Of a stretch of DNA of 64,000 nucleotides, positions 1-64,000 are shown in pieces. The stretch covers positions 32,001-96,000 of the forward strand of contig JBBIJY010000003.1 in NCBI GenBank assembly GCA_037445735.1. The letters are read 5' to 3'. The stretch is from Armatimonadota bacterium (lineage in GTDB: Bacteria > Armatimonadota > Fimbriimonadia > Fimbriimonadales > GBS-DC). Under the pieces are notes generated by a model that saw nothing but the letters and a program-made list of their open reading frames with translations, did no database searches and was not told the DNA's origin. The translations under genes and the position numbers were made by a program. Position 1 is the first letter of the stretch, and each line of letters starts with the position of its first letter.

Positions 1-73
1 TCGACTGAGCCATTGCTCCGCTGGCAACCAGGGTTGCAGCCGCCAGAGCTATCAGAATCTTGTTCGTACGCAT
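1..73 (-). CDS. 5' end of a secreted protein (truncated by window edge), MRTNKILIALAAATLVASGAMAQS...
   Basis: Not in ORF track. ATG at 73-71, AGGAGG Shine-Dalgarno at 88-83, Sec signal peptide with AMA|Q site, consensus promoter upstream. Confidence 0.8.
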   Translation of the reverse strand, partial: MRTNKILIALAAATLVASGAMAQS

Positions 74-211
74 CACACACATCCTCCTTTCTGAGGTTTG
101 GTGTTGCCGTTTTCAGGGCGAAACTGAAACGGCACTGCAGCGACTACGCTGCATCAGCGCATTGCCTATGGCTGGTGCGGGAGAGTGCCACTCTCCGCAT
201 CACCGATTCCT

Positions 212-241
212 ATTATACCCCATTTCTGGGGCGATTGTCAA
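212..241 (-). promoter_or_regulatory. sigma70-type promoter P1 (TTGACA-N18-TATAAT)
   Basis: Perfect -35 and -10 hexamers on the minus strand, facing the signal-peptide ORF. Confidence 0.85.
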
Positions 242-275
242 GGGGTCAGAAGCGTTTTCCCCCGATTCGCCCTCT

Positions 276-305
276 ATTATACCCCATTTCGGGAGCGTTT
301 GTCAG
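276..305 (-). promoter_or_regulatory. duplicated sigma70-type promoter P2 (CTGACA-N18-TATAAT)
   Basis: Near copy of P1 64 bp upstream; shares GAAATGGGGTATAATAG. Confidence 0.7.
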
Positions 306-341
306 GCAGCGGCATGGTGTTCGAAAATGCTGTTCGTAGTG

Positions 342-470
342 AGGTGGCTAAAGCCGTTCCTATAAAACGAAGCCGACCTGAGTCGGCTGAAGGAGCAAGC
401 GCGTCTCGTGCTGGAACCCGGCGGGGCACCCCAGGCCACGGAAGCCAGCGCCAGCGGGCTTTGTCTGGAT
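342..470. repeat. REP-like pair of palindromes
   Basis: ACGAAGCCGACCTGAGTCGGCT and an inverted relative AAGCCAGCGCCAGCGGGCTTTGT in the intergenic region. Confidence 0.45.
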
Positions 471-500
471 GAGCGTCACAAATCGGGTACAATATTTTCG

Positions 501-1895
501 ATGGCAGCAGCGCAGGTGGTGTCGGTCAAGCAGGCATATCAGATGCCCATCGGCAGTCGGCTCACTGTGCGCGGCTGGGTGCGCTCCCGCCGCGATTCGA
601 AGGGCATCTCGTTCATCGAACTCAACGACGGCTCCCGCTTCAAAAGCCTGCAGCTGGTGGTGAACGAGGGCGTCGTGCCTGAAGGCTTGCTTAAGCGCAT
701 CACCGCCGGTGCCTGCATCGCCGCCACGGGCGAGCTGGTCGAATCGCCTGCACCGGGTCAGCCCGTCGAGCTGCGCGTGGAGAGCCTCCATCTTTACGGC
801 GAAGCCGACCCGGCGACCTACCCGATGCAGAAGAAGGGGCACTCCTTCGAGTTCCTGCGCGAGATTGCCCATCTGCGCGTGCGGGGCAACACCTTCGGGG
901 CGGTGTTCCGCGTGCGGAACGCGCTCGCCTATGCCATCCACAAATTCTTTCAGGAACGCGACTTCCTCTATGTCCACACGCCCATCATCACGCCTTCCGA
1001 CTGCGAGGGCGCAGGCGCGCTCTTCCGTGTCACCACCCTTGATCTGGAGAACCCGCCGCGCACGCCCGATGGACACATCGACTGGAGCCAGGACTTCTTC
1101 GGCAGACCGACCTACCTCACCGTCAGCGGTCAGCTGGAAGCCGAGATTTTCGCGCTCGCCTTCGGCAAAGTGTACACCTTCGGTCCCACCTTCCGCGCCG
1201 AGAACAGCAACACGCCCCGCCACCTCGCCGAGTTCTGGATGATCGAACCCGAAATGGCGTTCTACGAGCTGCCCGACAACATGCGCCTCGCCGAAGAGTT
1301 CCTCAAATATATCATCCAGTATGTGCTGGACAACTGCCGTGAAGACATGGATTTCTTCCACCAGCGCATCGACAACACGGTGCTGGCGACACTGGAGCAT
1401 GTGGCGACCGCCACCTTCGAACACCTGACCTACACGGAGGCGATCCAGATTTTGCAACAAGCCGGGCGCGATTGGGAGTTTCCACCAGTGTGGGGCAACG
1501 ATTTGCAGACCGAGCATGAACGCTATCTGACCGAAGAGGTGTTCAAAAAGCCCGTGATTGTAACGGACTATCCGAAGGAGATTAAGGCGTTCTATATGCG
1601 GCTGAACGACGACGGGCGCACGGTGCGGGCGATGGATGTGCTGGTGCCGCGCGTGGGCGAGATAATCGGCGGCAGTCAGCGCGAGGAGCGGTACGATGTG
1701 CTGCTCCAGCGCATCCGCGAATCGGGGCTGAACGCGGAGGACTACTGGTGGTATCTTGACCTGCGCAGGTACGGCTCCGCACCCCACTCCGGCTTCGGAC
1801 TGGGCTTCGAACGCATGCTGATGTATATCACGGGCATGAAGAACATTCGCGATGTGATCCCGTTCCCGCGCACGCCAGGCAACGCCGAGTTCTGA
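501..1895 (+). CDS. asnS: asparagine--tRNA ligase
   Basis: OB-fold start (VRGWVRSRR), [50 protein letters not shown]. Confidence 0.97.
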
Positions 1896-1906
1896 TGGAG
1901 CGTCTA
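1879..1906 (+). promoter_or_regulatory. putative ECF-sigma promoter (GCAAC-N17-CGTCTA)
   Basis: Same spacing and motif as the promoters upstream of the ECF sigma gene and hsp20. Confidence 0.5.
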
Positions 1907-1921
1907 ATTAACGAGGCAACC

Positions 1922-2506
1922 ATGAGAGGCACAGTTTCCAGAGTCCAGATAGGTTTAGGAATCATCGGGCTGTTGATCCTGTGGGCGTGCTCGGGTGGCG
2001 GTGGAGGCGGCACAGGTAGCCTGCGTGTGGAGGGTACACCGCCTGGCGCCCAGGTGTTCCTGAACAACCAGCCGCGCGGCACCGCACCGCTCGAACTGAC
2101 CGATTTGCCCACCGGCACCTACACGGTTCGGGTCGAACTCGCCGAGAACGGGCAGATAGTTGCCCAGGAGTTTCAGGTGCGCGTTGGCGCCCAGAGCGTG
2201 GTGCGCTATGATCTGAATCAATTTCGCATCGAGGCAAGCCCTGCGCCGATAGCGGTGTGGGTTGGGGAACGACAGCAGGTGAGCGCCGTCGTGCGCGATT
2301 CCGCTGGCAACCGCCTCGCAGCGTCCTTCCGCTTCTCCATCATGGACACCACCGTTGCAACCATCGTCGAAACCACCGGGACCAGCTGCACCGTTCAGGG
2401 ACTTCGCAGTGGTAGCACCTACCTGAAGATTGAAGACGCCAATCGTGGTGTGGGCCTGCGCGTGCCCGTGTCTGTGCAGGACTTTCCACCCCCACCAGGT
2501 AATTAA
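1922..2506 (+). CDS. PEGA-domain lipoprotein with Ig-like (Big_2-like) domain
   Basis: Lipobox-like LWAC followed by poly-Gly; PEGA motif TPPGAQVFLNNQPRGTAPL; C-terminal FPPPPGN. Confidence 0.7.
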   Translation: MRGTVSRVQIGLGIIGLLILWACSGGGGGGTGSLRVEGTPPGAQVFLNNQPRGTAPLELTDLPTGTYTVRVELAENGQIVAQEFQVRVGAQSVVRYDLNQFRIEASPAPIAVWVGERQQVSAVVRDSAGNRLAASFRFSIMDTTVATIVETTGTSCTVQGLRSGSTYLKIEDANRGVGLRVPVSVQDFPPPPGN

Positions 2507-2524
2507 ACAGCACCGGGCAGAGGA

Positions 2525-3037
2525 ATGAACGAGGCAAAACGGCTGACGGTGCTGGAGATTGAGACCCGAAAGTTCCGCCGCCGCCTGCGCGGGTATGACC
2601 CGACGGCGGTGGAAGCTTTCCTGCAAGAGGTTGCCGCCTGCTACGAAGAGGTGCTGACCGAGAATCAGCAGCTGCGCGAGGAACTGATCGGCTTGCGGGA
2701 GGAGGTGCAGCGCTATCGCACTCTGGAGAACACACTCAAGGAGTCGCTGGTGCTGGCGCAAAAGAGCGCGGATGAGACCCGCGCGAACGCCCATCGCGAA
2801 GCGGAGCTGATTCTGCAGGCGGCGCGTCAGCAAGCCGAGCAGATTCGGCGCGAAGCGGAGGCGCGCATCCAGCACCTGCTGAACGAAATCGAGGCTCTCG
2901 AAACCCGCAAGCGCACGCTGATTATCGAACTGCGCTCCATGCTGCTCTCACACCTGCAGGCGCTTGAAGAACCTTTGCTGGACAATCAACATACCCTTAT
3001 TGATGCCAGTGCCACTCCACAAGAGAGTCCATCTTAA
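2525..3037 (+). CDS. divIVA: DivIVA/GpsB family cell-division protein
   Basis: LTVLEIETRKFRRRLRGYDPTAVEAFL motif followed by a coiled coil. Confidence 0.88.
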   Translation: MNEAKRLTVLEIETRKFRRRLRGYDPTAVEAFLQEVAACYEEVLTENQQLREELIGLREEVQRYRTLENTLKESLVLAQKSADETRANAHREAELILQAARQQAEQIRREAEARIQHLLNEIEALETRKRTLIIELRSMLLSHLQALEEPLLDNQHTLIDASATPQESPS

Positions 3038-3041
3038 TCTA

Positions 3042-6000
3042 CTATTCATTTATTATTAAATCAATTACAAATTTAATTAATTCATTTGCTTCACTTATAT
3101 TTTGTGGTGTTCGAATTTGAGTATCTGATCGCTGAAGGTTTTTACGCTTCAATATCTTTTGTAAGTAGTGGTCGATCCAGAAGGGAATATGAAGCTGCCC
3201 ATAATGATATAGTGCTAAAGCGGCTTCAGCGATTGAAGTTGCAAGTGCATACTGTCCCTGCAAGTGGAAGAGGGTCGCTAAGCCAGCAAATATTTCTGGA
3301 AAGGCGCGTATATTGTCCGTATTCTTAAACTTTTCCATTAATTTTATTAGTAAGCTTTCAGCTTCGTGCAAATCTTTTCTTAGCAGTGCGAGCCAAGCAT
3401 GTGTAATTTCCAAATTTTCCAAGCGAATTGAATATTTTATCATGATATTTTCTATTTTATTCATTATTTCTTTAAATTTTTTGTTTTTATTGTCCAAGAG
3501 ATAAAGAAATGCTAATCTGTAAAGTACCTTTAATTCAACTTTAATAATATTTGTTTGACGACAGAAGTCTAAAATATTGCAGAAAATTTGTTCAGACTTA
3601 CTAAAATTACGATGTAGGAGATGCAATTCAGCCAGACGCAGGAGGGAGTAGAGGCGATAGGTTTTATCGTGTTGTTCCTCACTTAGTTGGAGACTCTGCT
3701 GTAGCAACGACTCGGCAGGTTCAAATTGCCCCTGCAGCATTGCAATCCATCCCAGATTATTGAGGACCAAGCCAAGATCGCGGTAATCACCAGCCATTTC
3801 AAATAGATGGGCGGCTTGCTTCCAACATTGCTCGGCTGTTTGAAGCTGTAAACGGGCGCAATGCACATAACCCAATCGATGCAGCAGATCGCCCCTGAGC
3901 TTGGGTGAGTCTGCAATTTGCATACAAAGCGATAACGCTTGTTGAATCCATCTGTCCGCTTCTGAAATCTGTGCGTCATCGATTGCTAAAGCACTGAGAC
4001 CGCTGCATACCTCAGCTGCGCATTCCCAAAGTCCAAGACGATCGGCTTGCTGATAGGCATATTCATAAAGTTGCCAAGCGATCTGGTATTCACCGACTCG
4101 GCGCATTAGATAAGCAACGGCACTGCATAAGCGAATCTCAACCTCTGCTGGAAGCGCAGGATTAGGTAACTGACTCAACAGTTCTGCATACCAGTGCTGA
4201 ACCTCACCATAGGCACCAATAATCTCCAATAGTGATACCAGCCGTATAATCATCTCTGCTCCAACTACAATTTTGCCTGATCGAATCGCAGCGTTGATAG
4301 CCTCTATAAATTGATCACTGTATGAGACAACATGTTTATTTTTCAAAATAAAAACTTCTTTTTCATTTGATAAAATTTTGCATAAATTATAATAGTAATC
4401 AATAAATCGTTCTTTAATTTGTGATTCTCTATCTTTAGTTAAGTATTTTTTAGCAATCTCGCGGACAGGAGCTGGTACGGTGAACCAAGTTACTTGCTCA
4501 TCATATTCGGCTGTCACCAAGCCCGCTGCCAGCAGCTGTGCCAAATACTCATGGGCTAAGGGCTCCTCCAAGATAGCCTCCGTTGCTTCTATATCCCACC
4601 GCCCTTGAAAGATGCTCATTCCGCTTAGTAATTTTTGCAAAGGAGCAGAAAGGTGGTGATAGCTCCATCCGACTGCTGCCTCGAGCGCATCGCTAAATGA
4701 GCCATGACTCAGCTTATCATAAAGTTGGGTAGGGGTGTAAACGGCGATCCGCTTCGCCAGCAGGACTAATGCCAGGGGCAAACCGCCTGCCCAGCGACAT
4801 ATAGCAGCAACCGAAGACGCATTATGTACTGTTAGAGTGAAATAAGGGCACACACGATGTGCCTCTTCCACAAACAGGCGTACACTTGGATACATGGCAA
4901 TCCGCTCCATCTCGGTTTCGGCTACGGGCGGTGTCGGTAAGGGAGTCAAGGCTATTATCTCCTCCCCCTCAATACCAAGCGGCAGGCGCGAAGTCACCAA
5001 GCATCGTAGCCGTGGTGATTGAGCAAACCAACTCGACAACATCTCTCTCAACTCCTGAAGGTATAAGTCGGCTCCATCCAAAATCAAGATTGCAGAGCGA
5101 TTCTTCATTAAAGTTCCAATATTTTCAATAAAATTAATATTATCTAAATTTAAATTATTTAAAATTATTCTGTTTAAATTAGAATCTCTGCTTGACAACG
5201 AGAGGGGAATGAAAAACACCTCATATTTGCCTTGTTGTCGAACGCGCCAAGCAAATTCTTGAGCTAACCGCGTCTTGCCCACGCCTGCAGGACCAGTAAT
5301 GGTTAGCAGTTGGTCAGAGGCACCATGGTGCAGCCAGTCGCTAAGCATTGCCAGCTCGCTTTCACGCCCCCAGATATGCCCAACTGGGCGAAGTGATGAC
5401 AGAGAGGGTTTAACAAAGGGACTTGAATATGTTCCTTCATTTTTTATATATCCATTTATTAGAAATATATTTTCAGAATAATTTAAATTGTCATAAATTC
5501 CAAATAGCTCGAAGGTAAACTGTTGGGTTCGCCTCAGCCAAACCACCACGGGTTCCGTCGCGATAATCTGCCCAAGCGGTACTTGCAAGGCTAACTGTTG
5601 AGCAAACTGAAGTAGACGGCGCGGCTCGGACTGCCATTGCCCCATCAGCAGAGCACCAGCACCTTTTGAGGAAGCTATCTCCATCAGCCACTTCAGCGCC
5701 GTTTCTGGCGTGCTAAAGAGGGCAATGACAGACCGCTCTGCCGTCCGCACCAAAGTGCCTCCATGCTGACTTGCTGCTTTCCGAATGGCACGCGCATCGA
5801 TAGCAGGCGACAAGCGTGCAGCGGCAACTGTTACCAATCCCATCGGTAACGAATACGGATTAGAATAACTATGAACAATTTCAGTGCTTTGTTCCTTGTT
5901 TTCCAAACAAAAATCTTCTATTTTTTTCTTCAAATCTTTTGGCAGACATGACCAGTGTTTATGGAGCAGGCACTGAAGCGTATGAATATGCTTGTAACGC

Positions 6001-6503
6001 AAGCAAAGCAAGCAGAGTTGATGGAGCGCCTCTTGAAATCGTTGTTCCAGCATGGAGCGGTAGTTCCCTATCCAGAAGGCTTCATAACCTGCCAGGTACT
6101 CGCCTTCATAGAGTAAGCATGCCTGTTCGAGCAGAGGGATTCGTTCCGTCTCAGGCAAGTTGATCGCTTGCTCCAGCAACCAGAGGAACTGGGCTACATC
6201 TACTACCACTTGTGAAAAGTCCAGCGCAACCGTACGCCGTGTAATAATAAGCGGAGAGCGGAGGGGTATTGTTTCATCGGCAAGTGTGCGCTTCAAAGCG
6301 TGCAACTCCACTCTCAAATTCAATAAGGCTTTGGAGCGCACTGTCTTAGGAAACAGCAACTGCGCTAAATGCTCGCGTGTGTGCGGCTTGGGGAAGGTCG
6401 CCAAATATGCCAAGAGTACTTCCCCCTTGCGTGATCGGAATCGCTCGATAGGTTGCTGGTCGCGCTCCACACGAAAACCGCCCAAAAGCGCGATACGGTA
6501 CAT
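3042..6503 (-). CDS. AfsR/SARP-type STAND regulator: wHTH-BTAD, degenerate cyclase-like domain, NB-ARC ATPase, TPRs
   Basis: LLGGFRV...LLAYLA...TREHLAQLLFP; LYEGEYLAG; Walker A GPAGVGKT; LVTSRLPL; GGLPLAL; TPR-like helices. Much lower GC than flanks. Confidence 0.85.
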   Translation of the reverse strand: MYRIALLGGFRVERDQQPIERFRSRKGEVLLAYLATFPKPHTREHLAQLLFPKTVRSKALLNLRVELHALKRTLADETIPLRSPLIITRRTVALDFSQVVVDVAQFLWLLEQAINLPETERIPLLEQACLLYEGEYLAGYEAFWIGNYRSMLEQRFQEALHQLCLLCLRYKHIHTLQCLLHKHWSCLPKDLKKKIEDFCLENKEQSTEIVHSYSNPYSLPMGLVTVAAARLSPAIDARAIRKAASQHGGTLVRTAERSVIALFSTPETALKWLMEIASSKGAGALLMGQWQSEPRRLLQFAQQLALQVPLGQIIATEPVVVWLRRTQQFTFELFGIYDNLNYSENIFLINGYIKNEGTYSSPFVKPSLSSLRPVGHIWGRESELAMLSDWLHHGASDQLLTITGPAGVGKTRLAQEFAWRVRQQGKYEVFFIPLSLSSRDSNLNRIILNNLNLDNINFIENIGTLMKNRSAILILDGADLYLQELREMLSSWFAQSPRLRCLVTSRLPLGIEGEEIIALTPLPTPPVAETEMERIAMYPSVRLFVEEAHRVCPYFTLTVHNASSVAAICRWAGGLPLALVLLAKRIAVYTPTQLYDKLSHGSFSDALEAAVGWSYHHLSAPLQKLLSGMSIFQGRWDIEATEAILEEPLAHEYLAQLLAAGLVTAEYDEQVTWFTVPAPVREIAKKYLTKDRESQIKERFIDYYYNLCKILSNEKEVFILKNKHVVSYSDQFIEAINAAIRSGKIVVGAEMIIRLVSLLEIIGAYGEVQHWYAELLSQLPNPALPAEVEIRLCSAVAYLMRRVGEYQIAWQLYEYAYQQADRLGLWECAAEVCSGLSALAIDDAQISEADRWIQQALSLCMQIADSPKLRGDLLHRLGYVHCARLQLQTAEQCWKQAAHLFEMAGDYRDLGLVLNNLGWIAMLQGQFEPAESLLQQSLQLSEEQHDKTYRLYSLLRLAELHLLHRNFSKSEQIFCNILDFCRQTNIIKVELKVLYRLAFLYLLDNKNKKFKEIMNKIENIMIKYSIRLENLEITHAWLALLRKDLHEAESLLIKLMEKFKNTDNIRAFPEIFAGLATLFHLQGQYALATSIAEAALALYHYGQLHIPFWIDHYLQKILKRKNLQRSDTQIRTPQNISEANELIKFVIDLIINE

Positions 6504-6648
6504 CGCCCACCACCTGTTTTCGAGTATACCTCATTCTCCGCGCATTTCCTGCCAGTTGCGCGATGCAAACGGCGAAACGAACCCCATGAACGCATGCCTT
6601 CCACTTTTTTGACCAGAATACCGATAATCTCCATGAGGTGAACACATC

Positions 6649-6819
6649 ATGGCGGAGGGTATTCGCCCACCGGAGCGGGTGCTGCCGCGTGAGCCGGTGC
6701 GGGTCCAGCCGGTGCGGGACCAGCCGAACCAGCCGCGCCGTCCCCCACCACGCCCGAAATCGGGCGAGGAGCAGCCGCCCGACGAGAGCGAGGCACGCCA
6801 GCTCGATGTGGAAGTGTGA
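6649..6819 (+). CDS. small Pro/Gln-rich hypothetical protein (56 aa, MAEGIRPPERV...RQLDVEV)
   Basis: Not in ORF track. GAGGTG SD upstream; its stop abuts the GAGGAGG SD of the next gene. Confidence 0.6.
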   Translation: MAEGIRPPERVLPREPVRVQPVRDQPNQPRRPPPRPKSGEEQPPDESEARQLDVEV

Positions 6820-6831
6820 GGAGGTGCTGCG

Positions 6832-7299
6832 ATGGCAGAGATGATGGTGCTGCTGCAGGCGCTGCTGCTGGTGGCAGGCTGGCTGCTCTTCTTGCGGGCG
6901 CAGGCGGAGTTGCGGGCGCAGGCAGCACGCCAGTCGCTCACCGGCGAGATGGAAGAGCTGCGCCGTACCGTCGACGCGCTCCTGCAACGGCTCACCCGGG
7001 AAGCCGAATCTGCTGAGGCGCGCGTGCAAGCCGCCATCCACACGCTCCAGCAGACGCTGAACGGGGCCCAATCCCCGCAGCCAGTGCCAGAGACCACCAC
7101 CGAATCGCCCCCTGTGGAAACCCCCACCCCCACTATCGGGTATAAAATAGGCGAGAATGAGCCACACGCTTTTGGCACCGTCGCCGTGCTGGCGCAACAG
7201 GGCTTGAGCATCCAGGAAATCGCCCATCAAACGGGCTATGCACCAGGCGAAGTGGAACTCATTCTCAACTTGCAACGCCGACACCTGGAGGAGGAATGA
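6832..7299 (+). CDS. membrane-anchored coiled-coil protein with C-terminal HTH-like motif (DUF6115-like)
   Basis: N-terminal TM, coiled coil, C-terminal LAQQGLSIQEIAHQTGYAPGEVELILNL. Confidence 0.6.
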   Translation: MAEMMVLLQALLLVAGWLLFLRAQAELRAQAARQSLTGEMEELRRTVDALLQRLTREAESAEARVQAAIHTLQQTLNGAQSPQPVPETTTESPPVETPTPTIGYKIGENEPHAFGTVAVLAQQGLSIQEIAHQTGYAPGEVELILNLQRRHLEEE

Positions 7300-8342
7300 T
7301 GAAATATTCGATCGGAATTTGCTGGATCACAGGGCTGATAGCGGTGCTGATGCTACCTGCCTGCCGTTCAGGCGAGCCGTCCGTCGCCACAATCAACGAT
7401 AAACAGATACCCCGTGAGGAGTATTACCGACGGCTCGAAATAGTCAATCTGCCCGTGCAGATTGCACCAAACCAGTTCGTCACAATCCCCGCGGGCTATG
7501 CAGTGCTGCTGGCTATGATTCGTGAGCAGGTGCTGCTGCAAATGGCACGGGAGAAGGGTGTTATGCCGACCGATAAACAGGTCGAAGAGCGCGTCGAACG
7601 CGACTTCAAGAACAATCCCCAGATCAAGCAAGCCATCACCGAGCAGAAGATCATGACGCTGGACGAATATCGGCAGCAGGTTCGGGTGAATCTGGCTTAC
7701 TTTAACCTTATCACGCGCGGCGTGACCGTCACCGAGCAGGAGGTTCGAGAGTATTACGAACAGCGCAAGCGCGACTTTTATCGCCCCGCCTCCGTCCGCG
7801 TGCGCTATGTGGCGGTGGGGAACCCCCTCATCCGCAAGCAAATCGATGATGACCTAAAGCGCGGCTTCAGCTTCCAGAGCATCGTGCAAAAGTACGCGCA
7901 GAACCCCGCTGCGAACACCCAGGCCGGCGAGGGGGAAATCGCGATCGAGGGACCCATCCAGGCGCAGAACCAGGCACAGATGGCGCTGCAACAGCAGACC
8001 CGCCGTGTCTTACAAAATGCCAAGGTGGGACAGGTAACCGACTGGATCGAACTGGGGAATACCGCAATCCGATATGAGATCATCACCCGCCTGCCCGGTC
8101 GCCAGCTGCCCTTCGAGGAGGTGAAAGAAACCATCCGCGAACAACTGCTGTGGCAGAAGGGCATCCAGAAAAATCGGGACATCGATGTCGAGATTGCCCG
8201 CGCCGTCGCCAGAGCGAAGGTCGAGATTCTCAACCCGCGCTGGAAAGAGCGCTACGAAAAAGACCTGGAGCAGGTACGCAAGTCGCTGGAGGAGCAGGCA
8301 AAGCAAACGAGCCAGACCAATCCGACAGGCTCGACTCGTTGA
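7296..8342 (+). CDS. PrsA/SurA-like foldase lipoprotein
   Basis: Lipobox LPAC, VATINDKQI, SurA-N-like helices, VTEQEVREYYEQ, parvulin-like segment. Confidence 0.8.
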   Translation: MMKYSIGICWITGLIAVLMLPACRSGEPSVATINDKQIPREEYYRRLEIVNLPVQIAPNQFVTIPAGYAVLLAMIREQVLLQMAREKGVMPTDKQVEERVERDFKNNPQIKQAITEQKIMTLDEYRQQVRVNLAYFNLITRGVTVTEQEVREYYEQRKRDFYRPASVRVRYVAVGNPLIRKQIDDDLKRGFSFQSIVQKYAQNPAANTQAGEGEIAIEGPIQAQNQAQMALQQQTRRVLQNAKVGQVTDWIELGNTAIRYEIITRLPGRQLPFEEVKETIREQLLWQKGIQKNRDIDVEIARAVARAKVEILNPRWKERYEKDLEQVRKSLEEQAKQTSQTNPTGSTR

Positions 8343-8357
8343 CAGGCTGGTCTTGCG

Positions 8358-9806
8358 ATGATCTATCTGGTGGGGCTGGGGGCAGGCGGTGCGCGGGAGA
8401 TGAGCGCGGAGGCGCTGGGCGCGCTTCGGCGCGCCCAGCGGGTGCTGTTGCGAACCGCCAGCCACCCCGCTGCCACCACACTGCGCCTGGCAGGCATCGC
8501 CTTCGAATCGCTGGATGAGCTGGCGCCCGATGCGGATGCGGATGCGAATGCGCGCGCCCATCGCATCGCCGAGTTCGTGCTGAACGCCGCGCGGGAAGCC
8601 AGCCCCATCGCCTACGCCGTGCCCGGACACCCCCTCATCGCCGAAGATTCGGTGCGAATCGTGCTCGAACGCGCCCAGCAAGAGGGCATCCCCACACGCC
8701 TGGTGCCCAGCCGCAGCTTTGTAGAACCTGTGCTGGAAGCCGTCGGCTACACCCTGAGCCACGGACTGCAACTGCTGGACGCTGGCACCCTGCCCCGTGT
8801 GCAACCGAACCCGAACCTGGCGCAGATTTATTATCAGTTAGAATCGCCCGAACTGGTGCGCCGCGTGCAGACCGAACTTCTGCGCCACTACCCGCCCGAC
8901 TTCCCCGTCACACTGGTGCATGCCGCGGGCATCGAAGGCGCAACGGAGGTCAAAACGGTGCCGCTGGCGCAGTTAGACCAGCAGCGGTACGACCCGCTCA
9001 CCAGCCTGTTCGTGCCGCCCGCGCCGCAGCGCCAGCGCCGCTTCGAAGGATTCGACGGGCTGGCAGAGATTGTCGCCATCCTGCGCAGCCCCGAAGGCTG
9101 CCCGTGGGACCGGGAGCAGACCCACGAAAGCCTCAAGCCCTTCCTGATTGAGGAGGCGTACGAGGTCATCGACGCCCTCGATTCGGGCGACGCCGATAAA
9201 CTGTGCGAGGAGCTGGGCGACCTGCTGCTGCAGGTGATGTTGCACAGCCAGCTGGCGAAGGAGCGCGGCGCGTTCGACATCTATCAGGTGGTTCAGCGAC
9301 TGAACGACAAGCTGGTACAGCGCCACCCGCATGTGTTCGGCGATGTCGCGCTGGAGAACGCCGACGAGGTGCTGCGCAACTGGGATCGGCTCAAGCGCGA
9401 GCAGCGAGCGCACGCCTCGATCCTGGAGGGCATCCCGCGCTCGATGCCCGCATTACTGCGGGCGCTGGAGGTCTCCCGGCGCGCCTCCCGCGCAGGCTTC
9501 GAGTGGGAGAGCATCCAGGGCGTGCTGGAAAAGCTCGAAGAAGAGGAGCGCGAGCTGCGCCGCGCCATCGAAAGCGGCTCGGAAGAACGCATCGACGCCG
9601 AAATCGGCGACCTGCTGTTCACGGCGGTGAACATCGCCCGCCACGCGGGGCTGAACCCCGAAGAGAGCCTGCGCCGCATGGTCGATCGCTTCATCCAGCG
9701 ATTCCACTGGATGGAGCAGGCGGTTGCTCAACAGGGACGCACCCTCGAATCGCTCACGCCTGACGAGTGGGAAGCCCTCTGGCAGCAGGCGAAACAGCAG
9801 ACATAG
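8358..9806 (+). CDS. mazG: YabN-type tetrapyrrole methylase-like/MazG pyrophosphohydrolase fusion
   Basis: IYLVGLGAG, YAVPGHPLIAE, GCPWDREQTHESL, EELGDLLLQV, EIGDLLF. Confidence 0.93.
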   Translation: MIYLVGLGAGGAREMSAEALGALRRAQRVLLRTASHPAATTLRLAGIAFESLDELAPDADADANARAHRIAEFVLNAAREASPIAYAVPGHPLIAEDSVRIVLERAQQEGIPTRLVPSRSFVEPVLEAVGYTLSHGLQLLDAGTLPRVQPNPNLAQIYYQLESPELVRRVQTELLRHYPPDFPVTLVHAAGIEGATEVKTVPLAQLDQQRYDPLTSLFVPPAPQRQRRFEGFDGLAEIVAILRSPEGCPWDREQTHESLKPFLIEEAYEVIDALDSGDADKLCEELGDLLLQVMLHSQLAKERGAFDIYQVVQRLNDKLVQRHPHVFGDVALENADEVLRNWDRLKREQRAHASILEGIPRSMPALLRALEVSRRASRAGFEWESIQGVLEKLEEEERELRRAIESGSEERIDAEIGDLLFTAVNIARHAGLNPEESLRRMVDRFIQRFHWMEQAVAQQGRTLESLTPDEWEALWQQAKQQT

Positions 9807-9810
9807 CGCA

Positions 9811-10716
9811 TCAACGACACGCCTGCAGGAATCGGCTCGGCGGCGTGCCCCGCTGGAGATATTGCAAAATATAACGCGCCGCCTCAGCGACCTTCCGCTG
9901 ATCGACGCCCGTCTCGATGCCCATCCCGTGCAGCATGGTGAGCAGGTCTTCGGTGGCGAGGTTGCCCGCTGCGCCGGGCGCGAAGGGACAGCCGCCCAGC
10001 CCGCCCGCACTGCTATCAAAAATCGACACGCCTATCTGCAACGCCATCAGCACATTCGCCAGCGCCATCCCGTAGGTGTCGTGAAAGTGATAAGCGAGCT
10101 GTTCCAGCGGCAACACACCCTGCAATCGCTCGGTCAGCTGGGCGACCTGTGTGGGCACAGCGGCGCCTATCGTGTCGCCGAGGCTGATCTCGTCCACGCC
10201 CATCGTTAGCAGCCGTTCCACGATGGGCAACACTTTATCGGGGCTGATGATGCCCTCATAGGGGCACACGAACGCCGTCGAGATGTACGCCCGCACCCAC
10301 AGACCCGCCTGACGCGCCTGCGCCACCACCTGCTCGAACTCCTGCAGCGACTGCTCTATTGTGCGATTGAGATTCTTCTGGCAGAAGGTCTCGGAGGCGG
10401 CGGTGAAGATGGCGATTTCGCGCGCGCCAGCCGTCAGCGCCCGCTCCAGTCCCTTAAGGTTCGGAACCAGCACGGGATAGCGCACGCCTGATAGCCGCCG
10501 AAGCCCCATCAGCACCTGCTCGGCGTCGGCAAGCTGGGGCACCCAGCGCGGGCTGACGAACGAGGTCGCCTCCACCACCGATAGCCCCGCCTCCGCCAGC
10601 ATCTCGATGAAGCGAATTTTCGCTTCGGTCGGCACGAAGGTCGGCTCGTTCTGCAGCCCGTCGCGCGCGCCAACCTCCACCACCTGAACCCGCTTCGGAA
10701 ATGAAAACGCGCTCAT
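9811..10716 (-). CDS. hydroxymethylglutaryl-CoA lyase
   Basis: EVGARDGLQNE, SFVSPRWVPQLAD, HFHDTYG, GLGGCPFAPGAAGNLATED. Confidence 0.93.
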   Translation of the reverse strand: MSAFSFPKRVQVVEVGARDGLQNEPTFVPTEAKIRFIEMLAEAGLSVVEATSFVSPRWVPQLADAEQVLMGLRRLSGVRYPVLVPNLKGLERALTAGAREIAIFTAASETFCQKNLNRTIEQSLQEFEQVVAQARQAGLWVRAYISTAFVCPYEGIISPDKVLPIVERLLTMGVDEISLGDTIGAAVPTQVAQLTERLQGVLPLEQLAYHFHDTYGMALANVLMALQIGVSIFDSSAGGLGGCPFAPGAAGNLATEDLLTMLHGMGIETGVDQRKVAEAARYILQYLQRGTPPSRFLQACR

Positions 10717-10983
10717 CCGAATCGCTTCTGCTGATTCGCGAAGTTGAAGCCTGTTCCTGCTTTTCCGGTTCGCAGAACCCATCGCTCCAGAAGGGAGGCA
10801 ATCAGCAGGCTCAACGCCAGCAGCCCGCCCGCGCCGCAACCGCGTCGCCTTGAACACCCTCCATCCACCAGCGGCGCACACAGACCCTGCCAATACACCG
10901 GTTCTCACCGTCCCAGCCCATTCTCATATCGGCACTGCGCGGATGGTCTATCCCCCGCAACCCGCTCGGTCTCCTTCACAGGG

Positions 10984-11510
10984 CTATCCATTTTTGACAA
11001 TCCGTATCTGCTCTACAAAGATAAGGTCTGGTTTCGTTCTGCCCTGAGCATCCAGTGGTCCTGCCCAGGGACACCAGTAGCCCCGCACTTCCAGCTCCAT
11101 GCCTAACTTCAGCCCCAGCAAGTGCTGCTGCTGAAAGCTTCTCTGCCATCGCGGATCTCCTATCAAGCGAACCTTCCGACGCAGCTTCACCCTCACAATC
11201 CTGTCAGCCGATTTCAGTTTACCCTGCCACCCGCCAGTGTCTTCATCTACCTCAACCAGTTGTCCTTTCAGTTGTGCAGGCGGCAGGTATAGTTTCCAGC
11301 TAACAAGGCGCACTTCTGGACTGTCTATGGAGGCTTCCGAGTCGCTTACAGTCAGTTCTCCTCGCAAGATTACCCGCATACCCAACTCCAGTTCCTCCGC
11401 CACCTTGCGACTCAAGTCGATGTCAGCAAGGTTGGTCACCCCGCGACAGCACCGACTGCGACCACGCCTCTCACGGGGTCGATCCTCACAACGGATAAAC
11501 ACACAACCAT
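10984..11510 (-). pseudogene. hypothetical beta-rich (OB-fold-like) protein, possibly frameshifted near 11440
   Basis: The SD plus ATG at 11510 reads only 24 codons. The long frame 11439-10984 resumes at a GGGG run. Atypical codon use. Confidence 0.35.
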
Positions 11511-11525
11511 CTCCTCTTCGTCTGC

Positions 11526-12740
11526 CTATGCTGGTTGCAGTGGGATGCGCACGCGGAAGGTGGTGCCCTTGCCCGGTGCGCTGGTGGCGTCCCACTGACC
11601 CCTGTGTGCCAGCACCGCGCTGCGGATGATTCGGGTTCCCAGTCCTGTGCCGCCCGCCTTGCTGCTGGTAGCGCGTCCATCCAGAATCTCGCGCACGCGG
11701 AAGGCGGGCATACCCGCGCCCGTGTCGCTCACCTCCAGCTCCAGATAGAGATGACCCCTGCCGTTGTCTTCCGGATGCGCCCGCACCATCACTTCGCCAC
11801 CGGGCGGCGTCGCCTCAATCGCATTATGCAGCAGGTTGTACACCATGCGCTCGATAAGGAATCGATCCAGCAGGGCGGGCGGGGTCGGCTTAATATCGGT
11901 TTTGATGGAGACCTGTTTCTGGCGCGCCAGCGGCATCAGTGCGCCCACCCGCGATTCGACAATCTCGGCGAACGAATGCGGCTCCAGTTTCACTTCGGAG
12001 GTGGCGCCCCGGATGGCGTCGGCGACCAGCTGGGTGTCGCGATAGACCTCTGTTGTCGCGCCATAGATCGCGCCCAGCGCCTCCTGCATCATCATGTAGG
12101 CTTCCGGATGAACGCGCGCAATCTCGCTCAGATAGGGGTCGATGGTCTGGATCCAGCCCAGCACCACATTCACCTTATTTTTGATGTCGTGCGCCAGCGT
12201 GCCCATCGTTTCGGCTAAATGGGCTAACTCGGCGTCGCGTGCGAGCTGCGCGTTCTGGATTGCCAGCGCAGCGATGTCGGCAATAATGCCTGTCATCGTC
12301 AGGTCATCTTCGCTGAACACGCCCTGCCGACGGTTCACCAGCTGCATCACGCCCAGCATCTCACCGTCGGCGCTGCGCATCGGCACGGTCAGCAGGCTGG
12401 TGGTGCGATGGCGCAACGCGATGTCGACGCGCGGCGAGTGTTGCGGGTCATGTTCAGGGTCGAGTGTGAGTTTGGGCTGACCTGTGCGGAACACCTCGCC
12501 CGCGATGCCCTCGTCCACATCGAGCGACATGCCCTGCAGTTCATGGCTCTTATCGCCCACCACATAGCGGAACACCAGCGCCTTGAGCGACGGGTCGTAG
12601 AGCAGGATCGAGCCGCCTTCCGCGTCCACACTCTGCATCGCCACCTGCAGAATGCGGCGCAGGCGCTCCTCGAAATCGAGTGCAGTGAACAGCTGCTGCG
12701 TCACCGCCTGAATCACCTGAATGCGATTACGCTCTTCCAT
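11526..12740 (-). CDS. cytoplasmic GAF-domain sensor histidine kinase
   Basis: GAF domain; H-box AHDIKN; N-box NLLHNA; DTGAG; GTGLG. Confidence 0.92.
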   Translation of the reverse strand: MEERNRIQVIQAVTQQLFTALDFEERLRRILQVAMQSVDAEGGSILLYDPSLKALVFRYVVGDKSHELQGMSLDVDEGIAGEVFRTGQPKLTLDPEHDPQHSPRVDIALRHRTTSLLTVPMRSADGEMLGVMQLVNRRQGVFSEDDLTMTGIIADIAALAIQNAQLARDAELAHLAETMGTLAHDIKNKVNVVLGWIQTIDPYLSEIARVHPEAYMMMQEALGAIYGATTEVYRDTQLVADAIRGATSEVKLEPHSFAEIVESRVGALMPLARQKQVSIKTDIKPTPPALLDRFLIERMVYNLLHNAIEATPPGGEVMVRAHPEDNGRGHLYLELEVSDTGAGMPAFRVREILDGRATSSKAGGTGLGTRIIRSAVLAHRGQWDATSAPGKGTTFRVRIPLQPA

Positions 12741-12785
12741 CGATACCTCCTGAATTGCCAGATACCCAACGACTTTGCCATGGGA

Positions 12786-13688
12786 TTATTCGACGGGCGT
12801 TGCGCCGTTTCCTGCATGGGGCACCACCTGTTCGGGCGCGATTTGCACCGCGTGGAGGGCGGCTTGCAGGGCGCGGGCGGCGTCGGTGGTCAGCAGGACG
12901 CCGATCAGCTCGGTGTCGCGCACATCGGTTCCCAGCGCTCGCGCCTGCTGACGCACATACTCCAGCACGCGATAGAGGTCGGTGCGGTCGGGACGGGTGA
13001 GATTGAGCGAGACCTGTGCTGTCTGGCGTGAGGGGAGCCAGAAGCCCAGCGCGCGCACGCCCTGCAGGGCGGGGTTGGTTGCCCGCTCGCGCCGAATCTG
13101 GCGGGCAATCTGCCGCGCCAGCGCCGCATCGGGCGTTTGCAGGTTGATGTTGAACGCGATCAGCGGGTCGCGCACGCCCAGCACGGTCGCGCCCGCCGTC
13201 GGATGCAGCTGCGCCCTGCCGTAATCGGGCGGATAGTGCTCAACGCCCGCATTCACCCGCTGGCGAATGGTTGGCAAATCGCGGATGCGCCCCTCGGCAG
13301 CCGAATGCTCATACAGATAGACGGGCACACGCAGTTGTTGCGCAAAACGGCACGCCAGCCGACGGGAGAAGGCGACCGCCTGCTCGCGCGACAGCCCCTC
13401 CAGCACCGTCAGCGGCACCACATCGACCGCTCCGATGCGTGGGTGAACGCCCTGATGCACGCGCAGATCGATGCGCTCGATGGCGACCTGCGCCGCGTGC
13501 AGCACCGCCCGCGCCACCTGGCGCGGCGTGCCCGAAAACGCCAGCACCATCCGATGATGGTCATAATCCCACGAGAGGTGATGCACCACCACACCCGCCG
13601 CGCGTGCCGCGTCGGCAATCGCATGAATGGTCGCCTCGTCGCGACCTTCCGAAAAGTTCGGCACGCACAACAGGCGCGGACGGCTCAT
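12786..13688 (-). CDS. ftcd: glutamate formimidoyltransferase
   Basis: CVPNFSEGRD, HQGVHPRIGAVDVVP, HPTAGAT, LIAFNINL. Confidence 0.92.
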   Translation of the reverse strand: MSRPRLLCVPNFSEGRDEATIHAIADAARAAGVVVHHLSWDYDHHRMVLAFSGTPRQVARAVLHAAQVAIERIDLRVHQGVHPRIGAVDVVPLTVLEGLSREQAVAFSRRLACRFAQQLRVPVYLYEHSAAEGRIRDLPTIRQRVNAGVEHYPPDYGRAQLHPTAGATVLGVRDPLIAFNINLQTPDAALARQIARQIRRERATNPALQGVRALGFWLPSRQTAQVSLNLTRPDRTDLYRVLEYVRQQARALGTDVRDTELIGVLLTTDAARALQAALHAVQIAPEQVVPHAGNGATPVE

Positions 13689-14419
13689 GACAGGCTCACC
13701 GGTTCAGGCACGAGGCTCAACAGCTCATGGAGCGTGCGCAGGATCGGCACTGGCGCATCGGGTTCGGGAACGGGTGCGCCTTCGCGATTGAGCCACGCCG
13801 CGCGCCAGCCCACCTGCAAGGCGCCCTTCACATCATGCTCCCACGAGTTGCCCACGAACAGAATCTGCGCGGGCGCCACCTCCAGCTGGTGCTGAACCCA
13901 CCGAAAGAGCGCGGGGTCAGGCTTGCCGACGCCCCGCTCGCCTTCGATCGCAATCACCTCAAAATAGGGTTCCAGTCCGAGCAGACGCAGCTCGCGCCGC
14001 TGCTCCAGCGCGGGTCCGTTCGTGATGAGAAACAGCCGATAGTGCGGGCGCAGGGCGTTCAGCACTGGCAGGGCGTCCTCATATAACTGCAACTGTTGCT
14101 CGCGCAGCTGCAGATAGCGGGCGCTAAGCTGTTCGGCGAGCCGGTCGGATGGAACCCCTAACAGCGCCAGCATGCGGCGCATCGTCTCGGTGCGCGTCGG
14201 CTCGCCGCTGTGCAGATAGCGCGAGCGCCACGGCTCCCGCTGGATTTCGTCCATCATCTGCCAGAACGCCTGCCGATACGCCTGATCGATGGTGTCGAGA
14301 TCCAGCCCCGTCAGGGGCTGAACCAGCTCTGCGAACGCCTGCCGCCGCGCCCGTACCGCCACCGGCATATAGACGCACAGCGTATCGTCCAGATCGAACC
14401 CGATAGCCTGCAACTCCAT
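13685..14419 (-). CDS. HAD-family hydrolase (subfamily IA)
   Basis: FDLDDTL, ITNG, GKPDP, VGNSWEHD. Confidence 0.9.
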   Translation of the reverse strand: MELQAIGFDLDDTLCVYMPVAVRARRQAFAELVQPLTGLDLDTIDQAYRQAFWQMMDEIQREPWRSRYLHSGEPTRTETMRRMLALLGVPSDRLAEQLSARYLQLREQQLQLYEDALPVLNALRPHYRLFLITNGPALEQRRELRLLGLEPYFEVIAIEGERGVGKPDPALFRWVQHQLEVAPAQILFVGNSWEHDVKGALQVGWRAAWLNREGAPVPEPDAPVPILRTLHELLSLVPEPVSLS

Positions 14420-14483
14420 CGCACAGAGTGTACCCCCTCTTTCAGCAGGAGAATCGGGCGGGAGCGCGAAACGCTTTAGTGCT

Positions 14484-16910
14484 ATGCGCAGAGGCATGGG
14501 AAAGATGATAGCGGGTGTGCTGTTATTGCCGACGCTGTTGCTGTGGGCGTCGCTGACCGATGGCGAATCGCGCTATATCGGCATGCGGATGGCGAACGGG
14601 CAGCTTATGCCTGCCCCGCCCGGAAGCGACCTGACGGAGCCAGCGACGGGGTTGCAAAAGGCGTTCCCGCCGATTGTTCAGCCTGACGACAACCCCACCA
14701 CGCCCGAAAAGGTGGAGCTGGGACGCATGCTCTTTTTCGACCCGATTCTTTCGGACGACAACACGCTCTCCTGTGCGCACTGCCATCATCCCGATCTGGG
14801 TTTCTCGGACGGGTTGCCGCGTTCACGGGGCAGGGGTGCGCAGGGCGCGGGCATCCATCGCAGGGCGGGCATCGAACTCACGCGCGGCGCGCCCACCCTC
14901 TGGAACGCGCTCTATAACCACCGCCAGTTCTGGGACGGACGCGCCGCCGATCTGGAGGAGCAAGCCCGCATGGTCATCACCACGCCCGAAGAGGTGAACG
15001 CCGACCCCGACGCGCTGGTGCGCGAGCTGAAAGCCATTCCCGAGTATCGGCGACTGTTCGACCGCGCCTTCGGCGGGCAGAACGGTGAATCGATCACCTT
15101 CGGCAATATCGCGCGGGCGATTGCCGCCTTTGAGCGCACGCTGGTCAGTTTCAACTCGCGCTTTGACCGCTATGCGGCGGGCGACGGCAGCGCGCTCACC
15201 CCGCAGGAGAAGCGTGGGCTGAAGCTGTTCCTGTCGCCCAAAACGCGCTGTAATGAGTGCCACGGACTGCCCACCTTCGCCAATCGCGACTTCAAGGTGA
15301 TTGGCGTGCCCAATCCGCCCGACGGTCCGCCCGATGTGCCGAAAGCGGGAGCCGAACCCGGACGCGGCGGCGGACCCAACGGCGCGTTCAAAATCCCCAC
15401 CCTGCGCAATATCGCGCTCACCGCGCCCTATATGCATAACGGCATCTTCCAGACGCTGGAGGAGGTGCTGGACTTTTACTCGAACGGCGGCGGGCGCGGA
15501 CGCGGACTCGATGTGCCCCTGCAGGATGACAAGATTCGCAAGTTCACACTCACCCCGCAGGAGAAAGCCGACCTGATTGCCTTTCTGCTGGCGCTGACCG
15601 ACGAGAGCGCGAAGCCACCGATTCCAGAGCGCGTGCCGTCGGGGTTGCCAGTCGTGCCGCGTATGGCGCCCCATCTGCCCACGCGCCTGAACCTGCCCAG
15701 CCCCGAGCTGCGTCGCATCCGCGCGATGCAGAAGGAGCAGCGCTCCGACGCGCGTCGCACCGCTGATGCCAGCGCCACCCCGCGCCGCACGCGCCTGTCG
15801 ATGGCGTTCAGCCAGCCTTCGCCAGAAAGCCGGACTTTCTCACGCCCCTCGACGACGCGCGCCCAAACCGCCCCACAGCCGACTCGCGCCCGCATCGTCG
15901 AAGTGCGCCCGGGCGACAGCATCCAGGAAGCCGTCGACAAAGCGGGACGCAACGGCATCGTGCGCATCTACCCCGGCACCTACCACGAGAATGTGCTGGT
16001 CATCCATCACGGCATCACCATCGAAGGCGTGATCCAGAACGGCAGGCGCCCTGTGCTGGACGGCAAAAATCGCCTGCCCGATGCGATTGCCGCGCTCGGC
16101 AACGACTTCACCGTGCAGAACCTCGAAATCCGCAACTATCAGGGCAACGGCGTTGTGGTGCATAAAGCCCGCAATGTGACCTTCCGCAACCTGCGCATCC
16201 ATAATACGGGCGTGTACGGCATCTATCCCGTAGAGTGCGAGGGCGTGCTGGTCGAAAAGTGCGTCGTGTCGGGCGTCAAGGACGCGGGCATCTATGTGGG
16301 TCAATCGCGCAACATTATCGTGCGCCAGAATGAAGCCTTCGAAAATGTCGCAGGCATCGAGATCGAGAACTCGGTGAACGCGCTGGTGGAAGAGAACTAT
16401 GTCCATCGCAACACGGGCGGTATCCTTGTGTTCCTGCTGCCGTTCAACCCGTCCAAAGTGCAGGACACGACGGTTGTGCGACGCAATCGTGTGATGGAGA
16501 ACAACACGCCCAACTTTGGCGACCCGAACGCGATTGTGGCGAATGTGCTGAAGGGCACAGGCATCCTTATTCTGGCAGCTGACCGCACGGAGGTGTACGA
16601 GAACGAGGTGGTGGGCAACGGCTCGTTCGGGATTGCGGTGGTGAGCCTGCTCAATCTGTTCCCGCGCGACACCCGCTTCGATGTGGAGCCGTTCCCGGAT
16701 GGCAACCGCATCTACAATAACATCCTGCGCGAGAACGGCAAAGACCCCGACCCGCGCCTGAGCCGATTCGGCGTGCGCCCTGTCGACCTGCTCTGGGACA
16801 TGTCGGGGCGCGATAACCGCTGGCATCAGCCAGGCGCGACCACCTTCCCTGCGAACCTGCCCGGCGACTCACTCGCAACCGAGACCGAACCGAAGCAACA
16901 CAATCCGTAG
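14484..16910 (+). CDS. secreted di-heme cytochrome c peroxidase (MauG/CcpA family) fused to a parallel beta-helix domain
   Basis: Signal/TM; LGRMLFFDP, CAHCH, QFWDGRA, CNECH, FKIPTLRN, APYMHNG; C-terminal PbH1 repeats (DAGIYVGQS, GIEIENS). Confidence 0.88.
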   Translation: MRRGMGKMIAGVLLLPTLLLWASLTDGESRYIGMRMANGQLMPAPPGSDLTEPATGLQKAFPPIVQPDDNPTTPEKVELGRMLFFDPILSDDNTLSCAHCHHPDLGFSDGLPRSRGRGAQGAGIHRRAGIELTRGAPTLWNALYNHRQFWDGRAADLEEQARMVITTPEEVNADPDALVRELKAIPEYRRLFDRAFGGQNGESITFGNIARAIAAFERTLVSFNSRFDRYAAGDGSALTPQEKRGLKLFLSPKTRCNECHGLPTFANRDFKVIGVPNPPDGPPDVPKAGAEPGRGGGPNGAFKIPTLRNIALTAPYMHNGIFQTLEEVLDFYSNGGGRGRGLDVPLQDDKIRKFTLTPQEKADLIAFLLALTDESAKPPIPERVPSGLPVVPRMAPHLPTRLNLPSPELRRIRAMQKEQRSDARRTADASATPRRTRLSMAFSQPSPESRTFSRPSTTRAQTAPQPTRARIVEVRPGDSIQEAVDKAGRNGIVRIYPGTYHENVLVIHHGITIEGVIQNGRRPVLDGKNRLPDAIAALGNDFTVQNLEIRNYQGNGVVVHKARNVTFRNLRIHNTGVYGIYPVECEGVLVEKCVVSGVKDAGIYVGQSRNIIVRQNEAFENVAGIEIENSVNALVEENYVHRNTGGILVFLLPFNPSKVQDTTVVRRNRVMENNTPNFGDPNAIVANVLKGTGILILAADRTEVYENEVVGNGSFGIAVVSLLNLFPRDTRFDVEPFPDGNRIYNNILRENGKDPDPRLSRFGVRPVDLLWDMSGRDNRWHQPGATTFPANLPGDSLATETEPKQHNP

Positions 16911-16967
16911 GTCGCTGTCATCGGGGTAAAGAGTCAGGGTGCACCCCGACGGAGGAGGTTGAGGCGG

Positions 16968-17447
16968 TTACTTCTCGACCTGCACCTGCACGACGCGCGG
17001 CTTCGCCGCCTCCGCCTTGGGCAGGTGAATCTCCAGAATGCCGTTGCGGTACACCGCCTTCACTTTCTTCTCGTCGATGGCGGTCGGCACGGTGTACGAG
17101 ACGCTGAACTTGCCGTACCCACCCAGGCGGCTGATGTAGTGCGCGGTAATGTTCTCGCCCTCCAGCAGCGGCTTGCGCTCACCCGACACCGTCACGGTGC
17201 CATCAGCAATCTCCACATGCAGGTCTTTCTCGTGAACACCGGGCGCCGTGACGAACATCACGAACTCGTCGGGTGTCTCATACACATCCAGCGCGGGCGA
17301 GAACTCCAGCGCCTCCGCGCGTGCAGGTCGCAGATCAAAGAAGCGATTGAACAGCTCATCCATCTCGCGGCGGAACTGCTCCAGCTCACGGAACGGATTC
17401 CAGGTCATCAGCGCATTCTCCGGCTCGCGTCGTACCAGCGTACGCAT
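16968..17447 (-). CDS. small heat shock protein (Hsp20)
   Basis: PALDVYET, VSGERK, KAVYRNGILEIHLPK; AAGGAGG SD. Confidence 0.95.
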   Translation of the reverse strand: MRTLVRREPENALMTWNPFRELEQFRREMDELFNRFFDLRPARAEALEFSPALDVYETPDEFVMFVTAPGVHEKDLHVEIADGTVTVSGERKPLLEGENITAHYISRLGGYGKFSVSYTVPTAIDEKKVKAVYRNGILEIHLPKAEAAKPRVVQVQVEK

Positions 17448-17495
17448 CGTCGACTCACCTCCTTCGCCAGATTTGAGTGTCTTGATGGAAGGTCT

Positions 17496-17516
17496 CTTGA
17501 GTGCCTTCCACTCACC
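17496..17516. promoter_or_regulatory. HAIR-like (HspR) operator CTTGAGT-N7-ACTCACC
   Basis: 12/14 match to CTTGAGT-N7-ACTCAAG, immediately downstream of the hsp20 promoter. Confidence 0.6.
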
Positions 17517-17517
17517 C

Positions 17518-17545
17518 TATACGGAGGTCGGCACCAAAAAGTTCC
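17518..17545 (-). promoter_or_regulatory. ECF-sigma promoter of hsp20 (GGAAC-N17-CGTATA)
   Basis: Boxes and spacer length are identical to the promoter upstream of the ECF sigma gene. Confidence 0.7.
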
Positions 17546-17593
17546 CGGGCGCGTTTCTGGTATACTCCCGTTTCGGGCGGAAGGAGCGAACGC

Positions 17594-19093
17594 ATGGAGG
17601 CATTTGGGATACCGCAGGTCGAATGGAGCGTGCTGGCGCCTCTGATGATCGTGGTGGGCACGGCGCTCGTGGTGCTGATTGGGGAGCTGTTCCTGCCGCG
17701 GGGTCAGCACGCGCCGCTGATGCTGATGGGCTTGCTGGGACTGGCGCTGGCAGCCTATTTTCAGGCGGCGCTGTGGGGTTCCAGCCTCTCCACATGGGCG
17801 GATACTGCGCTCACCGACAATATCGCCACCCTGCTCAATCTGGTGATACTGGTCTCCAGCGGGCTGGTGCTGCTGTTCGCGGATGACTATTTGCGGGCGC
17901 GCAATATTCGCTATGGCGAATTTTATCCGCTCCTGCTGTTCGCGACGGCGGGCGCGATGACCATGACCATCAGCACGAACCTGATGGTGATTTTTCTGGG
18001 GCTGGAGGTGATGTCGCTCGCGCTCTATGTGCTGGCAGGGCTGGCGCGAGCGGAGGTGCGTTCGGAGGAGGCGGCAATCAAATATTTCCTGCTGGGCGCG
18101 TTCGCGTCGGCGTTTCTGCTGTACGGCATCGCCCTGCTGTACGGCGCGACGGGCACAGTTGACCTGCGCGCGATGGGCGCACGCTGGCTGGCGACCGCGC
18201 CGGGCGAGAGCGCGCACGCGCTGCTGATTGCCAGCCTGGTGCTGATTCTGATCGGGCTGGGCTTCAAGGCGGCGCTCGTGCCGTTCCATATGTGGACACC
18301 CGATGTGTATCAGGGTGCGCCGACGGTCGCCACCGCGCTGATGGCAGCCATCTCCAAAGTGGCGGCGTTCGCCGTGCTGATCCGGCTGCTCAGTGCGGCG
18401 ATGCCGATGATGACGCTCTGGGCGCCGATCCTGTGGTGGCTGGCGGCGCTCTCGATGGTGGTGGGCAACCTGACGGCGTTGCTCCAGCGCGACGCCAAGC
18501 GGATGCTCGCCTATTCCAGCATCGGGCACGCAGGCTACCTCGCGGTCGGGCTGGTGAGCATGAACGCGACGGGGCTGACGGGCGTGCTGTTCTATCTGGC
18601 GGCGTATGCGCTGATGACGATTGGCGCGTTTGGGGTGCTATCGCTGATGGCGCGGGCGGGCGACGCCACCACCCTCGACGCGCTGCGCGGGCTATCGCGC
18701 CGCCAGCCGCTGACCGCGTTTGCGATGGCAATCTCTCTGCTCGCGCTGGCGGGCATCCCACCCACAGCGGGCTTCTGGGGCAAGTGGTATCTGTTTCTGG
18801 GCGCGCTGGAGGCCGGTCAGACGCTGCTAACGGTGCTGCTCGCGCTCACCAGTGTGGTGGGCGCGGCGTACTACCTGCGCCTGCTGTTCAGCCTCTATGC
18901 GGAGCCTGTCGATGCGCCCGCGCCCCGCTGGAGCCTGCCCCTGCCGATGGTTATCTGCCTGCTTGCCTGTCTGATCGGGCTGATCGGGCTGGGCATCGTG
19001 CCGCGCCCGCTCGCCGAATCGAGCCGCCAGGCAGTCAGCCAGCTGCAGACCGCACTGCCCGAAGGATCGCTCAAGGCGTGGGGACGCAGGTAA
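17594..19093 (+). CDS. nuoN: NADH-quinone oxidoreductase subunit N
   Basis: Polytopic; GEFYPLLL, EAAIKYFLLG, FKAALVPFHMWTPDVYQGAP, KRMLAYSSIGHAG, GIPPTAGFWGK. Confidence 0.95.
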   Translation: MEAFGIPQVEWSVLAPLMIVVGTALVVLIGELFLPRGQHAPLMLMGLLGLALAAYFQAALWGSSLSTWADTALTDNIATLLNLVILVSSGLVLLFADDYLRARNIRYGEFYPLLLFATAGAMTMTISTNLMVIFLGLEVMSLALYVLAGLARAEVRSEEAAIKYFLLGAFASAFLLYGIALLYGATGTVDLRAMGARWLATAPGESAHALLIASLVLILIGLGFKAALVPFHMWTPDVYQGAPTVATALMAAISKVAAFAVLIRLLSAAMPMMTLWAPILWWLAALSMVVGNLTALLQRDAKRMLAYSSIGHAGYLAVGLVSMNATGLTGVLFYLAAYALMTIGAFGVLSLMARAGDATTLDALRGLSRRQPLTAFAMAISLLALAGIPPTAGFWGKWYLFLGALEAGQTLLTVLLALTSVVGAAYYLRLLFSLYAEPVDAPAPRWSLPLPMVICLLACLIGLIGLGIVPRPLAESSRQAVSQLQTALPEGSLKAWGRR

Positions 19094-19102
19094 ACTTTAC
19101 CT

Positions 19103-20452
19103 ATGTTCGAAAGCCTGACCGATAAGCTGCAGGGCATTTTTGAGCGCATTCGCGGGCGCGGGCGGCTCGATGAGAAGACCGTCGACGAGGTGCTGCGCGA
19201 AATCCGCCTCGCCCTGCTCGAAGCCGATGTGAACTTCCGTGTGGTCAAGGCGTTCATCGCCCGCGTGCGCGAGAAGGCGGTCGGCGAGGAGGTGCTGAAA
19301 AGCCTTACACCCGACCAGCAGGTGATACGAATCGTGCGCGACGAGCTGATCGCGCTGCTGGGCGGTGAGGCGGAGCCGCTCCACTGGGCGGCGCAGCCTC
19401 CGACCGTGCTGATGCTCTGCGGTCTGCAAGGCTCCGGCAAGACCACCACCGCTGCCAAGCTTGCGCGCTGGCTGCGCTCGCAGGGGCGCAACCCGCTGCT
19501 GGTGGCTGCCGACCTGCAGCGCCCCGCCGCCATCAAACAGCTGGAGGTGCTGGGTCAGCAAATCGGCACGCCGGTGTTCACCCCCGCGCAGGGCAACGCC
19601 ACCGACGCCATCCAGACCGCCCAGCAAGCTGTCGCCTATGCCCGCGCGAACGGTCTCGACTGCGCCGTGCTGGACACCGCCGGACGCCTGCAGATCAACG
19701 AAGCGCTCATGCAGGAACTCCAGCGCGTCAAAGCCGCCGTCCAACCCCACGAGATTCTGCTGGTGGTCGACGCCACCACGGGTCAGGAGGCGGTGAATGT
19801 GGCGCAGGCGTTCCATGAGCAACTGGGGCTGACGGGCGTGATTCTGACCAAGCTGGACGGTGACGCGCGTGGGGGCGCCGCGCTCTCCATCAAAGCGGTG
19901 GTGGGCAAGCCCGTGCGATTCATCGGCACCGGCGAGCGCGTCGACGCGCTCGAACCGTTCTACCCTGACCGAATCGCCAGCCGCATCCTCGGCATGGGCG
20001 ATGTGCTGTCGCTGATTGAGCGCGTGGAGCAGACCATCCAGGAAGAAGAGGCACGCCAGCTGGAGAAAAAGATGCGCGAGGCGCGCCTCGATTTCAACGA
20101 CCTGCTCCAGCAGATCCGCCAGATTCAGCGCATGGGACCGTTCGAACAGCTGCTCCAGCTGCTGCCGGGCTTCTCGCAGATTAAAAGCCAGCTGGGTGAG
20201 GTGGCGGTCGATGACCGTGCGCTCAAGCGGGCGGAGGCGATTATCCTTTCGATGACGCCGCAGGAGCGTCGCCACCCGGAGATTCTGGACTACAGTCGCA
20301 AGTTGCGGATTGCGCGGGGCAGCGGCACGCGCCTGGAGGAGGTGAGCGCGCTGGTGCGCCAGCTGATGGAGATGCGCCGCCTGATGAAGCAGCTCACGCG
20401 GCAGGAGGAGCAGCTCCGCCGCCGCAAGTGGCACCCCTTCAAACGGCGCTGA
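19103..20452 (+). CDS. ffh: signal recognition particle protein
   Basis: ALLEADVN, GLQGSGKTT, DTAGR, TKLDGDARGG, RIARGSG. Confidence 0.98.
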   Translation: MFESLTDKLQGIFERIRGRGRLDEKTVDEVLREIRLALLEADVNFRVVKAFIARVREKAVGEEVLKSLTPDQQVIRIVRDELIALLGGEAEPLHWAAQPPTVLMLCGLQGSGKTTTAAKLARWLRSQGRNPLLVAADLQRPAAIKQLEVLGQQIGTPVFTPAQGNATDAIQTAQQAVAYARANGLDCAVLDTAGRLQINEALMQELQRVKAAVQPHEILLVVDATTGQEAVNVAQAFHEQLGLTGVILTKLDGDARGGAALSIKAVVGKPVRFIGTGERVDALEPFYPDRIASRILGMGDVLSLIERVEQTIQEEEARQLEKKMREARLDFNDLLQQIRQIQRMGPFEQLLQLLPGFSQIKSQLGEVAVDDRALKRAEAIILSMTPQERRHPEILDYSRKLRIARGSGTRLEEVSALVRQLMEMRRLMKQLTRQEEQLRRRKWHPFKRR

Positions 20453-20460
20453 GGCGAGCG

Positions 20461-21129
20461 CTACTCCAGCGGGATCAGGCGGATGTTGCGAAAGTGGATT
20501 TCGCCCCCTTCCGATTGGAGCGCGATCTTGCCTGGTCGCACCTCCGCGCCCCAGCCCTCGTTCACCACCTCGCCGTTCACCTTGAGCGTGATGCGGTCGC
20601 CCTTCACGATAATCTCATACTCGTTCCATTCAGGCGCAGGCTTCTCGGCGGTCTTCTTGCGCCAGCGGTGGCGCGGCGCGTTCTTGTCGACATATTCGGG
20701 ATCGGTCTCCAGCGGCGCCCCATCAATCAGCCAGAAGTCGCCCGAATTCATATACATCAGCTGTGCCTCAATAGAGCGCGGCCAGATTTTATGCTCGCCA
20801 TGCACGCGCAACAGCACGCCGCTGTTGCCCGGCTGCTTGCCTGGCGCCCATCGCCACTCCAGCTTCAAAATGAAGTTCGTGTAATCCTTTCGGGTGTAGA
20901 TGTAGCCGGGCGGCGAGCCTTTGCAGATGAGGATGCCCTGCTCTTTGTCCACACTCCACACATCCTCCATCTTCGCGTTCGGGTCCGCCAGATAGTAGTC
21001 CCAGCCCGACAGGTCTTTACCGTTGAAGAGTTTGATCTCTTTGCCTGCCGGTTTGGGCTGCTGCTGAAGCCCGAAGCCCGTCAGCAGACCAATCAGCAAC
21101 AGCACGCCGATACACCCGTAGAGTCGCAT
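20461..21129 (-). CDS. secreted DUF1080 / 3-keto-disaccharide hydrolase family protein
   Basis: LFNGKDLSGW, NSGV, EWNEYEI, IALQSEG, FRNI. Confidence 0.9.
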   Translation of the reverse strand: MRLYGCIGVLLLIGLLTGFGLQQQPKPAGKEIKLFNGKDLSGWDYYLADPNAKMEDVWSVDKEQGILICKGSPPGYIYTRKDYTNFILKLEWRWAPGKQPGNSGVLLRVHGEHKIWPRSIEAQLMYMNSGDFWLIDGAPLETDPEYVDKNAPRHRWRKKTAEKPAPEWNEYEIIVKGDRITLKVNGEVVNEGWGAEVRPGKIALQSEGGEIHFRNIRLIPLE

Positions 21130-21269
21130 CGTTTTCCCTCCTCATCAGGGGATTTCGGGACGGGAGGGCAATCTCCTGCTTTCTGGTGTATAATGACCTC
21201 TGACAGGGGGCGCAGCAGGGAACCTCTGGGGGGGCGGAATCGTTCCAGAAACCTCTGGAGGAGGGACAC

Positions 21270-22799
21270 ATGCAAAGCGGGAGCCGTTTTATCCGACTGG
21301 TTGGATGGCTGCTGGCGGGTTTCATCGGCAGCTTACTGATGGCAGGGGCAGACCTGACCCCTGAATGGGTCACGCGCATCGCCTCCAGCTACTCCGATAG
21401 CCTGACCAGCATGCTGGTGGATAGCGCGGGGCAGGTCTATATTGTTGGTTCCACGGGCGCTTCGAGCAATCGCAGCATTCGAGCCGCCGCGATTAATCCC
21501 GACGGCACGGTTCGCTGGTCGAGCGTGTTGAGCAGCGGGCAGGCGGGCGGCGCGGCGCTCGGTGCTGATGGCGCCCTCTACATCGCGGGCAGTGCGCCCG
21601 GTCAGGGAGGTGCCTCCGACCTGATTCTGCTCAAATGCGACGCCAGCACGGGCAACCTGCTGCAGACCTATCGGTACAGCCGGGGCGCTGGCATCGCCGC
21701 AATCGGTGGGGCTGTGGCAGTGGACGCCCAGGGCAATCTCTATATCATGGGCGCCACGACGGGCGATGGCGCCGATGTGCTGCTGCTCAAGCTCGACGCC
21801 AGCCTGCAGCTGCAGTGGACGCGACTCTGGGACGGTCCTGCCAGCGTGCCCTACTCGCAGGATAGCGGCGTGCAGATGCTGCTGGATCCAGCGGGCAACC
21901 CCGTGCTGCTCATACGGGCAGTGATGGCGGACAACCAGCCGGATTATATGGTCGTCAAATACAGTCCCAGCGGCGCCATCCTCTGGCAGCAGAACTGGGG
22001 CACGCGCGCAGGCGATACGCCGCTGAAGATGGTGATGGACACCAGCGGCGACATCTATGTAACGGGATCCACCACCCGCACGACGCTGGTTTACGGCACC
22101 ATCAAACTGCGGGGCAGCGACGGGCAACTGCTGTGGGAGCAAATCGATTCGCAGGCGCTTCGCGACATCGGGCGTAGCCTCGCGCTCGACGCGCAGGGCG
22201 ATGTCTACATCACGGGCAGTGTCGACCCCGAAGGCAACGAAAGCAACTTCAACGACAACTTCTACACCGTGAAGCGCGGGGGCGCGACGGGCACGCCGCG
22301 CCGCTGGAGCCATCTCTACGGGCAAAACTGCGTGAACTGCTTCGATGTCCCCGCCGATATCGCCGTCGACTCCGCCGGGCATGTGCTGGTGGTCGGGCGA
22401 ACCAGCTCGCCGCCCTATGTGAACGACATGATTCTGCTCGTGCTGAACGCGCAGACGGGTCAGGAGCAGGATCGCGGCGTGGTGGATAGCGGCAGCGCCA
22501 TCTGGGGCGTGGAACCCGGCATCCTGCGGCTGGACAGCCGCGAAAACATCTATGTGGGCGCCGTGTTCAGGAACCTGAACACCGAAGTGCGGGAGCTGAC
22601 CGTCATCAAATATCGCTCCCTGACGCGCCCGCAGGGCGATGTGAACGGCGACGGCTGTGTGGACGATGCGGACCTGTTAGCCGTGCTGTTCGCGTTCGGG
22701 CAGTCGGGCAGCGGCTTGCCCGAAGATGTGAACGGCGACGGTATAGTGGACGACGCCGACCTGCTAATTGTGCTGTTCAACTTCGGAAACGGATGTTGA
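21270..22799 (+). CDS. secreted SBBP-type beta-propeller protein with C-terminal dockerin-like tail
   Basis: Signal peptide; repeated (V/L)DxxG(N/D)xY(I/V)xG blades; tail GDVNGDGCVDDADLL...FGNGC. Confidence 0.75.
   Translation: MQSGSRFIRLVGWLLAGFIGSLLMAGADLTPEWVTRIASSYSDSLTSMLVDSAGQVYIVGSTGASSNRSIRAAAINPDGTVRWSSVLSSGQAGGAALGADGALYIAGSAPGQGGASDLILLKCDASTGNLLQTYRYSRGAGIAAIGGAVAVDAQGNLYIMGATTGDGADVLLLKLDASLQLQWTRLWDGPASVPYSQDSGVQMLLDPAGNPVLLIRAVMADNQPDYMVVKYSPSGAILWQQNWGTRAGDTPLKMVMDTSGDIYVTGSTTRTTLVYGTIKLRGSDGQLLWEQIDSQALRDIGRSLALDAQGDVYITGSVDPEGNESNFNDNFYTVKRGGATGTPRRWSHLYGQNCVNCFDVPADIAVDSAGHVLVVGRTSSPPYVNDMILLVLNAQTGQEQDRGVVDSGSAIWGVEPGILRLDSRENIYVGAVFRNLNTEVRELTVIKYRSLTRPQGDVNGDGCVDDADLLAVLFAFGQSGSGLPEDVNGDGIVDDADLLIVLFNFGNGC
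22633..22799 (+). repeat. copy 1 of near-identical tail-coding cassette
   Basis: 22633-22765 is identical to 24343-24475. Confidence 0.95.
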
Positions 22800-22817
22800 G
22801 AAGGAGGTGCAATCGCC

Positions 22818-24509
22818 ATGCGCAACGGCTGGTTTGAAGCGTGCTGGCGGCGCGCGGGTTCCCGCTGGCGGTGGAGCCTGCTCGCGTGTCTGGTGCTGTG
22901 CTGGTCGTCGGGGCTGGCTCAGCCGCAGATTCAGTCGCTTTCCGCCACGAGCCTGCCCCGCAGTGGGCGGCTGCGCATCTTCGGCACAGGGTTCGGTGCG
23001 CCCTCGTCCAGCAGCTTCGTGACGATTGGTGGCGTGCGCTGCTGGACGACGCGCTGGACGGATACCGCCATCACCGCCTATGTGCCCGAATCGCTCGCGC
23101 TGGGCAGCCATCCCGTGCAGGTGGTGACGCCCGCAGGCGCGAGCAACACGGTGCCGCTGCAGGTTACAGCACGCACACCGCAGGGGCGCGTGCTGTGGCG
23201 CTTTCAGGCGGATGCAGACTATATTTATCAGCGCCCCGCTGTGGGACCCGATGGTACGATTGTGGTTCACGACTCGCGCGGCTATGTCTACGCGCTCAGC
23301 CCCGATGGGGGCTTGAGATGGGTTTTCGCCGCAGGCATCCCCTACGGACCGCCCTCCATCGGCAGCGACGGCACGGTCTATGTGGGCACGGGAGCCACCG
23401 TTAAGGCGATCAACGGCGCAACGGGCGCACTCCGCTGGCAGTTCACGGACAACACATCGGGCGCGCTCTGGATTATCGCTGGTCCGACGGTGGGTCCTGA
23501 TGGGAATATCTACGCGGTGACCAATACCTCCACATCGGGCGGCGGGCGGGGCGTCTTCTCGCTCACGCCCGCAGGACAACTCCGCTGGAGCGCACGCGGC
23601 AACCCGAATGTGTTTGAATATGGCTCTCTGGGCGTTGAAATCGTGTTTGGCGCCTCCCAATCGGGACGCCAGCCAGACCAGCTCTATGTGGCGTTCGATG
23701 AGCAGGGGGTGGCGATGTCGTCCCTGTTCGCCTTTCGGATGACAGGCGGGCAACGATGGTCGGTTACCACAGGCGGGCAGACCCAGAGCGGGTTCTCGCA
23801 GCCGCAGTGCCAGCCCGCGGTGGGACCCGATGGCACCATCTATCTCACAACCTTTTCGTCGTCAGCCGGTCATCAGTTGCAGGCGGTGAACCCTTCGAAC
23901 GGCTCGTTCCGCTGGGTCGTCACCCTCGATCCGGGCAACGATGTGTCCGCGCCCGATGTGGGTGTGGACGGCACCATCTATGTGGCGCATGCGCTGAGCT
24001 ATTTGAGCGCGTATGCGCCCAACGGCACGCGCCGATGGCGGATTTTCGATGGGGGCGTCCTGAAATACCCCATCGTCAGCCCGAGCAACCGCGCGCTGGT
24101 AGCGGGACAGCAGCCTCAGCTGGGCATGCCAGGCGCGGCACGCGGGTATAACCCCAGCAACGGGCAGCTGCTCTGGGAGGTGCTGCTGGGCAGCGAAAAC
24201 GGCGGCAATCAGGTGCTGTTCTCGCGCCCGCGCTTCTCCCGCGATGGGCGCATCGTCTACTTCGGGACCACCATCCTGGGACAGAACAGCCAGGACCCGT
24301 ATTGCTATCTGTATGCCGTTTATGCGGACCCCTCCTGGCAGGAGGGCGATGTGAACGGCGACGGCTGTGTGGACGATGCGGACCTGTTAGCCGTGCTGTT
24401 CGCGTTCGGGCAGTCGGGCAGCGGCTTGCCCGAAGATGTGAACGGCGACGGTATAGTGGACGACGCCGACCTGCTGATTGTGCTGTTCAACTTCGGAGAT
24501 GGGTGTTAG
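22818..24509 (+). CDS. secreted IPT/TIG plus PQQ-like beta-propeller protein with dockerin-like tail
   Basis: Signal peptide; IFGTGFG...WTDTAITAYVP (TIG); PAVGPDGTIY/GxLRW blades; same tail. Confidence 0.8.
   Translation: MRNGWFEACWRRAGSRWRWSLLACLVLCWSSGLAQPQIQSLSATSLPRSGRLRIFGTGFGAPSSSSFVTIGGVRCWTTRWTDTAITAYVPESLALGSHPVQVVTPAGASNTVPLQVTARTPQGRVLWRFQADADYIYQRPAVGPDGTIVVHDSRGYVYALSPDGGLRWVFAAGIPYGPPSIGSDGTVYVGTGATVKAINGATGALRWQFTDNTSGALWIIAGPTVGPDGNIYAVTNTSTSGGGRGVFSLTPAGQLRWSARGNPNVFEYGSLGVEIVFGASQSGRQPDQLYVAFDEQGVAMSSLFAFRMTGGQRWSVTTGGQTQSGFSQPQCQPAVGPDGTIYLTTFSSSAGHQLQAVNPSNGSFRWVVTLDPGNDVSAPDVGVDGTIYVAHALSYLSAYAPNGTRRWRIFDGGVLKYPIVSPSNRALVAGQQPQLGMPGAARGYNPSNGQLLWEVLLGSENGGNQVLFSRPRFSRDGRIVYFGTTILGQNSQDPYCYLYAVYADPSWQEGDVNGDGCVDDADLLAVLFAFGQSGSGLPEDVNGDGIVDDADLLIVLFNFGDGC
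24343..24509 (+). repeat. copy 2 of near-identical tail-coding cassette
   Basis: Direct repeat of 22633-22799 at offset 1710. Confidence 0.95.
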
Positions 24510-26416
24510 GCGAGCGCTTCCAGCACGCGCAGGGCGATCTGGGCGTTGCCAGCGGGCGGCATCAGATAGATGCCCTGCGCGCAGGGCGCCGCGGCGCGGA
24601 CGAACGCCTGCGCGATCTCCAGCCCCACCTCCAGCGCGCGCTCTTCGGGCGCCTCCGCCATCCGACGCAGCACCGCTTCGGGAATGCGGATGCCCGGCAC
24701 CTCGTTATGCATGAACTCGGCATGGCGGGCACTGCGCAGGGGCAGCACGCCCACAAACCACGGCACGCCCAGCCGCTGGCACAGCTCCGCCGTCGCCTCC
24801 ACAATCGGCATCTCGAAAATCGGCTGCGTGTAGACCAGGTGCGCTCCCTCGTCCACCTTGCGCTGGAGCCGCTCGCGCTCCATCGCCAGATCGGGCGCCA
24901 GCGGGTTATAGGCGACGGCAATCGTGAAGTTCGCCCGCATGCCAATCGTGTTGCCCGCCAGATCGATGCCCTCGTTGAACCGCTTCAGAATGCGCACCAG
25001 CCCGATGGCGTCCACATCGAACACGCTGGTGGCGGTCGGATAGTCGCCGATCTGGGCGGGGTCGCCCGTGATTGCCAGCACATTGCGGATGCCCAGCGCG
25101 TGCGCGCCCAGCAGGTCCGACTGAATCGCCAGCAGGTTGCGGTCGCGGCAGGCGAAATGCATCATCACTTCAATCCCTGCCTGCTCCTGAATGAGGTGCG
25201 AGATTGCCATCACATTCATGCGCAGGCGGGCGCGCGCCCCGTCCGAGATGTCGATCAGATGCACGCCGTTCTCTTTGAGCAGGCGGGCGCTCTCTATCAC
25301 CTTCTGAACGGTCAGTCCACGCGGCAGGTCCAGCTCCACCGTGATGACGCGCTCTTTGCCCAGCCGTTGCGCGAGCTGGGAGGGGCTGGCGAGCGGCAGT
25401 TCGGCGGGCAGGCGTTCGCGCAGGGCGCCCCCTCTCCCCTCTGGGGAGAGGGCCGGGGTGGGGGGTCTCCTTGCCGGGTGGACACGCGGCTTCGCGCTCG
25501 CCACCGCACGGGCGACAGCGCGAATGTGGTCGGGCGTCGTGCCGCAGCAGCCTCCGACAATCTGTGCGCCCGCCTCCACCAGCCGCGCCGCATAGCGCCC
25601 GAAATAGTCGGGCTGAATATCGTACACCACCTGACCGCGCACCAGCTGGGGCAAGCCGGGCGTCGGCATCGCCGAGAGGGGCAACTCGCTCGCATGCGCC
25701 ATCATGCGAACGATGTCCAGCATGCGCTGGGGACCCACCACGCAGTTGGCGCCTATCGCGTCCACGCCGAGTGTGCTGAGGTGGCGGGCGAACCGTTCGG
25801 GCAAGCCCTCCATCAGCGTCTCGCCGTCCTCAATAAAGCCTTTGGAGGCGATCAGCGGCAGGTCGGGCGCGAGGCGGCGCACCGCGCGGATGGCGACCTC
25901 CAGCTCGCGCGGGTCGGTGAAGGTCTCCAGAACGATGCCGTCGACGCCCGCCTCGATGAGCGCCTGCGCCTGCTCGGTGAACGCCTGCTCCGCCTCCTGT
26001 AGCCGAATCTCGCCTAACGGCTCCAGCGGTTTGCCGACGGGTCCGATGGAGCCGAAGATGAGCGCGTCGCCCCCCACCGCGTCGCGCGCCAGCTCCACCG
26101 CCCGCTGATTGATGCGGCGCACCAGCTCTTCAGGCGAGCCGTACTGCTCCAGCAGGCTCTGCGCGGGCGGCAACTCGCTGCCCCGTTCAGGAATGTTCAG
26201 CAGGCGGATGCGGTTCGAGGTGTAGGTGTTGGTCTCGATCAGCCGTGCGCCCGCCTCGTAATAGGCGCGATGGATCTGCTGAACCAGTTCGGGCTGGGTC
26301 AGGTTCGCCAGATCGTAGGGCATCGGGATGCCCCGCAGCGCGAGCATCGTGCCCATCGCCCCGTCGGCAACCAGCACCCCCTGCGCCAATCGCTCCGCAA
26401 ACTCCTGCCGCGTCAT
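24506..26416 (-). CDS. yitJ: bifunctional homocysteine S-methyltransferase / methylenetetrahydrofolate reductase
   Basis: VADGAMGT, ETNTY, GANC, GGCCGTTPDHI; MTHFR part HFACRDRNL, TGDP, YTQP. Confidence 0.9.
   Translation of the reverse strand: MTRQEFAERLAQGVLVADGAMGTMLALRGIPMPYDLANLTQPELVQQIHRAYYEAGARLIETNTYTSNRIRLLNIPERGSELPPAQSLLEQYGSPEELVRRINQRAVELARDAVGGDALIFGSIGPVGKPLEPLGEIRLQEAEQAFTEQAQALIEAGVDGIVLETFTDPRELEVAIRAVRRLAPDLPLIASKGFIEDGETLMEGLPERFARHLSTLGVDAIGANCVVGPQRMLDIVRMMAHASELPLSAMPTPGLPQLVRGQVVYDIQPDYFGRYAARLVEAGAQIVGGCCGTTPDHIRAVARAVASAKPRVHPARRPPTPALSPEGRGGALRERLPAELPLASPSQLAQRLGKERVITVELDLPRGLTVQKVIESARLLKENGVHLIDISDGARARLRMNVMAISHLIQEQAGIEVMMHFACRDRNLLAIQSDLLGAHALGIRNVLAITGDPAQIGDYPTATSVFDVDAIGLVRILKRFNEGIDLAGNTIGMRANFTIAVAYNPLAPDLAMERERLQRKVDEGAHLVYTQPIFEMPIVEATAELCQRLGVPWFVGVLPLRSARHAEFMHNEVPGIRIPEAVLRRMAEAPEERALEVGLEIAQAFVRAAAPCAQGIYLMPPAGNAQIALRVLEALA
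25428..25466. repeat. palindromic repeat inserted in-frame in the yitJ linker
   Basis: CCCCCTCTCCCCTCTGGGGAGAGGGCCGGGGTGGGGG; encodes [13 protein letters not shown]. Confidence 0.85.
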
Positions 26417-26484
26417 CTTCAGGGGGATTGTACCATAAACGGGCGTTCCACACCCATGCGCGAGCGGGTCTGATGGCGGCATCC

Positions 26485-29400
26485 TCAGCAGGACTCGCCC
26501 CCACCGATTGCCTCTAACACCACCTTTCCAATCGCCTCCGCCTGTTCGGGGTAGGCGCGAATCAACACAGCGCACATCCTCAGCGCAGACAGCCTGAAAT
26601 AGGCGCACGGTAGCAGGAGCTGCTTGTAATACTGCCGGTCGCCCGCCTCCACCATTGCCTTTGCAACTCTTGGGAAAACCTCATGATATTTGCCTGCGAG
26701 CAGCTGGGCAGTGTTCACCGCATCGGCAAACAGTCCTGCCCGCGCCTGCTCTTGCGCTATCACCCGCGCCCCAATATGCTTTTCTATATCGGGAACCCCC
26801 CGAACAACATTCACTGCTTCGTCAAAGAGCTGAATGGCTTGCTCCCTCTGCCCTTCTCGCGCCAGCGCTTCAGCTCTCAACGCCGACTCCCAAACCCCTC
26901 GGCAAGTCGCCGTCTCAATCCTCGGATAAGCCTTCAGCGCTTCGTCAAAGATTTGCTGGGCTTCTTCCCTTTGCCCTACCAACGCGAGTGATTCTGCAAT
27001 CGCTGTCAGTGCATTTGCTCTCCAATAAGGCTCCACAATCACCCGAGCAGCAGCAAGCGCTTCCCCAAAGACTTGCTCGGCTTGTTCTCTTTGCCCTGAT
27101 CGTGCCCGTGCTTCAGCAATCGCTGCCAATGCCCAAATCGGTGTATACGCGTCGACAATTCGAGAGGTGGTTCCCAGCGTTTCGGCAAAGAGTCGCAGAG
27201 CTTCCTCCCGTTGCCCTGACTGTGCCAGCCTTTTGACCCTCTTCACTTGCGCCTCCGCCCTCTGATACAAATCGATAGTCTCAAGCTCAACTTCCGATTC
27301 TTCTTCAGGAGCCTGCGCAGTTTCTTCTGTAAAAGAGCGCTCGATATCAGTCCAACAGTGGTCGGGAAGCAGAGACTTGAGCTTCTCCAAGAAGCCCTTT
27401 TCTATGTCTTCAGCAATCAGCTGAAGCAGAGCGCTAGCAAACAGCTGGTGCCAGCGCCTCTCAAGAGAAAGAACAGACGACTCGGTCAAACGCTCAAGAA
27501 CAACTTTGCGCTGCTCGCGGTCGGGTTGGGCTTCCGCCAGCATGAGGTACCAGAGGGTGCGGATGCGGGCTTCATACATGTCGGCAACTTTCAGCGCGTG
27601 TTCCAGATTGCCCGTGGTGCGCCAGATTTCGTAGGGCGACCGGGTGCTGCGCGTCGCTTCGACAATCTGTGCATGGCGGAGCATTAGTTGAGTCAGTATC
27701 ACAGCCTCGTCGCGCTGGCTGGCGACCTGAATCGCCTGCTGGAGCGGTTTCAGGAGCAGGTCTGGCTCGGTGGGGAACGCCTCGCGTTGCGCCTGCAGGA
27801 AGTTATCATCCAGCGCCAGCGTGTAGAGCGCTTCGGCAGCCGCTTTATCGCGGGGGGCGCGCTCCATCAGGTGAGTGGAGTAGTGGCGCAGGGCGTAGCC
27901 GCTTTTGTGTTCCTTCCAGCGAGCGCAGTGGTTCAGCAGCGCCTGTTCCATCCACTCGGCTTCCCCGCCCAGCGCATTACGGAACTCTATCGCCAGCAGG
28001 GGGTGCGCGAACTGCCAGCCCGCCTCGGAGCAGAGGAACCAGCGGCGCACAGGCTGGGGCAGGTTCTGCAAGTCCCACACAGAGACCTCGCAGAGGGTTT
28101 CCAGATCGCTTTCAGGCAGGGGCGCTTTGACGACGGTGAGCAGGGCGAACATGCGTCGGATACCCTGCGCGTTGGACACATGCGACGCCAGCTGGCGAAT
28201 CTGGCGCTGGATGTATTCCTGCATCCCCCTCGGCGCGTTCTGAAGCGCCTGTTTCGGGTCTGGGGACTCCTGCAGATCTTCCAGCAGGTAGCGGGCGTAG
28301 AGTGTCAGCCCTTCGGTGCGCTGGTGAAGCTGGCTGATGAAGTCGGGGTCGTCGGCATAAGCGCGGAGCGGTTCAATATTGCTCACCCATTCGCGCAGGT
28401 CGTCTTCGCTCAGGGCGTCCAGCGCGAACTGGGCGTCGGCGCGTCGGAGCCACGCCTCAAGGTAGGGCGGCGGCTCAGGTCTATTGTCCCAGCGTGCGCT
28501 GACTATCACGAATATGCCGTCGGGCAGGGTATCGGGCAGGGGCGGATAGAGGATGGGCGCGTCCGCCTCGTCCAGCGCGTCTATCAGCAGCACGAGGCGC
28601 TTGCGTGGGGGCTTCAACTCGCGAATCTGATAGAGTAGTTGCGCACGCAGCTCGTCGGGATTGTTATCGGGCAGGTAGACCTGCATACTGGTGATGTGTC
28701 CCAGTTGCAGCAGCAGGTGGGCATAGGCGTACTCCACGCGCGTGCCCAGCCCGCCCAGCTCCTCGCGCGTGGAGAAGAAGTGGAACGCGACATCGGTGTC
28801 GCCGCGCGCCTGCAATCGGTTCAGCAGTTTCATCATCAGGCGGGTTTTGCCGTAGCCTGCGGGCGCATGCACCACCGCCGTCCCGCTGGAGCGCGTCGTG
28901 AGGAACGCTTCCAGATTCGCCAGAATATCGTGCCGCCCCACGAATATCTCCTGCGTGTAGGCTTGCAGGAATCGGAGCGTGCCCTCGTGGAGCAGGCGGT
29001 AGCGGTGCTTTTCGCCGAGCAGGTTGACGATGAACTCCACGCGCTCGCGGGTGTCGCGGATGGCGTGCAGGATGGGTTCGGTGATAGAGTGAGCCAGCTC
29101 ACGGGCGCGTTCCTGCCAGCGGTCAGGCTCCGATTCGAGCCACTCGCTGAAGGTGCGAGTGAACTGCTCGTGGCGCTCCTGCAGGAGCTGAACCCCCTGC
29201 GCGATTTCGGGCGTGAGTTGCTGCGTTTCACGCAGCGCCTGAAGAGTCGCGTCCAGCATCTGCTTCTGGAAGGCAATCCACGCACGCTGGTGCTGGGGGT
29301 CTTTGAGCAGCTGGGCGAACTCGTGCCGAAAGAGGTCGGGCAGGCGGGTTTTGAGGAACTCGCTCAGGCTGCTGGGGATAGGTGTGGGTTCTGTTAGACG

Positions 29401-29883
29401 CTGGAGCAGGTTCAGCAGCCAGTCGGCAATCGCTGGGCGCGGGGATGTTTCGAGCGCGGGCGCGTCGAAAGATTGCTCGCCGACAGTTTCGAACACCTGC
29501 GCGTCGCCCCCTCTGATGGCTTCGGCAAGTCGCCCCTCCCACTCGTTGAAGAGCCTCTCTTCTTCTGGAGAAAGCCCGCGCGGGAGGTTGCTGGTGTCGC
29601 TGGTTTGCTGGCGCAGTTCCTCACGGGCGCGGTTGAGGGCGTTTCGCAGCGCTTCGAGCTGGGCGCGTTCCAGGTCGGCGTTGCGGGGCGGTCGGAAGCG
29701 GCGAATCGCGTTCTCCAGACGCTCTCTGGAGAAGTCCGCTGCCGCTGGCACTGCAATCTCCCCCAGCACGCTGCCGATGAACCCGCCTGCGAAGCCGCCG
29801 ATGGGTCCGCCCATCACGCTCCCCAGAGCCATGCCTGCGGCGATGCAGGCGTCCCTGACAGGGTTTTCGCCACCGAAGAGCAT
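26485..29883 (-). CDS. NACHT/STAND-type NTPase (NLR-like) with N-terminal glycine zipper and C-terminal TPR-like repeats
   Basis: FVGR, Walker A APAGYGKT, Walker B LVLLIDALDE, TEGLTLY, FAHPLL; repeated GQRE(E/Q)AxxxFxExL units. Confidence 0.8.
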   Translation of the reverse strand: MLFGGENPVRDACIAAGMALGSVMGGPIGGFAGGFIGSVLGEIAVPAAADFSRERLENAIRRFRPPRNADLERAQLEALRNALNRAREELRQQTSDTSNLPRGLSPEEERLFNEWEGRLAEAIRGGDAQVFETVGEQSFDAPALETSPRPAIADWLLNLLQRLTEPTPIPSSLSEFLKTRLPDLFRHEFAQLLKDPQHQRAWIAFQKQMLDATLQALRETQQLTPEIAQGVQLLQERHEQFTRTFSEWLESEPDRWQERARELAHSITEPILHAIRDTRERVEFIVNLLGEKHRYRLLHEGTLRFLQAYTQEIFVGRHDILANLEAFLTTRSSGTAVVHAPAGYGKTRLMMKLLNRLQARGDTDVAFHFFSTREELGGLGTRVEYAYAHLLLQLGHITSMQVYLPDNNPDELRAQLLYQIRELKPPRKRLVLLIDALDEADAPILYPPLPDTLPDGIFVIVSARWDNRPEPPPYLEAWLRRADAQFALDALSEDDLREWVSNIEPLRAYADDPDFISQLHQRTEGLTLYARYLLEDLQESPDPKQALQNAPRGMQEYIQRQIRQLASHVSNAQGIRRMFALLTVVKAPLPESDLETLCEVSVWDLQNLPQPVRRWFLCSEAGWQFAHPLLAIEFRNALGGEAEWMEQALLNHCARWKEHKSGYALRHYSTHLMERAPRDKAAAEALYTLALDDNFLQAQREAFPTEPDLLLKPLQQAIQVASQRDEAVILTQLMLRHAQIVEATRSTRSPYEIWRTTGNLEHALKVADMYEARIRTLWYLMLAEAQPDREQRKVVLERLTESSVLSLERRWHQLFASALLQLIAEDIEKGFLEKLKSLLPDHCWTDIERSFTEETAQAPEEESEVELETIDLYQRAEAQVKRVKRLAQSGQREEALRLFAETLGTTSRIVDAYTPIWALAAIAEARARSGQREQAEQVFGEALAAARVIVEPYWRANALTAIAESLALVGQREEAQQIFDEALKAYPRIETATCRGVWESALRAEALAREGQREQAIQLFDEAVNVVRGVPDIEKHIGARVIAQEQARAGLFADAVNTAQLLAGKYHEVFPRVAKAMVEAGDRQYYKQLLLPCAYFRLSALRMCAVLIRAYPEQAEAIGKVVLEAIGGGESC

Positions 29884-29952
29884 AACGGTATGATTATACC
29901 TCCTGCAACTATACTGTCAGGGGTTTCCGAGCGGGTGTTCGCAAAAAAGGAA

Positions 29953-29986
29953 AGCCCCCTCACCCGTACCCGCTCCCCCGCAGGCG
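29953..29986. repeat. partial palindromic repeat
   Basis: AGCCCCCTCACCCGTACCCGCTCCCCCGCAGGCG. Confidence 0.75.
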
Positions 29987-30068
29987 TTGATATGGGTTAT
30001 AATTATGGTAGCCCTGTGCGCCCGATGAGCGCATGGGGGAGACCAATCTGATGAATGGTGGAACAACG

Positions 30069-30884
30069 ATGGGACGGCTGGTTCGGGTGTACGCACTTGT
30101 TGGCGCAGGCGTTCTGTCGTTGCTGGTGACGGCAGGCTGGTCGCAGAGGTTGACCTGGCTGGGCACGCTCGGCGGTTGGGGGAGCGAGGCTTGGAGCGTA
30201 TCGGCGGATGGCGCGGTGGTGGTTGGCTGGGCATTCAATGCCAGCGGTTATGACCAAGCCTTCCGCGGGACGCCTGCTGGGGGAATGCAGGACCTCGGCA
30301 CGCTGGGCGGCAGTGTGAGCGAGGCTCGCAGTGTTTCTTCAGACGGCGCAGTGATTGTCGGCTGGGCATGGAATGCCAGCGGTCAGACTCGCGCCTTTCG
30401 CTGGACGCCAGCAACAGGGATGCAAGACCTTGGCACGTTGGGCGGCAGTCAGAGTGGGGCTTACGGCGTATCAGCGGATGGCACAGTGGTGGTTGGCTGG
30501 GCATTCAGCGCCAGTGGTCAGACACGCGCCTTCCGCTGGACACCAGCGGGCGGGATGGAAGACCTGAACCAGACCTACGCCAGCCTGTTGAGAGATGGCT
30601 CGTATCTGACGAGAGCGCACGCCATCAGCCCCGACGGGCGCTACATCGTGGGCTGGGGCTATAATGCGGCGACGGGGTTCAGCGAGGCATACTTGCTGGA
30701 TACCTGGCGCATGGGCGATACCAACGGCGACGGTTGCATTGATGACTCCGACTTACTTGCCGTGCTGTTCGCGTTTGGCACGCCTGGCACAGGCTCCACG
30801 CGCCACGAGGACATCACCGAGGACGGTATCGTGGACGACGCGGACCTGCTGGTGGTGTTGTTCAACTTCGGCAGTGGGTGTTAG
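30069..30884 (+). CDS. secreted HAF-like repeat protein with dockerin-like tail
   Basis: Signal peptide; three LGTLGGxxSxAxxVSxDGxVxVG...AFRxT repeats; tail GDTNGDGCIDDSDLL...FGSGC. Confidence 0.85.
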   Translation: MGRLVRVYALVGAGVLSLLVTAGWSQRLTWLGTLGGWGSEAWSVSADGAVVVGWAFNASGYDQAFRGTPAGGMQDLGTLGGSVSEARSVSSDGAVIVGWAWNASGQTRAFRWTPATGMQDLGTLGGSQSGAYGVSADGTVVVGWAFSASGQTRAFRWTPAGGMEDLNQTYASLLRDGSYLTRAHAISPDGRYIVGWGYNAATGFSEAYLLDTWRMGDTNGDGCIDDSDLLAVLFAFGTPGTGSTRHEDITEDGIVDDADLLVVLFNFGSGC

Positions 30885-30997
30885 CCCTCACCCCCCTGCC
30901 TCCTCTCCCCAGGCTTGTTAGCCCCCTCACCCGTACCCTCTCCCCCACTGGGGGAGAGGGGCTAAACTTCTCCCTCCCCCGCAGGCGGGGGAGAGGG
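30885..30997. repeat. cluster of palindromic repeats
   Basis: CCCCCTCACCCGTACCCTCTCCCCCACTGGGGGAGAGGG plus two partial units. Confidence 0.9.
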
Positions 30998-31118
30998 CGT
31001 GCGGACTCCCGTTTTATGGCAGGCGGTAGCGGTAGTCCCACACGGTTTCGCCAGGCGGCACGGTCAGCTCCCCGATGAGCAGGGTGGCGCCGCGCCGTTT
31101 GTGCCACTCCCACCGCTT

Positions 31119-31706
31119 TCAGCCGAGCGCCATGCGGGTCAGCATCAGCGCTGTTACGAGGGTGTTCCAGAGCATGACGCGATGCTCGCCGTTCGCCCAT
31201 GCGGTCTGCCAGCGGAACTCGCCTTCGGGGGTATGCCAGGCGCGATGGGGCAGCGGGATCAGCAGGGGCACACGCTGGCGATACTCGTCGTGCTGGGGGA
31301 ACAGCTCGCTCAGGCGGCGCTCCTCCATCGCGACGGCGCACCCGTACAGAAACGCGCTGTACGCGCCAATCAGCCCACCATACGGCAGCCAGCCCACCAT
31401 CGTACACCAGCCGCCGAGGATCAGCAGCATGCCGCCGTAGAGCGGATGGCGCACGCGCGCGTACGGACCCGCCGTGATGAGATGCGTATTTTTCTGCAGA
31501 TAGCCCGCCGCCCACAGGCGCACAAGCGAACCGAGCAGCACCAGCAGGCTGCCCATCGCTGCCTCGCTAAGAGTCGGATCCGCCAGCCCAATCAGCAGGA
31601 GGGGCACAGGCAGAAAGAGCCGACTGCGCCTGCGCCCAATCCACACCACCAGACTGGTCAGTCCGCTCGCGCCTGCGTCGATTCGATCAAGAGTTGCTCG
31701 ATCCAT
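31119..31706 (-). CDS. isoprenylcysteine carboxyl methyltransferase (ICMT/PEMT) family membrane protein (start uncertain)
   Basis: RLWAAGY, LITAGPYARVRHPLYGG, EERRL, YRQRVP. Confidence 0.85.
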   Translation of the reverse strand: MDRATLDRIDAGASGLTSLVVWIGRRRSRLFLPVPLLLIGLADPTLSEAAMGSLLVLLGSLVRLWAAGYLQKNTHLITAGPYARVRHPLYGGMLLILGGWCTMVGWLPYGGLIGAYSAFLYGCAVAMEERRLSELFPQHDEYRQRVPLLIPLPHRAWHTPEGEFRWQTAWANGEHRVMLWNTLVTALMLTRMALG

Positions 31707-32818
31707 TCGGGTCCCTCGCTCAGCGGCTCGCCTTCGCCGAGCAGGCTCCGCAGAGTGCTGAAAGCCTCTTTTTGACATCGATAGTTTTCGTCCTGCCGCA
31801 GCAGCCCGATCAGGTAGCGAGCTAATGCGCTGGGCGTCGCCGCCTCCTGAATGAACTCCGGGCACACCTCGCGCTCCAGCAACAGATTGGGCAGCCCGAT
31901 ATGGCGCAGGTTCAGCCGCCGGCGGCGCAGGCGATATTCCAGATTCATCCAGCTGGAGCCGCGATAGATGATGAGCATCGGCGTGTCCAACAGCGCCGCC
32001 TCCAGTGTGGCGGTGCCGGAGCAGACAATCGCGGCGTCGGCGTGTGCCAGCATATCCCACACGGGGCGCGTCTCGGTCAGAACCCAGCCGTGTGAACCCT
32101 CCCCCCACAGGCGATGAATCCACTCCGTCGAGAAGCCCGGCGCGACCGACAGCACAAACTGCACTTCGGGCAGATAGGTGCTCACCTGTTCGGCGACGCG
32201 CGCGTACAGGGGCACATGAGCCATCACTTCGTGCCGTCGGCTGCCGGGCAACAGCGCGACAATCGGGCGGTTCGAATCCAGCCCCAGCCGATCGCAGAAG
32301 GCGGGTTTGGGCATCGACTCCCGCGCCAGTCGCAGCAGGGGATGACAGATGCGCACCGCCCGCGCCCCCATCGCCTGCAACAACTGCGCCGACCATTCAA
32401 ACGGGGTCAGAATCCAGTCGGCGATGAGGGGCAGATCGTGCCCCTGCCACTCCCGTCGCCAGCTGCCCGGCGGGATGTAATAACACACGCGGACGCCATG
32501 CGACCTCGCCCAGCGACAGAACGGGATGTTGAACGCGCCGAAATCGATGGGGATGAGCCAGTCGGGACGCTGCTCGAGCAACACCCGCCTGAGCCGCTGG
32601 AACGCACGGAATACAACAGGCAGCACGCGCAGCGATTCCACGACGCCAATCGCGCCCCAGTGGCGGCTGTCGATGAGCAGCCGCACGCCTGCCTGCTGCA
32701 TGCGCGCGCCGCCGACGCCGTACACCTCCAGCGCGGGGAACTTCACCAGCAGATGACGCGCCAGATCCGCCCCGTACAGATCGCCCGATGCCTCGCCCGC
32801 AAGAATCCACACCCGCAT
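31658..32818 (-). CDS. lpxB: lipid-A-disaccharide synthase
   Basis: AGEASGDLYG, LLPGSRRHE, SGTATLE, IGLPNLL, PEFIQ. Confidence 0.95.
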   Translation of the reverse strand: MRVWILAGEASGDLYGADLARHLLVKFPALEVYGVGGARMQQAGVRLLIDSRHWGAIGVVESLRVLPVVFRAFQRLRRVLLEQRPDWLIPIDFGAFNIPFCRWARSHGVRVCYYIPPGSWRREWQGHDLPLIADWILTPFEWSAQLLQAMGARAVRICHPLLRLARESMPKPAFCDRLGLDSNRPIVALLPGSRRHEVMAHVPLYARVAEQVSTYLPEVQFVLSVAPGFSTEWIHRLWGEGSHGWVLTETRPVWDMLAHADAAIVCSGTATLEAALLDTPMLIIYRGSSWMNLEYRLRRRRLNLRHIGLPNLLLEREVCPEFIQEAATPSALARYLIGLLRQDENYRCQKEAFSTLRSLLGEGEPLSEGPEWIEQLLIESTQARAD

Positions 32819-32840
32819 CGATAGGCACCTCCACAGCATG

Positions 32841-32927
32841 CCCCCTCACCCGTACCCTCTCCCCCTGAAGGGGGAGAGGGGCTGAACATCCTGTACTCTC
32901 TCCCCCATCAAGGGCAGAGGGGCTGAA
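32841..32927. repeat. palindromic repeat pair between lpxA and lpxB
   Basis: CCCCCTCACCCGTACCCTCTCCCCCTGAAGGGGGAGAGGG plus a degenerate unit. Confidence 0.9.
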
Positions 32928-32953
32928 CCGCCTGCCCGCTGCTGAGCGTGAAA

Positions 32954-33754
32954 CTATTTGCGTGAGGGGCGATCCAGCGCCCGCCCGTTGCGACCCTGCC
33001 GGATCTCCTCCATGAACTGGAGCAGATGTTCCAGTTCAGGATACATGGGCAGCTCGGCGCGGATGCGCTCCATCGCCTGCGTGAGGTTCAAATCGGCGTA
33101 GAACAGCAGGCGGCAGGCGGTTTTGAGGGCGGCGCGCACCTCCTCGGGGATGCCCGCCCGCCGCAGACCCACCAGATTGACGCCGTACACGCGCGCGGGG
33201 CTGCCCTCCACCAGCATGTAGGGCGGCACATCCCGCGTGATGCGCGACATGCCGCCCACCATCGCCAGCCGCCCGATGCGCGTGTGCTGATGGATGCCCG
33301 TCATCCCGCCGATGTTCGCCCCATCGCCAATCACGCAGTGCCCGCTGATGCCAACCGAGTTCGCTATCACCACGCCGTTGCCCACGCGGCTGTTGTGCCC
33401 GATATGCACATACGCCATCAGGAAGTTATCGTCGCCGATGATGGTCGCCTCGCCCTCGCCACTGGCACGATGAATCGTCACATACTCGCGGATCAGGTTG
33501 TTGTCGCCGATGCGCAGGAAGGTTCGCTCATGCTTGTACTTGCGATCCTGCGGGGGCGCGCCCAGCACTGACCCGTAGTAGATGTGATTGTTTTTGCCGA
33601 TGAAGGTGTTCTCCTCGATAATCACATGCGCCTCGATAATCGTGCCGCTATCGATCTGCACCTTCGGACCGATAATGGCGTAGGCGCCGACCTGCACATC
33701 GTCGGCAAGCTCGGCGCTCGGATGCACCATCGCTGTCGGATGAATTGCTGCCAT
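32954..33754 (-). CDS. lpxA: UDP-N-acetylglucosamine O-acyltransferase
   Basis: IHPTA, hexapeptide repeats, PQDRKY, IREYVTIHR, DVPPY, NLVGLRR. Confidence 0.96.
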   Translation of the reverse strand: MAAIHPTAMVHPSAELADDVQVGAYAIIGPKVQIDSGTIIEAHVIIEENTFIGKNNHIYYGSVLGAPPQDRKYKHERTFLRIGDNNLIREYVTIHRASGEGEATIIGDDNFLMAYVHIGHNSRVGNGVVIANSVGISGHCVIGDGANIGGMTGIHQHTRIGRLAMVGGMSRITRDVPPYMLVEGSPARVYGVNLVGLRRAGIPEEVRAALKTACRLLFYADLNLTQAMERIRAELPMYPELEHLLQFMEEIRQGRNGRALDRPSRK

Positions 33755-33764
33755 CGTTGTGTCC

Positions 33765-34256
33765 TCAAGTTTGTGGTGCGGCGCGATTGGGCGCAAGTGA
33801 ATCGGTGGTGAATCGGTCGGGGTCTAACAGCGCGAAGGTGATCTCGGCTTCGGCAACGGTTTCCTCGCCCACGCGGGCGACGGCACGCACGCGCCCCACA
33901 TCGCGCCGCATCCACAGCATCTCCACCTCAATCAGGAGCGTGTCGCCGGGCACCACAGGGCGTCGGAAGCGCACATTGTCCAGCCCACCCAAAAGCGCCG
34001 CCTTCTCCTGATTGCCCGGCATCGTCATCACCATCACCGCGCCCACCTGCGCCATCGATTCGACGATTAAGACGCCTGGCATAATCGCCCGCGCGGGGAA
34101 GTGCCCCTGAAAGAAGCTCTCGTTGACCGTTACATTTTTCAAGCCGACCACACGCTTGCCTGGCTCCAGCTCCAGAATCCGATCCACCAGCAGGAACGGA
34201 TACCGGTGCGGGATCAGGCGGCGGATCTGTTCCACATCCAGCGTCCATTCAGCCAT
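33765..34256 (-). CDS. fabZ: 3-hydroxyacyl-ACP dehydratase
   Basis: IPHRYPFLLVDR, FFQGHFP, MPGVLIVESMAQ. Confidence 0.97.
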   Translation of the reverse strand: MAEWTLDVEQIRRLIPHRYPFLLVDRILELEPGKRVVGLKNVTVNESFFQGHFPARAIMPGVLIVESMAQVGAVMVMTMPGNQEKAALLGGLDNVRFRRPVVPGDTLLIEVEMLWMRRDVGRVRAVARVGEETVAEAEITFALLDPDRFTTDSLAPNRAAPQT

Positions 34257-35094
34257 CGCGCTCCTCCGTCCGTGTCTGCCATTGCGGTCGCCGCTGCGCG
34301 ATTGCCTGCGCCAGGCGCACATCGAGCGCGTGCCCGGGCTTGATGGCGATTAGCGTGAACGCGCTCAGACGCGCCCCGCATAGCATCAGGTCGCCCAGCA
34401 CATCCAGCACCTTATGGCGCAGCGGCTCGTCCGCGAAGCGTGCCGTATTATAATACCTGTCAGGCGCGATGATTAAGGCGTTCTCCAGCGAGCCGCCGCG
34501 CGCCAGCCCCTGCCGCTCGAGCTGCTCCAGCTCGTGCAAAAAGCCGAAGGTACGCGCGGGCGCAATCTGCTCGCGGAACTGGCGCAGATCGAACCCACCT
34601 GCCTGAACCCCTATCGGTGGCGGGAACTGGATGTAGCCGAACGCATGCAGGTCGCCTGGCACCACACCCACTGCCCGATCGTCCTCTTGAACCCACACAG
34701 GTTCGCTCACCTGCGCGGCTGGTTCCTCGCCCACAACGCAGACGCCCGCCTGCTCCATCATCTCCAGAAAGGGCAACGCGCTGCCGTCCAGAATGGGCAC
34801 TTCACTGCCCGCCAGCACCTCCAGCAGGCAATCGGTGATGCCGAGCGCCCACAGCGCCGCGAGCAGATGCTCGACCGTGCCCAGCGTGCAGTCGCCCTCG
34901 CCCAGCACGACAGCGCGGTTCGTGTCGCGCACATAGTCCCAGCGAGCGGGGAACTGGCTCGCGCCCCTACGGATGAGCAGTCCGCCTTCGAACGGGTGCA
35001 GGCGCAGATGGGCGTGCTGACCCGTGTGCAGTCCGACGCCTGCGATGTCCACAGGCTTCGCGAGCGTGCGCCGTTCAGCGCGGCGGCTGTCCAC
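34249..35094 (-). CDS. lpxC: UDP-3-O-acyl-N-acetylglucosamine deacetylase
   Basis: GVGLHTG, TVEHLL, PILDGSA, APARTFG, HKVLDVLGD, GH. Confidence 0.95.
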   Translation of the reverse strand: MDSRRAERRTLAKPVDIAGVGLHTGQHAHLRLHPFEGGLLIRRGASQFPARWDYVRDTNRAVVLGEGDCTLGTVEHLLAALWALGITDCLLEVLAGSEVPILDGSALPFLEMMEQAGVCVVGEEPAAQVSEPVWVQEDDRAVGVVPGDLHAFGYIQFPPPIGVQAGGFDLRQFREQIAPARTFGFLHELEQLERQGLARGGSLENALIIAPDRYYNTARFADEPLRHKVLDVLGDLMLCGARLSAFTLIAIKPGHALDVRLAQAIAQRRPQWQTRTEERDG

Positions 35095-36412
35095 CTGATC
35101 CTTCCTCCTCTTCGGTGTAGTAGACGGTTCCACTACCCCCCTCGGGCGCCCGCACCCATTCCTCACCCTCTTTCACCGACACAATCAGGCGCGGTACCAC
35201 GAACCTGCCATCGGGGTCCTCCAGCGTGACATTGCCAATCAGGGTCAGGATTTCGTTCTTCTGGTCGTACTCGGCGCGGTCGGCAGTCAACAGGCGTTGC
35301 TTGCCGTTCTTGAGCCGCTGGATTGCCCTGATGCCGCCCGTGATGTGCGCCACCTTCTTGCGGTAGAAATACTCGATCTGTCCGCATACGGCTTCGACAG
35401 GGTAGCGCTTCGCCTCTTTCAACTTGTCTTCTTCCTCGCCTTCGGCGGGTTGCTGGTTCGGCTGCTCACGCGGTTTGATCAGCAGGCGCACATTCTGGCT
35501 GAGCATCGCCCGCTTCTGGTTGTCGGCGTACCAGAGTTCGAGCTTGTTCGCGGCGAGGTCGATGCGCGGGTCTTTCAGCCACAGGTTGCCTGTGGCAATC
35601 ACATATTTGCGCTTGTTGTCCACTTCGGCGGCGGGCGCATAGGCGGTCGTGTCGCCATCGCGAAAGTTCAGCTCGTTGCCCTTCTGCAATCCGCTGGCGT
35701 CCCAGTACCATGAGCCGAACTTAACTTCCACCTCGCGGCGGTTGGGCGGCTCGCCCGTCTGGAGCCGTATCGTGCCACGCTCGATCAGCAGCGAGCGCTC
35801 GCGGAAACTGTAGGCGAGCCGTTCCGCGCGTGCCGAGCCGTCGCGCCAGCGCAGCTGGAACGGCTGCTCGATGGTGAGCCGCATCGTGCGCAGGTCGCAA
35901 TCGACCATCGGCGCCTCGATGGTCAGGGGCGACGCGCTGACCAGAATGGGGTTCTGCAGCAGCGTGATGGTGGGCGTGCCAGGAATGTGCAGGCGGCGCA
36001 TCGGCTGATTGTAGAGTATCTCGCGAGCGGTGGCATATCCCAGCGGCTTGCCCGCCTCGTCGTAGAAAGTGCCCCTCTGAAGGTTGATGGCTCGCCAGTG
36101 GATGCGGCTCTTTTCGATTTCGATGCGTTCCACCTGCAGCGTTGCCAGCACGCGCCTGTCCTCACGCAGGGTGATCAGCGCTTCATCCAGACGCAGCTCG
36201 ATGTTCTGCAGTCCCGACTGCGCCATCTGCTGTGCCAGTCGCGCGAACGGGTCCTGACGGCGCAGCAGTTCGATGCCCCACAGCAGGGCAACGGCGACGC
36301 TCAGCGCAAGCAGCAGGCGAACAAAAACCATCCAGGGAGGCACGCGCTGTGTGAGCGGTGCCCCCAGCCGCGCCATTTCGGGCGATGGCAGCCCCTCAGG
36401 GACAATCCTCAT
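35075..36412 (-). CDS. LptC/LptA (OstA)-like beta-jellyroll protein
   Basis: Single TM followed by beta-rich repeats (ADRAEYDQKNEILTLIGNV); adjacent to lpx genes. Confidence 0.7.
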   Translation of the reverse strand: MRIVPEGLPSPEMARLGAPLTQRVPPWMVFVRLLLALSVAVALLWGIELLRRQDPFARLAQQMAQSGLQNIELRLDEALITLREDRRVLATLQVERIEIEKSRIHWRAINLQRGTFYDEAGKPLGYATAREILYNQPMRRLHIPGTPTITLLQNPILVSASPLTIEAPMVDCDLRTMRLTIEQPFQLRWRDGSARAERLAYSFRERSLLIERGTIRLQTGEPPNRREVEVKFGSWYWDASGLQKGNELNFRDGDTTAYAPAAEVDNKRKYVIATGNLWLKDPRIDLAANKLELWYADNQKRAMLSQNVRLLIKPREQPNQQPAEGEEEDKLKEAKRYPVEAVCGQIEYFYRKKVAHITGGIRAIQRLKNGKQRLLTADRAEYDQKNEILTLIGNVTLEDPDGRFVVPRLIVSVKEGEEWVRAPEGGSGTVYYTEEEEGSGGQPPR

Positions 36413-36977
36413 CAATCGGTGGTGGCGGCACGACCGAGCTGTTCGGGTAAATCTCGACCGTGCCGAAATCGATCAAGCCAGGCGAGCTGAACACTGTGCC
36501 GACGACGCCCGCCCGCTCCGATGCGATCAGACAGCCGCCGCTGGTGTTCGGATCCGCGGGCAACTGAATGATGCGCACCCTGCCCGATGGATCGGTATGT
36601 TTGATAATGGCGGTGTAGTTGGCTGGCTTCTGAATCCAGATGCCTCGAAAGCGCACATTGGAGGGCACATTGCGCAGGATGAAGTCGCCCTCGCGCGCGT
36701 TCGGGTTGAACACTCTGGCGATATTGAGCGCGATCTCATCCGAGTCAGGCTGCCCTGCCACGACGCGCCGAAAACCCAGATCGCCCTGATCGGTCAGAAA
36801 CAGCACGGTGGCGTCACCAATCGGCGCTTTCGTGACGGAGTCGATCACGCGCAGGTAGGCGACGCGCTCCTGAACAACGACGCCGCCGCCACCGCCTGCG
36901 CCACCGCCGCCGCAACCGCTCAGCAGCGGCACCACCAGAATCGCTGCAATCCGTAGCCACCAGCTCGCTCGTCTCAT
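36396..36977 (-). CDS. hypothetical lipoprotein
   Basis: Lipobox LSGC plus poly-Gly; C-terminal VPPPPIDEDCP. Confidence 0.7.
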   Translation of the reverse strand: MRRASWWLRIAAILVVPLLSGCGGGGAGGGGGVVVQERVAYLRVIDSVTKAPIGDATVLFLTDQGDLGFRRVVAGQPDSDEIALNIARVFNPNAREGDFILRNVPSNVRFRGIWIQKPANYTAIIKHTDPSGRVRIIQLPADPNTSGGCLIASERAGVVGTVFSSPGLIDFGTVEIYPNSSVVPPPPIDEDCP

Positions 36978-37069
36978 TCGCTCTCTTGCCTCCATATCGT
37001 TCGACGATTCAGCCTGCCGTTTGATTTTCCTGCCAGCGATTATACCTTCCCGTCGGGTACACTCCCGAT

Positions 37070-38488
37070 GTGGGGCGACTGGAGTTCGATGCAGAAACCC
37101 TGCGCCAGATGGGTTATCGGGTGATTGATCTGCTGGTCGACTACTGGCAGAGCCTGTCGCAGCAGCCGCTGGGTCGGCGCCCGCCGCGCGAGGAGCTGGA
37201 GCCGTTATTGAGCGAGCCAATCCCGACCGCGCCCCAGCCGTTTGAAACGGTCCTGCAGGAGTTCCAGCAGAAGGTGCTGCCGAATGTGATCCATGTGGAT
37301 CACCCGCGCTATTTTGCCTTCGTGCCTGCGCCGAACAACCCGGTGGGCGCGCTGGCGGACGCGCTGGCAGCGGGCACGAACATCTTTGCAGGCACATGGA
37401 TGGTGGGCGCGGGCGCGACGCAGGTGGAGCGCGTGGTGGTCGACTGGCTCCGTCAGCTGCTCGGCATGCCCGAAACGGCGGGCGGGCTGTTCGTGAGCGG
37501 CGGCTCGGTCGCCAATCTGGTTGCGCTCGCCGCCGCGCGGCGCCATCAGCTGGGCGACGATTTCACGCGCGGCACGGTCTACTTCTCCGATCAAACCCAC
37601 TCCTGCGTGGAGCGGGCGCTGCGCATTCTGGGCTTCCGCAGGGAGCAGATGCGCGTTCTGCCCGCCGATGACAACTTTCGCCTGCCGCTCGATGCGCTGC
37701 AGGCGCAGATAGAAGCCGACCGCTCAGCGGGCTGGCAGCCGTTCTGCATCGTGGCGAACGCGGGCACGACCAATACGGGCGCCGTTGATCCCCTGCCCGA
37801 GCTGATCCAGCTCTGTCGGCAGGAGCGGCTCTGGCTCCATGTGGACGGCGCGTACGGCGCGGCGATGGTGCTGACCGACGAGGGCAGACGCCTGCTGAAG
37901 GGCATCGGCGAGGTCGACTCGCTGGCAATCGACCCGCACAAGGGCTTCTATCAGCCGATGGCAGCCGGCTGTGTGCTGACCCGCGAGTTCGAGCATCTGC
38001 GCGACGCCTTCCGAATCCTGCCGCCCTACCTGCAGGATAAGGAGCGAGGACTGCCCGGCATCGACCTGTGCGACTATGGGGTGGAACTCTCGCGCGGGTT
38101 CCGTGCGCTCAAGCTCTGGATGTCGCTCAAGGTGTTCGGACTGGACGCCTTTCGGCAGACGATGGAGCATAATCTGGCGTTGGCTCGCCTTGCCGAATCG
38201 CTCCTGCGCGAGCGGGCGGCTTGGCAGATTGTCTCGCCGGCAACGCTGGGCATCGTGGCGTTCCGCTATGCGCCGCCCGACCTGCCCGACGAATCTGCCG
38301 ACGCGCTCAATCGTGCCCTGGTGGACGCGATGATGAGCGACGGCTTCGCGATGGTCAGCTCCACCCTTTTGCACGGGCGCGTGACCCTGCGCATGTGTAC
38401 GCTGAACCCGCGCGCCACCGAAACGGATGTGCAGGAGACCATCGCCCGCTTAGACTGTTTCGCCCGCCAGCTCCACGCGCAACGGTGA
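37070..38488 (+). CDS. group II PLP-dependent amino acid decarboxylase (aromatic-type)
   Basis: HPRYFAF, SGGSVAN, AGTTNTGAVDPL, HVDGAYG, DPHK. Confidence 0.92.
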   Translation: MGRLEFDAETLRQMGYRVIDLLVDYWQSLSQQPLGRRPPREELEPLLSEPIPTAPQPFETVLQEFQQKVLPNVIHVDHPRYFAFVPAPNNPVGALADALAAGTNIFAGTWMVGAGATQVERVVVDWLRQLLGMPETAGGLFVSGGSVANLVALAAARRHQLGDDFTRGTVYFSDQTHSCVERALRILGFRREQMRVLPADDNFRLPLDALQAQIEADRSAGWQPFCIVANAGTTNTGAVDPLPELIQLCRQERLWLHVDGAYGAAMVLTDEGRRLLKGIGEVDSLAIDPHKGFYQPMAAGCVLTREFEHLRDAFRILPPYLQDKERGLPGIDLCDYGVELSRGFRALKLWMSLKVFGLDAFRQTMEHNLALARLAESLLRERAAWQIVSPATLGIVAFRYAPPDLPDESADALNRALVDAMMSDGFAMVSSTLLHGRVTLRMCTLNPRATETDVQETIARLDCFARQLHAQR

Positions 38489-38520
38489 GGTATTCTTCTG
38501 ACGATGCAGGAGGCAGAACG

Positions 38521-39015
38521 ATGGACTTGAACAGCGCACTGGTTCATCTGGCGATTAACCATTTTCCTGTGATGGGCGCGATTGGCGCGGCGCTGATTAT
38601 GCTGGGAGGGCTGATCCGCCGCAGCGCCGACGTGCAGAAGGTGGCGCTCGCAACGATGCTGATAGTCGGCTTGATGGCGTATCCGACCTATCTTTCGGGG
38701 CATCAGGCAGAGGAGCGCGTCGAGCGTATGGCTGGCGTGGACAAAGCCGCACTGGAAGCCCACGAGGAGCTGGGCACGGCGGGACTCTATGTGGGGCTTG
38801 CACTGGGGCTGATCGGGCTGGCGGGGCTGGTCATCAGCCGTGGGAAGTCGGTGCCTGTGGCGATGAGCATCGTCGCGCTGGCGGCAAGCCTGCTCGCATC
38901 AGGCTATATGGGCTATGTCGCGCACTCTGGCGGGCTGATCCGCCATCCCGAAATCAGCGGCGCACCACCCGCTCTTGGTGAAACGCACGAGTCGGAAGAA
39001 GGCGAGCATGAATGA
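38521..39015 (+). CDS. His-containing 4-TM membrane protein (DUF2231-like)
   Basis: HLAINHFP, SGHQAEE, HEE, AHSGGLIRHPE. Confidence 0.65.
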   Translation: MDLNSALVHLAINHFPVMGAIGAALIMLGGLIRRSADVQKVALATMLIVGLMAYPTYLSGHQAEERVERMAGVDKAALEAHEELGTAGLYVGLALGLIGLAGLVISRGKSVPVAMSIVALAASLLASGYMGYVAHSGGLIRHPEISGAPPALGETHESEEGEHE

Positions 39016-39027
39016 GGGAGTGAAAGC

Positions 39028-39414
39028 GTGAGACCTGCAACCCGTCTGGTTGCGCTGACATGGCTGGCAATCGGTGTCAGCACGCTCTATCTGGCGTGGC
39101 GGGGTACGCCGATGCCCGTCAGCCTCAAGTTCTTCGCCGTCTTGCAGGTGGCAGGCGCAATTCTGACCTCCCTGCGCCATCCAGCGGGCTGGCTCATCCT
39201 GATTACCATGTCGGTCTTCACGATGGTGTCGGGGCTGTTCGCGCTCATCAGCGTGCCGTTTTTGCCGCCCGAATCGCTGAAGGACGCGCCGCGCATCGGT
39301 GGGCTGGACCCGCGCTGGCTGGCGAGCGCGACCGCGCTCTTCGCCGTTCTCTTCGGGCGAGCGAGCTGGCTCTGGCTGCGCAGGGACACGCCCAGCAACT
39401 GGCGAGCGGTATAA
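39028..39414 (+). CDS. hypothetical membrane protein
   Basis: GAGGGAG SD, four hydrophobic segments. Confidence 0.6.
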   Translation: MRPATRLVALTWLAIGVSTLYLAWRGTPMPVSLKFFAVLQVAGAILTSLRHPAGWLILITMSVFTMVSGLFALISVPFLPPESLKDAPRIGGLDPRWLASATALFAVLFGRASWLWLRRDTPSNWRAV

Positions 39415-39433
39415 TTGAGCAGGTGATGCCAGT

Positions 39434-39988
39434 ATGGCAAGCGCGGTTCGTCAGCGTATGAGCGTTGCGGAATTTGAACGCCACTATCTGGGCAAACGCG
39501 CCGAGCTGTGGCGCGGGGAGGTGCGCGAATATATGCCAGCAAGCCCCAAACATGGAAAAGTTGCGCTGAATATTGGCGCCGAGATACACGCTTTCGCTCG
39601 CCAGCACCAGCTGGGCGTGGCTTTCGCCGCCGAGACGGGTTTTATTCTGCGCACGCCTGCGGGGGAGAGCGTGCTGGCGCCCGATGTGGCGTTCATCCGC
39701 AAAGAGCGCCTGCCCGAAGGCGAGTTCCCGGCGGGCTTCTGCCCGATCGTGCCCGATCTGGTGGTGGAGGTGGTCTCGCCCAGCGATTCGTACGCCGATG
39801 TGCGGGAGAAGGTGAGCGAGTGGCTGGCGGGCGGCGTGCCGCTGGTGTGGGTGGTAGACCCCCAGCGACGCGTGGTGGAGGTCTGGCGAGCAGGCGAGCC
39901 TGTGCAGACGCTGAGCGAGGGCGACACGCTTTCGGGTGATCCCATCCTGCCGAACTTCCAGATCAAAGTCAGCGCGCTGCTGGAGTAG
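39434..39988 (+). CDS. Uma2 (DUF820) family endonuclease-like protein, copy 1
   Basis: ELWRGE, APDVAFI, PDLVVEVVSPSD, WVVDP. Confidence 0.93.
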   Translation: MASAVRQRMSVAEFERHYLGKRAELWRGEVREYMPASPKHGKVALNIGAEIHAFARQHQLGVAFAAETGFILRTPAGESVLAPDVAFIRKERLPEGEFPAGFCPIVPDLVVEVVSPSDSYADVREKVSEWLAGGVPLVWVVDPQRRVVEVWRAGEPVQTLSEGDTLSGDPILPNFQIKVSALLE

Positions 39989-40021
39989 CCTGTCGCGGTA
40001 TCATCACGGGGGTGATTACAG

Positions 40022-40576
40022 ATGGCAAGCGCGGTTCGTCAGCGGATGAGCGTAGCGGAGTTTGAACGCCACTATCTGGGTAAACGCGCCGAACTGTGGC
40101 GCGGGGAGGTGCGCGAATATATGCCAGCGGGTCCAAAGCACGGAAAGGTCGCCGCCCGACTGACGGTTCGAATCGGGGCATATCTGCTGAACACGCGCGA
40201 AGGGGAGCTATTTGCCGCCGAGACGGGTTTTATTCTGCGCACGCCTGCGGGGGAGAGCGTGCTGGCGCCCGATGTGGCGTTCATCCGCAAAGAGCGCCTG
40301 CCCGAAGGCGAGTTCCCGGCGGGCTTCTGCCCGATCGTGCCCGATCTGGTGGTGGAGGTGGTCTCGCCCAGCGATTCGTACGCCGATGTGCGGGAGAAGG
40401 TGAGCGAGTGGCTGGCGGGCGGCGTGCCGCTGGTGTGGGTGGTAGACCCCCAGCGACGCGTGGTGGAGGTGTGGCAGGCAGAAGGGCAGGTGCGAACTCT
40501 CTCCGAGAACGACACGCTCACGGGTAAACCCGTGTTAAGGGGCTTTCAGGTGCAGGTCGCGGAGCTGTTCGAGTAG
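40022..40576 (+). CDS. Uma2 (DUF820) family endonuclease-like protein, copy 2
   Basis: Tandem paralog; 40214-40470 is identical to 39626-39882. Confidence 0.93.
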   Translation: MASAVRQRMSVAEFERHYLGKRAELWRGEVREYMPAGPKHGKVAARLTVRIGAYLLNTREGELFAAETGFILRTPAGESVLAPDVAFIRKERLPEGEFPAGFCPIVPDLVVEVVSPSDSYADVREKVSEWLAGGVPLVWVVDPQRRVVEVWQAEGQVRTLSENDTLTGKPVLRGFQVQVAELFE

Positions 40577-40578
40577 CC

Positions 40579-42744
40579 TTATGCTTCCTCCAGCGATGCG
40601 CTCTGCAGGGGCAGGGTGAGCATACCTGTGCCGCCCGGAAACATCACCGTGATGAACTCCCCGGTCGTGCGCACAACGATTCCGAACCCGTGCTGGGGAT
40701 GGCGCACGCGCTGCCCTGGCAGAAAATGCGACGCTGCCGACGGGCTGCGCCGCTTCGACGGATGGGCAGGTTGAACATCGGGCTGGCGCGGCTGGTACGC
40801 GCCCAGCATCAGCTGATGGAGCGTCGGAGTCTCCAGCCCTTTGAGCGCCCGCAAAAAGGACGACGGCTCGCTCCACCGACGGCTGCCGTAATAGCGACGC
40901 GACTGCGCAAAGGTCAGGTGCAGCTCGTCCATCGCGCGCGTCATACCCACATAGCAGAGCCGACGCTCCTCCTCTATATCGGCGGGCGTCTCGCACAGCG
41001 CGTGCGGCAACAGCCCGTTCTCCAGACCGACCAGAAAGACCACCGGGAACTCCAGCCCTTTGGCGGTGTGCAGCGTCATCAACAGCACCTGATTGCCCCG
41101 CTCGCCGAGCGTGTCGGCGTCGGTCGCCAGCGCCACATGCTGCAGGTATGCCATCGGGGAGGCGTCGCCACTGGTCGCCAGCATCTCGTCCTCGAACCGC
41201 TGCACCTCGTTCAGCAGCTCGCGCACATTGGCGGCGCGATCCACCGATTCGGCGTCCCTGCGCTCCTCCAGCCATGTCAGGTAGCCCGTGCGCTCGATAA
41301 TCTGCTTCATCAACGCGCTCAGCGGCTCGCGCTCGGCAACCGCTCGCAGCGATTCAATCAGGGTGACGAAGCTCTGGATGGCTTTCACTGCCTGCGCCGG
41401 CATCAGCTGGAGCAGGTCGGGGTCCTGCATCGCGCGGTAGGGGCTGACGAGCCGCCCGGCGGCATGCAGCTGAATCGCGAGCAGGGTCTGCTGCCCGATT
41501 TTGCGCGGCGGCGTGTTGATGATGCGTCGCAGGCTCACCGTATCGTCGGGATTGACCACCAGGCGCAGGTAAGCCAGCAGGTCTTTGACCTCTTTGCGGT
41601 CGTAAAAGCGCAACGCGCCCACGATGCGGTGCGGGATGCGCTCGCGCAGGAACCGCTCCTCGAACACGCGCGACTGGGCGTTCGTGCGATAGAGGATGGC
41701 GAAGTCGCCGTAGCGGCGCTGACCCTGATAGACCCGCCGCTGGATATATTCGGCAATCAGCCGCGCCTCCTCCTCTTCGTCGCTGACAGGGGTGAGCGTG
41801 ACGGGGATGCCGTCCGTACGCTCTGTCCACAGGCGCTTGGGCGCACGAACCCTGTTCTGGCTCACGATTCGCACCGCCGCGTCCAGAATCGGCTGGGTGG
41901 AGCGATAGTTGCGCTCCAGCTTGACCACCTTCGCGTCGGGAAAGTCCTGCTCAAAGCGCAGAATCAGCTCCGGCTCCGCGCCCCGAAAGCGATAGATCGA
42001 CTGGTCATCATCGCCCACTACGCAGAGGTTGCGATGCTCGCTTGCCAGCATGCGCACCAGCACATATTGCGCGTAGTTCACATCCTGATATTCGTCCACC
42101 AGAATATAGCGGAACTGCTGCTGATACCGTTCCAGCACGCGCGGCTGCTCGCTGAACAGGCGAATAACCATCAGCAGCAGGTCGTCGAAATCGAGCGCGT
42201 TCGCCGCCTGCAAGGCTTGCTGATAGCGCGGGTAGACGCTGGCGACGATGCGCTCGAAATAGTCCACCGCGCGCGCAACATACTGTTCGGGCGATAGCAG
42301 TCGCTCTTTGGCGCGGCTGATAGCGTTGCGAATCGAGCGCGGGTTGAACTGTTTCTCGTCTAAATCCAGCTCGCTCAGCACCTGACGGATGAGGTCGAGC
42401 TGGTCGTTCTCGTCGTACACAAGGAAGTTGGGCGGGATGTCGATGGCGCGTCCGCTCTCGCGCAGGATTCGGGCGCAGATGGCATGGAAGGTGCCTATCC
42501 ACAGCCCGCGAATGTCCATATCCAGCAGCCGTTGCAGGCGTTCCTTCATCTCGTCGGCTGCTTTGTTGGTGAAGGTCACCGCCAGAATCTGGCTGGGCGC
42601 GACGCCGTGCGTGTAGATGAGATTGGCGATGCGATAGGTGATGACGCGCGTTTTGCCGCTGCCCGCGCCCGCAAACACCAGCAGCGGGCCGTCCCTGTGC
42701 AGCACCGCCTCCAGCTGCTCCGGGTTCAGCGCCCCCAGATCCAT
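40579..42744 (-). CDS. pcrA: UvrD/PcrA DNA helicase
   Basis: AGAGSGKT, TFTNKAA, VDEYQD, GDDDQSIY, NYRST, TLHTAKGLEF, EERRLCYVGMTRA. Confidence 0.96.
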   Translation of the reverse strand: MDLGALNPEQLEAVLHRDGPLLVFAGAGSGKTRVITYRIANLIYTHGVAPSQILAVTFTNKAADEMKERLQRLLDMDIRGLWIGTFHAICARILRESGRAIDIPPNFLVYDENDQLDLIRQVLSELDLDEKQFNPRSIRNAISRAKERLLSPEQYVARAVDYFERIVASVYPRYQQALQAANALDFDDLLLMVIRLFSEQPRVLERYQQQFRYILVDEYQDVNYAQYVLVRMLASEHRNLCVVGDDDQSIYRFRGAEPELILRFEQDFPDAKVVKLERNYRSTQPILDAAVRIVSQNRVRAPKRLWTERTDGIPVTLTPVSDEEEEARLIAEYIQRRVYQGQRRYGDFAILYRTNAQSRVFEERFLRERIPHRIVGALRFYDRKEVKDLLAYLRLVVNPDDTVSLRRIINTPPRKIGQQTLLAIQLHAAGRLVSPYRAMQDPDLLQLMPAQAVKAIQSFVTLIESLRAVAEREPLSALMKQIIERTGYLTWLEERRDAESVDRAANVRELLNEVQRFEDEMLATSGDASPMAYLQHVALATDADTLGERGNQVLLMTLHTAKGLEFPVVFLVGLENGLLPHALCETPADIEEERRLCYVGMTRAMDELHLTFAQSRRYYGSRRWSEPSSFLRALKGLETPTLHQLMLGAYQPRQPDVQPAHPSKRRSPSAASHFLPGQRVRHPQHGFGIVVRTTGEFITVMFPGGTGMLTLPLQSASLEEA

Positions 42745-42770
42745 CAGGGTACAGTGTACCCGAAAAAATA

Positions 42771-42832
42771 ACCCCCTGCTTCCCTCTCTGGGACGAGGGC
42801 TACCTGAACCCCTTCCCCTTCACGGGGTAGGG
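42771..42832. repeat. degenerate palindromic repeats
   Basis: CCCTCTCTGGGACGAGGG and CCCTTCCCCTTCACGGGGTAGGG. Confidence 0.45.
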
Positions 42833-43010
42833 CGTCGTTCCCAAGCGGGCTGCCCGCGCGAAAAGGGTATTCTGTCTGGCGATGCTGGCACAGTACAGCA
42901 CGCCCGTCGTCAACCATGCCCCTGAAGAGCCGCACGAGGAACTGGAGCCTTGAAGGAGCCAGCCGTTGCCGACAGCACCTGAGGCGGGTATACCCCTGTC
43001 GGGGAACGCG

Positions 43011-43266
43011 ATGGTCAAGTGGGTCAAAGTGAAATATCGAGGTGGCGTTCTGGAGCCGCTGGAGCCGCTGGGGCTGGAAGAAGGCGCCGAGCTGACCGTG
43101 ATGATTCCTGCTCTGGGGGAAGCGTCGGGAACCGATGAAAGCATTACGGCGACCGCAGGCGCGTGGGCAGACCTGACAGGTGGCTATCAGCATCCTCTCG
43201 CTGGCGGAGCTTTACGAAGGTGTGTTCCGCGCTCGCGAGCCGCGGGCAGCTGAAGACGAATCTTAG
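43011..43266 (+). pseudogene. deleted toxin-antitoxin module: AF2212/DUF104-like antitoxin joined out of frame to a PIN/VapC fragment
   Basis: VKYRGGVLEPLEPLGLEEG...TAGAW, then another frame (43180-43266) VAISILSLAELYEGVFRAREP. Confidence 0.7.
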
Positions 43267-43398
43267 CCCCCAGAATCGCCCCAAAAGGGGCAAATGGGGA
43301 CAAAAGTCCTGTTCGGTTCCGCGCAAAAGTGGTGTATAATAGGCGATGGGGGAGCGACGCCTCCCCATTGAAACACTCTTTGGAAGGGGGTCAAGACG

Positions 43399-44097
43399 AT
43401 GCGTACAGTGCGATGGAACCGAGGGCGCGTCGCGCTGAATGCGCGACTGAGTGGGGTGCTGGTGATAGGGCTGATGACGCTAACGGCGTTGATGGCACAA
43501 CCGGTGTACTGGGAAGGAAACGGGCATTATTACGAGTTTGTTCTCAGCAGCTCAATCTCATGGCAAAATGCTCGTAGTCAGGCGGAACAGCGGACTTACC
43601 AGTGTCGTCGTGGGTATCTGGCAACGATTACCTCTCAAGCAGAGCAAGACTTTGTTTGGAATCTGCTCCGTACGAATTACACCTGTGGTGGCGTATCATC
43701 ACAGTTCTATCTCGGTGGATATGAGAATCCTGCGGGGAGCGGGAACTGGCACTGGGTCACTGGGGAACCGATGGACTTCACTTACTGGGAGCAAGGCGAG
43801 CCGAATAATCGGGGTTATGAAACGGTGATTGCGCTTGGGTTGTTTTGCTCCGGGCGCTGGAATAATGTTCCGCCCGATGGGTCATGGGGAGCGCGCGGCT
43901 ATATCGTTGAGTATAGTGAAGCCGGCACAAGCGGCGATGTAGACCAGAACGGCTGCGTGGACGATGCTGACTTGCTGGCAGTGCTGTTTGCGTTTGGACA
44001 AACAGGCAGTGGACTCCCTGAAGATGTCAACTGTGATGGCACAGTGGACGACGCCGACCTGTTGACTGTGCTGTTCAACTTCGGCAGCGGGTGTTAG
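43399..44097 (+). CDS. secreted C-type lectin-like protein with dockerin-like tail
   Basis: NGHYYEF, SWQNAR, GYLATITSQAEQDF, WVTGEP, WEQGEPNN, WNNV, GYIVEY; tail ending FGSGC. Confidence 0.88.
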   Translation: MRTVRWNRGRVALNARLSGVLVIGLMTLTALMAQPVYWEGNGHYYEFVLSSSISWQNARSQAEQRTYQCRRGYLATITSQAEQDFVWNLLRTNYTCGGVSSQFYLGGYENPAGSGNWHWVTGEPMDFTYWEQGEPNNRGYETVIALGLFCSGRWNNVPPDGSWGARGYIVEYSEAGTSGDVDQNGCVDDADLLAVLFAFGQTGSGLPEDVNCDGTVDDADLLTVLFNFGSGC

Positions 44098-44306
44098 CCC
44101 TCACCCCCCTCATCCGTACCCTCTCCCCCAGAGGGGGAGAGCGGGGTTTCGTTTCTCCCTCTCCCCTCTGGGGAGAGGGCTGGAGTGAGGGGTTTTCTAC
44201 CAGCATGAGGCTCGTAGCCCCCTCACCCGTACCCTCTCCCCCAGAGGGGGAGAGGGACCTGGAAAAAACCCCTCGCCCGCAGCGGGGGGGGGTAAGGAGG
44301 TGAGGG
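44098..44306. repeat. cluster of about four palindromic repeats in alternating orientation
   Basis: e.g. CCCCCTCACCCGTACCCTCTCCCCCAGAGGGGGAGAGGG and inverted CCCTCTCCCCTCTGGGGAGAGGGCTGGAGTGAGGGG. Confidence 0.92.
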
Positions 44307-44316
44307 TTTCCAGGCG

Positions 44317-45828
44317 CTATTCGGGTGCGCGGAACATCACCAGCGATTCGACCGTGCGATCCTCCACCTGGCGCAGCACGCGCAGGCGCACGGTCTGACC
44401 GCCTTTGATGCCCTGAACCGCCTGCTCGAAGTCGCGCGGCGAGTTGACGGGCTTATCGTTGACGGCGATAATCAGGTCGCCCGCCTGCAAGCCCGCTTCG
44501 GCAGCCGGGCTATCGCGGTCGACCTCCGTCACGAACGCGCCCTGCTGACGATTGAGCGCGCGGCGCACATCGTCGGGCACGCTGCCCACGCGGATACCCA
44601 GCTTCTCAATCGGGCTGGGCGGTGTCAGCTCCGCTTTGCCGCGCACAGGCGGCGTCTTCACATCCTCCGGATGCTGACCCAGTGTGGCGGACACCGTGAG
44701 CGTTTTGCCCTCCCGCACAATCTTGAAGCGCGCTTCCGCGCCCGGACCCTTCTCGGCAATCATATCGCGCAGGGCGACCTGATCCTCGATGGGCTTACCA
44801 TCCATCTCGATAATCACATCGCCTGCGCGGATGCCCGCCTTGTCGGCAGGCGAGCCGATTTCGACCTGCACCACCAGCGCGCCGCGCTCCACCTTCAGCT
44901 CCTGCTTCATCTCCGGGCTGAGGTCATCCAGCCCCACACCGAGATAGCCGCGCACATAGGAGCCTTTCTCGATGAGCTGGCGCACGACCGACTTCGCGCG
45001 ATTGATGGGGATGGCGAAGCCAACGCCCACATTGCCGCCCGTCAGCCCGCTGACAATCGCCGTGTTGATGCCAATCACCTCTCCCCGCGCGTTCACCAGC
45101 GGACCGCCAGAGTTGCCGCCGTTGATCGCGGCATCGGTCTGAATCAGGTCCGGGTAGAAGCGGGGCATATCAGCGCCGCCAATCACCTCACGGCGACCAA
45201 CCGCGCTCACGATGCCCATCGTAACGGTCTTCTCCAGCCCAAATGGGCTGCCAAACGCGAACACAATCTGACCCGGCTTCACCGTTGACGAATCGCCCAG
45301 CACGGCGGCGGGCAGGTTGCGGCGGTTCACCTTCACCAGCGCGATATCCATATTCGGCGCACGCAGCACCGTGCCGTTCGCCTTGCTGCCGTCCGCGAAG
45401 GTGACCTCCACCTCGTCCGCACCGCTGACCACATGGTCGTTCGTCAGGATGTAGCCGTCACTGCGGATAATCACGCCTGAACCCTCGCCCTGAATCACGC
45501 GCGGGGGCGCAAACTGAGGCAGGTTGGGCAGCTCGTCATCGGGAATACCAAATCGGCGGAAGAAGTTGCGCAGGTCATCGTCGTCCTGAATGCGTGTCTG
45601 CGGCAGGCGCTTTTTGACCCGAATGTGAACGACCGTCGGCTGAACGGTCTCCACCAGTCGCGCGAACGCCGATTCGAGGCTCACCAGCGTGGTGCGCTCC
45701 TGCGGCGTGAACAGGACCGTTGCCAGTCGCTCCTGCGCAATCGCGCCCAGCGGCGAGCGCAGCGCCAGCACCGCGCCCACGCCCAAAACAGCCACGATAC
45801 CCACGATTAACCACCAGCGTCTCATCAT
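44317..45828 (-). CDS. htrA: DegP/HtrA serine protease with two PDZ domains
   Basis: GSGVII, TNDHVV, DIAL, QTDAAINGGNSGGPL, two PDZ domains. Confidence 0.95.
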   Translation of the reverse strand: MMRRWWLIVGIVAVLGVGAVLALRSPLGAIAQERLATVLFTPQERTTLVSLESAFARLVETVQPTVVHIRVKKRLPQTRIQDDDDLRNFFRRFGIPDDELPNLPQFAPPRVIQGEGSGVIIRSDGYILTNDHVVSGADEVEVTFADGSKANGTVLRAPNMDIALVKVNRRNLPAAVLGDSSTVKPGQIVFAFGSPFGLEKTVTMGIVSAVGRREVIGGADMPRFYPDLIQTDAAINGGNSGGPLVNARGEVIGINTAIVSGLTGGNVGVGFAIPINRAKSVVRQLIEKGSYVRGYLGVGLDDLSPEMKQELKVERGALVVQVEIGSPADKAGIRAGDVIIEMDGKPIEDQVALRDMIAEKGPGAEARFKIVREGKTLTVSATLGQHPEDVKTPPVRGKAELTPPSPIEKLGIRVGSVPDDVRRALNRQQGAFVTEVDRDSPAAEAGLQAGDLIIAVNDKPVNSPRDFEQAVQGIKGGQTVRLRVLRQVEDRTVESLVMFRAPE

Positions 45829-45849
45829 ATTTCACCTCCCTGCAACAGA

Positions 45850-46458
45850 TTATTTGACCTGCAGCCCAAAAGCGGGCTGAAACGAGTCCACAGGCTGCCA
45901 TCCTGCCCCTGTGGGCATTACAGCCGGTTGAGACGGATACAGCGTGGAAGGGTTCGGGGCAATCCATATCTCTATTGGGGCAGGGTTCTGCAGAGGCTCA
46001 TAACGGGTATTAATCAAAGAGCTGTTTGGAGAGCGCTGGAGTAAGGGGAGCGGGACAGCTCGGCTGGAATAAGTGCTGGTAAGGGTCGGGTTCAGGGCAT
46101 CGCTTTGCATGGGGCGGATGGGATTCTCTTCGTCATAGGCGGAAAACCAGAACAGCAACGCGACGGTGGCGGCGGCACCCCATGCATAGCGCCACCACCG
46201 CGTGCGCCAGATCAACCGCCGACGCCCCTGCTCAACCACGCGCTGCCGATGCAAGCGCTGTAAAACCGCTTCGGGTCCTCTCAGAGGAACCACGGTGGGC
46301 AAATGGCGCATCAGGTGCTTCATGCGCCGAAGGGTCTCGTACTCCGCCGAGCATTCCAGACAACACTCCAGATGAGCGCGAACCCGCTGCTGCTCCCAGC
46401 CCGTCAACTCCATGTCGATATACGCCGAAAGGTGAGACTGCACATAGCGACAGTTCAT
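45850..46458 (-). CDS. zinc-binding (zf-HC2) transmembrane anti-sigma factor
   Basis: C...LSAYID...HLECCLEC (HxxxCxxC), one TM, coupled to the sigma gene. Confidence 0.9.
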   Translation of the reverse strand: MNCRYVQSHLSAYIDMELTGWEQQRVRAHLECCLECSAEYETLRRMKHLMRHLPTVVPLRGPEAVLQRLHRQRVVEQGRRRLIWRTRWWRYAWGAAATVALLFWFSAYDEENPIRPMQSDALNPTLTSTYSSRAVPLPLLQRSPNSSLINTRYEPLQNPAPIEIWIAPNPSTLYPSQPAVMPTGAGWQPVDSFQPAFGLQVK

Positions 46459-47057
46459 TTCAAATCACCTCGCTCGAAAAGTTCAGGGTACTTCTTCATC
46501 AGGTAATCGCGCAGCTGTTTGCGCCCGCGATGGATTCGCGAACGCACCGTGCCGATGGAGGTGCCCATAATCTCGGCAATCTCCTCATAGGAGTGCCCGT
46601 AGCTGTCCGCGAGCACGACCGCCGTGCGGAACTCCGGGGGCAACTGCTGGAGACCCTCCTCGATGGCGTCCACATACTCCCGATCGAGCGCGATCTCCAG
46701 CGGGCTAAGACCCGGATCGGGCAGCTCCAGCGGCGTGCCCTCCTCACCCTCATCGGTCAGCAACGGCTCATCCAGCGAAACGGTCTTCAGCCGACCACGC
46801 CGACGATACTCGTCAATATAGAGATTGGTCATGATTCGGCTGAACCAGTTCATGAAGGGCATACTGCGGTCGTAGCGGTCAAAAAAGCGGTAGGCGCGCA
46901 GAAAGGCATCCTGCACCAGGTCCTCCGCATCGGCGGTGTTCCCTGTGAGGCGGTAGGCAAGGTTGTAGGCTTGACGATAGTGACGGCGCACCAGCTCATC
47001 AAATTCGCGCTGAATCTCGTCTTCCATGCATTTCGCTGCCGCCGTATAAGTCACCAT
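46455..47057 (-). CDS. ECF RNA polymerase sigma factor (SigE/SigW-like)
   Basis: DAEDLVQDAF, SYEEIAEIMG, GTVRSRIHRGR; GGAGG SD. Confidence 0.95.
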   Translation of the reverse strand: MVTYTAAAKCMEDEIQREFDELVRRHYRQAYNLAYRLTGNTADAEDLVQDAFLRAYRFFDRYDRSMPFMNWFSRIMTNLYIDEYRRRGRLKTVSLDEPLLTDEGEEGTPLELPDPGLSPLEIALDREYVDAIEEGLQQLPPEFRTAVVLADSYGHSYEEIAEIMGTSIGTVRSRIHRGRKQLRDYLMKKYPELFERGDLK

Positions 47058-47078
47058 TCCCGCCTCCATCAAGAGGGT

Positions 47079-47106
47079 TATACGAGGGCGGATAGCGAGA
47101 AGTTCC
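47079..47106 (-). promoter_or_regulatory. ECF promoter (GGAAC-N17-CGTATA), probably autoregulatory
   Basis: Lies just upstream of the sigma SD; same motif at hsp20. Confidence 0.75.
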
Positions 47107-47139
47107 CCGTCAGCGGCTCCGCTTCCCTCCTCACCTTAT

Positions 47140-47167
47140 TAGACGCACCGATAGTATACCCTGTTCC
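47140..47167 (-). promoter_or_regulatory. second ECF promoter (GGAAC-N17-CGTCTA)
   Basis: Tandem with the first, same spacer. Confidence 0.65.
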
Positions 47168-47209
47168 ACCCGTCTGGCACGGTGGCGGGGCAGGTGAGGA
47201 GGGTTCCCC

Positions 47210-47638
47210 TCACCAGCGGCGTGCCCCACCACAGCGACTGACCTCGTAGCGATAGACCTCCGCCAGACCCCGATAGGGATTGTTCTCCCACGCCCGCTTG
47301 AGCTTCGAAATGGCAAACTTGAGCGTCTTCGCCACCGCCTGCTTGGAGATTTTGAGCTGCTTGCCAATCTCCTGCAGAGTCCAGCCGCTCAGATAGCGCT
47401 CGCATACATAGCGCTGACGCGGCGTCAGATCCGCCCGATCGAGCACCGCCTCGATCTCGACCCGCTCGAAATATTCCACCGCCACATCCGGCACCGCCAC
47501 ATGCTCGCCCAGCTCGGTCTGCCGACGACGATGACGGCGCAACTTGCGCTCGAACGAATCCTCGCGCGTGAACGGGTACTCCCCGTTACGCTCCGACGCA
47601 ATCACAAACTCCGGCTCCATCGGCTCCTTCAGTGCCAT
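47210..47638 (-). CDS. small protein with sigma70 region 4-like HTH
   Basis: LTPRQR...GWTLQEIGKQLKISKQAVAK...AISKLK; no region 2. Confidence 0.75.
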   Translation of the reverse strand: MALKEPMEPEFVIASERNGEYPFTREDSFERKLRRHRRRQTELGEHVAVPDVAVEYFERVEIEAVLDRADLTPRQRYVCERYLSGWTLQEIGKQLKISKQAVAKTLKFAISKLKRAWENNPYRGLAEVYRYEVSRCGGARRW

Positions 47639-47733
47639 AGCGAATCCCTCCGTTTGTTAAAGGACATCTGGTAGATATTTGTATACCATTCCGCCTGCAG
47701 GATTCCTGCTTTGTCGGCGCGAATCGATCCCAT

Positions 47734-48204
47734 GTGGACGCGAAAAAGAGCCTGCAGGAGACCTACGCGCCGAACAGCACCTGCTACGGCTGTGGACCTG
47801 CCAACCCGAAGGGACTGCGCATCCGCAGCTTTGTGGAGGGCGAGCAACTGATCGCCGAGTGGCAGCCTGAAGCCTATCACGAGGCGTTTCCTGGCGCACT
47901 GAACGGCGGCGTTATCGGCACCCTGCTCGATTGCCACTGCAACTGGGCAGCCGCCTATCACCTGATGCAGACGCAGGGACTGGCTCATCCGCCCGCAACC
48001 GTTACGGCGGAGTACCACATCCGCCTGTTGCGTCCCACGCCGACCGATGAGCCGGTGCGCCTGATCGCGCGCGTGGTGGAGACGAAGGGCAACCGTGTGG
48101 TGGTGGAAGGCGAGCTGTGGGCAAAGGGACAGCTCTGCGCCACCTGCCGCGGGCTGTTCGTGGCAGTGCCGCCCGACCACCCCGCTTACCACCGCTGGGA
48201 TTGA
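47734..48204 (+). CDS. PaaI-family thioesterase
   Basis: CYGCGPANPKGL, GALNGGVIGTLLD, hot-dog fold pattern. Confidence 0.88.
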   Translation: MDAKKSLQETYAPNSTCYGCGPANPKGLRIRSFVEGEQLIAEWQPEAYHEAFPGALNGGVIGTLLDCHCNWAAAYHLMQTQGLAHPPATVTAEYHIRLLRPTPTDEPVRLIARVVETKGNRVVVEGELWAKGQLCATCRGLFVAVPPDHPAYHRWD

Positions 48205-48253
48205 TCGCCACTTTCGGGGGAGCAGAAGCGTATAATCTATAAGGAGGCTCGGT

Positions 48254-49387
48254 ATGACTATCCATCGCTTCATGTACTGGCTGTTCGTGGCAGTCGGGAT
48301 GGTGCTGTTCGCCACAGTGGGCTTCTTGCTGACGGACCCCTTTTTGCGGATGGTGAGCGCGCGGTGGGGTAGCGATGTGGCAATCTCGCCGCTCTGGACA
48401 CGAATTGGGTTCACAACGGCGGGGCTGTTGTTGGGCATTCTGGTGGGCAATCACGGCTTCCAACTGCTGTCGCGTGTGGCGCAACATCTGGAGGAGGCGG
48501 AACCCGATGAGAAGCTGGCAATCGGGCTGGGATTGATCTCGGCAGCGATTATCACCTTCGCGCTCTATCCCCTGCTGTTCGCGATTGGCGGCGCACGGCT
48601 GGGCTGGGCGCTCACCCTGCTCGCCTTCACCGTGCTGGTCTACCTCAGCGTGGTTAGCTTCCTGAGCATGAAAGAGTACCTGCCGCTCACCGCGCAGATG
48701 GCGCGCCGCTCGCGCGGCATCAAGGTGCTGGACACCAGCGTGATTATCGACGGGCGAATCCGCGACATCTGGCGCTCAGGCTTCCTGGAAGGACGCCTCT
48801 ATGTGCCCGGCTTCGTGCTGGACGAACTGCAGCATATCGCCGATTCGGAAGACCCGCTGCGCCGCGCCCGCGGACGACGCGGGCTGGAAGTGCTCAAGCA
48901 GCTCCAGCAGGAAGCCGAACTGGAGGTGCGCACGCACGACCGACTCGCGCCGCCTGCCAACGACGATGTGGACGCGCGACTGGTGCGACTGGCAAAAGCG
49001 CTGCGAGCCGACATCATCACCAACGATTATAACCTGAACCGCGTGGCGGAACTGCAGGGCGTGCGCGTGCTGAACATCAACGAACTCGCTGAAGCCGTGC
49101 GAATCCATGTGCTGCCCGGCGAGGAACTGACCGTCACCCCCATCCGCGAGGGGCAGGAACCAGAGCAGGGCATCGCCTACCTCGAAGACGGCACGATGGT
49201 GGTGGTCGAAGGCGGGCGACCCTACATCCAGCAAGCCATCGATGTGGTCGTCACCAGCGTGCTGCAGTCCACGCGCGGCAAAATGATTTTCGCCGAACCC
49301 AAACAGTGGAGCGACTCAACAGAAGGTGGCACCGACTATGGTACACGCCCTTATCCTGGCAGCCGGAAGCGGCGCCCGCTACGGTAA
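48254..49387 (+). CDS. membrane PIN/TRAM-domain protein (YacL-like)
   Basis: 4 [37 protein letters not shown]; precedes ispD. Confidence 0.92.
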
Positions 49388-50612
49388 GCCCGACAAGCTC
49401 TGGCTCCCCCTGCACGGGCGACCGCTCTGGTGGCATGCCGTTCGGCAACTGCTCACCCACCCGCAGGTGTCGGGCGCCACGCTGGTCGTCGCGCCCGGCG
49501 ATGAACCCCGCTTCCAGTCGGAACTTGCCCAAGCCTCTCCTCTGTTGGGAGAGGTTTCGGCATCCCCGTCTCCCCTCGGGGGAGAAACTCCTACATCCCC
49601 CTCTCCCCTCGGGGGAGAGGGTACGGGTGCGGGGCAACCTGCTAAACATGTGCAAATCTGCGGTGTCGGCGGTGCGACTCGCCAGCAAAGCGTGCGCCAC
49701 GGGCTGAGCTGCGTGCCGCCCGACGCCGCATGGATTGCCGTTCACGACGCCGCGCGCCCGCTGCCCTCGCACGCGCTGCTCGACCGCCTCTTCGCCTGCG
49801 CTCGCGATTATGGCGCCGCCATCCCCGTGCTGCCCGTGTACGACACGCTCAAACGCCTCACCGAAAACGGACAGGCGGCGCAAACCCTTCCGCGTGAAGG
49901 CGTCTATCGCGTGCAGACACCGCAGGTGTTCCGCACCGACTGGCTGCGCGACGCCCACCAGCGCGCGCTCGAAGCAGGTCTCGACAACGCGCCCGACGAC
50001 GCCTTCCTGCTGGAGCAGGCAGGCTACCCTGTTCACACCGTACCCGGCGACACGCTCAACCTCAAAATCACCACGCCCGACGACTATCACCGGCTCATCA
50101 ACCATGTGGAGGGCACGATGCAGATTCGCACCGGAATCGGGTATGATATACATCCCCTCGTGGAGGGGCGCAAACTGGTGCTGGGAGGTCTGGAAATCGA
50201 ACACGCGCTGGGTCTAAAGGGGCATTCGGACGCCGATGTGGTGCTGCACGCTATCTGCGACGCGCTGCTGGGCGCCGCCGCGCTCGGCGACATCGGGCAA
50301 CATTTTCCCAACACCGACCCGCGCTGGAAAGACATCAGCAGCCTCGTGCTGCTCCAGCGCGTGCAGCAGATGCTTGCCGAACACGGCTGGCAAATCGCCC
50401 ATATCGATGCGACCATCCTCGCAGAAGCGCCCCGACTGGCGCCCCACATCCCCGCCATGCGCGCCCGAATCGCGCACGCCCTGAACCTCGCGCCCGAACA
50501 GGTCAGCATCAAGGCGACCACCAACGAAGGGCTGGACGCTATCGGCAAACAGCAGGCAATCGCCTGCCACGCCGTCGCCACCATCTACCAACCACGCACA
50601 CCTGCCGATTGA
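49338..50612 (+). CDS. ispDF: bifunctional IspD/IspF
   Basis: [52 protein letters not shown]. Confidence 0.95.
49533..49635. repeat. three palindromic repeat units inserted in-frame in the IspD domain
   Basis: Ends CCCCCTCTCCCCTCGGGGGAGAGGGTACGGGTGCGGGG; encodes [33 protein letters not shown]. Confidence 0.9.
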
Positions 50613-50623
50613 GGAGGTTCACC

Positions 50624-51202
50624 ATGGCAAAACAGCGACGCAAAGAGGTCGAAATCGGCGATATTACCATTCGAAGCCCGCATGATGAGTTGCCTGCCGA
50701 CGCAAAGGCGTACATCGAACGCAAACTGCGCAAATTGACCCGATTTTTCCATCGCATCCTGTGGATTGAGGTCACACACGAGTTCCAGCGCGGACAGCAC
50801 AGCATCTCCATCCACCTCGAAAGCGCCGATGGGCACCGCTTCCACTACGCCGAGCGCGCCGCCGAGCTGCGGGTGGCGGTCGACGCCGCCGTGCAGGGGC
50901 TGGAGCACCAGCTGACGCGCTATAAAGAGCGCCTGCAACGCGGCAGCGATCGCCGCACACGCACCGAGCGCGAATCGCTGCCTATCGCCGCCACAGAAGC
51001 CAGCGAAGAAGAGGAATCGAACCCCACACTGGTACGCAGGCGAGTGGTGAGCCTCAAGCCGATGCCCGTCGAAGAAGCCTTACTGCAGGCGGAGCTGGAA
51101 GAGGAGCCGTTCTATGTGTTCTATGACGGCGATACCGACCGCATCTGCCTGCTGGTGCGACTCCAGCCAGGCAGATACGAGCTGCGCGAGTTCGCCCTGT
51201 AA
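50624..51202 (+). CDS. hpf: ribosome hibernation promotion factor (long HPF)
   Basis: YIERKLRKL, AVDAAV...QLTRYKER, KPMPVEEA...FYVF. Confidence 0.9.
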   Translation: MAKQRRKEVEIGDITIRSPHDELPADAKAYIERKLRKLTRFFHRILWIEVTHEFQRGQHSISIHLESADGHRFHYAERAAELRVAVDAAVQGLEHQLTRYKERLQRGSDRRTRTERESLPIAATEASEEEESNPTLVRRRVVSLKPMPVEEALLQAELEEEPFYVFYDGDTDRICLLVRLQPGRYELREFAL

Positions 51203-51214
51203 GCCTGCTCAAGA

Positions 51215-52252
51215 TTACTGATTCGGGTCGGGCGCGCTGCTATCAGGTATCGATGACTGCCACAGGCGTTCCAGCTGCTGCTCGAACGCATCAAGGTTGT
51301 CGACTATCGCGGCTTGCCGACAGAGAGTATTCAGAACCTCCAGTGAATTGATCCGACGCACCTTGTCCTGGAGCGATTCGGGCAGCACACCGAATCGGGT
51401 CTCCAGAACCCCCAGAATAGCGTCTTGCAGTCCCTGCTTCAGTCCCTGCTGCAGTCCCTGCTGCAGCCCCTGCTGCAGCCCCTGTTGCAGTCCCTGCTCC
51501 AACCCTTCGCGAATAATGATGCGCTCGAAGTTGCTGATATAGCGCACGCCCTCTTCGCGCAGCCGACGCAGGTAGCCCTGATAGGTCTCTTCCAACAGCT
51601 CCGGTAGTCTCATAAACCAGTCCACCAGCCTCAGCAATTGTACTGCTGCGTTAAAATCATACCCTCTTTCAATCAGCAAGCGCGTCAGGCGAATCTTTTC
51701 ACTCAGGCGTAACTCTGGCGTACCGCGTGTCCGCACAGCTTGCCGATAGGTCAGAATCACCAGCGCGAACGGGTTCGGACTCTGCTCCAGCACCTGCTCG
51801 TCCATGTCCAGCAGCTTGACTATTGGGAAGCGGAACCGAAGCTCGCAGCCCGCTAACTCGTGTCGATACTCGCGCGGACGCCAGTTGCGATTCTCGTCGG
51901 CTAAAATCGCAACGCTTATCACAGGGCGTCGAAACTGAAGCCAGATTCTTGCATGGTAAGCGTACATCCGCTCGGCAAATTCTGCCTCCGACTGCGACTG
52001 CACCTCCACATGGATCAGCACCCACTGCTCGCTGCCATCCTTCAGATAGACCTGCACGAGCTTGTCCACCATCTGGCGCCGTGTGCGGCTGTCAGGCAAC
52101 AGACGCCGCAGTTCGCTCTCCAAAAAGGTGAACCCTCGTGTCCAATCCACCAGCGCGTGCAGATGGGGAAAGCAAAGTGCCAGACACGGCTCCAGAAAAT
52201 GTTCCAGAGCCTCTTTCCAGGGACTATCGTACTCGACAACGCGCCGTGCCAC
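51215..52252 (-). CDS. Rpn/YhgA-like PD-(D/E)XK protein with C-terminal tetrapeptide repeats
   Basis: YDSPWKE, VDKLV, IHVEVQ, FAERM, ER...(G-L-x-Q)n, LETRFG. Confidence 0.85.
   Translation of the reverse strand: MARRVVEYDSPWKEALEHFLEPCLALCFPHLHALVDWTRGFTFLESELRRLLPDSRTRRQMVDKLVQVYLKDGSEQWVLIHVEVQSQSEAEFAERMYAYHARIWLQFRRPVISVAILADENRNWRPREYRHELAGCELRFRFPIVKLLDMDEQVLEQSPNPFALVILTYRQAVRTRGTPELRLSEKIRLTRLLIERGYDFNAAVQLLRLVDWFMRLPELLEETYQGYLRRLREEGVRYISNFERIIIREGLEQGLQQGLQQGLQQGLQQGLKQGLQDAILGVLETRFGVLPESLQDKVRRINSLEVLNTLCRQAAIVDNLDAFEQQLERLWQSSIPDSSAPDPNQ
51425..51505 (-). repeat. 12-bp tandem repeats encoding GLQQ-type units (about 6-7)
   Basis: (CAGTCCCTGCTG / CAGCCCCTGCTG)n on the plus strand. 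Confidence 0.9.
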
Positions 52253-52256
52253 GGAG

Positions 52257-52508
52257 CTACGCCGGAATCACGCTCACCCGACGGCGATGGCGCGGTCCCT
52301 CAAAGCGCACATAGCCGTCCACCAGCGCGAACAGCGTGTCGTCCTTGCCACGACCCACATTCGCGCCCGGATGGAAGCGCGTGCCACGCTGACGCACAAT
52401 AATGTGCCCCGCACGCACAAACTCGCCGCCGTACTCCTTCACGCCCAGAAACTTCGGATTGCTATCCCGACCGTTTCGAGTGCTGCCACCAGCTTTCTTG
52501 CTTGCCAT
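52257..52508 (-). CDS. rpmA: 50S ribosomal protein L27
   Basis: [24 protein letters not shown]. Confidence 0.99.
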
Positions 52509-52532
52509 ATCGCTACCTCCTTCCGATTCGCA

Positions 52533-53312
52533 TTATACCTCATACGCGATCTCCACCACCTGCCCATCGTAAGCCAGCGCCACGCCCGCTGGTAACTGAG
52601 CGTTCACCCGCTCATAGTCAAAGGCGTGCGTGAGATGCGTGAACAGCGTGCGCTTCGGCTGCAACGCCGCCACCACCTGCAACGCCTGCTCCAGATTGAA
52701 ATGGGTCGGGTGCGGGTCGTAGCGTAAAGCATCCAGAATCAGCAGCTCCAGCCCCTGCAACCGCGCGAAGCTTTCGGGCGGAATATAGCTCACATCCGTC
52801 ACATAGGCGAAGTTGCCCACACGAAACGCCAGGATCGGCATCTCACCATGAAACACGCGCAACGGCTCGATGCGCAACGCGCCAATCGCCAGTATGCCCG
52901 TGATTTCGCGGAACTCTATCTGCGGCGTGCTGGTGCCCGGCGGGAACGGAAAGAACACATAGCGAAACACGCGCTGTAAATCGTCCAGCGCCGTCGCCTC
53001 TGCATACACGGGGATAGGCTTGCCCGTGCGCAGTGTGAAGCCCCGCACATCGTCCAGCCCCATAATGTGGTCGGCGTGCGTGTGCGTGATCAGCACGGCG
53101 TCCAGACGCTCATCGAGGCGCGTGGCAATGAGCTGCAGGCGCAGTTCGGGTGGTGCATCAATCAACACGCAGGTATCACCCGCCTGCAGATGAACGCTGG
53201 GGCGCGTGCGCTGATTGCGTGGGTCGCTCGATGTGCAGACCGCGCAGCGGCAGCCCAGCTGCGGCACGCCCATCGATGTGCCACAGCCCAGCACCGTGAC
53301 GCGCAACTTCAC
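52533..53312 (-). CDS. MBL-fold metallo-hydrolase (PhnP-like)
   Basis: [10 protein letters not shown], CxCxxC, THTHADH, AYDG. Confidence 0.9.
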
Positions 53313-53314
53313 GC

Positions 53315-54319
53315 TCAGCCCTCCTTCTCCCGATGCAGAATCTCCAGCGCATGGCGCAGCGTGGGCACCAGCCGATTGGCGACCGCCTGCGCCGCCACCG
53401 CAATCGCCTGACGCACCGCGTACCGATCCGAGCGCCCATGCCCGATAATGCACACCCCATCCACACCCAGCAACGGCGCACCCCCATACTCGCGATAATC
53501 GAGGCGACGCTTGATGCGGTCAAACGCGGGCTTCAGCAGCGCCAGCGGGATGCGGTTGAGCACATTGCGGGTCAGCTCCTCCTTCACAATCTTGAGGATG
53601 GTCTCCGCCACACCCTCGCCCGTCTTCAAAAACACATTGCCCACGAAGCCGTCGCACACCACTACATCGGCAACGCCCTCAAAAAAGCTCTTGCCCTCCA
53701 CATTGCCCACAAACTCATCCTTCAGGTGGGTCTGCAGCAGCTGGTACGCCTCTTTGGTGAGCGTGTTGCCTTTGGTGGCTTCCTCACCGATGTTGAGCAG
53801 TCCGACGCGCGGGCTGGGGATTTCCAGCACCTGCGCGGCGTAGATTTGACCCATCAGCGCGAAGTCGAGCAGATGGCGCGGCGTGCAATCGACGGTGGCG
53901 CCGCTGTCCAGCAGCACGCAGCGCCCCGCGTAGGTGGGCAGCACAGTGGCAATGGCGGGGCGATCCACATAGGGCAGGCTACCCCACAGCAGTTTGGCGA
54001 CCACACCCACCGCGCCCGTGTTGCCCATCGATACCAGCGCATCCGCCTCGCCTCGCTTCACCATCTGCGCTGCGACCACCAGCGACGAATCGCGCTTGCG
54101 CCGCACCGCCATCACCGGCGAATCGTCCATCGTGATGACCTGCGAGGCGTGCTGCAGATGCAGGTTCGGCGGGCGACGGCGCGGCAGCAACGGCTCGATC
54201 TGCGCGGCGTCGCCCACCAGCACAATCTCGAAGCTCACCTGCCGCGCCGACTCCAGCGCACCCAGCACAATCTCCTGAGGGGCGTAATCGCCCCCCATCG
54301 CGTCCACCGCAATGCGCAT
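53315..54319 (-). CDS. plsX: phosphate acyltransferase
   Basis: IAVDAMGGDYAP, NIGEE, CDGFVGN, GGAPLLG, HGRS. Confidence 0.97.
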   Translation of the reverse strand: MRIAVDAMGGDYAPQEIVLGALESARQVSFEIVLVGDAAQIEPLLPRRRPPNLHLQHASQVITMDDSPVMAVRRKRDSSLVVAAQMVKRGEADALVSMGNTGAVGVVAKLLWGSLPYVDRPAIATVLPTYAGRCVLLDSGATVDCTPRHLLDFALMGQIYAAQVLEIPSPRVGLLNIGEEATKGNTLTKEAYQLLQTHLKDEFVGNVEGKSFFEGVADVVVCDGFVGNVFLKTGEGVAETILKIVKEELTRNVLNRIPLALLKPAFDRIKRRLDYREYGGAPLLGVDGVCIIGHGRSDRYAVRQAIAVAAQAVANRLVPTLRHALEILHREKEG

Positions 54320-54516
54320 CACTCTTCAGTATCCACGCCCACAATCGCCTGTCGATACTTGCGTCCGCGATAGTAGCCGCATACAGGGCAGGCGCGATGT
54401 GGCAGGTGCAACTCCCCACACTGCCGACACCGGCTCAGCCCGGGCACCTCCAGCCTGTAATGCGTGCGGCGTTTCGCCCCGCGCGTATGAGTGTGTCGTC
54501 GTTTCGGATTCGCCAT
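54319..54516 (-). CDS. rpmF: 50S ribosomal protein L32 (Zn-binding form)
   Basis: MANPKRR, CxxC...HRACPVCGYY. Confidence 0.97.
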   Translation of the reverse strand: MANPKRRHTHTRGAKRRTHYRLEVPGLSRCRQCGELHLPHRACPVCGYYRGRKYRQAIVGVDTEE

Positions 54517-54520
54517 CGGT

Positions 54521-55078
54521 TTACCTCCCGTTCTCGTCGTTGTCCTGTTCGCCGTACCAGGCGCGTGCCAGCGCTTCGAACGCAGGATGCCCCTTTCGGG
54601 GCGGGCAACTGCAACTGCCCTCGTTCAGATTCTTGCCACAGCGGGGACATAGCCCCCTGCAATCGGGCTGGCACACAGGCGCTATCGGCAAATGCACAAT
54701 CACATATTGCCGCAACAGCTCATCGGCATACAGTCCGTTGCCCTCGAACACGGGGAACGAGTCCCGATCTTCGACCTCCGCATAGCCCTGAGGGTTCAGC
54801 CCCGCGGGTGTGCCCACCAGCGGGAACTCCTCCTGGATGCGGAACTCGATGGGCTGCCGATAGTAAGTTAAACAGCGTCCGCACTCCAGCCACACCGCCG
54901 TGCGAAACTCGCCTCCGATGCGCAGAATGCGTCCACCACTCTCGGCAATCAGCACGCCCTGTACAGGTTCCGCCAGCGGGGGAGCCTCTTCCCGCTCCAA
55001 CCAGATCTCGATCGGGTACTCGACCCTGCGTCCAGGATGCTGGACCACATCGTTCAAATCCAACCGATACGCTTTCAT
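54521..55078 (-). CDS. YceD/DUF177 family protein
   Basis: CGRCL, CQPDCRGLCPRCG; upstream of rpmF. Confidence 0.92.
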   Translation of the reverse strand: MKAYRLDLNDVVQHPGRRVEYPIEIWLEREEAPPLAEPVQGVLIAESGGRILRIGGEFRTAVWLECGRCLTYYRQPIEFRIQEEFPLVGTPAGLNPQGYAEVEDRDSFPVFEGNGLYADELLRQYVIVHLPIAPVCQPDCRGLCPRCGKNLNEGSCSCPPRKGHPAFEALARAWYGEQDNDENGR

Positions 55079-55143
55079 CGTCGGCTCCCCCTTGATCGGG
55101 CAAAAACCCCCGCCACCCTGACGGCGGTCTTTGACCCCACCCT

Positions 55144-55172
55144 ATTGTACCCGCTCCCATAACCCGTTGCAA
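55144..55172 (-). promoter_or_regulatory. sigma70 promoter of the yceD-rpmF-plsX operon (TTGCAA-N17-TACAAT)
   Basis: Near-consensus boxes with 17-bp spacer. Confidence 0.65.
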
Positions 55173-55192
55173 AACACAGCCCTTCACAAAGC

Positions 55193-55681
55193 TCAGATAA
55201 GCTCCCCAGATGGAATCACACTACCAGCTTCAGGCGAGTTCATGTGAGGATTCCACCGCGCCAAAATTACACGCTTTGGCGTCCGCCCCTGATGCTCTTC
55301 ATAGATTAGTACATCCGAACGTCCAAAAGTGATTAGCAGCTGCTTAAGCGAGTCACTGATTCCTTTAGGCGAAACGATCATTCCTATCTGTGGTTTCACC
55401 ACGCGACAATAGCCAATAATCTGCGAAAGATGAGCAAGCGATATAGGTTTGTTTTTACACTCAATCAAGGCTATCGCGATGTCTTGATTGCCACAGGCAA
55501 AACCGACCACATCCACCTGCACATCCCATGACAGCCACTCATCTGGCAGCAAATTGCCAATACCTGATCGCCTTATAAGGGCATTAAGCCGCTGTGCAGA
55601 ACAGATCGCCGTTCGAATCGAATGTCGGGGATAGCGAGCCTGTAAATAAGCGTGAAGCCATTGCTCCACAGCGGGATACAT
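55193..55681 (-). CDS. small PD-(D/E)XK-like nuclease
   Basis: VDVVG...IECK...Q-x-x-G-Y pattern; low GC. Confidence 0.6.
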   Translation of the reverse strand: MYPAVEQWLHAYLQARYPRHSIRTAICSAQRLNALIRRSGIGNLLPDEWLSWDVQVDVVGFACGNQDIAIALIECKNKPISLAHLSQIIGYCRVVKPQIGMIVSPKGISDSLKQLLITFGRSDVLIYEEHQGRTPKRVILARWNPHMNSPEAGSVIPSGELI

Positions 55682-55701
55682 ATCCTGCTCTCGCTGATAG
55701 C

Positions 55702-56628
55702 TCAGGGCGCATTCACCTCCTGCTCAACATCCTCAAGATAGTCTATGTCCTTTTGAGACGGTCGCTTAGGACAACCTAATTCTCGGCAAATTTGCCAGTA
55801 GGCGTCAAAATGTTTTCCGCAAAGCGCTGCAGGCAAGTAATTCGAATCCCCTTCACGCTGATCATCAGGCTTACGCTTTCTCACCCGTCGCTCGCCCGGA
55901 CATGAGGCATAACGAGCGTTCGGGAAATTTGTACGATCACACTCTGCCAACTCCTCCAGTACTCTCTGCTTATGCCTGAAATTGAAGCCAATCTTCAAAA
56001 ATGGAACTGCGAAAATGTTCAGCTGATGCTCACGAAAATCCCTGCCCATGTTTGGATGTCCCCAAGTAATCAACTGAACAGGCACATCCAGATGATCCTG
56101 AAGAAGTTGACACAGTTGAACAAGCAATTGCCAGTTTTCTCTGTAGTTGAGAACATCCAAACGGACGCGATTGCGTCCATCAACATACCGATTCGCCTGG
56201 CGAATGTTGCCTGCCACATCCGCAAAGCCACGCAAAAACTCGCGCTTCCATTCAGCAGGAGTTTGAACATTCAACAGAAACTCAGGAACCCTGAAAGCCC
56301 CAAAGTGCGCGGGGTCACCCAGCATCCAGCGAATATTACGCCACATCATGTTGTTGCGGTGAAAGCGCACTAATAATCTGTGAGTGCCCTGACCACTGTC
56401 AATAATATCGATATCAGTTTCCAGGAGGTTACGCAGACGAAACGAAATATCGACCAGCCCCAGCTTAATCTCCGTTGGCTGGTCAAAAACCTCCTGTATG
56501 CCTTCAACCTGCATGGTGGAGCCAGGAAACTCAATGATGATGCGGCGCTCATCATTCTGCTCAACGAGCTGCCCTCGCGCCACAATCAGCCCTAAGAGAT
56601 AGGCAACATCAGCATCACAGTAGTCCAT
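55702..56628 (-). CDS. hypothetical protein with two LAGLIDADG-like helices
   Basis: AYLLGLIVARG and EFLRGFADVAG; located between the MTase and nuclease. Confidence 0.5.
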   Translation of the reverse strand: MDYCDADVAYLLGLIVARGQLVEQNDERRIIIEFPGSTMQVEGIQEVFDQPTEIKLGLVDISFRLRNLLETDIDIIDSGQGTHRLLVRFHRNNMMWRNIRWMLGDPAHFGAFRVPEFLLNVQTPAEWKREFLRGFADVAGNIRQANRYVDGRNRVRLDVLNYRENWQLLVQLCQLLQDHLDVPVQLITWGHPNMGRDFREHQLNIFAVPFLKIGFNFRHKQRVLEELAECDRTNFPNARYASCPGERRVRKRKPDDQREGDSNYLPAALCGKHFDAYWQICRELGCPKRPSQKDIDYLEDVEQEVNAP

Positions 56629-56637
56629 GCCGACTCC

Positions 56638-57537
56638 CTATGGCTTCTGAAAAATTAGGATGAACTCATGCACCTTGTTGATTCGAAACACTGATGGATA
56701 ACCCAGCGGACGCAAGTTGTTATACTCATGCCGTCGATCCCAGATTATCAGGTCGTCATAGATAAACCCGATCTCCTGCATCCGCTGCGCAAAATCGGCA
56801 TGGTACGGATAGAAGCGGTTCTTCTTACGAATATCCATCACCACCACGCAGCAATATGCTCCCGATTTGAGAGCCGTGTACACCTTGCGAAAGATCGCTT
56901 GAAGCGCTGCCAGGAACTCCTCATAATCGCGAATTTTGCCCAGATCACGGGCGTCGTCGCCGTAATGACGAACAGGCTTGTAATCCGCTGTACGCTTCTC
57001 CAGCAGAATATCCCAGTAGGGCGGAGAAGTCACCACCAGATCGATGCTCTCTGGTGCAACAAACTGCTCCAGATTGTTTGCATCCCCCACATGCACATGG
57101 CACTCCACCGACTCGCTCTCTTCGTTCCACTCCTGTTCAAGCGTCAGGGCTTGCAAGCGTGCGGTGGCGATTCGGGCATATTCGGGGTTCAGCTCGATGC
57201 CGATTCCGTGCCTGCCCAATCGCCTGGCGGCAATCAGCGTGCTGCCCACCCCCAGAAAAGGGTCTAACACCGTCATCCCCTTTCGGGTGTAACACTCGAT
57301 CAGTCGCGCGGGCAACGCGACAGGGAACATCGCAGGGTGCTTAAGAGCCGCCTCCTCCACAGTTTTGCGAAGGTCGCTCCAGATGGAGATGGAATAGCGT
57401 GTCCATGTGGCGCCATCGAGGTCGTTGGCGCGCTTGACCACATAGGGCACAGCCGCCTCGTCAACCTCTTCCGCATAGAGCAACTCCAGATCGGGCGGCA
57501 GCTCCTGCTCCTCCAGCGAATGAATGGGCTGCTTCAT
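56638..57537 (-). CDS. amino DNA methyltransferase (probably N4-cytosine)
   Basis: HPAMFP, motif I VLDPFLGVGST, GIELNPEY, then motif IV TSPPYW. Confidence 0.9.
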   Translation of the reverse strand: MKQPIHSLEEQELPPDLELLYAEEVDEAAVPYVVKRANDLDGATWTRYSISIWSDLRKTVEEAALKHPAMFPVALPARLIECYTRKGMTVLDPFLGVGSTLIAARRLGRHGIGIELNPEYARIATARLQALTLEQEWNEESESVECHVHVGDANNLEQFVAPESIDLVVTSPPYWDILLEKRTADYKPVRHYGDDARDLGKIRDYEEFLAALQAIFRKVYTALKSGAYCCVVVMDIRKKNRFYPYHADFAQRMQEIGFIYDDLIIWDRRHEYNNLRPLGYPSVFRINKVHEFILIFQKP

Positions 57538-57557
57538 ACTTATATCTTACCCCAAAG

Positions 57558-59198
57558 CTACCCCCGCGCGGCTGAATCCTGATTGTGTCGCCAGCGGCGC
57601 TGCAGATGATCAATATAACCCCACTCAGGCAATTTCAGCCAGCGAGCAAGCGCGAGGTACAGCCCGGCGCTGGTGCTGCCCACCACCAGAATCGTGAGCA
57701 ACGAAGCCAGATTCGGTTGCCAGCCCCGCACCAGCGTCCCCATCAGTGCGTGCAGCCCGAATGCCCCTACGCCCATCACCAGCGACGCCACCCCAATCCG
57801 CAACACGGGATTGACCAGCGGCTCGCTATCCACCTGCTCGGCGGCAGGCAAACGCCGCCGCAACACGCGCAACATCCACACCATCTGCCATGTGGCGGCT
57901 AACGAGGTCGCCAGCGCCAGCCCCACATAGTCCAGCCAGCGCATCAGCACAAAACAGAGCGGAACGAACCCCAGCGTAACGGCGCTGCCTATCAGCACGG
58001 GCGTCAGCGAATCGCGCAGCGCGAAAAACGCCCGCGAAATCAGCGCCTGACCCGACCACGCGAACAGCCCGATCGCAAACCCGCGCAGCGCCGTCGCCAC
58101 CATCGCCGTGTCTTCCGGGCGGAACCGCCCATACTGCAACAGCACGCGCCCGATATCCTCCGCCAGAATCAGCAGCAGCACCGTCGCGGGCGCGGTCAGA
58201 AACCAGACCAGCCGCAAACCGCGCTTCAGCACCACCCGCAGCTCATGCCACCGCCGGGTGGCTGCCAGCGCCGTGAGCGCAGGAAAAATCGCCAGCGCAA
58301 TCCCCTGACCCACAATCCCCAGCGGCGCCTGCATCTGGCGATTCGCGTTATCCAGCGCCGAAATCGCGCCCGCAGGCAACCACGACGCAAACACCCGCAA
58401 AATCAGCATATAGATGCCCGGCAGCGAGAGACCGAACATCACGGGCAACATCAACCGAAACACCTGCCGCACCCCCGGATGGCGCCAGTCCAGCAGCGGA
58501 CGATAGGCGCTGCCCAGCCGCACCATCGCCCACACAGGCATCAGCACACTGCCCACGAACGCACCCAGCAACGCCCCATACGCCAGCCCCGCAATCCCGA
58601 ACGGCACTGCCAGCACCAGCCCGCCAAAAATAATCCCCAGATTGTATATGTTCGGTCCCAGCGCGGGCACCAGAAAATGGCGACGCGCGTACAGCGTTGC
58701 CATCATCAGTCCGCCCATCAGAAAAAAGATTTGCGACGGCAGCACGATGCGCGTCAGAACCGTCGTCCACTCATAACGCATGCGGTCAAAGCCAGGGAAC
58801 ATCAGCGCGACCGCCCACGGCGCGATCAACTCCAGCAGCAGCACCAGCAGCGTGGTCAGCCCCACCATCAGTGTGAACACGCTGGAAAAAACGCGCCATG
58901 CCTCCTCCTTCTGATGCTGTTCCCAGTAGCCTGAAAAGATGGGCATCAGCGCAGACGAAAGCGCGCCCCCCGCCACCATAAAAAAGAGCAGATCGGGCAA
59001 CTGAAACGCGGCGCGATAGGCATCGGTCCACTCGTTCTGCCCGAAGCGGTAGGCAATCACTGTGTCGCGCAGCATGCCCAGCACGCGGCTGAGGGTAATC
59101 GCGCTCATCATCAACAGTGAGGCGCGTGCCCAGCTATAGCCGTGGGTCGGCTGGGCGCCCTGTCCCGCCGCGCCCATCTGCCCCGTCTCACTTCCCAT
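57558..59198 (-). CDS. murJ: lipid II flippase
   Basis: [38 protein letters not shown]. Confidence 0.93.
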
Positions 59199-59520
59199 CG
59201 TTTGTCGGTGAAACCAGTCGCAAGCCGATCACGCCCAGCACAATCAGCGCGATAAAGAGCAGTCGCGCCGCCGTGCGCGGCTCGTTGAACCAGAAGATGC
59301 CGATAATCGCGACGCCCGCCGCGCCGATGCCAGTCCACACCGCGTATGCCGTGCCAATCGGTATTTGACGGGTCGCCAGCGCCAGAAACAACAGGCTCAA
59401 CAGCCCCGCCACAATCACCACCGCCACAGGCAGCGGGCGCGTGAAGCCGTTCGACAGCTTGAGCGCAATCGCCCACACAATCTCCATCACGCCCGCGATC
59501 AGCAGATAGACCCATGCCAT
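59188..59520 (-). CDS. sugE: SMR-family transporter (SugE/Gdx-like)
   Basis: [30 protein letters not shown]. Confidence 0.85.
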
Positions 59521-59524
59521 CGCG

Positions 59525-60646
59525 CTAACTCTCCTCTCGCAGGTAGCGGGCGCCCAGCTCGATAAAGTCGCCACGCTCCACGCCCGCAGGCAGCTCATAG
59601 CGACTGGCGAACTCACGCCACTCGTCCACCAGCGTCGAGGGGCGCTCGTCCGAATCGGGCACACCACGCCCCACGCGCCCCTCCCGATACATCCGCAAAT
59701 CGAGATGGTAATGCAGCGCCCGCGCCCGCAACTCGCGCAATAAGTTCCCATCCAGCCCCGACCGCTGTTCAGGCAACAGATTATAAATCCGCTGGCGCAC
59801 AATCGCGTCGGTGATGTCCACCGATTCGGCGCGCGCCCGAATCTGCTCGTTGATCTCCCCTGCGGTCAGCTCCCGCGCATCGATGGGCAGCAGGTCATAC
59901 ACCGCGCGCGTGGGCACAGGAATGAACTGGTGCGTGCGTGCCTCCACCTCATACAGCACGAACCCCTTCGGCTTGCCCGCCTCCTCCCAGATGTTGTTGC
60001 TGGTGAACTCCGTCGCGCCTGCATAGATGGCGTTCGACGCAACCTGTGTGTACAGGTGCCAGTCGCCCAGCGCGATATAGTCCCAGCCATCGTTCAGGAT
60101 CACCTGGCGCGACACAGGACGCTCAATCGCGTAGGGCGTCAGCCCCTCCAGAATGCCATGCAGGAGCAGCACATTCACTTTCGCCTGCGGGTTCGGCTCG
60201 ATCCGGGTGCTGGTCAGATGGTACAGCCCGCGCGAGGGGATACACAGCAGATGCACGCCAGACGATTCCAGCATCAGGCTCTCGATGCGGTCGTCCACCA
60301 CCTGCACGCCGGGAATATGGCGGAACAGCCCCAGAATGCAGCTGCTCTCGGCGGAGCGCGGCGTCTCGTGATTGCCTGCAATCATAATTAATGGTGCGCC
60401 CCCGCGCTCCTGCTGCACCGCGCTGATCAGCCGATAGGCGTTCAGCAGGCTATAGTTCGGCGGGCGTACCGAATGGAACAGGTCGCCTGTAATCACCACC
60501 AGTTCCGGCTGATGCTCCATCAGCAGGCGCAGCGCCTCCCGAAACGCCCGCAACACATCCCGCTCGCGCTGATTGACCCCACGCGCGCTCAACCGACTGT
60601 ACGCCCGATAGCCCAGATGCACATCGCTGATATGCGCAATTCGCAT
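59525..60646 (-). CDS. sbcD: SbcD/Mre11-family metallophosphoesterase nuclease
   Basis: [29 protein letters not shown]. Confidence 0.82.
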
Positions 60647-60932
60647 GCCCGCGCTCCTGACGAGGGGAATATTACCCGACTGCCAGCACAAGGCAAGAAG
60701 CCCCCTTAGTTATACCCCCTCCCAGCGACAGAATTAAACCAAAAGCAAAGCGCCATCCCTTACGAACCCACAGGAACCGAACCCTTATGGCTTCACTTTC
60801 AGCTCCGCCCAGACGAGTTATCGCAACAGTGGTGAGATGGTGCGTCTGGTTCGCTGGCTGGAACGCGAGCATGGCGTACCTGTGCGTGAGGCAGGCGGCG
60901 AGGATTGACCCTGTAAGAGGTAGACTCCTGAT

Positions 60933-61547
60933 ATGATTGGCTGGCTGAGTGGGGTTGTGCGGGCGGTTGAGGGCGAGCGGGTGCTGATCGAGGTGCAGGG
61001 TGTCGGCTACGAGCTGCGCCTGCCCGCCGCCCTGCGCGAGCAGCTGCCCCCGCCCGGCGAACCCATCAGCCTCTATGTGCGCACGCTCTTCAACGAAGAG
61101 GAGGGCATCACCCTCTACGGCTTCGCCGACGCCTGGCAACGACGCCTGTTCGACCTGCTCATCACCGTTGGGGGCGTCGGTCCCAAACTCGCGCTGAATC
61201 TCATGAGCGCGACGGAGCCGACCACGCTCGCCCGCGCGATTGCGCTCAGGGACACCCGCATGCTGCGCACGCTGCCGGGCGTCGGCGCCAAGCTCGCCGA
61301 GCGGCTCGTGCTGGAACTCTCCGAAAAGGTCGCTGAACTCGCCTTTGAGGAGCGTATCGAGCGGCTCAAGGCTGCCACACGCGCCGCCACGACCGATCTG
61401 GAGGCGCTTGTTGCGGGGCTGGTTCAGCTTGGATACTCGCGGCGCGACGCCGCAAGCGCGGTTCAATCCGCTTTGCAGGAGAACCCCGACGCCGACGAGC
61501 AGACGCTTATGCGCCTCGCGCTTTTGAAGCTGGCTCCGAAACGGTAG
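60933..61547 (+). CDS. ruvA: Holliday junction branch migration protein
   Basis: GVGY, LYGF, VGGVGPKLAL, PGVGAKLAERLVLEL, LGY. Confidence 0.97.
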   Translation: MIGWLSGVVRAVEGERVLIEVQGVGYELRLPAALREQLPPPGEPISLYVRTLFNEEEGITLYGFADAWQRRLFDLLITVGGVGPKLALNLMSATEPTTLARAIALRDTRMLRTLPGVGAKLAERLVLELSEKVAELAFEERIERLKAATRAATTDLEALVAGLVQLGYSRRDAASAVQSALQENPDADEQTLMRLALLKLAPKR

Positions 61548-63909
61548 GCGCCGTCGGGCGCAGCCACCGCCAGAGCCGCCGACGCGGACGCCACCGACAC
61601 GGCTGCACCATCGGCAACGGCTGCGCATACAGTCGCGCCAGCGCGAACTTCGCATCCCGCGCCCGCCGAACCGCCGCCAGCAGACCGCCCACCAGCGCCA
61701 GCGGCGGACCCAACCACACCAGTATCGTGAACGGCTTGTAATAGACCTCCAGCGGGATCACCCAGCGCGGCACGGTCTCCGGTCTGCCCGGCACCATCAG
61801 CAGTCGGAACTCCACCAGCCGCTGATTCACATCCATCTCGCCAATCACCACAATCGCGCCGTCGGGCAAAGTCGCAGGGATCGGAACCACCCCACCCTGC
61901 GCGATGAGCCGAAACGGCTCCACCTGCACAGGCTGCTTCCAGCCCCTCTTCTGAACCTGCAACTGCGCGATGGCACGGAAGCCCTCCTGACCCATCGCCG
62001 CGCCGTCCGCTCGCAAATCCACAAAGCGCAGCGTGTAATCGCCGACCTGAATCCGCTCGCCCTCATGCAGGCGGGCAATCAGCGGGCTGGCGTCCACCTG
62101 CGGCGGCGCAAAAAACGACACATACAGATCGTGATCCCACCAGCGGCGAATCCAGGGCCACACCACGCTGTTGTTCTCGGCGCGGCGCCGATCCAGATAG
62201 AAGCGCGGCTCGGCGATGAACTTCTCGCCATGGCGCGCGACCTCAACCCGCACCCGATTGAACTTATCGAAGCGCGGGTCGCCGAACCGCTCCGAATCGC
62301 CCGTCATGCCCAGATAGCGCCAGCGATAGCCGAACGCCAGCATGTCCTGACCCTGCATAATCACCACCTGCTGCTTGCCCTCGTAGGCGTTGGACAGGAT
62401 CAGCCCGATGACGCCGATTGCCAGCCCCGCGTGGGTCAGGAAGCCGCCCACCGTAACGCGCGACGCCCGCACCCGCCGCCAGATCGCGCCCAGATTGGAA
62501 TAGAAAGCAAAGCTGAGCAGCACCACAATAAAGAGCGTCAGCGGCTCCCGAAAGCCCAGAAAGTACAGCCCGAAGCCCGTCGCAACCGCCAGCAACCAGC
62601 TTCTGGTCAGCCGCTGCAGAATATCATCAAGGCTCATCCCCGACCAGCGCAACATCGGCGCCGCCGCCAGCACAATCGCCGCCAGCACCACCCACGGCGC
62701 ATGCATCTGATTGTAAAAGCCCGGCTTCAGCGAGACCGGCTCCCCGCGAAAGAGCCTGGCAATCAGCGGGTACGAAGTGCCCACCAGACTGATAAGCGCG
62801 GACAGGATGAGCAGCGTGATGCCCCAGCGCACGGCAGCCTCGCGCGAGAAGCCGCGCACTTTAACTGCCGACGGCGGCGCGGGCATCTGCCGATACCGCC
62901 AGCCCCATAACCCCAGCGTGAGCAGCAGCCCGCCCCCCAGCATCACTATCAGAATGCTCAGCGCGCTCTTCGCCAGCGCGTCGAACGAGTGCACCGACAC
63001 CTCCGCCAGCACCCCACTGCGCGTCAGAAAAGTGCCGTACACAAACAGCAGGAACGGAATCGCGCACAGCAGCGGGTTCCAGCGCACCATCCGCCCGCGA
63101 TTGATCTGCAGCATTAGCCCGTGAACTGCTGCCGCCATAAACAGCCACGGGAAGTAGGAGGTGTTCTCCACAGGGTCCCATGCCCAGAAGCCGCCCCAGC
63201 CGAGCGTCTCATACGCCCAGTAGCCGCCCAGCGCCAGTCCGAAGCCCAGTATCGTCGCCGCGTAAATCGCCCACGGACGCACCCGAATCGCCCACTCCTC
63301 ATATTCATTCCGCCAGAGCGCCGATAGCGCGTAGGCGAACGGCACCGCTAATGCCGCGAAGCCCGCAAAAATAATCGGCGGGTGAATCGTCATCCAGATG
63401 TTCTCCAGAGAGGCGTTCAGCCCGATGCCATCGCGCGGCGGGAAGTTCGCTCGCAAAAAGGGCGCGTCCTCTGGCGGGGGCGGCAACGGCGCGAACGGAC
63501 TCTGATACGCCAGAATGCCCATCAGGCACAGCACCAGCGCCGAGTAGACGGTCATCACCCGGCGTTCATAGCCGCCCGCCGTGCGCATCAGCAGCAGCCC
63601 GTACAGCCCTGTCCAGATTGCCCACAGCAGGAAACTGCCCTCCTGACCCGCCCACGCGCCCGCTATCTTGTACCAGAGCGGCAGCGACCGCTCGCTGAAA
63701 TTGAACACATATTGCAAATCGTAGCGCCCCGTGATGAGCGCGTACTGCAGAACCGCCTCCGTCGCCAGAATGAAAACGAAGGCGAACCCGAACGCCCACC
63801 GCGCCCACCGAAGGGAACCCCCACCCCGCCGAACGCTGATTGCATAGAGCACGGTCGCGGCGAAAGCAAACAGCGCGCCCAGCCAGACCACCATATAGCC
63901 CGTCAGCAA
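61507..63909 (-). CDS. ccmF: cytochrome c maturation heme lyase CcmF
   Basis: WAGQEGS, HPP, WAYETLGWGGFWAWDPVEN, TRSG, SVHSF. Confidence 0.93.
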   Translation of the reverse strand: MLTGYMVVWLGALFAFAATVLYAISVRRGGGSLRWARWAFGFAFVFILATEAVLQYALITGRYDLQYVFNFSERSLPLWYKIAGAWAGQEGSFLLWAIWTGLYGLLLMRTAGGYERRVMTVYSALVLCLMGILAYQSPFAPLPPPPEDAPFLRANFPPRDGIGLNASLENIWMTIHPPIIFAGFAALAVPFAYALSALWRNEYEEWAIRVRPWAIYAATILGFGLALGGYWAYETLGWGGFWAWDPVENTSYFPWLFMAAAVHGLMLQINRGRMVRWNPLLCAIPFLLFVYGTFLTRSGVLAEVSVHSFDALAKSALSILIVMLGGGLLLTLGLWGWRYRQMPAPPSAVKVRGFSREAAVRWGITLLILSALISLVGTSYPLIARLFRGEPVSLKPGFYNQMHAPWVVLAAIVLAAAPMLRWSGMSLDDILQRLTRSWLLAVATGFGLYFLGFREPLTLFIVVLLSFAFYSNLGAIWRRVRASRVTVGGFLTHAGLAIGVIGLILSNAYEGKQQVVIMQGQDMLAFGYRWRYLGMTGDSERFGDPRFDKFNRVRVEVARHGEKFIAEPRFYLDRRRAENNSVVWPWIRRWWDHDLYVSFFAPPQVDASPLIARLHEGERIQVGDYTLRFVDLRADGAAMGQEGFRAIAQLQVQKRGWKQPVQVEPFRLIAQGGVVPIPATLPDGAIVVIGEMDVNQRLVEFRLLMVPGRPETVPRWVIPLEVYYKPFTILVWLGPPLALVGGLLAAVRRARDAKFALARLYAQPLPMVQPCRWRPRRRLWRWLRPTAPTVSEPASKARGA

Positions 63910-63915
63910 CGCCGT

Positions 63916-64000
63916 TCACCTCCGTGCCGACCGCTGCTCGCCCTGATACTTGCTGGGACACTTGACCAGCATCTCGCGAGCCTCAAACACGCCATTTTTA
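63916..64000 (-). CDS. ccmE: 3' end of heme chaperone CcmE (CxxxY variant), truncated by window edge
   Basis: ...NGVFEAREMLVKCPSKYQGEQRSARR*, directly upstream of ccmF. Confidence 0.85.
   Translation of the reverse strand, partial: KNGVFEAREMLVKCPSKYQGEQRSARR

Follow-up and report, generated by a model that had tools for sequence, protein, structure and literature searches.

A dockerin-type module with a putative cysteine clasp at the C-termini of unrelated secreted proteins of Fimbriimonadales

Four genes in a 64,000-nucleotide stretch of Armatimonadota DNA (hereafter the window) encode secreted proteins that are unrelated except in their last 54–56 residues. What is this shared tail, and what does it do for its carriers? 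A preliminary description had proposed that it is an undescribed, lineage-specific docking tag of dockerin type with two invariant cysteines. We analyzed the four tails, their copies in the 2.8-Mb source genome (Fimbriimonadales) and 41 genomes of the same order.

The four genes and their tails are listed in Table 1. Translation confirmed that each protein ends with the same module, GDxxxxGC[VI]DD[AS]DLLAVLFAFG-linker-EDxxxDGxVDDADLLxVLFNFGxGC-stop. All four N-termini resemble signal peptides, and Pfam and NCBIfam matches agreed with the passengers first reported. A hidden Markov model (HMM) built from the four tails scored them with E-values of 2e-28 to 6e-25 against the 30,217 six-frame ORFs of the whole genome, indicating that their similarity is not due to chance. 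Beside the few nucleotide differences between tails 1 and 2, the 60 nt adjoining them upstream differ at 43 positions; these two tails appear to have been homogenised between neighbouring genes. Contigs from RNA libraries of two studies cover orthologues of genes 1 and 2 with ~91–92% identity, for which DNA carry-over is possible.

Table 1. Tail-bearing genes of the window and their C-terminal modules.
Feature	Position in window	Strand	Evidence
Gene 1, secreted SBBP beta-propeller protein with tail, 509 aa	21270..22799	+	Pfam SBBP, 63.1 bits; signal-peptide-like N-terminus
Tail 1, 54-aa module, putatively Cys-clasped, dockerin-type, plus stop	22635..22799	+	NF041540, 18.6 bits (cut-off 29), profile positions 9–67 of 67; Dockerin_1, 19.6 bits (cut-off 22.9); dockerin fold in AlphaFold 2 model, pLDDT 88
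Gene 2, secreted TIG + PQQ_2 propeller protein with tail, 563 aa	22818..24509	+	ORF; Pfam domains; signal-peptide-like N-terminus
Tail 2, 6/165 nt different from tail 1	24345..24509	+	Nucleotide comparison
Gene 3, secreted HAF-repeat protein with tail, 283 aa	30033..30884	+	NCBIfam TIGR02913, 124.9 bits; signal-peptide-like N-terminus
Tail 3, 56-aa variant, linker 2 residues longer	30714..30884	+	NF041540, 16.4 bits (under cut-off)
Gene 4, secreted C-type lectin protein with tail, 232 aa	43399..44097	+	Lectin_C, 26.1 bits; signal-peptide-like N-terminus
Tail 4, additional Cys in loop 2	43933..44097	+	Translation; Cys count

The tail HMM was searched against the six-frame ORFs of the genome. 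It found 99 ORFs with a tail, 89 of them with full modules. Sixty-three of the full modules end exactly at the stop codon and 85 within 7 residues of it, so the extreme C-terminal position on diverse secreted proteins noticed in the window holds for the genome. One heuristic called 61 of 84 tail genes signal-peptide-positive versus 342 of 2,113 other genes; such heuristics are crude, and the first one applied flags 38% of control ORFs. On these figures the tail is present on ~4% of genes, and tail proteins make up ~15% (61/403) of the predicted secretome.

The passengers are mutually unrelated. They include propellers, lectin-like and Ig-like binders, S8, M23, M10 and M1 peptidases, SpoIID, a glucose/sorbosone dehydrogenase and a lamin-tail-domain (LTD) protein. 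The passenger domain search found no cellulases among them. From this cargo, the tail would seem to keep binding proteins and lytic or proteolytic ones at the cell surface; the M23 peptidases, SpoIID and the glucose/sorbosone dehydrogenase would fit a periplasmic location as well.

The module repeats one unit twice in tandem: a 12-residue Ca2+ loop (D-x-[ND]-x-[DN]-G-x-x-D-x-x-D) and, after it, a helix. Both the four tails and the column statistics of the 89 modules show this. The Ca-ligand positions are kept in both loops: D13, D31 and D42 in 89/89 modules and D2 in 87/89. When a 79-tail profile was compared with solved structures, dockerins ranked first (8ajy_B, E = 1e-8; 2y3n_B, 1.5e-7), followed by calmodulins. 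The AlphaFold 2 model (pLDDT 88) contains two helices, each after its loop. In Foldseek, approximately the first 34 ranks were dockerin chains, the best being 2y3n_B with a TM score of 0.73 and an rmsd of 1.2 Å over 54 columns. A calmodulin-like EF-hand identity was rejected: the loops are alike in sequence, but EF-hand structures reached TM scores of at most 0.28, and the module has a single helix per loop. Profile, model and structure search together bear out the proposed duplicated Ca-loop-helix module of dockerin type.

The tail was less novel than first thought. The NCBIfam model NF041540, "GC-type dockerin domain-anchored protein", already describes the same kind, with matches below its cut-off of 29 bits. 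Two window tails scored 18.6 and 16.4 bits, and the other two were not listed at E ≤ 0.01. In the genome, 2 of 69 six-frame matches at E ≤ 1 reached 29 bits. All four window tails have the C-terminal Gly-Cys end and sit on unrelated secreted passengers like members of that family, the Gly-Cys end being taken as its defining trait from the family name rather than from curated text. Three window tails scored 19.6, 18.9 and 19.1 bits with Pfam Dockerin_1 (PF00404; gathering cut-off, 22.9 bits) and the fourth was not listed; among the matches listed at the E-value limits used, 6 of the 99 tail ORFs passed this cut-off. Neither of the models with adjacent numbers is related to NF041540; one is a choice-of-anchor R domain (NF041539), the other a FosB-type family. 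In the literature search, the name "GC-type dockerin" was not found, "dockerin" with "Fimbriimonadales" gave no match, and "dockerin" with "Armatimonadetes" gave nothing on such tails, judged by title and abstract. Judged from its sequence, the tail is a new member of a dockerin kind that NCBI has catalogued, with a putative docking function.

The loop-1 and terminal cysteines are present in all four window tails, as had been noticed, but they are not invariant in the family. Among the 89 full modules, 59 have both, 11 have an end cysteine (within the last three residues) alone, and 19 have neither the position-8 nor the end cysteine. One of these 19 has a cysteine at loop position 7, leaving 18/89 without cysteine at either site. 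Five terminal modules have the terminal cysteine but no cysteine in loop 1 or its vicinity to pair with, and a single module has a loop cysteine without a terminal one. In the sister families f2 and f4, ~2 of 30 tails read have the pair and nearly all others lack both. Cys8 always occurred together with the terminal cysteine (59/59 here, 90/90 representative proteins, no exceptions in 80 relatives' loci), although these counts come from paralogues and relatives and are non-independent. The genome encodes a VKOR-type disulfide-forming enzyme (63.8 bits); DsbB was not found in it.

The preliminary description had offered two roles for the cysteines, a closing disulfide or a covalent link. The co-occurrence supports the former. 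That the terminal cysteine is a covalent attachment point to the envelope, by lipid, thioether or intermolecular disulfide, is highly improbable. It would agree with a cysteine at the last position in 67/89 modules and with the five terminal modules lacking a nearby partner, but not with the strict pairing of Cys8 or with the modules and sister-family tails devoid of both cysteines. Because Cys8 never occurs without the terminal cysteine and the sister families mostly lack both, we prefer a disulfide clasp that stabilises the module to a covalent anchor. Tails without cysteines in the genome and in sister families imply that the function does not need them.

The 41 genomes of the order showed where the tails occur. 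They abound in three of the five sampled families (f1, 24/24 genomes; f2, 3/3; f4, 1/1) and are almost absent from f3 and f5, in line with the proposed lineage-specific expansion. The conserved helix motif differs from one family of the order to the next. The tag had also been predicted to be non-cellulosomal, and we looked for co-occurring cohesins. Pfam cohesin (PF00963) had no match in the window's genome at E ≤ 1 and none over the cut-off in the 41 related genomes; within the window's own family, none of 24 other genomes matched even at E ≤ 1. Weak cohesin-like matches in four relatives were under the cut-off, and one of them, L183, proved glycosidase-like when this ORF was compared by BLAST with the genome of the window. 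Internal repeats, the signature of a scaffoldin, were not detected by BLAST among the 342 secreted non-tail ORFs.

Six partner queries were each run over the same 41 genomes. L190, a secreted protein of 1,163 aa that matched no Pfam family, was present in 41/41 genomes and was not specific. L202 (937 aa) was present in 38/41, whereas L201 (959 aa) was strain-specific (2/41). A 370-aa C-terminal module shared by nine secreted paralogues occurred in 41/41 genomes, with 4–7 copies in tail-bearing families versus 1–2 in the others. A CsgG-like neighbour gene was likewise present in 41/41 genomes, tail-less ones included. A 24-member secreted family was set aside as prepilin-like, from an N-terminal motif read by eye in three members.

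One clade-specific secreted protein, the 1,821-aa o6227 (G000:C4:75257-80722), followed the tails. Its N-terminal 1,200 aa matched in f1 24/24, f2 3/3, f4 1/1 and f3 0/6 genomes, with two weak local matches in f5, and full-length orthologues were confined to the three tail-rich families, neither of the other two sampled having one. This co-distribution is weak evidence because the three families form one clade, and hence one evolutionary event. A 15-orthologue profile searched against the PDB indicated TolB-like, carboxypeptidase-regulatory-like and FlgD-like parts. Residues 455–1035 were modeled with AlphaFold 2 (pLDDT 65.9), with a beta-sandwich at the start, and Foldseek returned generic matches (TM ≤ 0.16). 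Neither the profile nor the Foldseek search of this model detected a cohesin in o6227. Complex prediction of two o6227 parts with the tail scored 0.00, "no answer", which speaks neither for nor against binding. We name o6227 a candidate tail receptor, with co-distribution as its sole support.

We propose that the tail is a minimal (~54 aa) clasped module of dockerin fold that docks about 100 Sec-exported proteins non-covalently on one shared envelope partner, and we give this reading a probability of about 50%. It starts from the fold of the module, its position, its copy number, the diversity of its passengers, the co-occurrence of its cysteines and the missing cohesin match. The two loop-helix units at the very C-terminus would bind Ca2+ after export, and the module would then fold. 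In most copies, a disulfide would probably connect the cysteine at position 7 of loop 1 (module position 8) with the last residue, holding the module's N- and C-termini in a clasp. Two near-identical conserved helix faces (DDADLLxVLFxFG, twice) would dock the passenger on the partner, which would be located in the envelope and would not be a cohesin recognisable by sequence.

Other explanations start from the same observations. The module might use its Ca2+ sites and hydrophobic helix faces to dock on a non-protein component of the envelope, such as LPS, peptidoglycan or exopolysaccharide. The host makes lipid A and is a diderm, with lpxA, lpxB and lpxC in the window. Three proteins from elsewhere (P0003, P0005 and P0009) consist of nothing but such modules in tandem, an arrangement compatible with avidity for a repetitive ligand, and the failure to detect a cohesin in 41 genomes points the same way. 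We consider this unlikely, since every solved structure resembling the model is a protein-binding dockerin and the helix faces are conserved in a family-specific way, a pattern more usual where the partner is a co-evolving protein. The helices, LLxVLFxFG twice, are also strongly hydrophobic, and the tails might simply self-associate, or stabilise or solubilise their passengers in Ca-rich, hot surroundings with no dedicated receptor. That no partner was found agrees with this, as do the DNA's close matches in sequencing runs labelled subsurface and its small word shares in runs labelled hot spring. Self-association has no evident use for a hundred different proteins, and strict C-terminal placement of near-identical tails on unrelated cargo points to a shared external interaction; this explanation is very unlikely.

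The tail might instead be an export or sorting signal for an outer-membrane translocation machine, like the C-terminal domain (CTD) of the type IX secretion system (T9SS), rather than a permanent anchor. Its place at the extreme C-terminus of so large a part of the predicted secretome would suit such a role, and the same genome has WD40 and S8 passengers joined to a different shared C-terminal module as well. PEP-CTERM tags coexist with the tails (31 matches, 30 on non-tail ORFs and a weak one, E = 5.1e-4, within a tail-bearing ORF), and among NCBI's curated models such tags stand beside "choice-of-anchor" passenger domains, of which the neighbouring NF041539 is one. A cleaved signal of PEP-CTERM, LPXTG or T9SS CTD type was rejected: the tails end with GC-stop and have no hydrophobic or cleavage-type motif beyond a folded, predicted Ca-binding and disulfide-clasped module. 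The T9SS CTD model TIGR04183 had 0 matches, a model that the named control genomes hardly test, and no dedicated machine was found, the CsgG-like gene being present also in genomes without tails. We regard a sorting signal as quite unlikely, and keep docking on a shared envelope partner as the preferred reading.

Dockerins are textbook parts of cellulosomes, each needing a cohesin. Here, about 100 non-cellulolytic secreted proteins per 2.8-Mb genome are dockerin-tagged throughout a lineage with no recognisable cohesin; either cohesins can diverge so far that they escape detection, or a second kind of dockerin receptor exists. A wider and doubtful extension is that the clasped minimal dockerin is the main surface-display tag in three Fimbriimonadales families, served by a non-cohesin receptor, a cohesin-independent "dockerin-ome". 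If true, such a system would keep peptidases, wall-lytic enzymes, lectins and propellers attached to the cell, to scavenge or to attack neighbours in microbial mats. Knowing the receptor would show how the surface of these uncultured Armatimonadota is assembled. The docking pair, small, Ca-switched and disulfide-stabilised, might find practical use, and would perhaps be heat-tolerant if the hot-spring matches reflect the habitat. As an annotation tool, NF041540 overlooks nearly every copy in the lineage (67/69 matches under its cut-off).

The closest catalogued relative is NF041540 (dockerin_GC, 67 positions), likewise a C-terminal, twice-repeated dockerin-like module with a Gly-Cys end on secreted, unrelated passengers, and the window tails align through its last position. 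The module described here is shorter (54 aa), and a Cys-free subtype coexists with it. Cellulosomal dockerins bind in a dual mode, of which the two-fold symmetry of the tail is reminiscent. Type I and II cellulosomal dockerins (PF00404; 2y3n_B, 1ohz_B) have the same fold, the duplicated Ca loop and helix and the internal two-fold symmetry. The tail differs from them in having no cohesin and no cellulases, a helix-free 8-residue linker, a lipid-A-making diderm host, a predicted disulfide in place of a stacking-type clasp and, in the window, scores below the Pfam cut-off. In the preprint on the "Planctosome" of freshwater Phycisphaerae (bioRxiv 10.1101/388082), peptidases bearing non-cellulosomal dockerin tags and a protein with a lamin-tail domain are hypothesised to assemble at the outer membrane. 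Our tails are similarly carried by S8, M10, M1 and M23 peptidases and an LTD protein, whereas that model, itself a hypothesis, rests on recognisable cohesins, of which none was found here. An "intramolecular clasp" formed by Trp-Pro stacking of dockerin termini, tested by mutation, stabilises the fold according to Slutzki et al. 2013 (PMC3821032). As in that account, interaction of the N- and C-terminal ends would stabilise the Ca-bound fold of the tail, here with a predicted Cys–Cys disulfide instead of Trp-Pro stacking.

Four genes of the window encode proteins ending in the same dockerin-like module of about 54 aa. The preliminary description had them as four unrelated secreted proteins with a common tail, and this was borne out: the passengers are unrelated, the N-termini of all four proteins are signal-peptide-like, and translation gave near-identical tails, each closed by Gly-Cys-stop. 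Tails 2, 3 and 4 shared 82%, 68% and 73% identity with tail 1, respectively, when compared over 66 residues, of which 12 are unrelated upstream sequence. The DNA of tails 1 and 2 differed at 6 of 165 nt, versus 43 of the preceding 60 nt, indicating that their likeness starts precisely with the module's first codon. The other window genes were housekeeping genes (ffh, MetH/MTHFR-like, lpxB, lpxA, fabZ, lpxC, LptD_N-like, uvrD, and degP-like); thus, the tail genes lie outside any dedicated operon. The presence of lpxB, lpxA, and lpxC indicated that the organism makes lipid A.

Tail-bearing genes of the window
Feature	Position	Strand	Basis
Tail-bearing ORF 1, SBBP propeller	21270-22799	+	passenger by profile search
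Tail-bearing ORF 2, TIG + PQQ_2 propeller	22818-24509	+	passenger by profile search
Tail-bearing ORF 3, HAF repeats	30033-30884	+	passenger by profile search
Tail-bearing ORF 4, C-type lectin	43399-44097	+	passenger by profile search

The HAF and C-type lectin genes, with their unrelated passengers, share 14 identical bases (GCCCTCACCCCCCT) directly 3' of the stop codon (window 30885-30900 and 44098-44113). Two tandem Uma2-family endonuclease-like genes (39434-39985 and 40022-40573) and a NACHT/AAA-TPR protein of 1,132 aa (26488-29883, - strand) were also observed in the window.

The genome of the window is 2.78 Mb (99.2% complete, 62% G+C). The genome-wide count proposed earlier was performed with an HMM begun from the four tails and iterated; it gave 99 tail-bearing ORFs. 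The full module was present in 89 of them, ending exactly at the stop codon in 63 and no more than 7 residues from it in 85. The clearest internal module occupied residues 216-268 of a 678-residue Rhs/YD-repeat protein. This protein (locus L031:1-2037; G000:C6:106991-109027, where G000 is the whole genome and C-numbers are its contigs) has a polymorphic-toxin-like C-terminus and is the only clear case in the genome of a full module away from the terminus. The tail was carried by 84 of the 2,197 ORFs in a crude gene set. A signal-peptide heuristic was positive for 61 of these 84 versus 342 of the 2,113 others, so that tail proteins account for 61 of the 403 predicted secreted proteins. With a looser heuristic, 67 of 78 tail ORFs were positive versus 556 of 1,451 others.

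All 99 tail ORFs were searched against Pfam (E <= 1e-4 for the first 50 ORFs and 1e-6 for the other 49), and no family was found for 58 of them at these limits. The assigned passengers included propellers (about eight WD40-type, together with PQQ, SBBP, FG-GAP, and BNR/sortilin), peptidases (two S8, two M23, M10, and M1), SpoIID, and a glucose/sorbosone dehydrogenase. Galactose-oxidase-like E-set, lamin-tail, PPC, Ig-like, and carboxypeptidase-regulatory-like domains and a C-type lectin were also found.

The tag had been taken as undescribed. It instead belongs to a kind already catalogued as NCBIfam NF041540 ('GC-type dockerin domain-anchored protein'), the role of which is putative. Two of the four window tails matched NF041540 to its last position (18.6 and 16.4 bits), both below its cut-off of 29 bits; across the genome, 2 of 69 six-frame matches at E <= 1 were above it. 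With Pfam Dockerin_1, three of the window tails scored about 19 bits (cut-off 22.9). An alignment of 79 tails from this genome was used for a PDB profile search and an AlphaFold2 model. The search returned solved dockerins first (8ajy_B, 1e-8; 2y3n_B, 1.5e-7) and then calmodulins. The model (pLDDT 88) contained two helices, one after each Ca-type loop, and the structure prediction suggested earlier came out dockerin-like. Dockerin chains out of cohesin-dockerin complexes filled roughly the first 34 Foldseek ranks, led by 2y3n_B (TM 0.73; 54 columns superposed at rmsd 1.2 A), and EF-hand proteins followed with TM <= 0.28. The Ca-ligand positions of both loops were conserved in nearly all module copies. 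Together, the profile matches, the predicted fold, and the kept ligand positions identify the module as a short dockerin of 54 aa, with an 8-residue linker and without the middle helix.

The cysteine at module position 8 (Cys8, loop-1 position 7) was present in 59 of 89 modules of the genome, and all 59 also had a Cys in their last three residues (end Cys). The 30 modules without Cys8 comprised 11 with an end Cys and 19 without (Fisher p = 5e-12 for co-occurrence, computed on paralogues that are not independent). In five of those 11, a Cys lay just before the loop instead. Five terminal modules had an end Cys without a partner Cys, and one module had a Cys at position 7 but lacked the terminal one. 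A full terminal module was present in 118 of the 150 top-ranked representative proteins: of these 118, 90 had both cysteines, 23 the end Cys only (many with a Cys one position earlier), 5 neither, and none Cys8 alone. Among 80 loci of relatives, both cysteines were present in 72, the end Cys only in 5 (2 being pattern misses), neither in 3, and the loop Cys alone in none. The AlphaFold2 model placed isolated bridge residues at Cys8 and the penultimate Gly, and stabilising clasps are known between dockerin termini (PMC3821032). The genome encodes a VKOR-type enzyme; DsbB was not found in it. The only VKOR-type gene (G000:C20:22352-22738, 63.8 bits) lies between tail genes (C20 19986-20855 and 24893-28667).

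The cysteine pair had been proposed to form either a closing disulfide or a covalent link. The constant company of Cys8 and the end Cys agrees with the disulfide, and the many Cys-free tails speak against the link. In two other families of the order (f2 and f4), nearly all of 30 tails lacked both cysteines and ended in ...NFGxxG[DE]x, with the pair in about two; 18 Cys-free modules occurred in the window's genome too. These tails favour the cysteines as a putative add-on clasp, not an attachment point. Reading the tail as a dockerin-like tag for docking, closed by a disulfide, is reasonable and has gained support.

Close tail relatives were loci from MAGs labelled Fimbriimonadales or Armatimonadota.

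Tail matches among 40 relatives in five sampled families of Fimbriimonadales (E <= 0.001)
Family	Genomes with tail match	Copies per genome
f1 (window's family)	24/24	32-137
f2	3/3	70-84
f4	1/1	9
f3	4/6	0-2
f5	1/6	0-1

The helix motif was kept per family: DDADLLxVLFxFG in f1, DLxDLNxVLxxFG in f2, and DDLDFLxVIxNFG in f4. Elsewhere in the phylum, just 13 of 150 evenly sampled genomes had any tail match (E <= 1e-6), with one to three each. The tail profile matched 27,906 of 1.84 billion representative proteins at E <= 1e-3 and 1,700 at E <= 1e-10, counts that include ordinary dockerins. Three representative proteins from other sources (P0003, P0005, and P0009) were secreted, about 370 aa long, and built almost entirely from six to nine dockerin-like stretches in tandem; a Cys-Glu end was present in two of these three printed sequences.

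A search for co-occurring cohesin-like genes had been suggested. In the genome of the window, Pfam Cohesin had no match at E <= 1; none of 41 genomes from the order had one above cut-off, and the 24 other f1 genomes had none at all. Six queries were compared with the tail distribution, and one matched: the first 1,200 aa of a secreted protein of 1,821 aa (G000:C4:75257-80722). Their shared distribution represents a single clade-level event of the kind expected of many clade-specific genes, making this protein a weak partner candidate. No cohesin was found in it by sequence or predicted fold.

The gene, found only in tail-bearing families, lies in a conserved cluster (loci L185, L249, L199, and L250; G000:C4:75257-91107). 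The cluster also contains a CsgG-like gene, present in 41/41 genomes, and two proteins, including an S8 subtilase, with a common 370-aa C-terminal module ending in an FlgD-like Ig domain.

This module defines a secreted family with WD40, S8, and other passengers, and had 4-7 copies in tail-bearing families versus 1-2 in others. PEP-CTERM gave 31 matches above the curated cut-off genome-wide (e.g., C27:9964-10035), indicating that the dockerin tag is accompanied by an exosortase-type one. Passengers of the same types are thus found with different C-terminal modules, which fits the tail as a putative anchoring or sorting element. One weak PEP-CTERM match lay inside a tail-bearing ORF (C41:1214-1285). 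A separate family of 24 paralogues (about 260-314 aa; e.g., G000:C1:44893-46000) had, as read by eye, a prepilin-type N-terminus (GFTLIELLVV...) in 2 of 3 printed members and a D-G-H motif near the C-terminus in 3/3. RNA-library contigs from two studies, in which DNA is possible, covered sequences orthologous to genes 1 and 2, with an identity of about 91-92%.

In the literature searched, no use of the term 'GC-type dockerin' and no paper combining 'dockerin' with 'Fimbriimonadales' was found. New here are the tag in Armatimonadota, its share of about 4% of genes, its position below the cut-off of the curated model, and the joint occurrence of a putatively clasped and a Cys-free subtype. Also new are the lack of cohesin matches throughout the family of the window and one weak partner candidate. 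A 'planctosome' of dockerin-tagged peptidases has been proposed for Phycisphaerae in a preprint. The order studied here lacks a cohesin match above cut-off in 41 genomes, whereas the planctosome, as outlined in 10.1101/388082, was proposed on the basis of recognisable cohesins.
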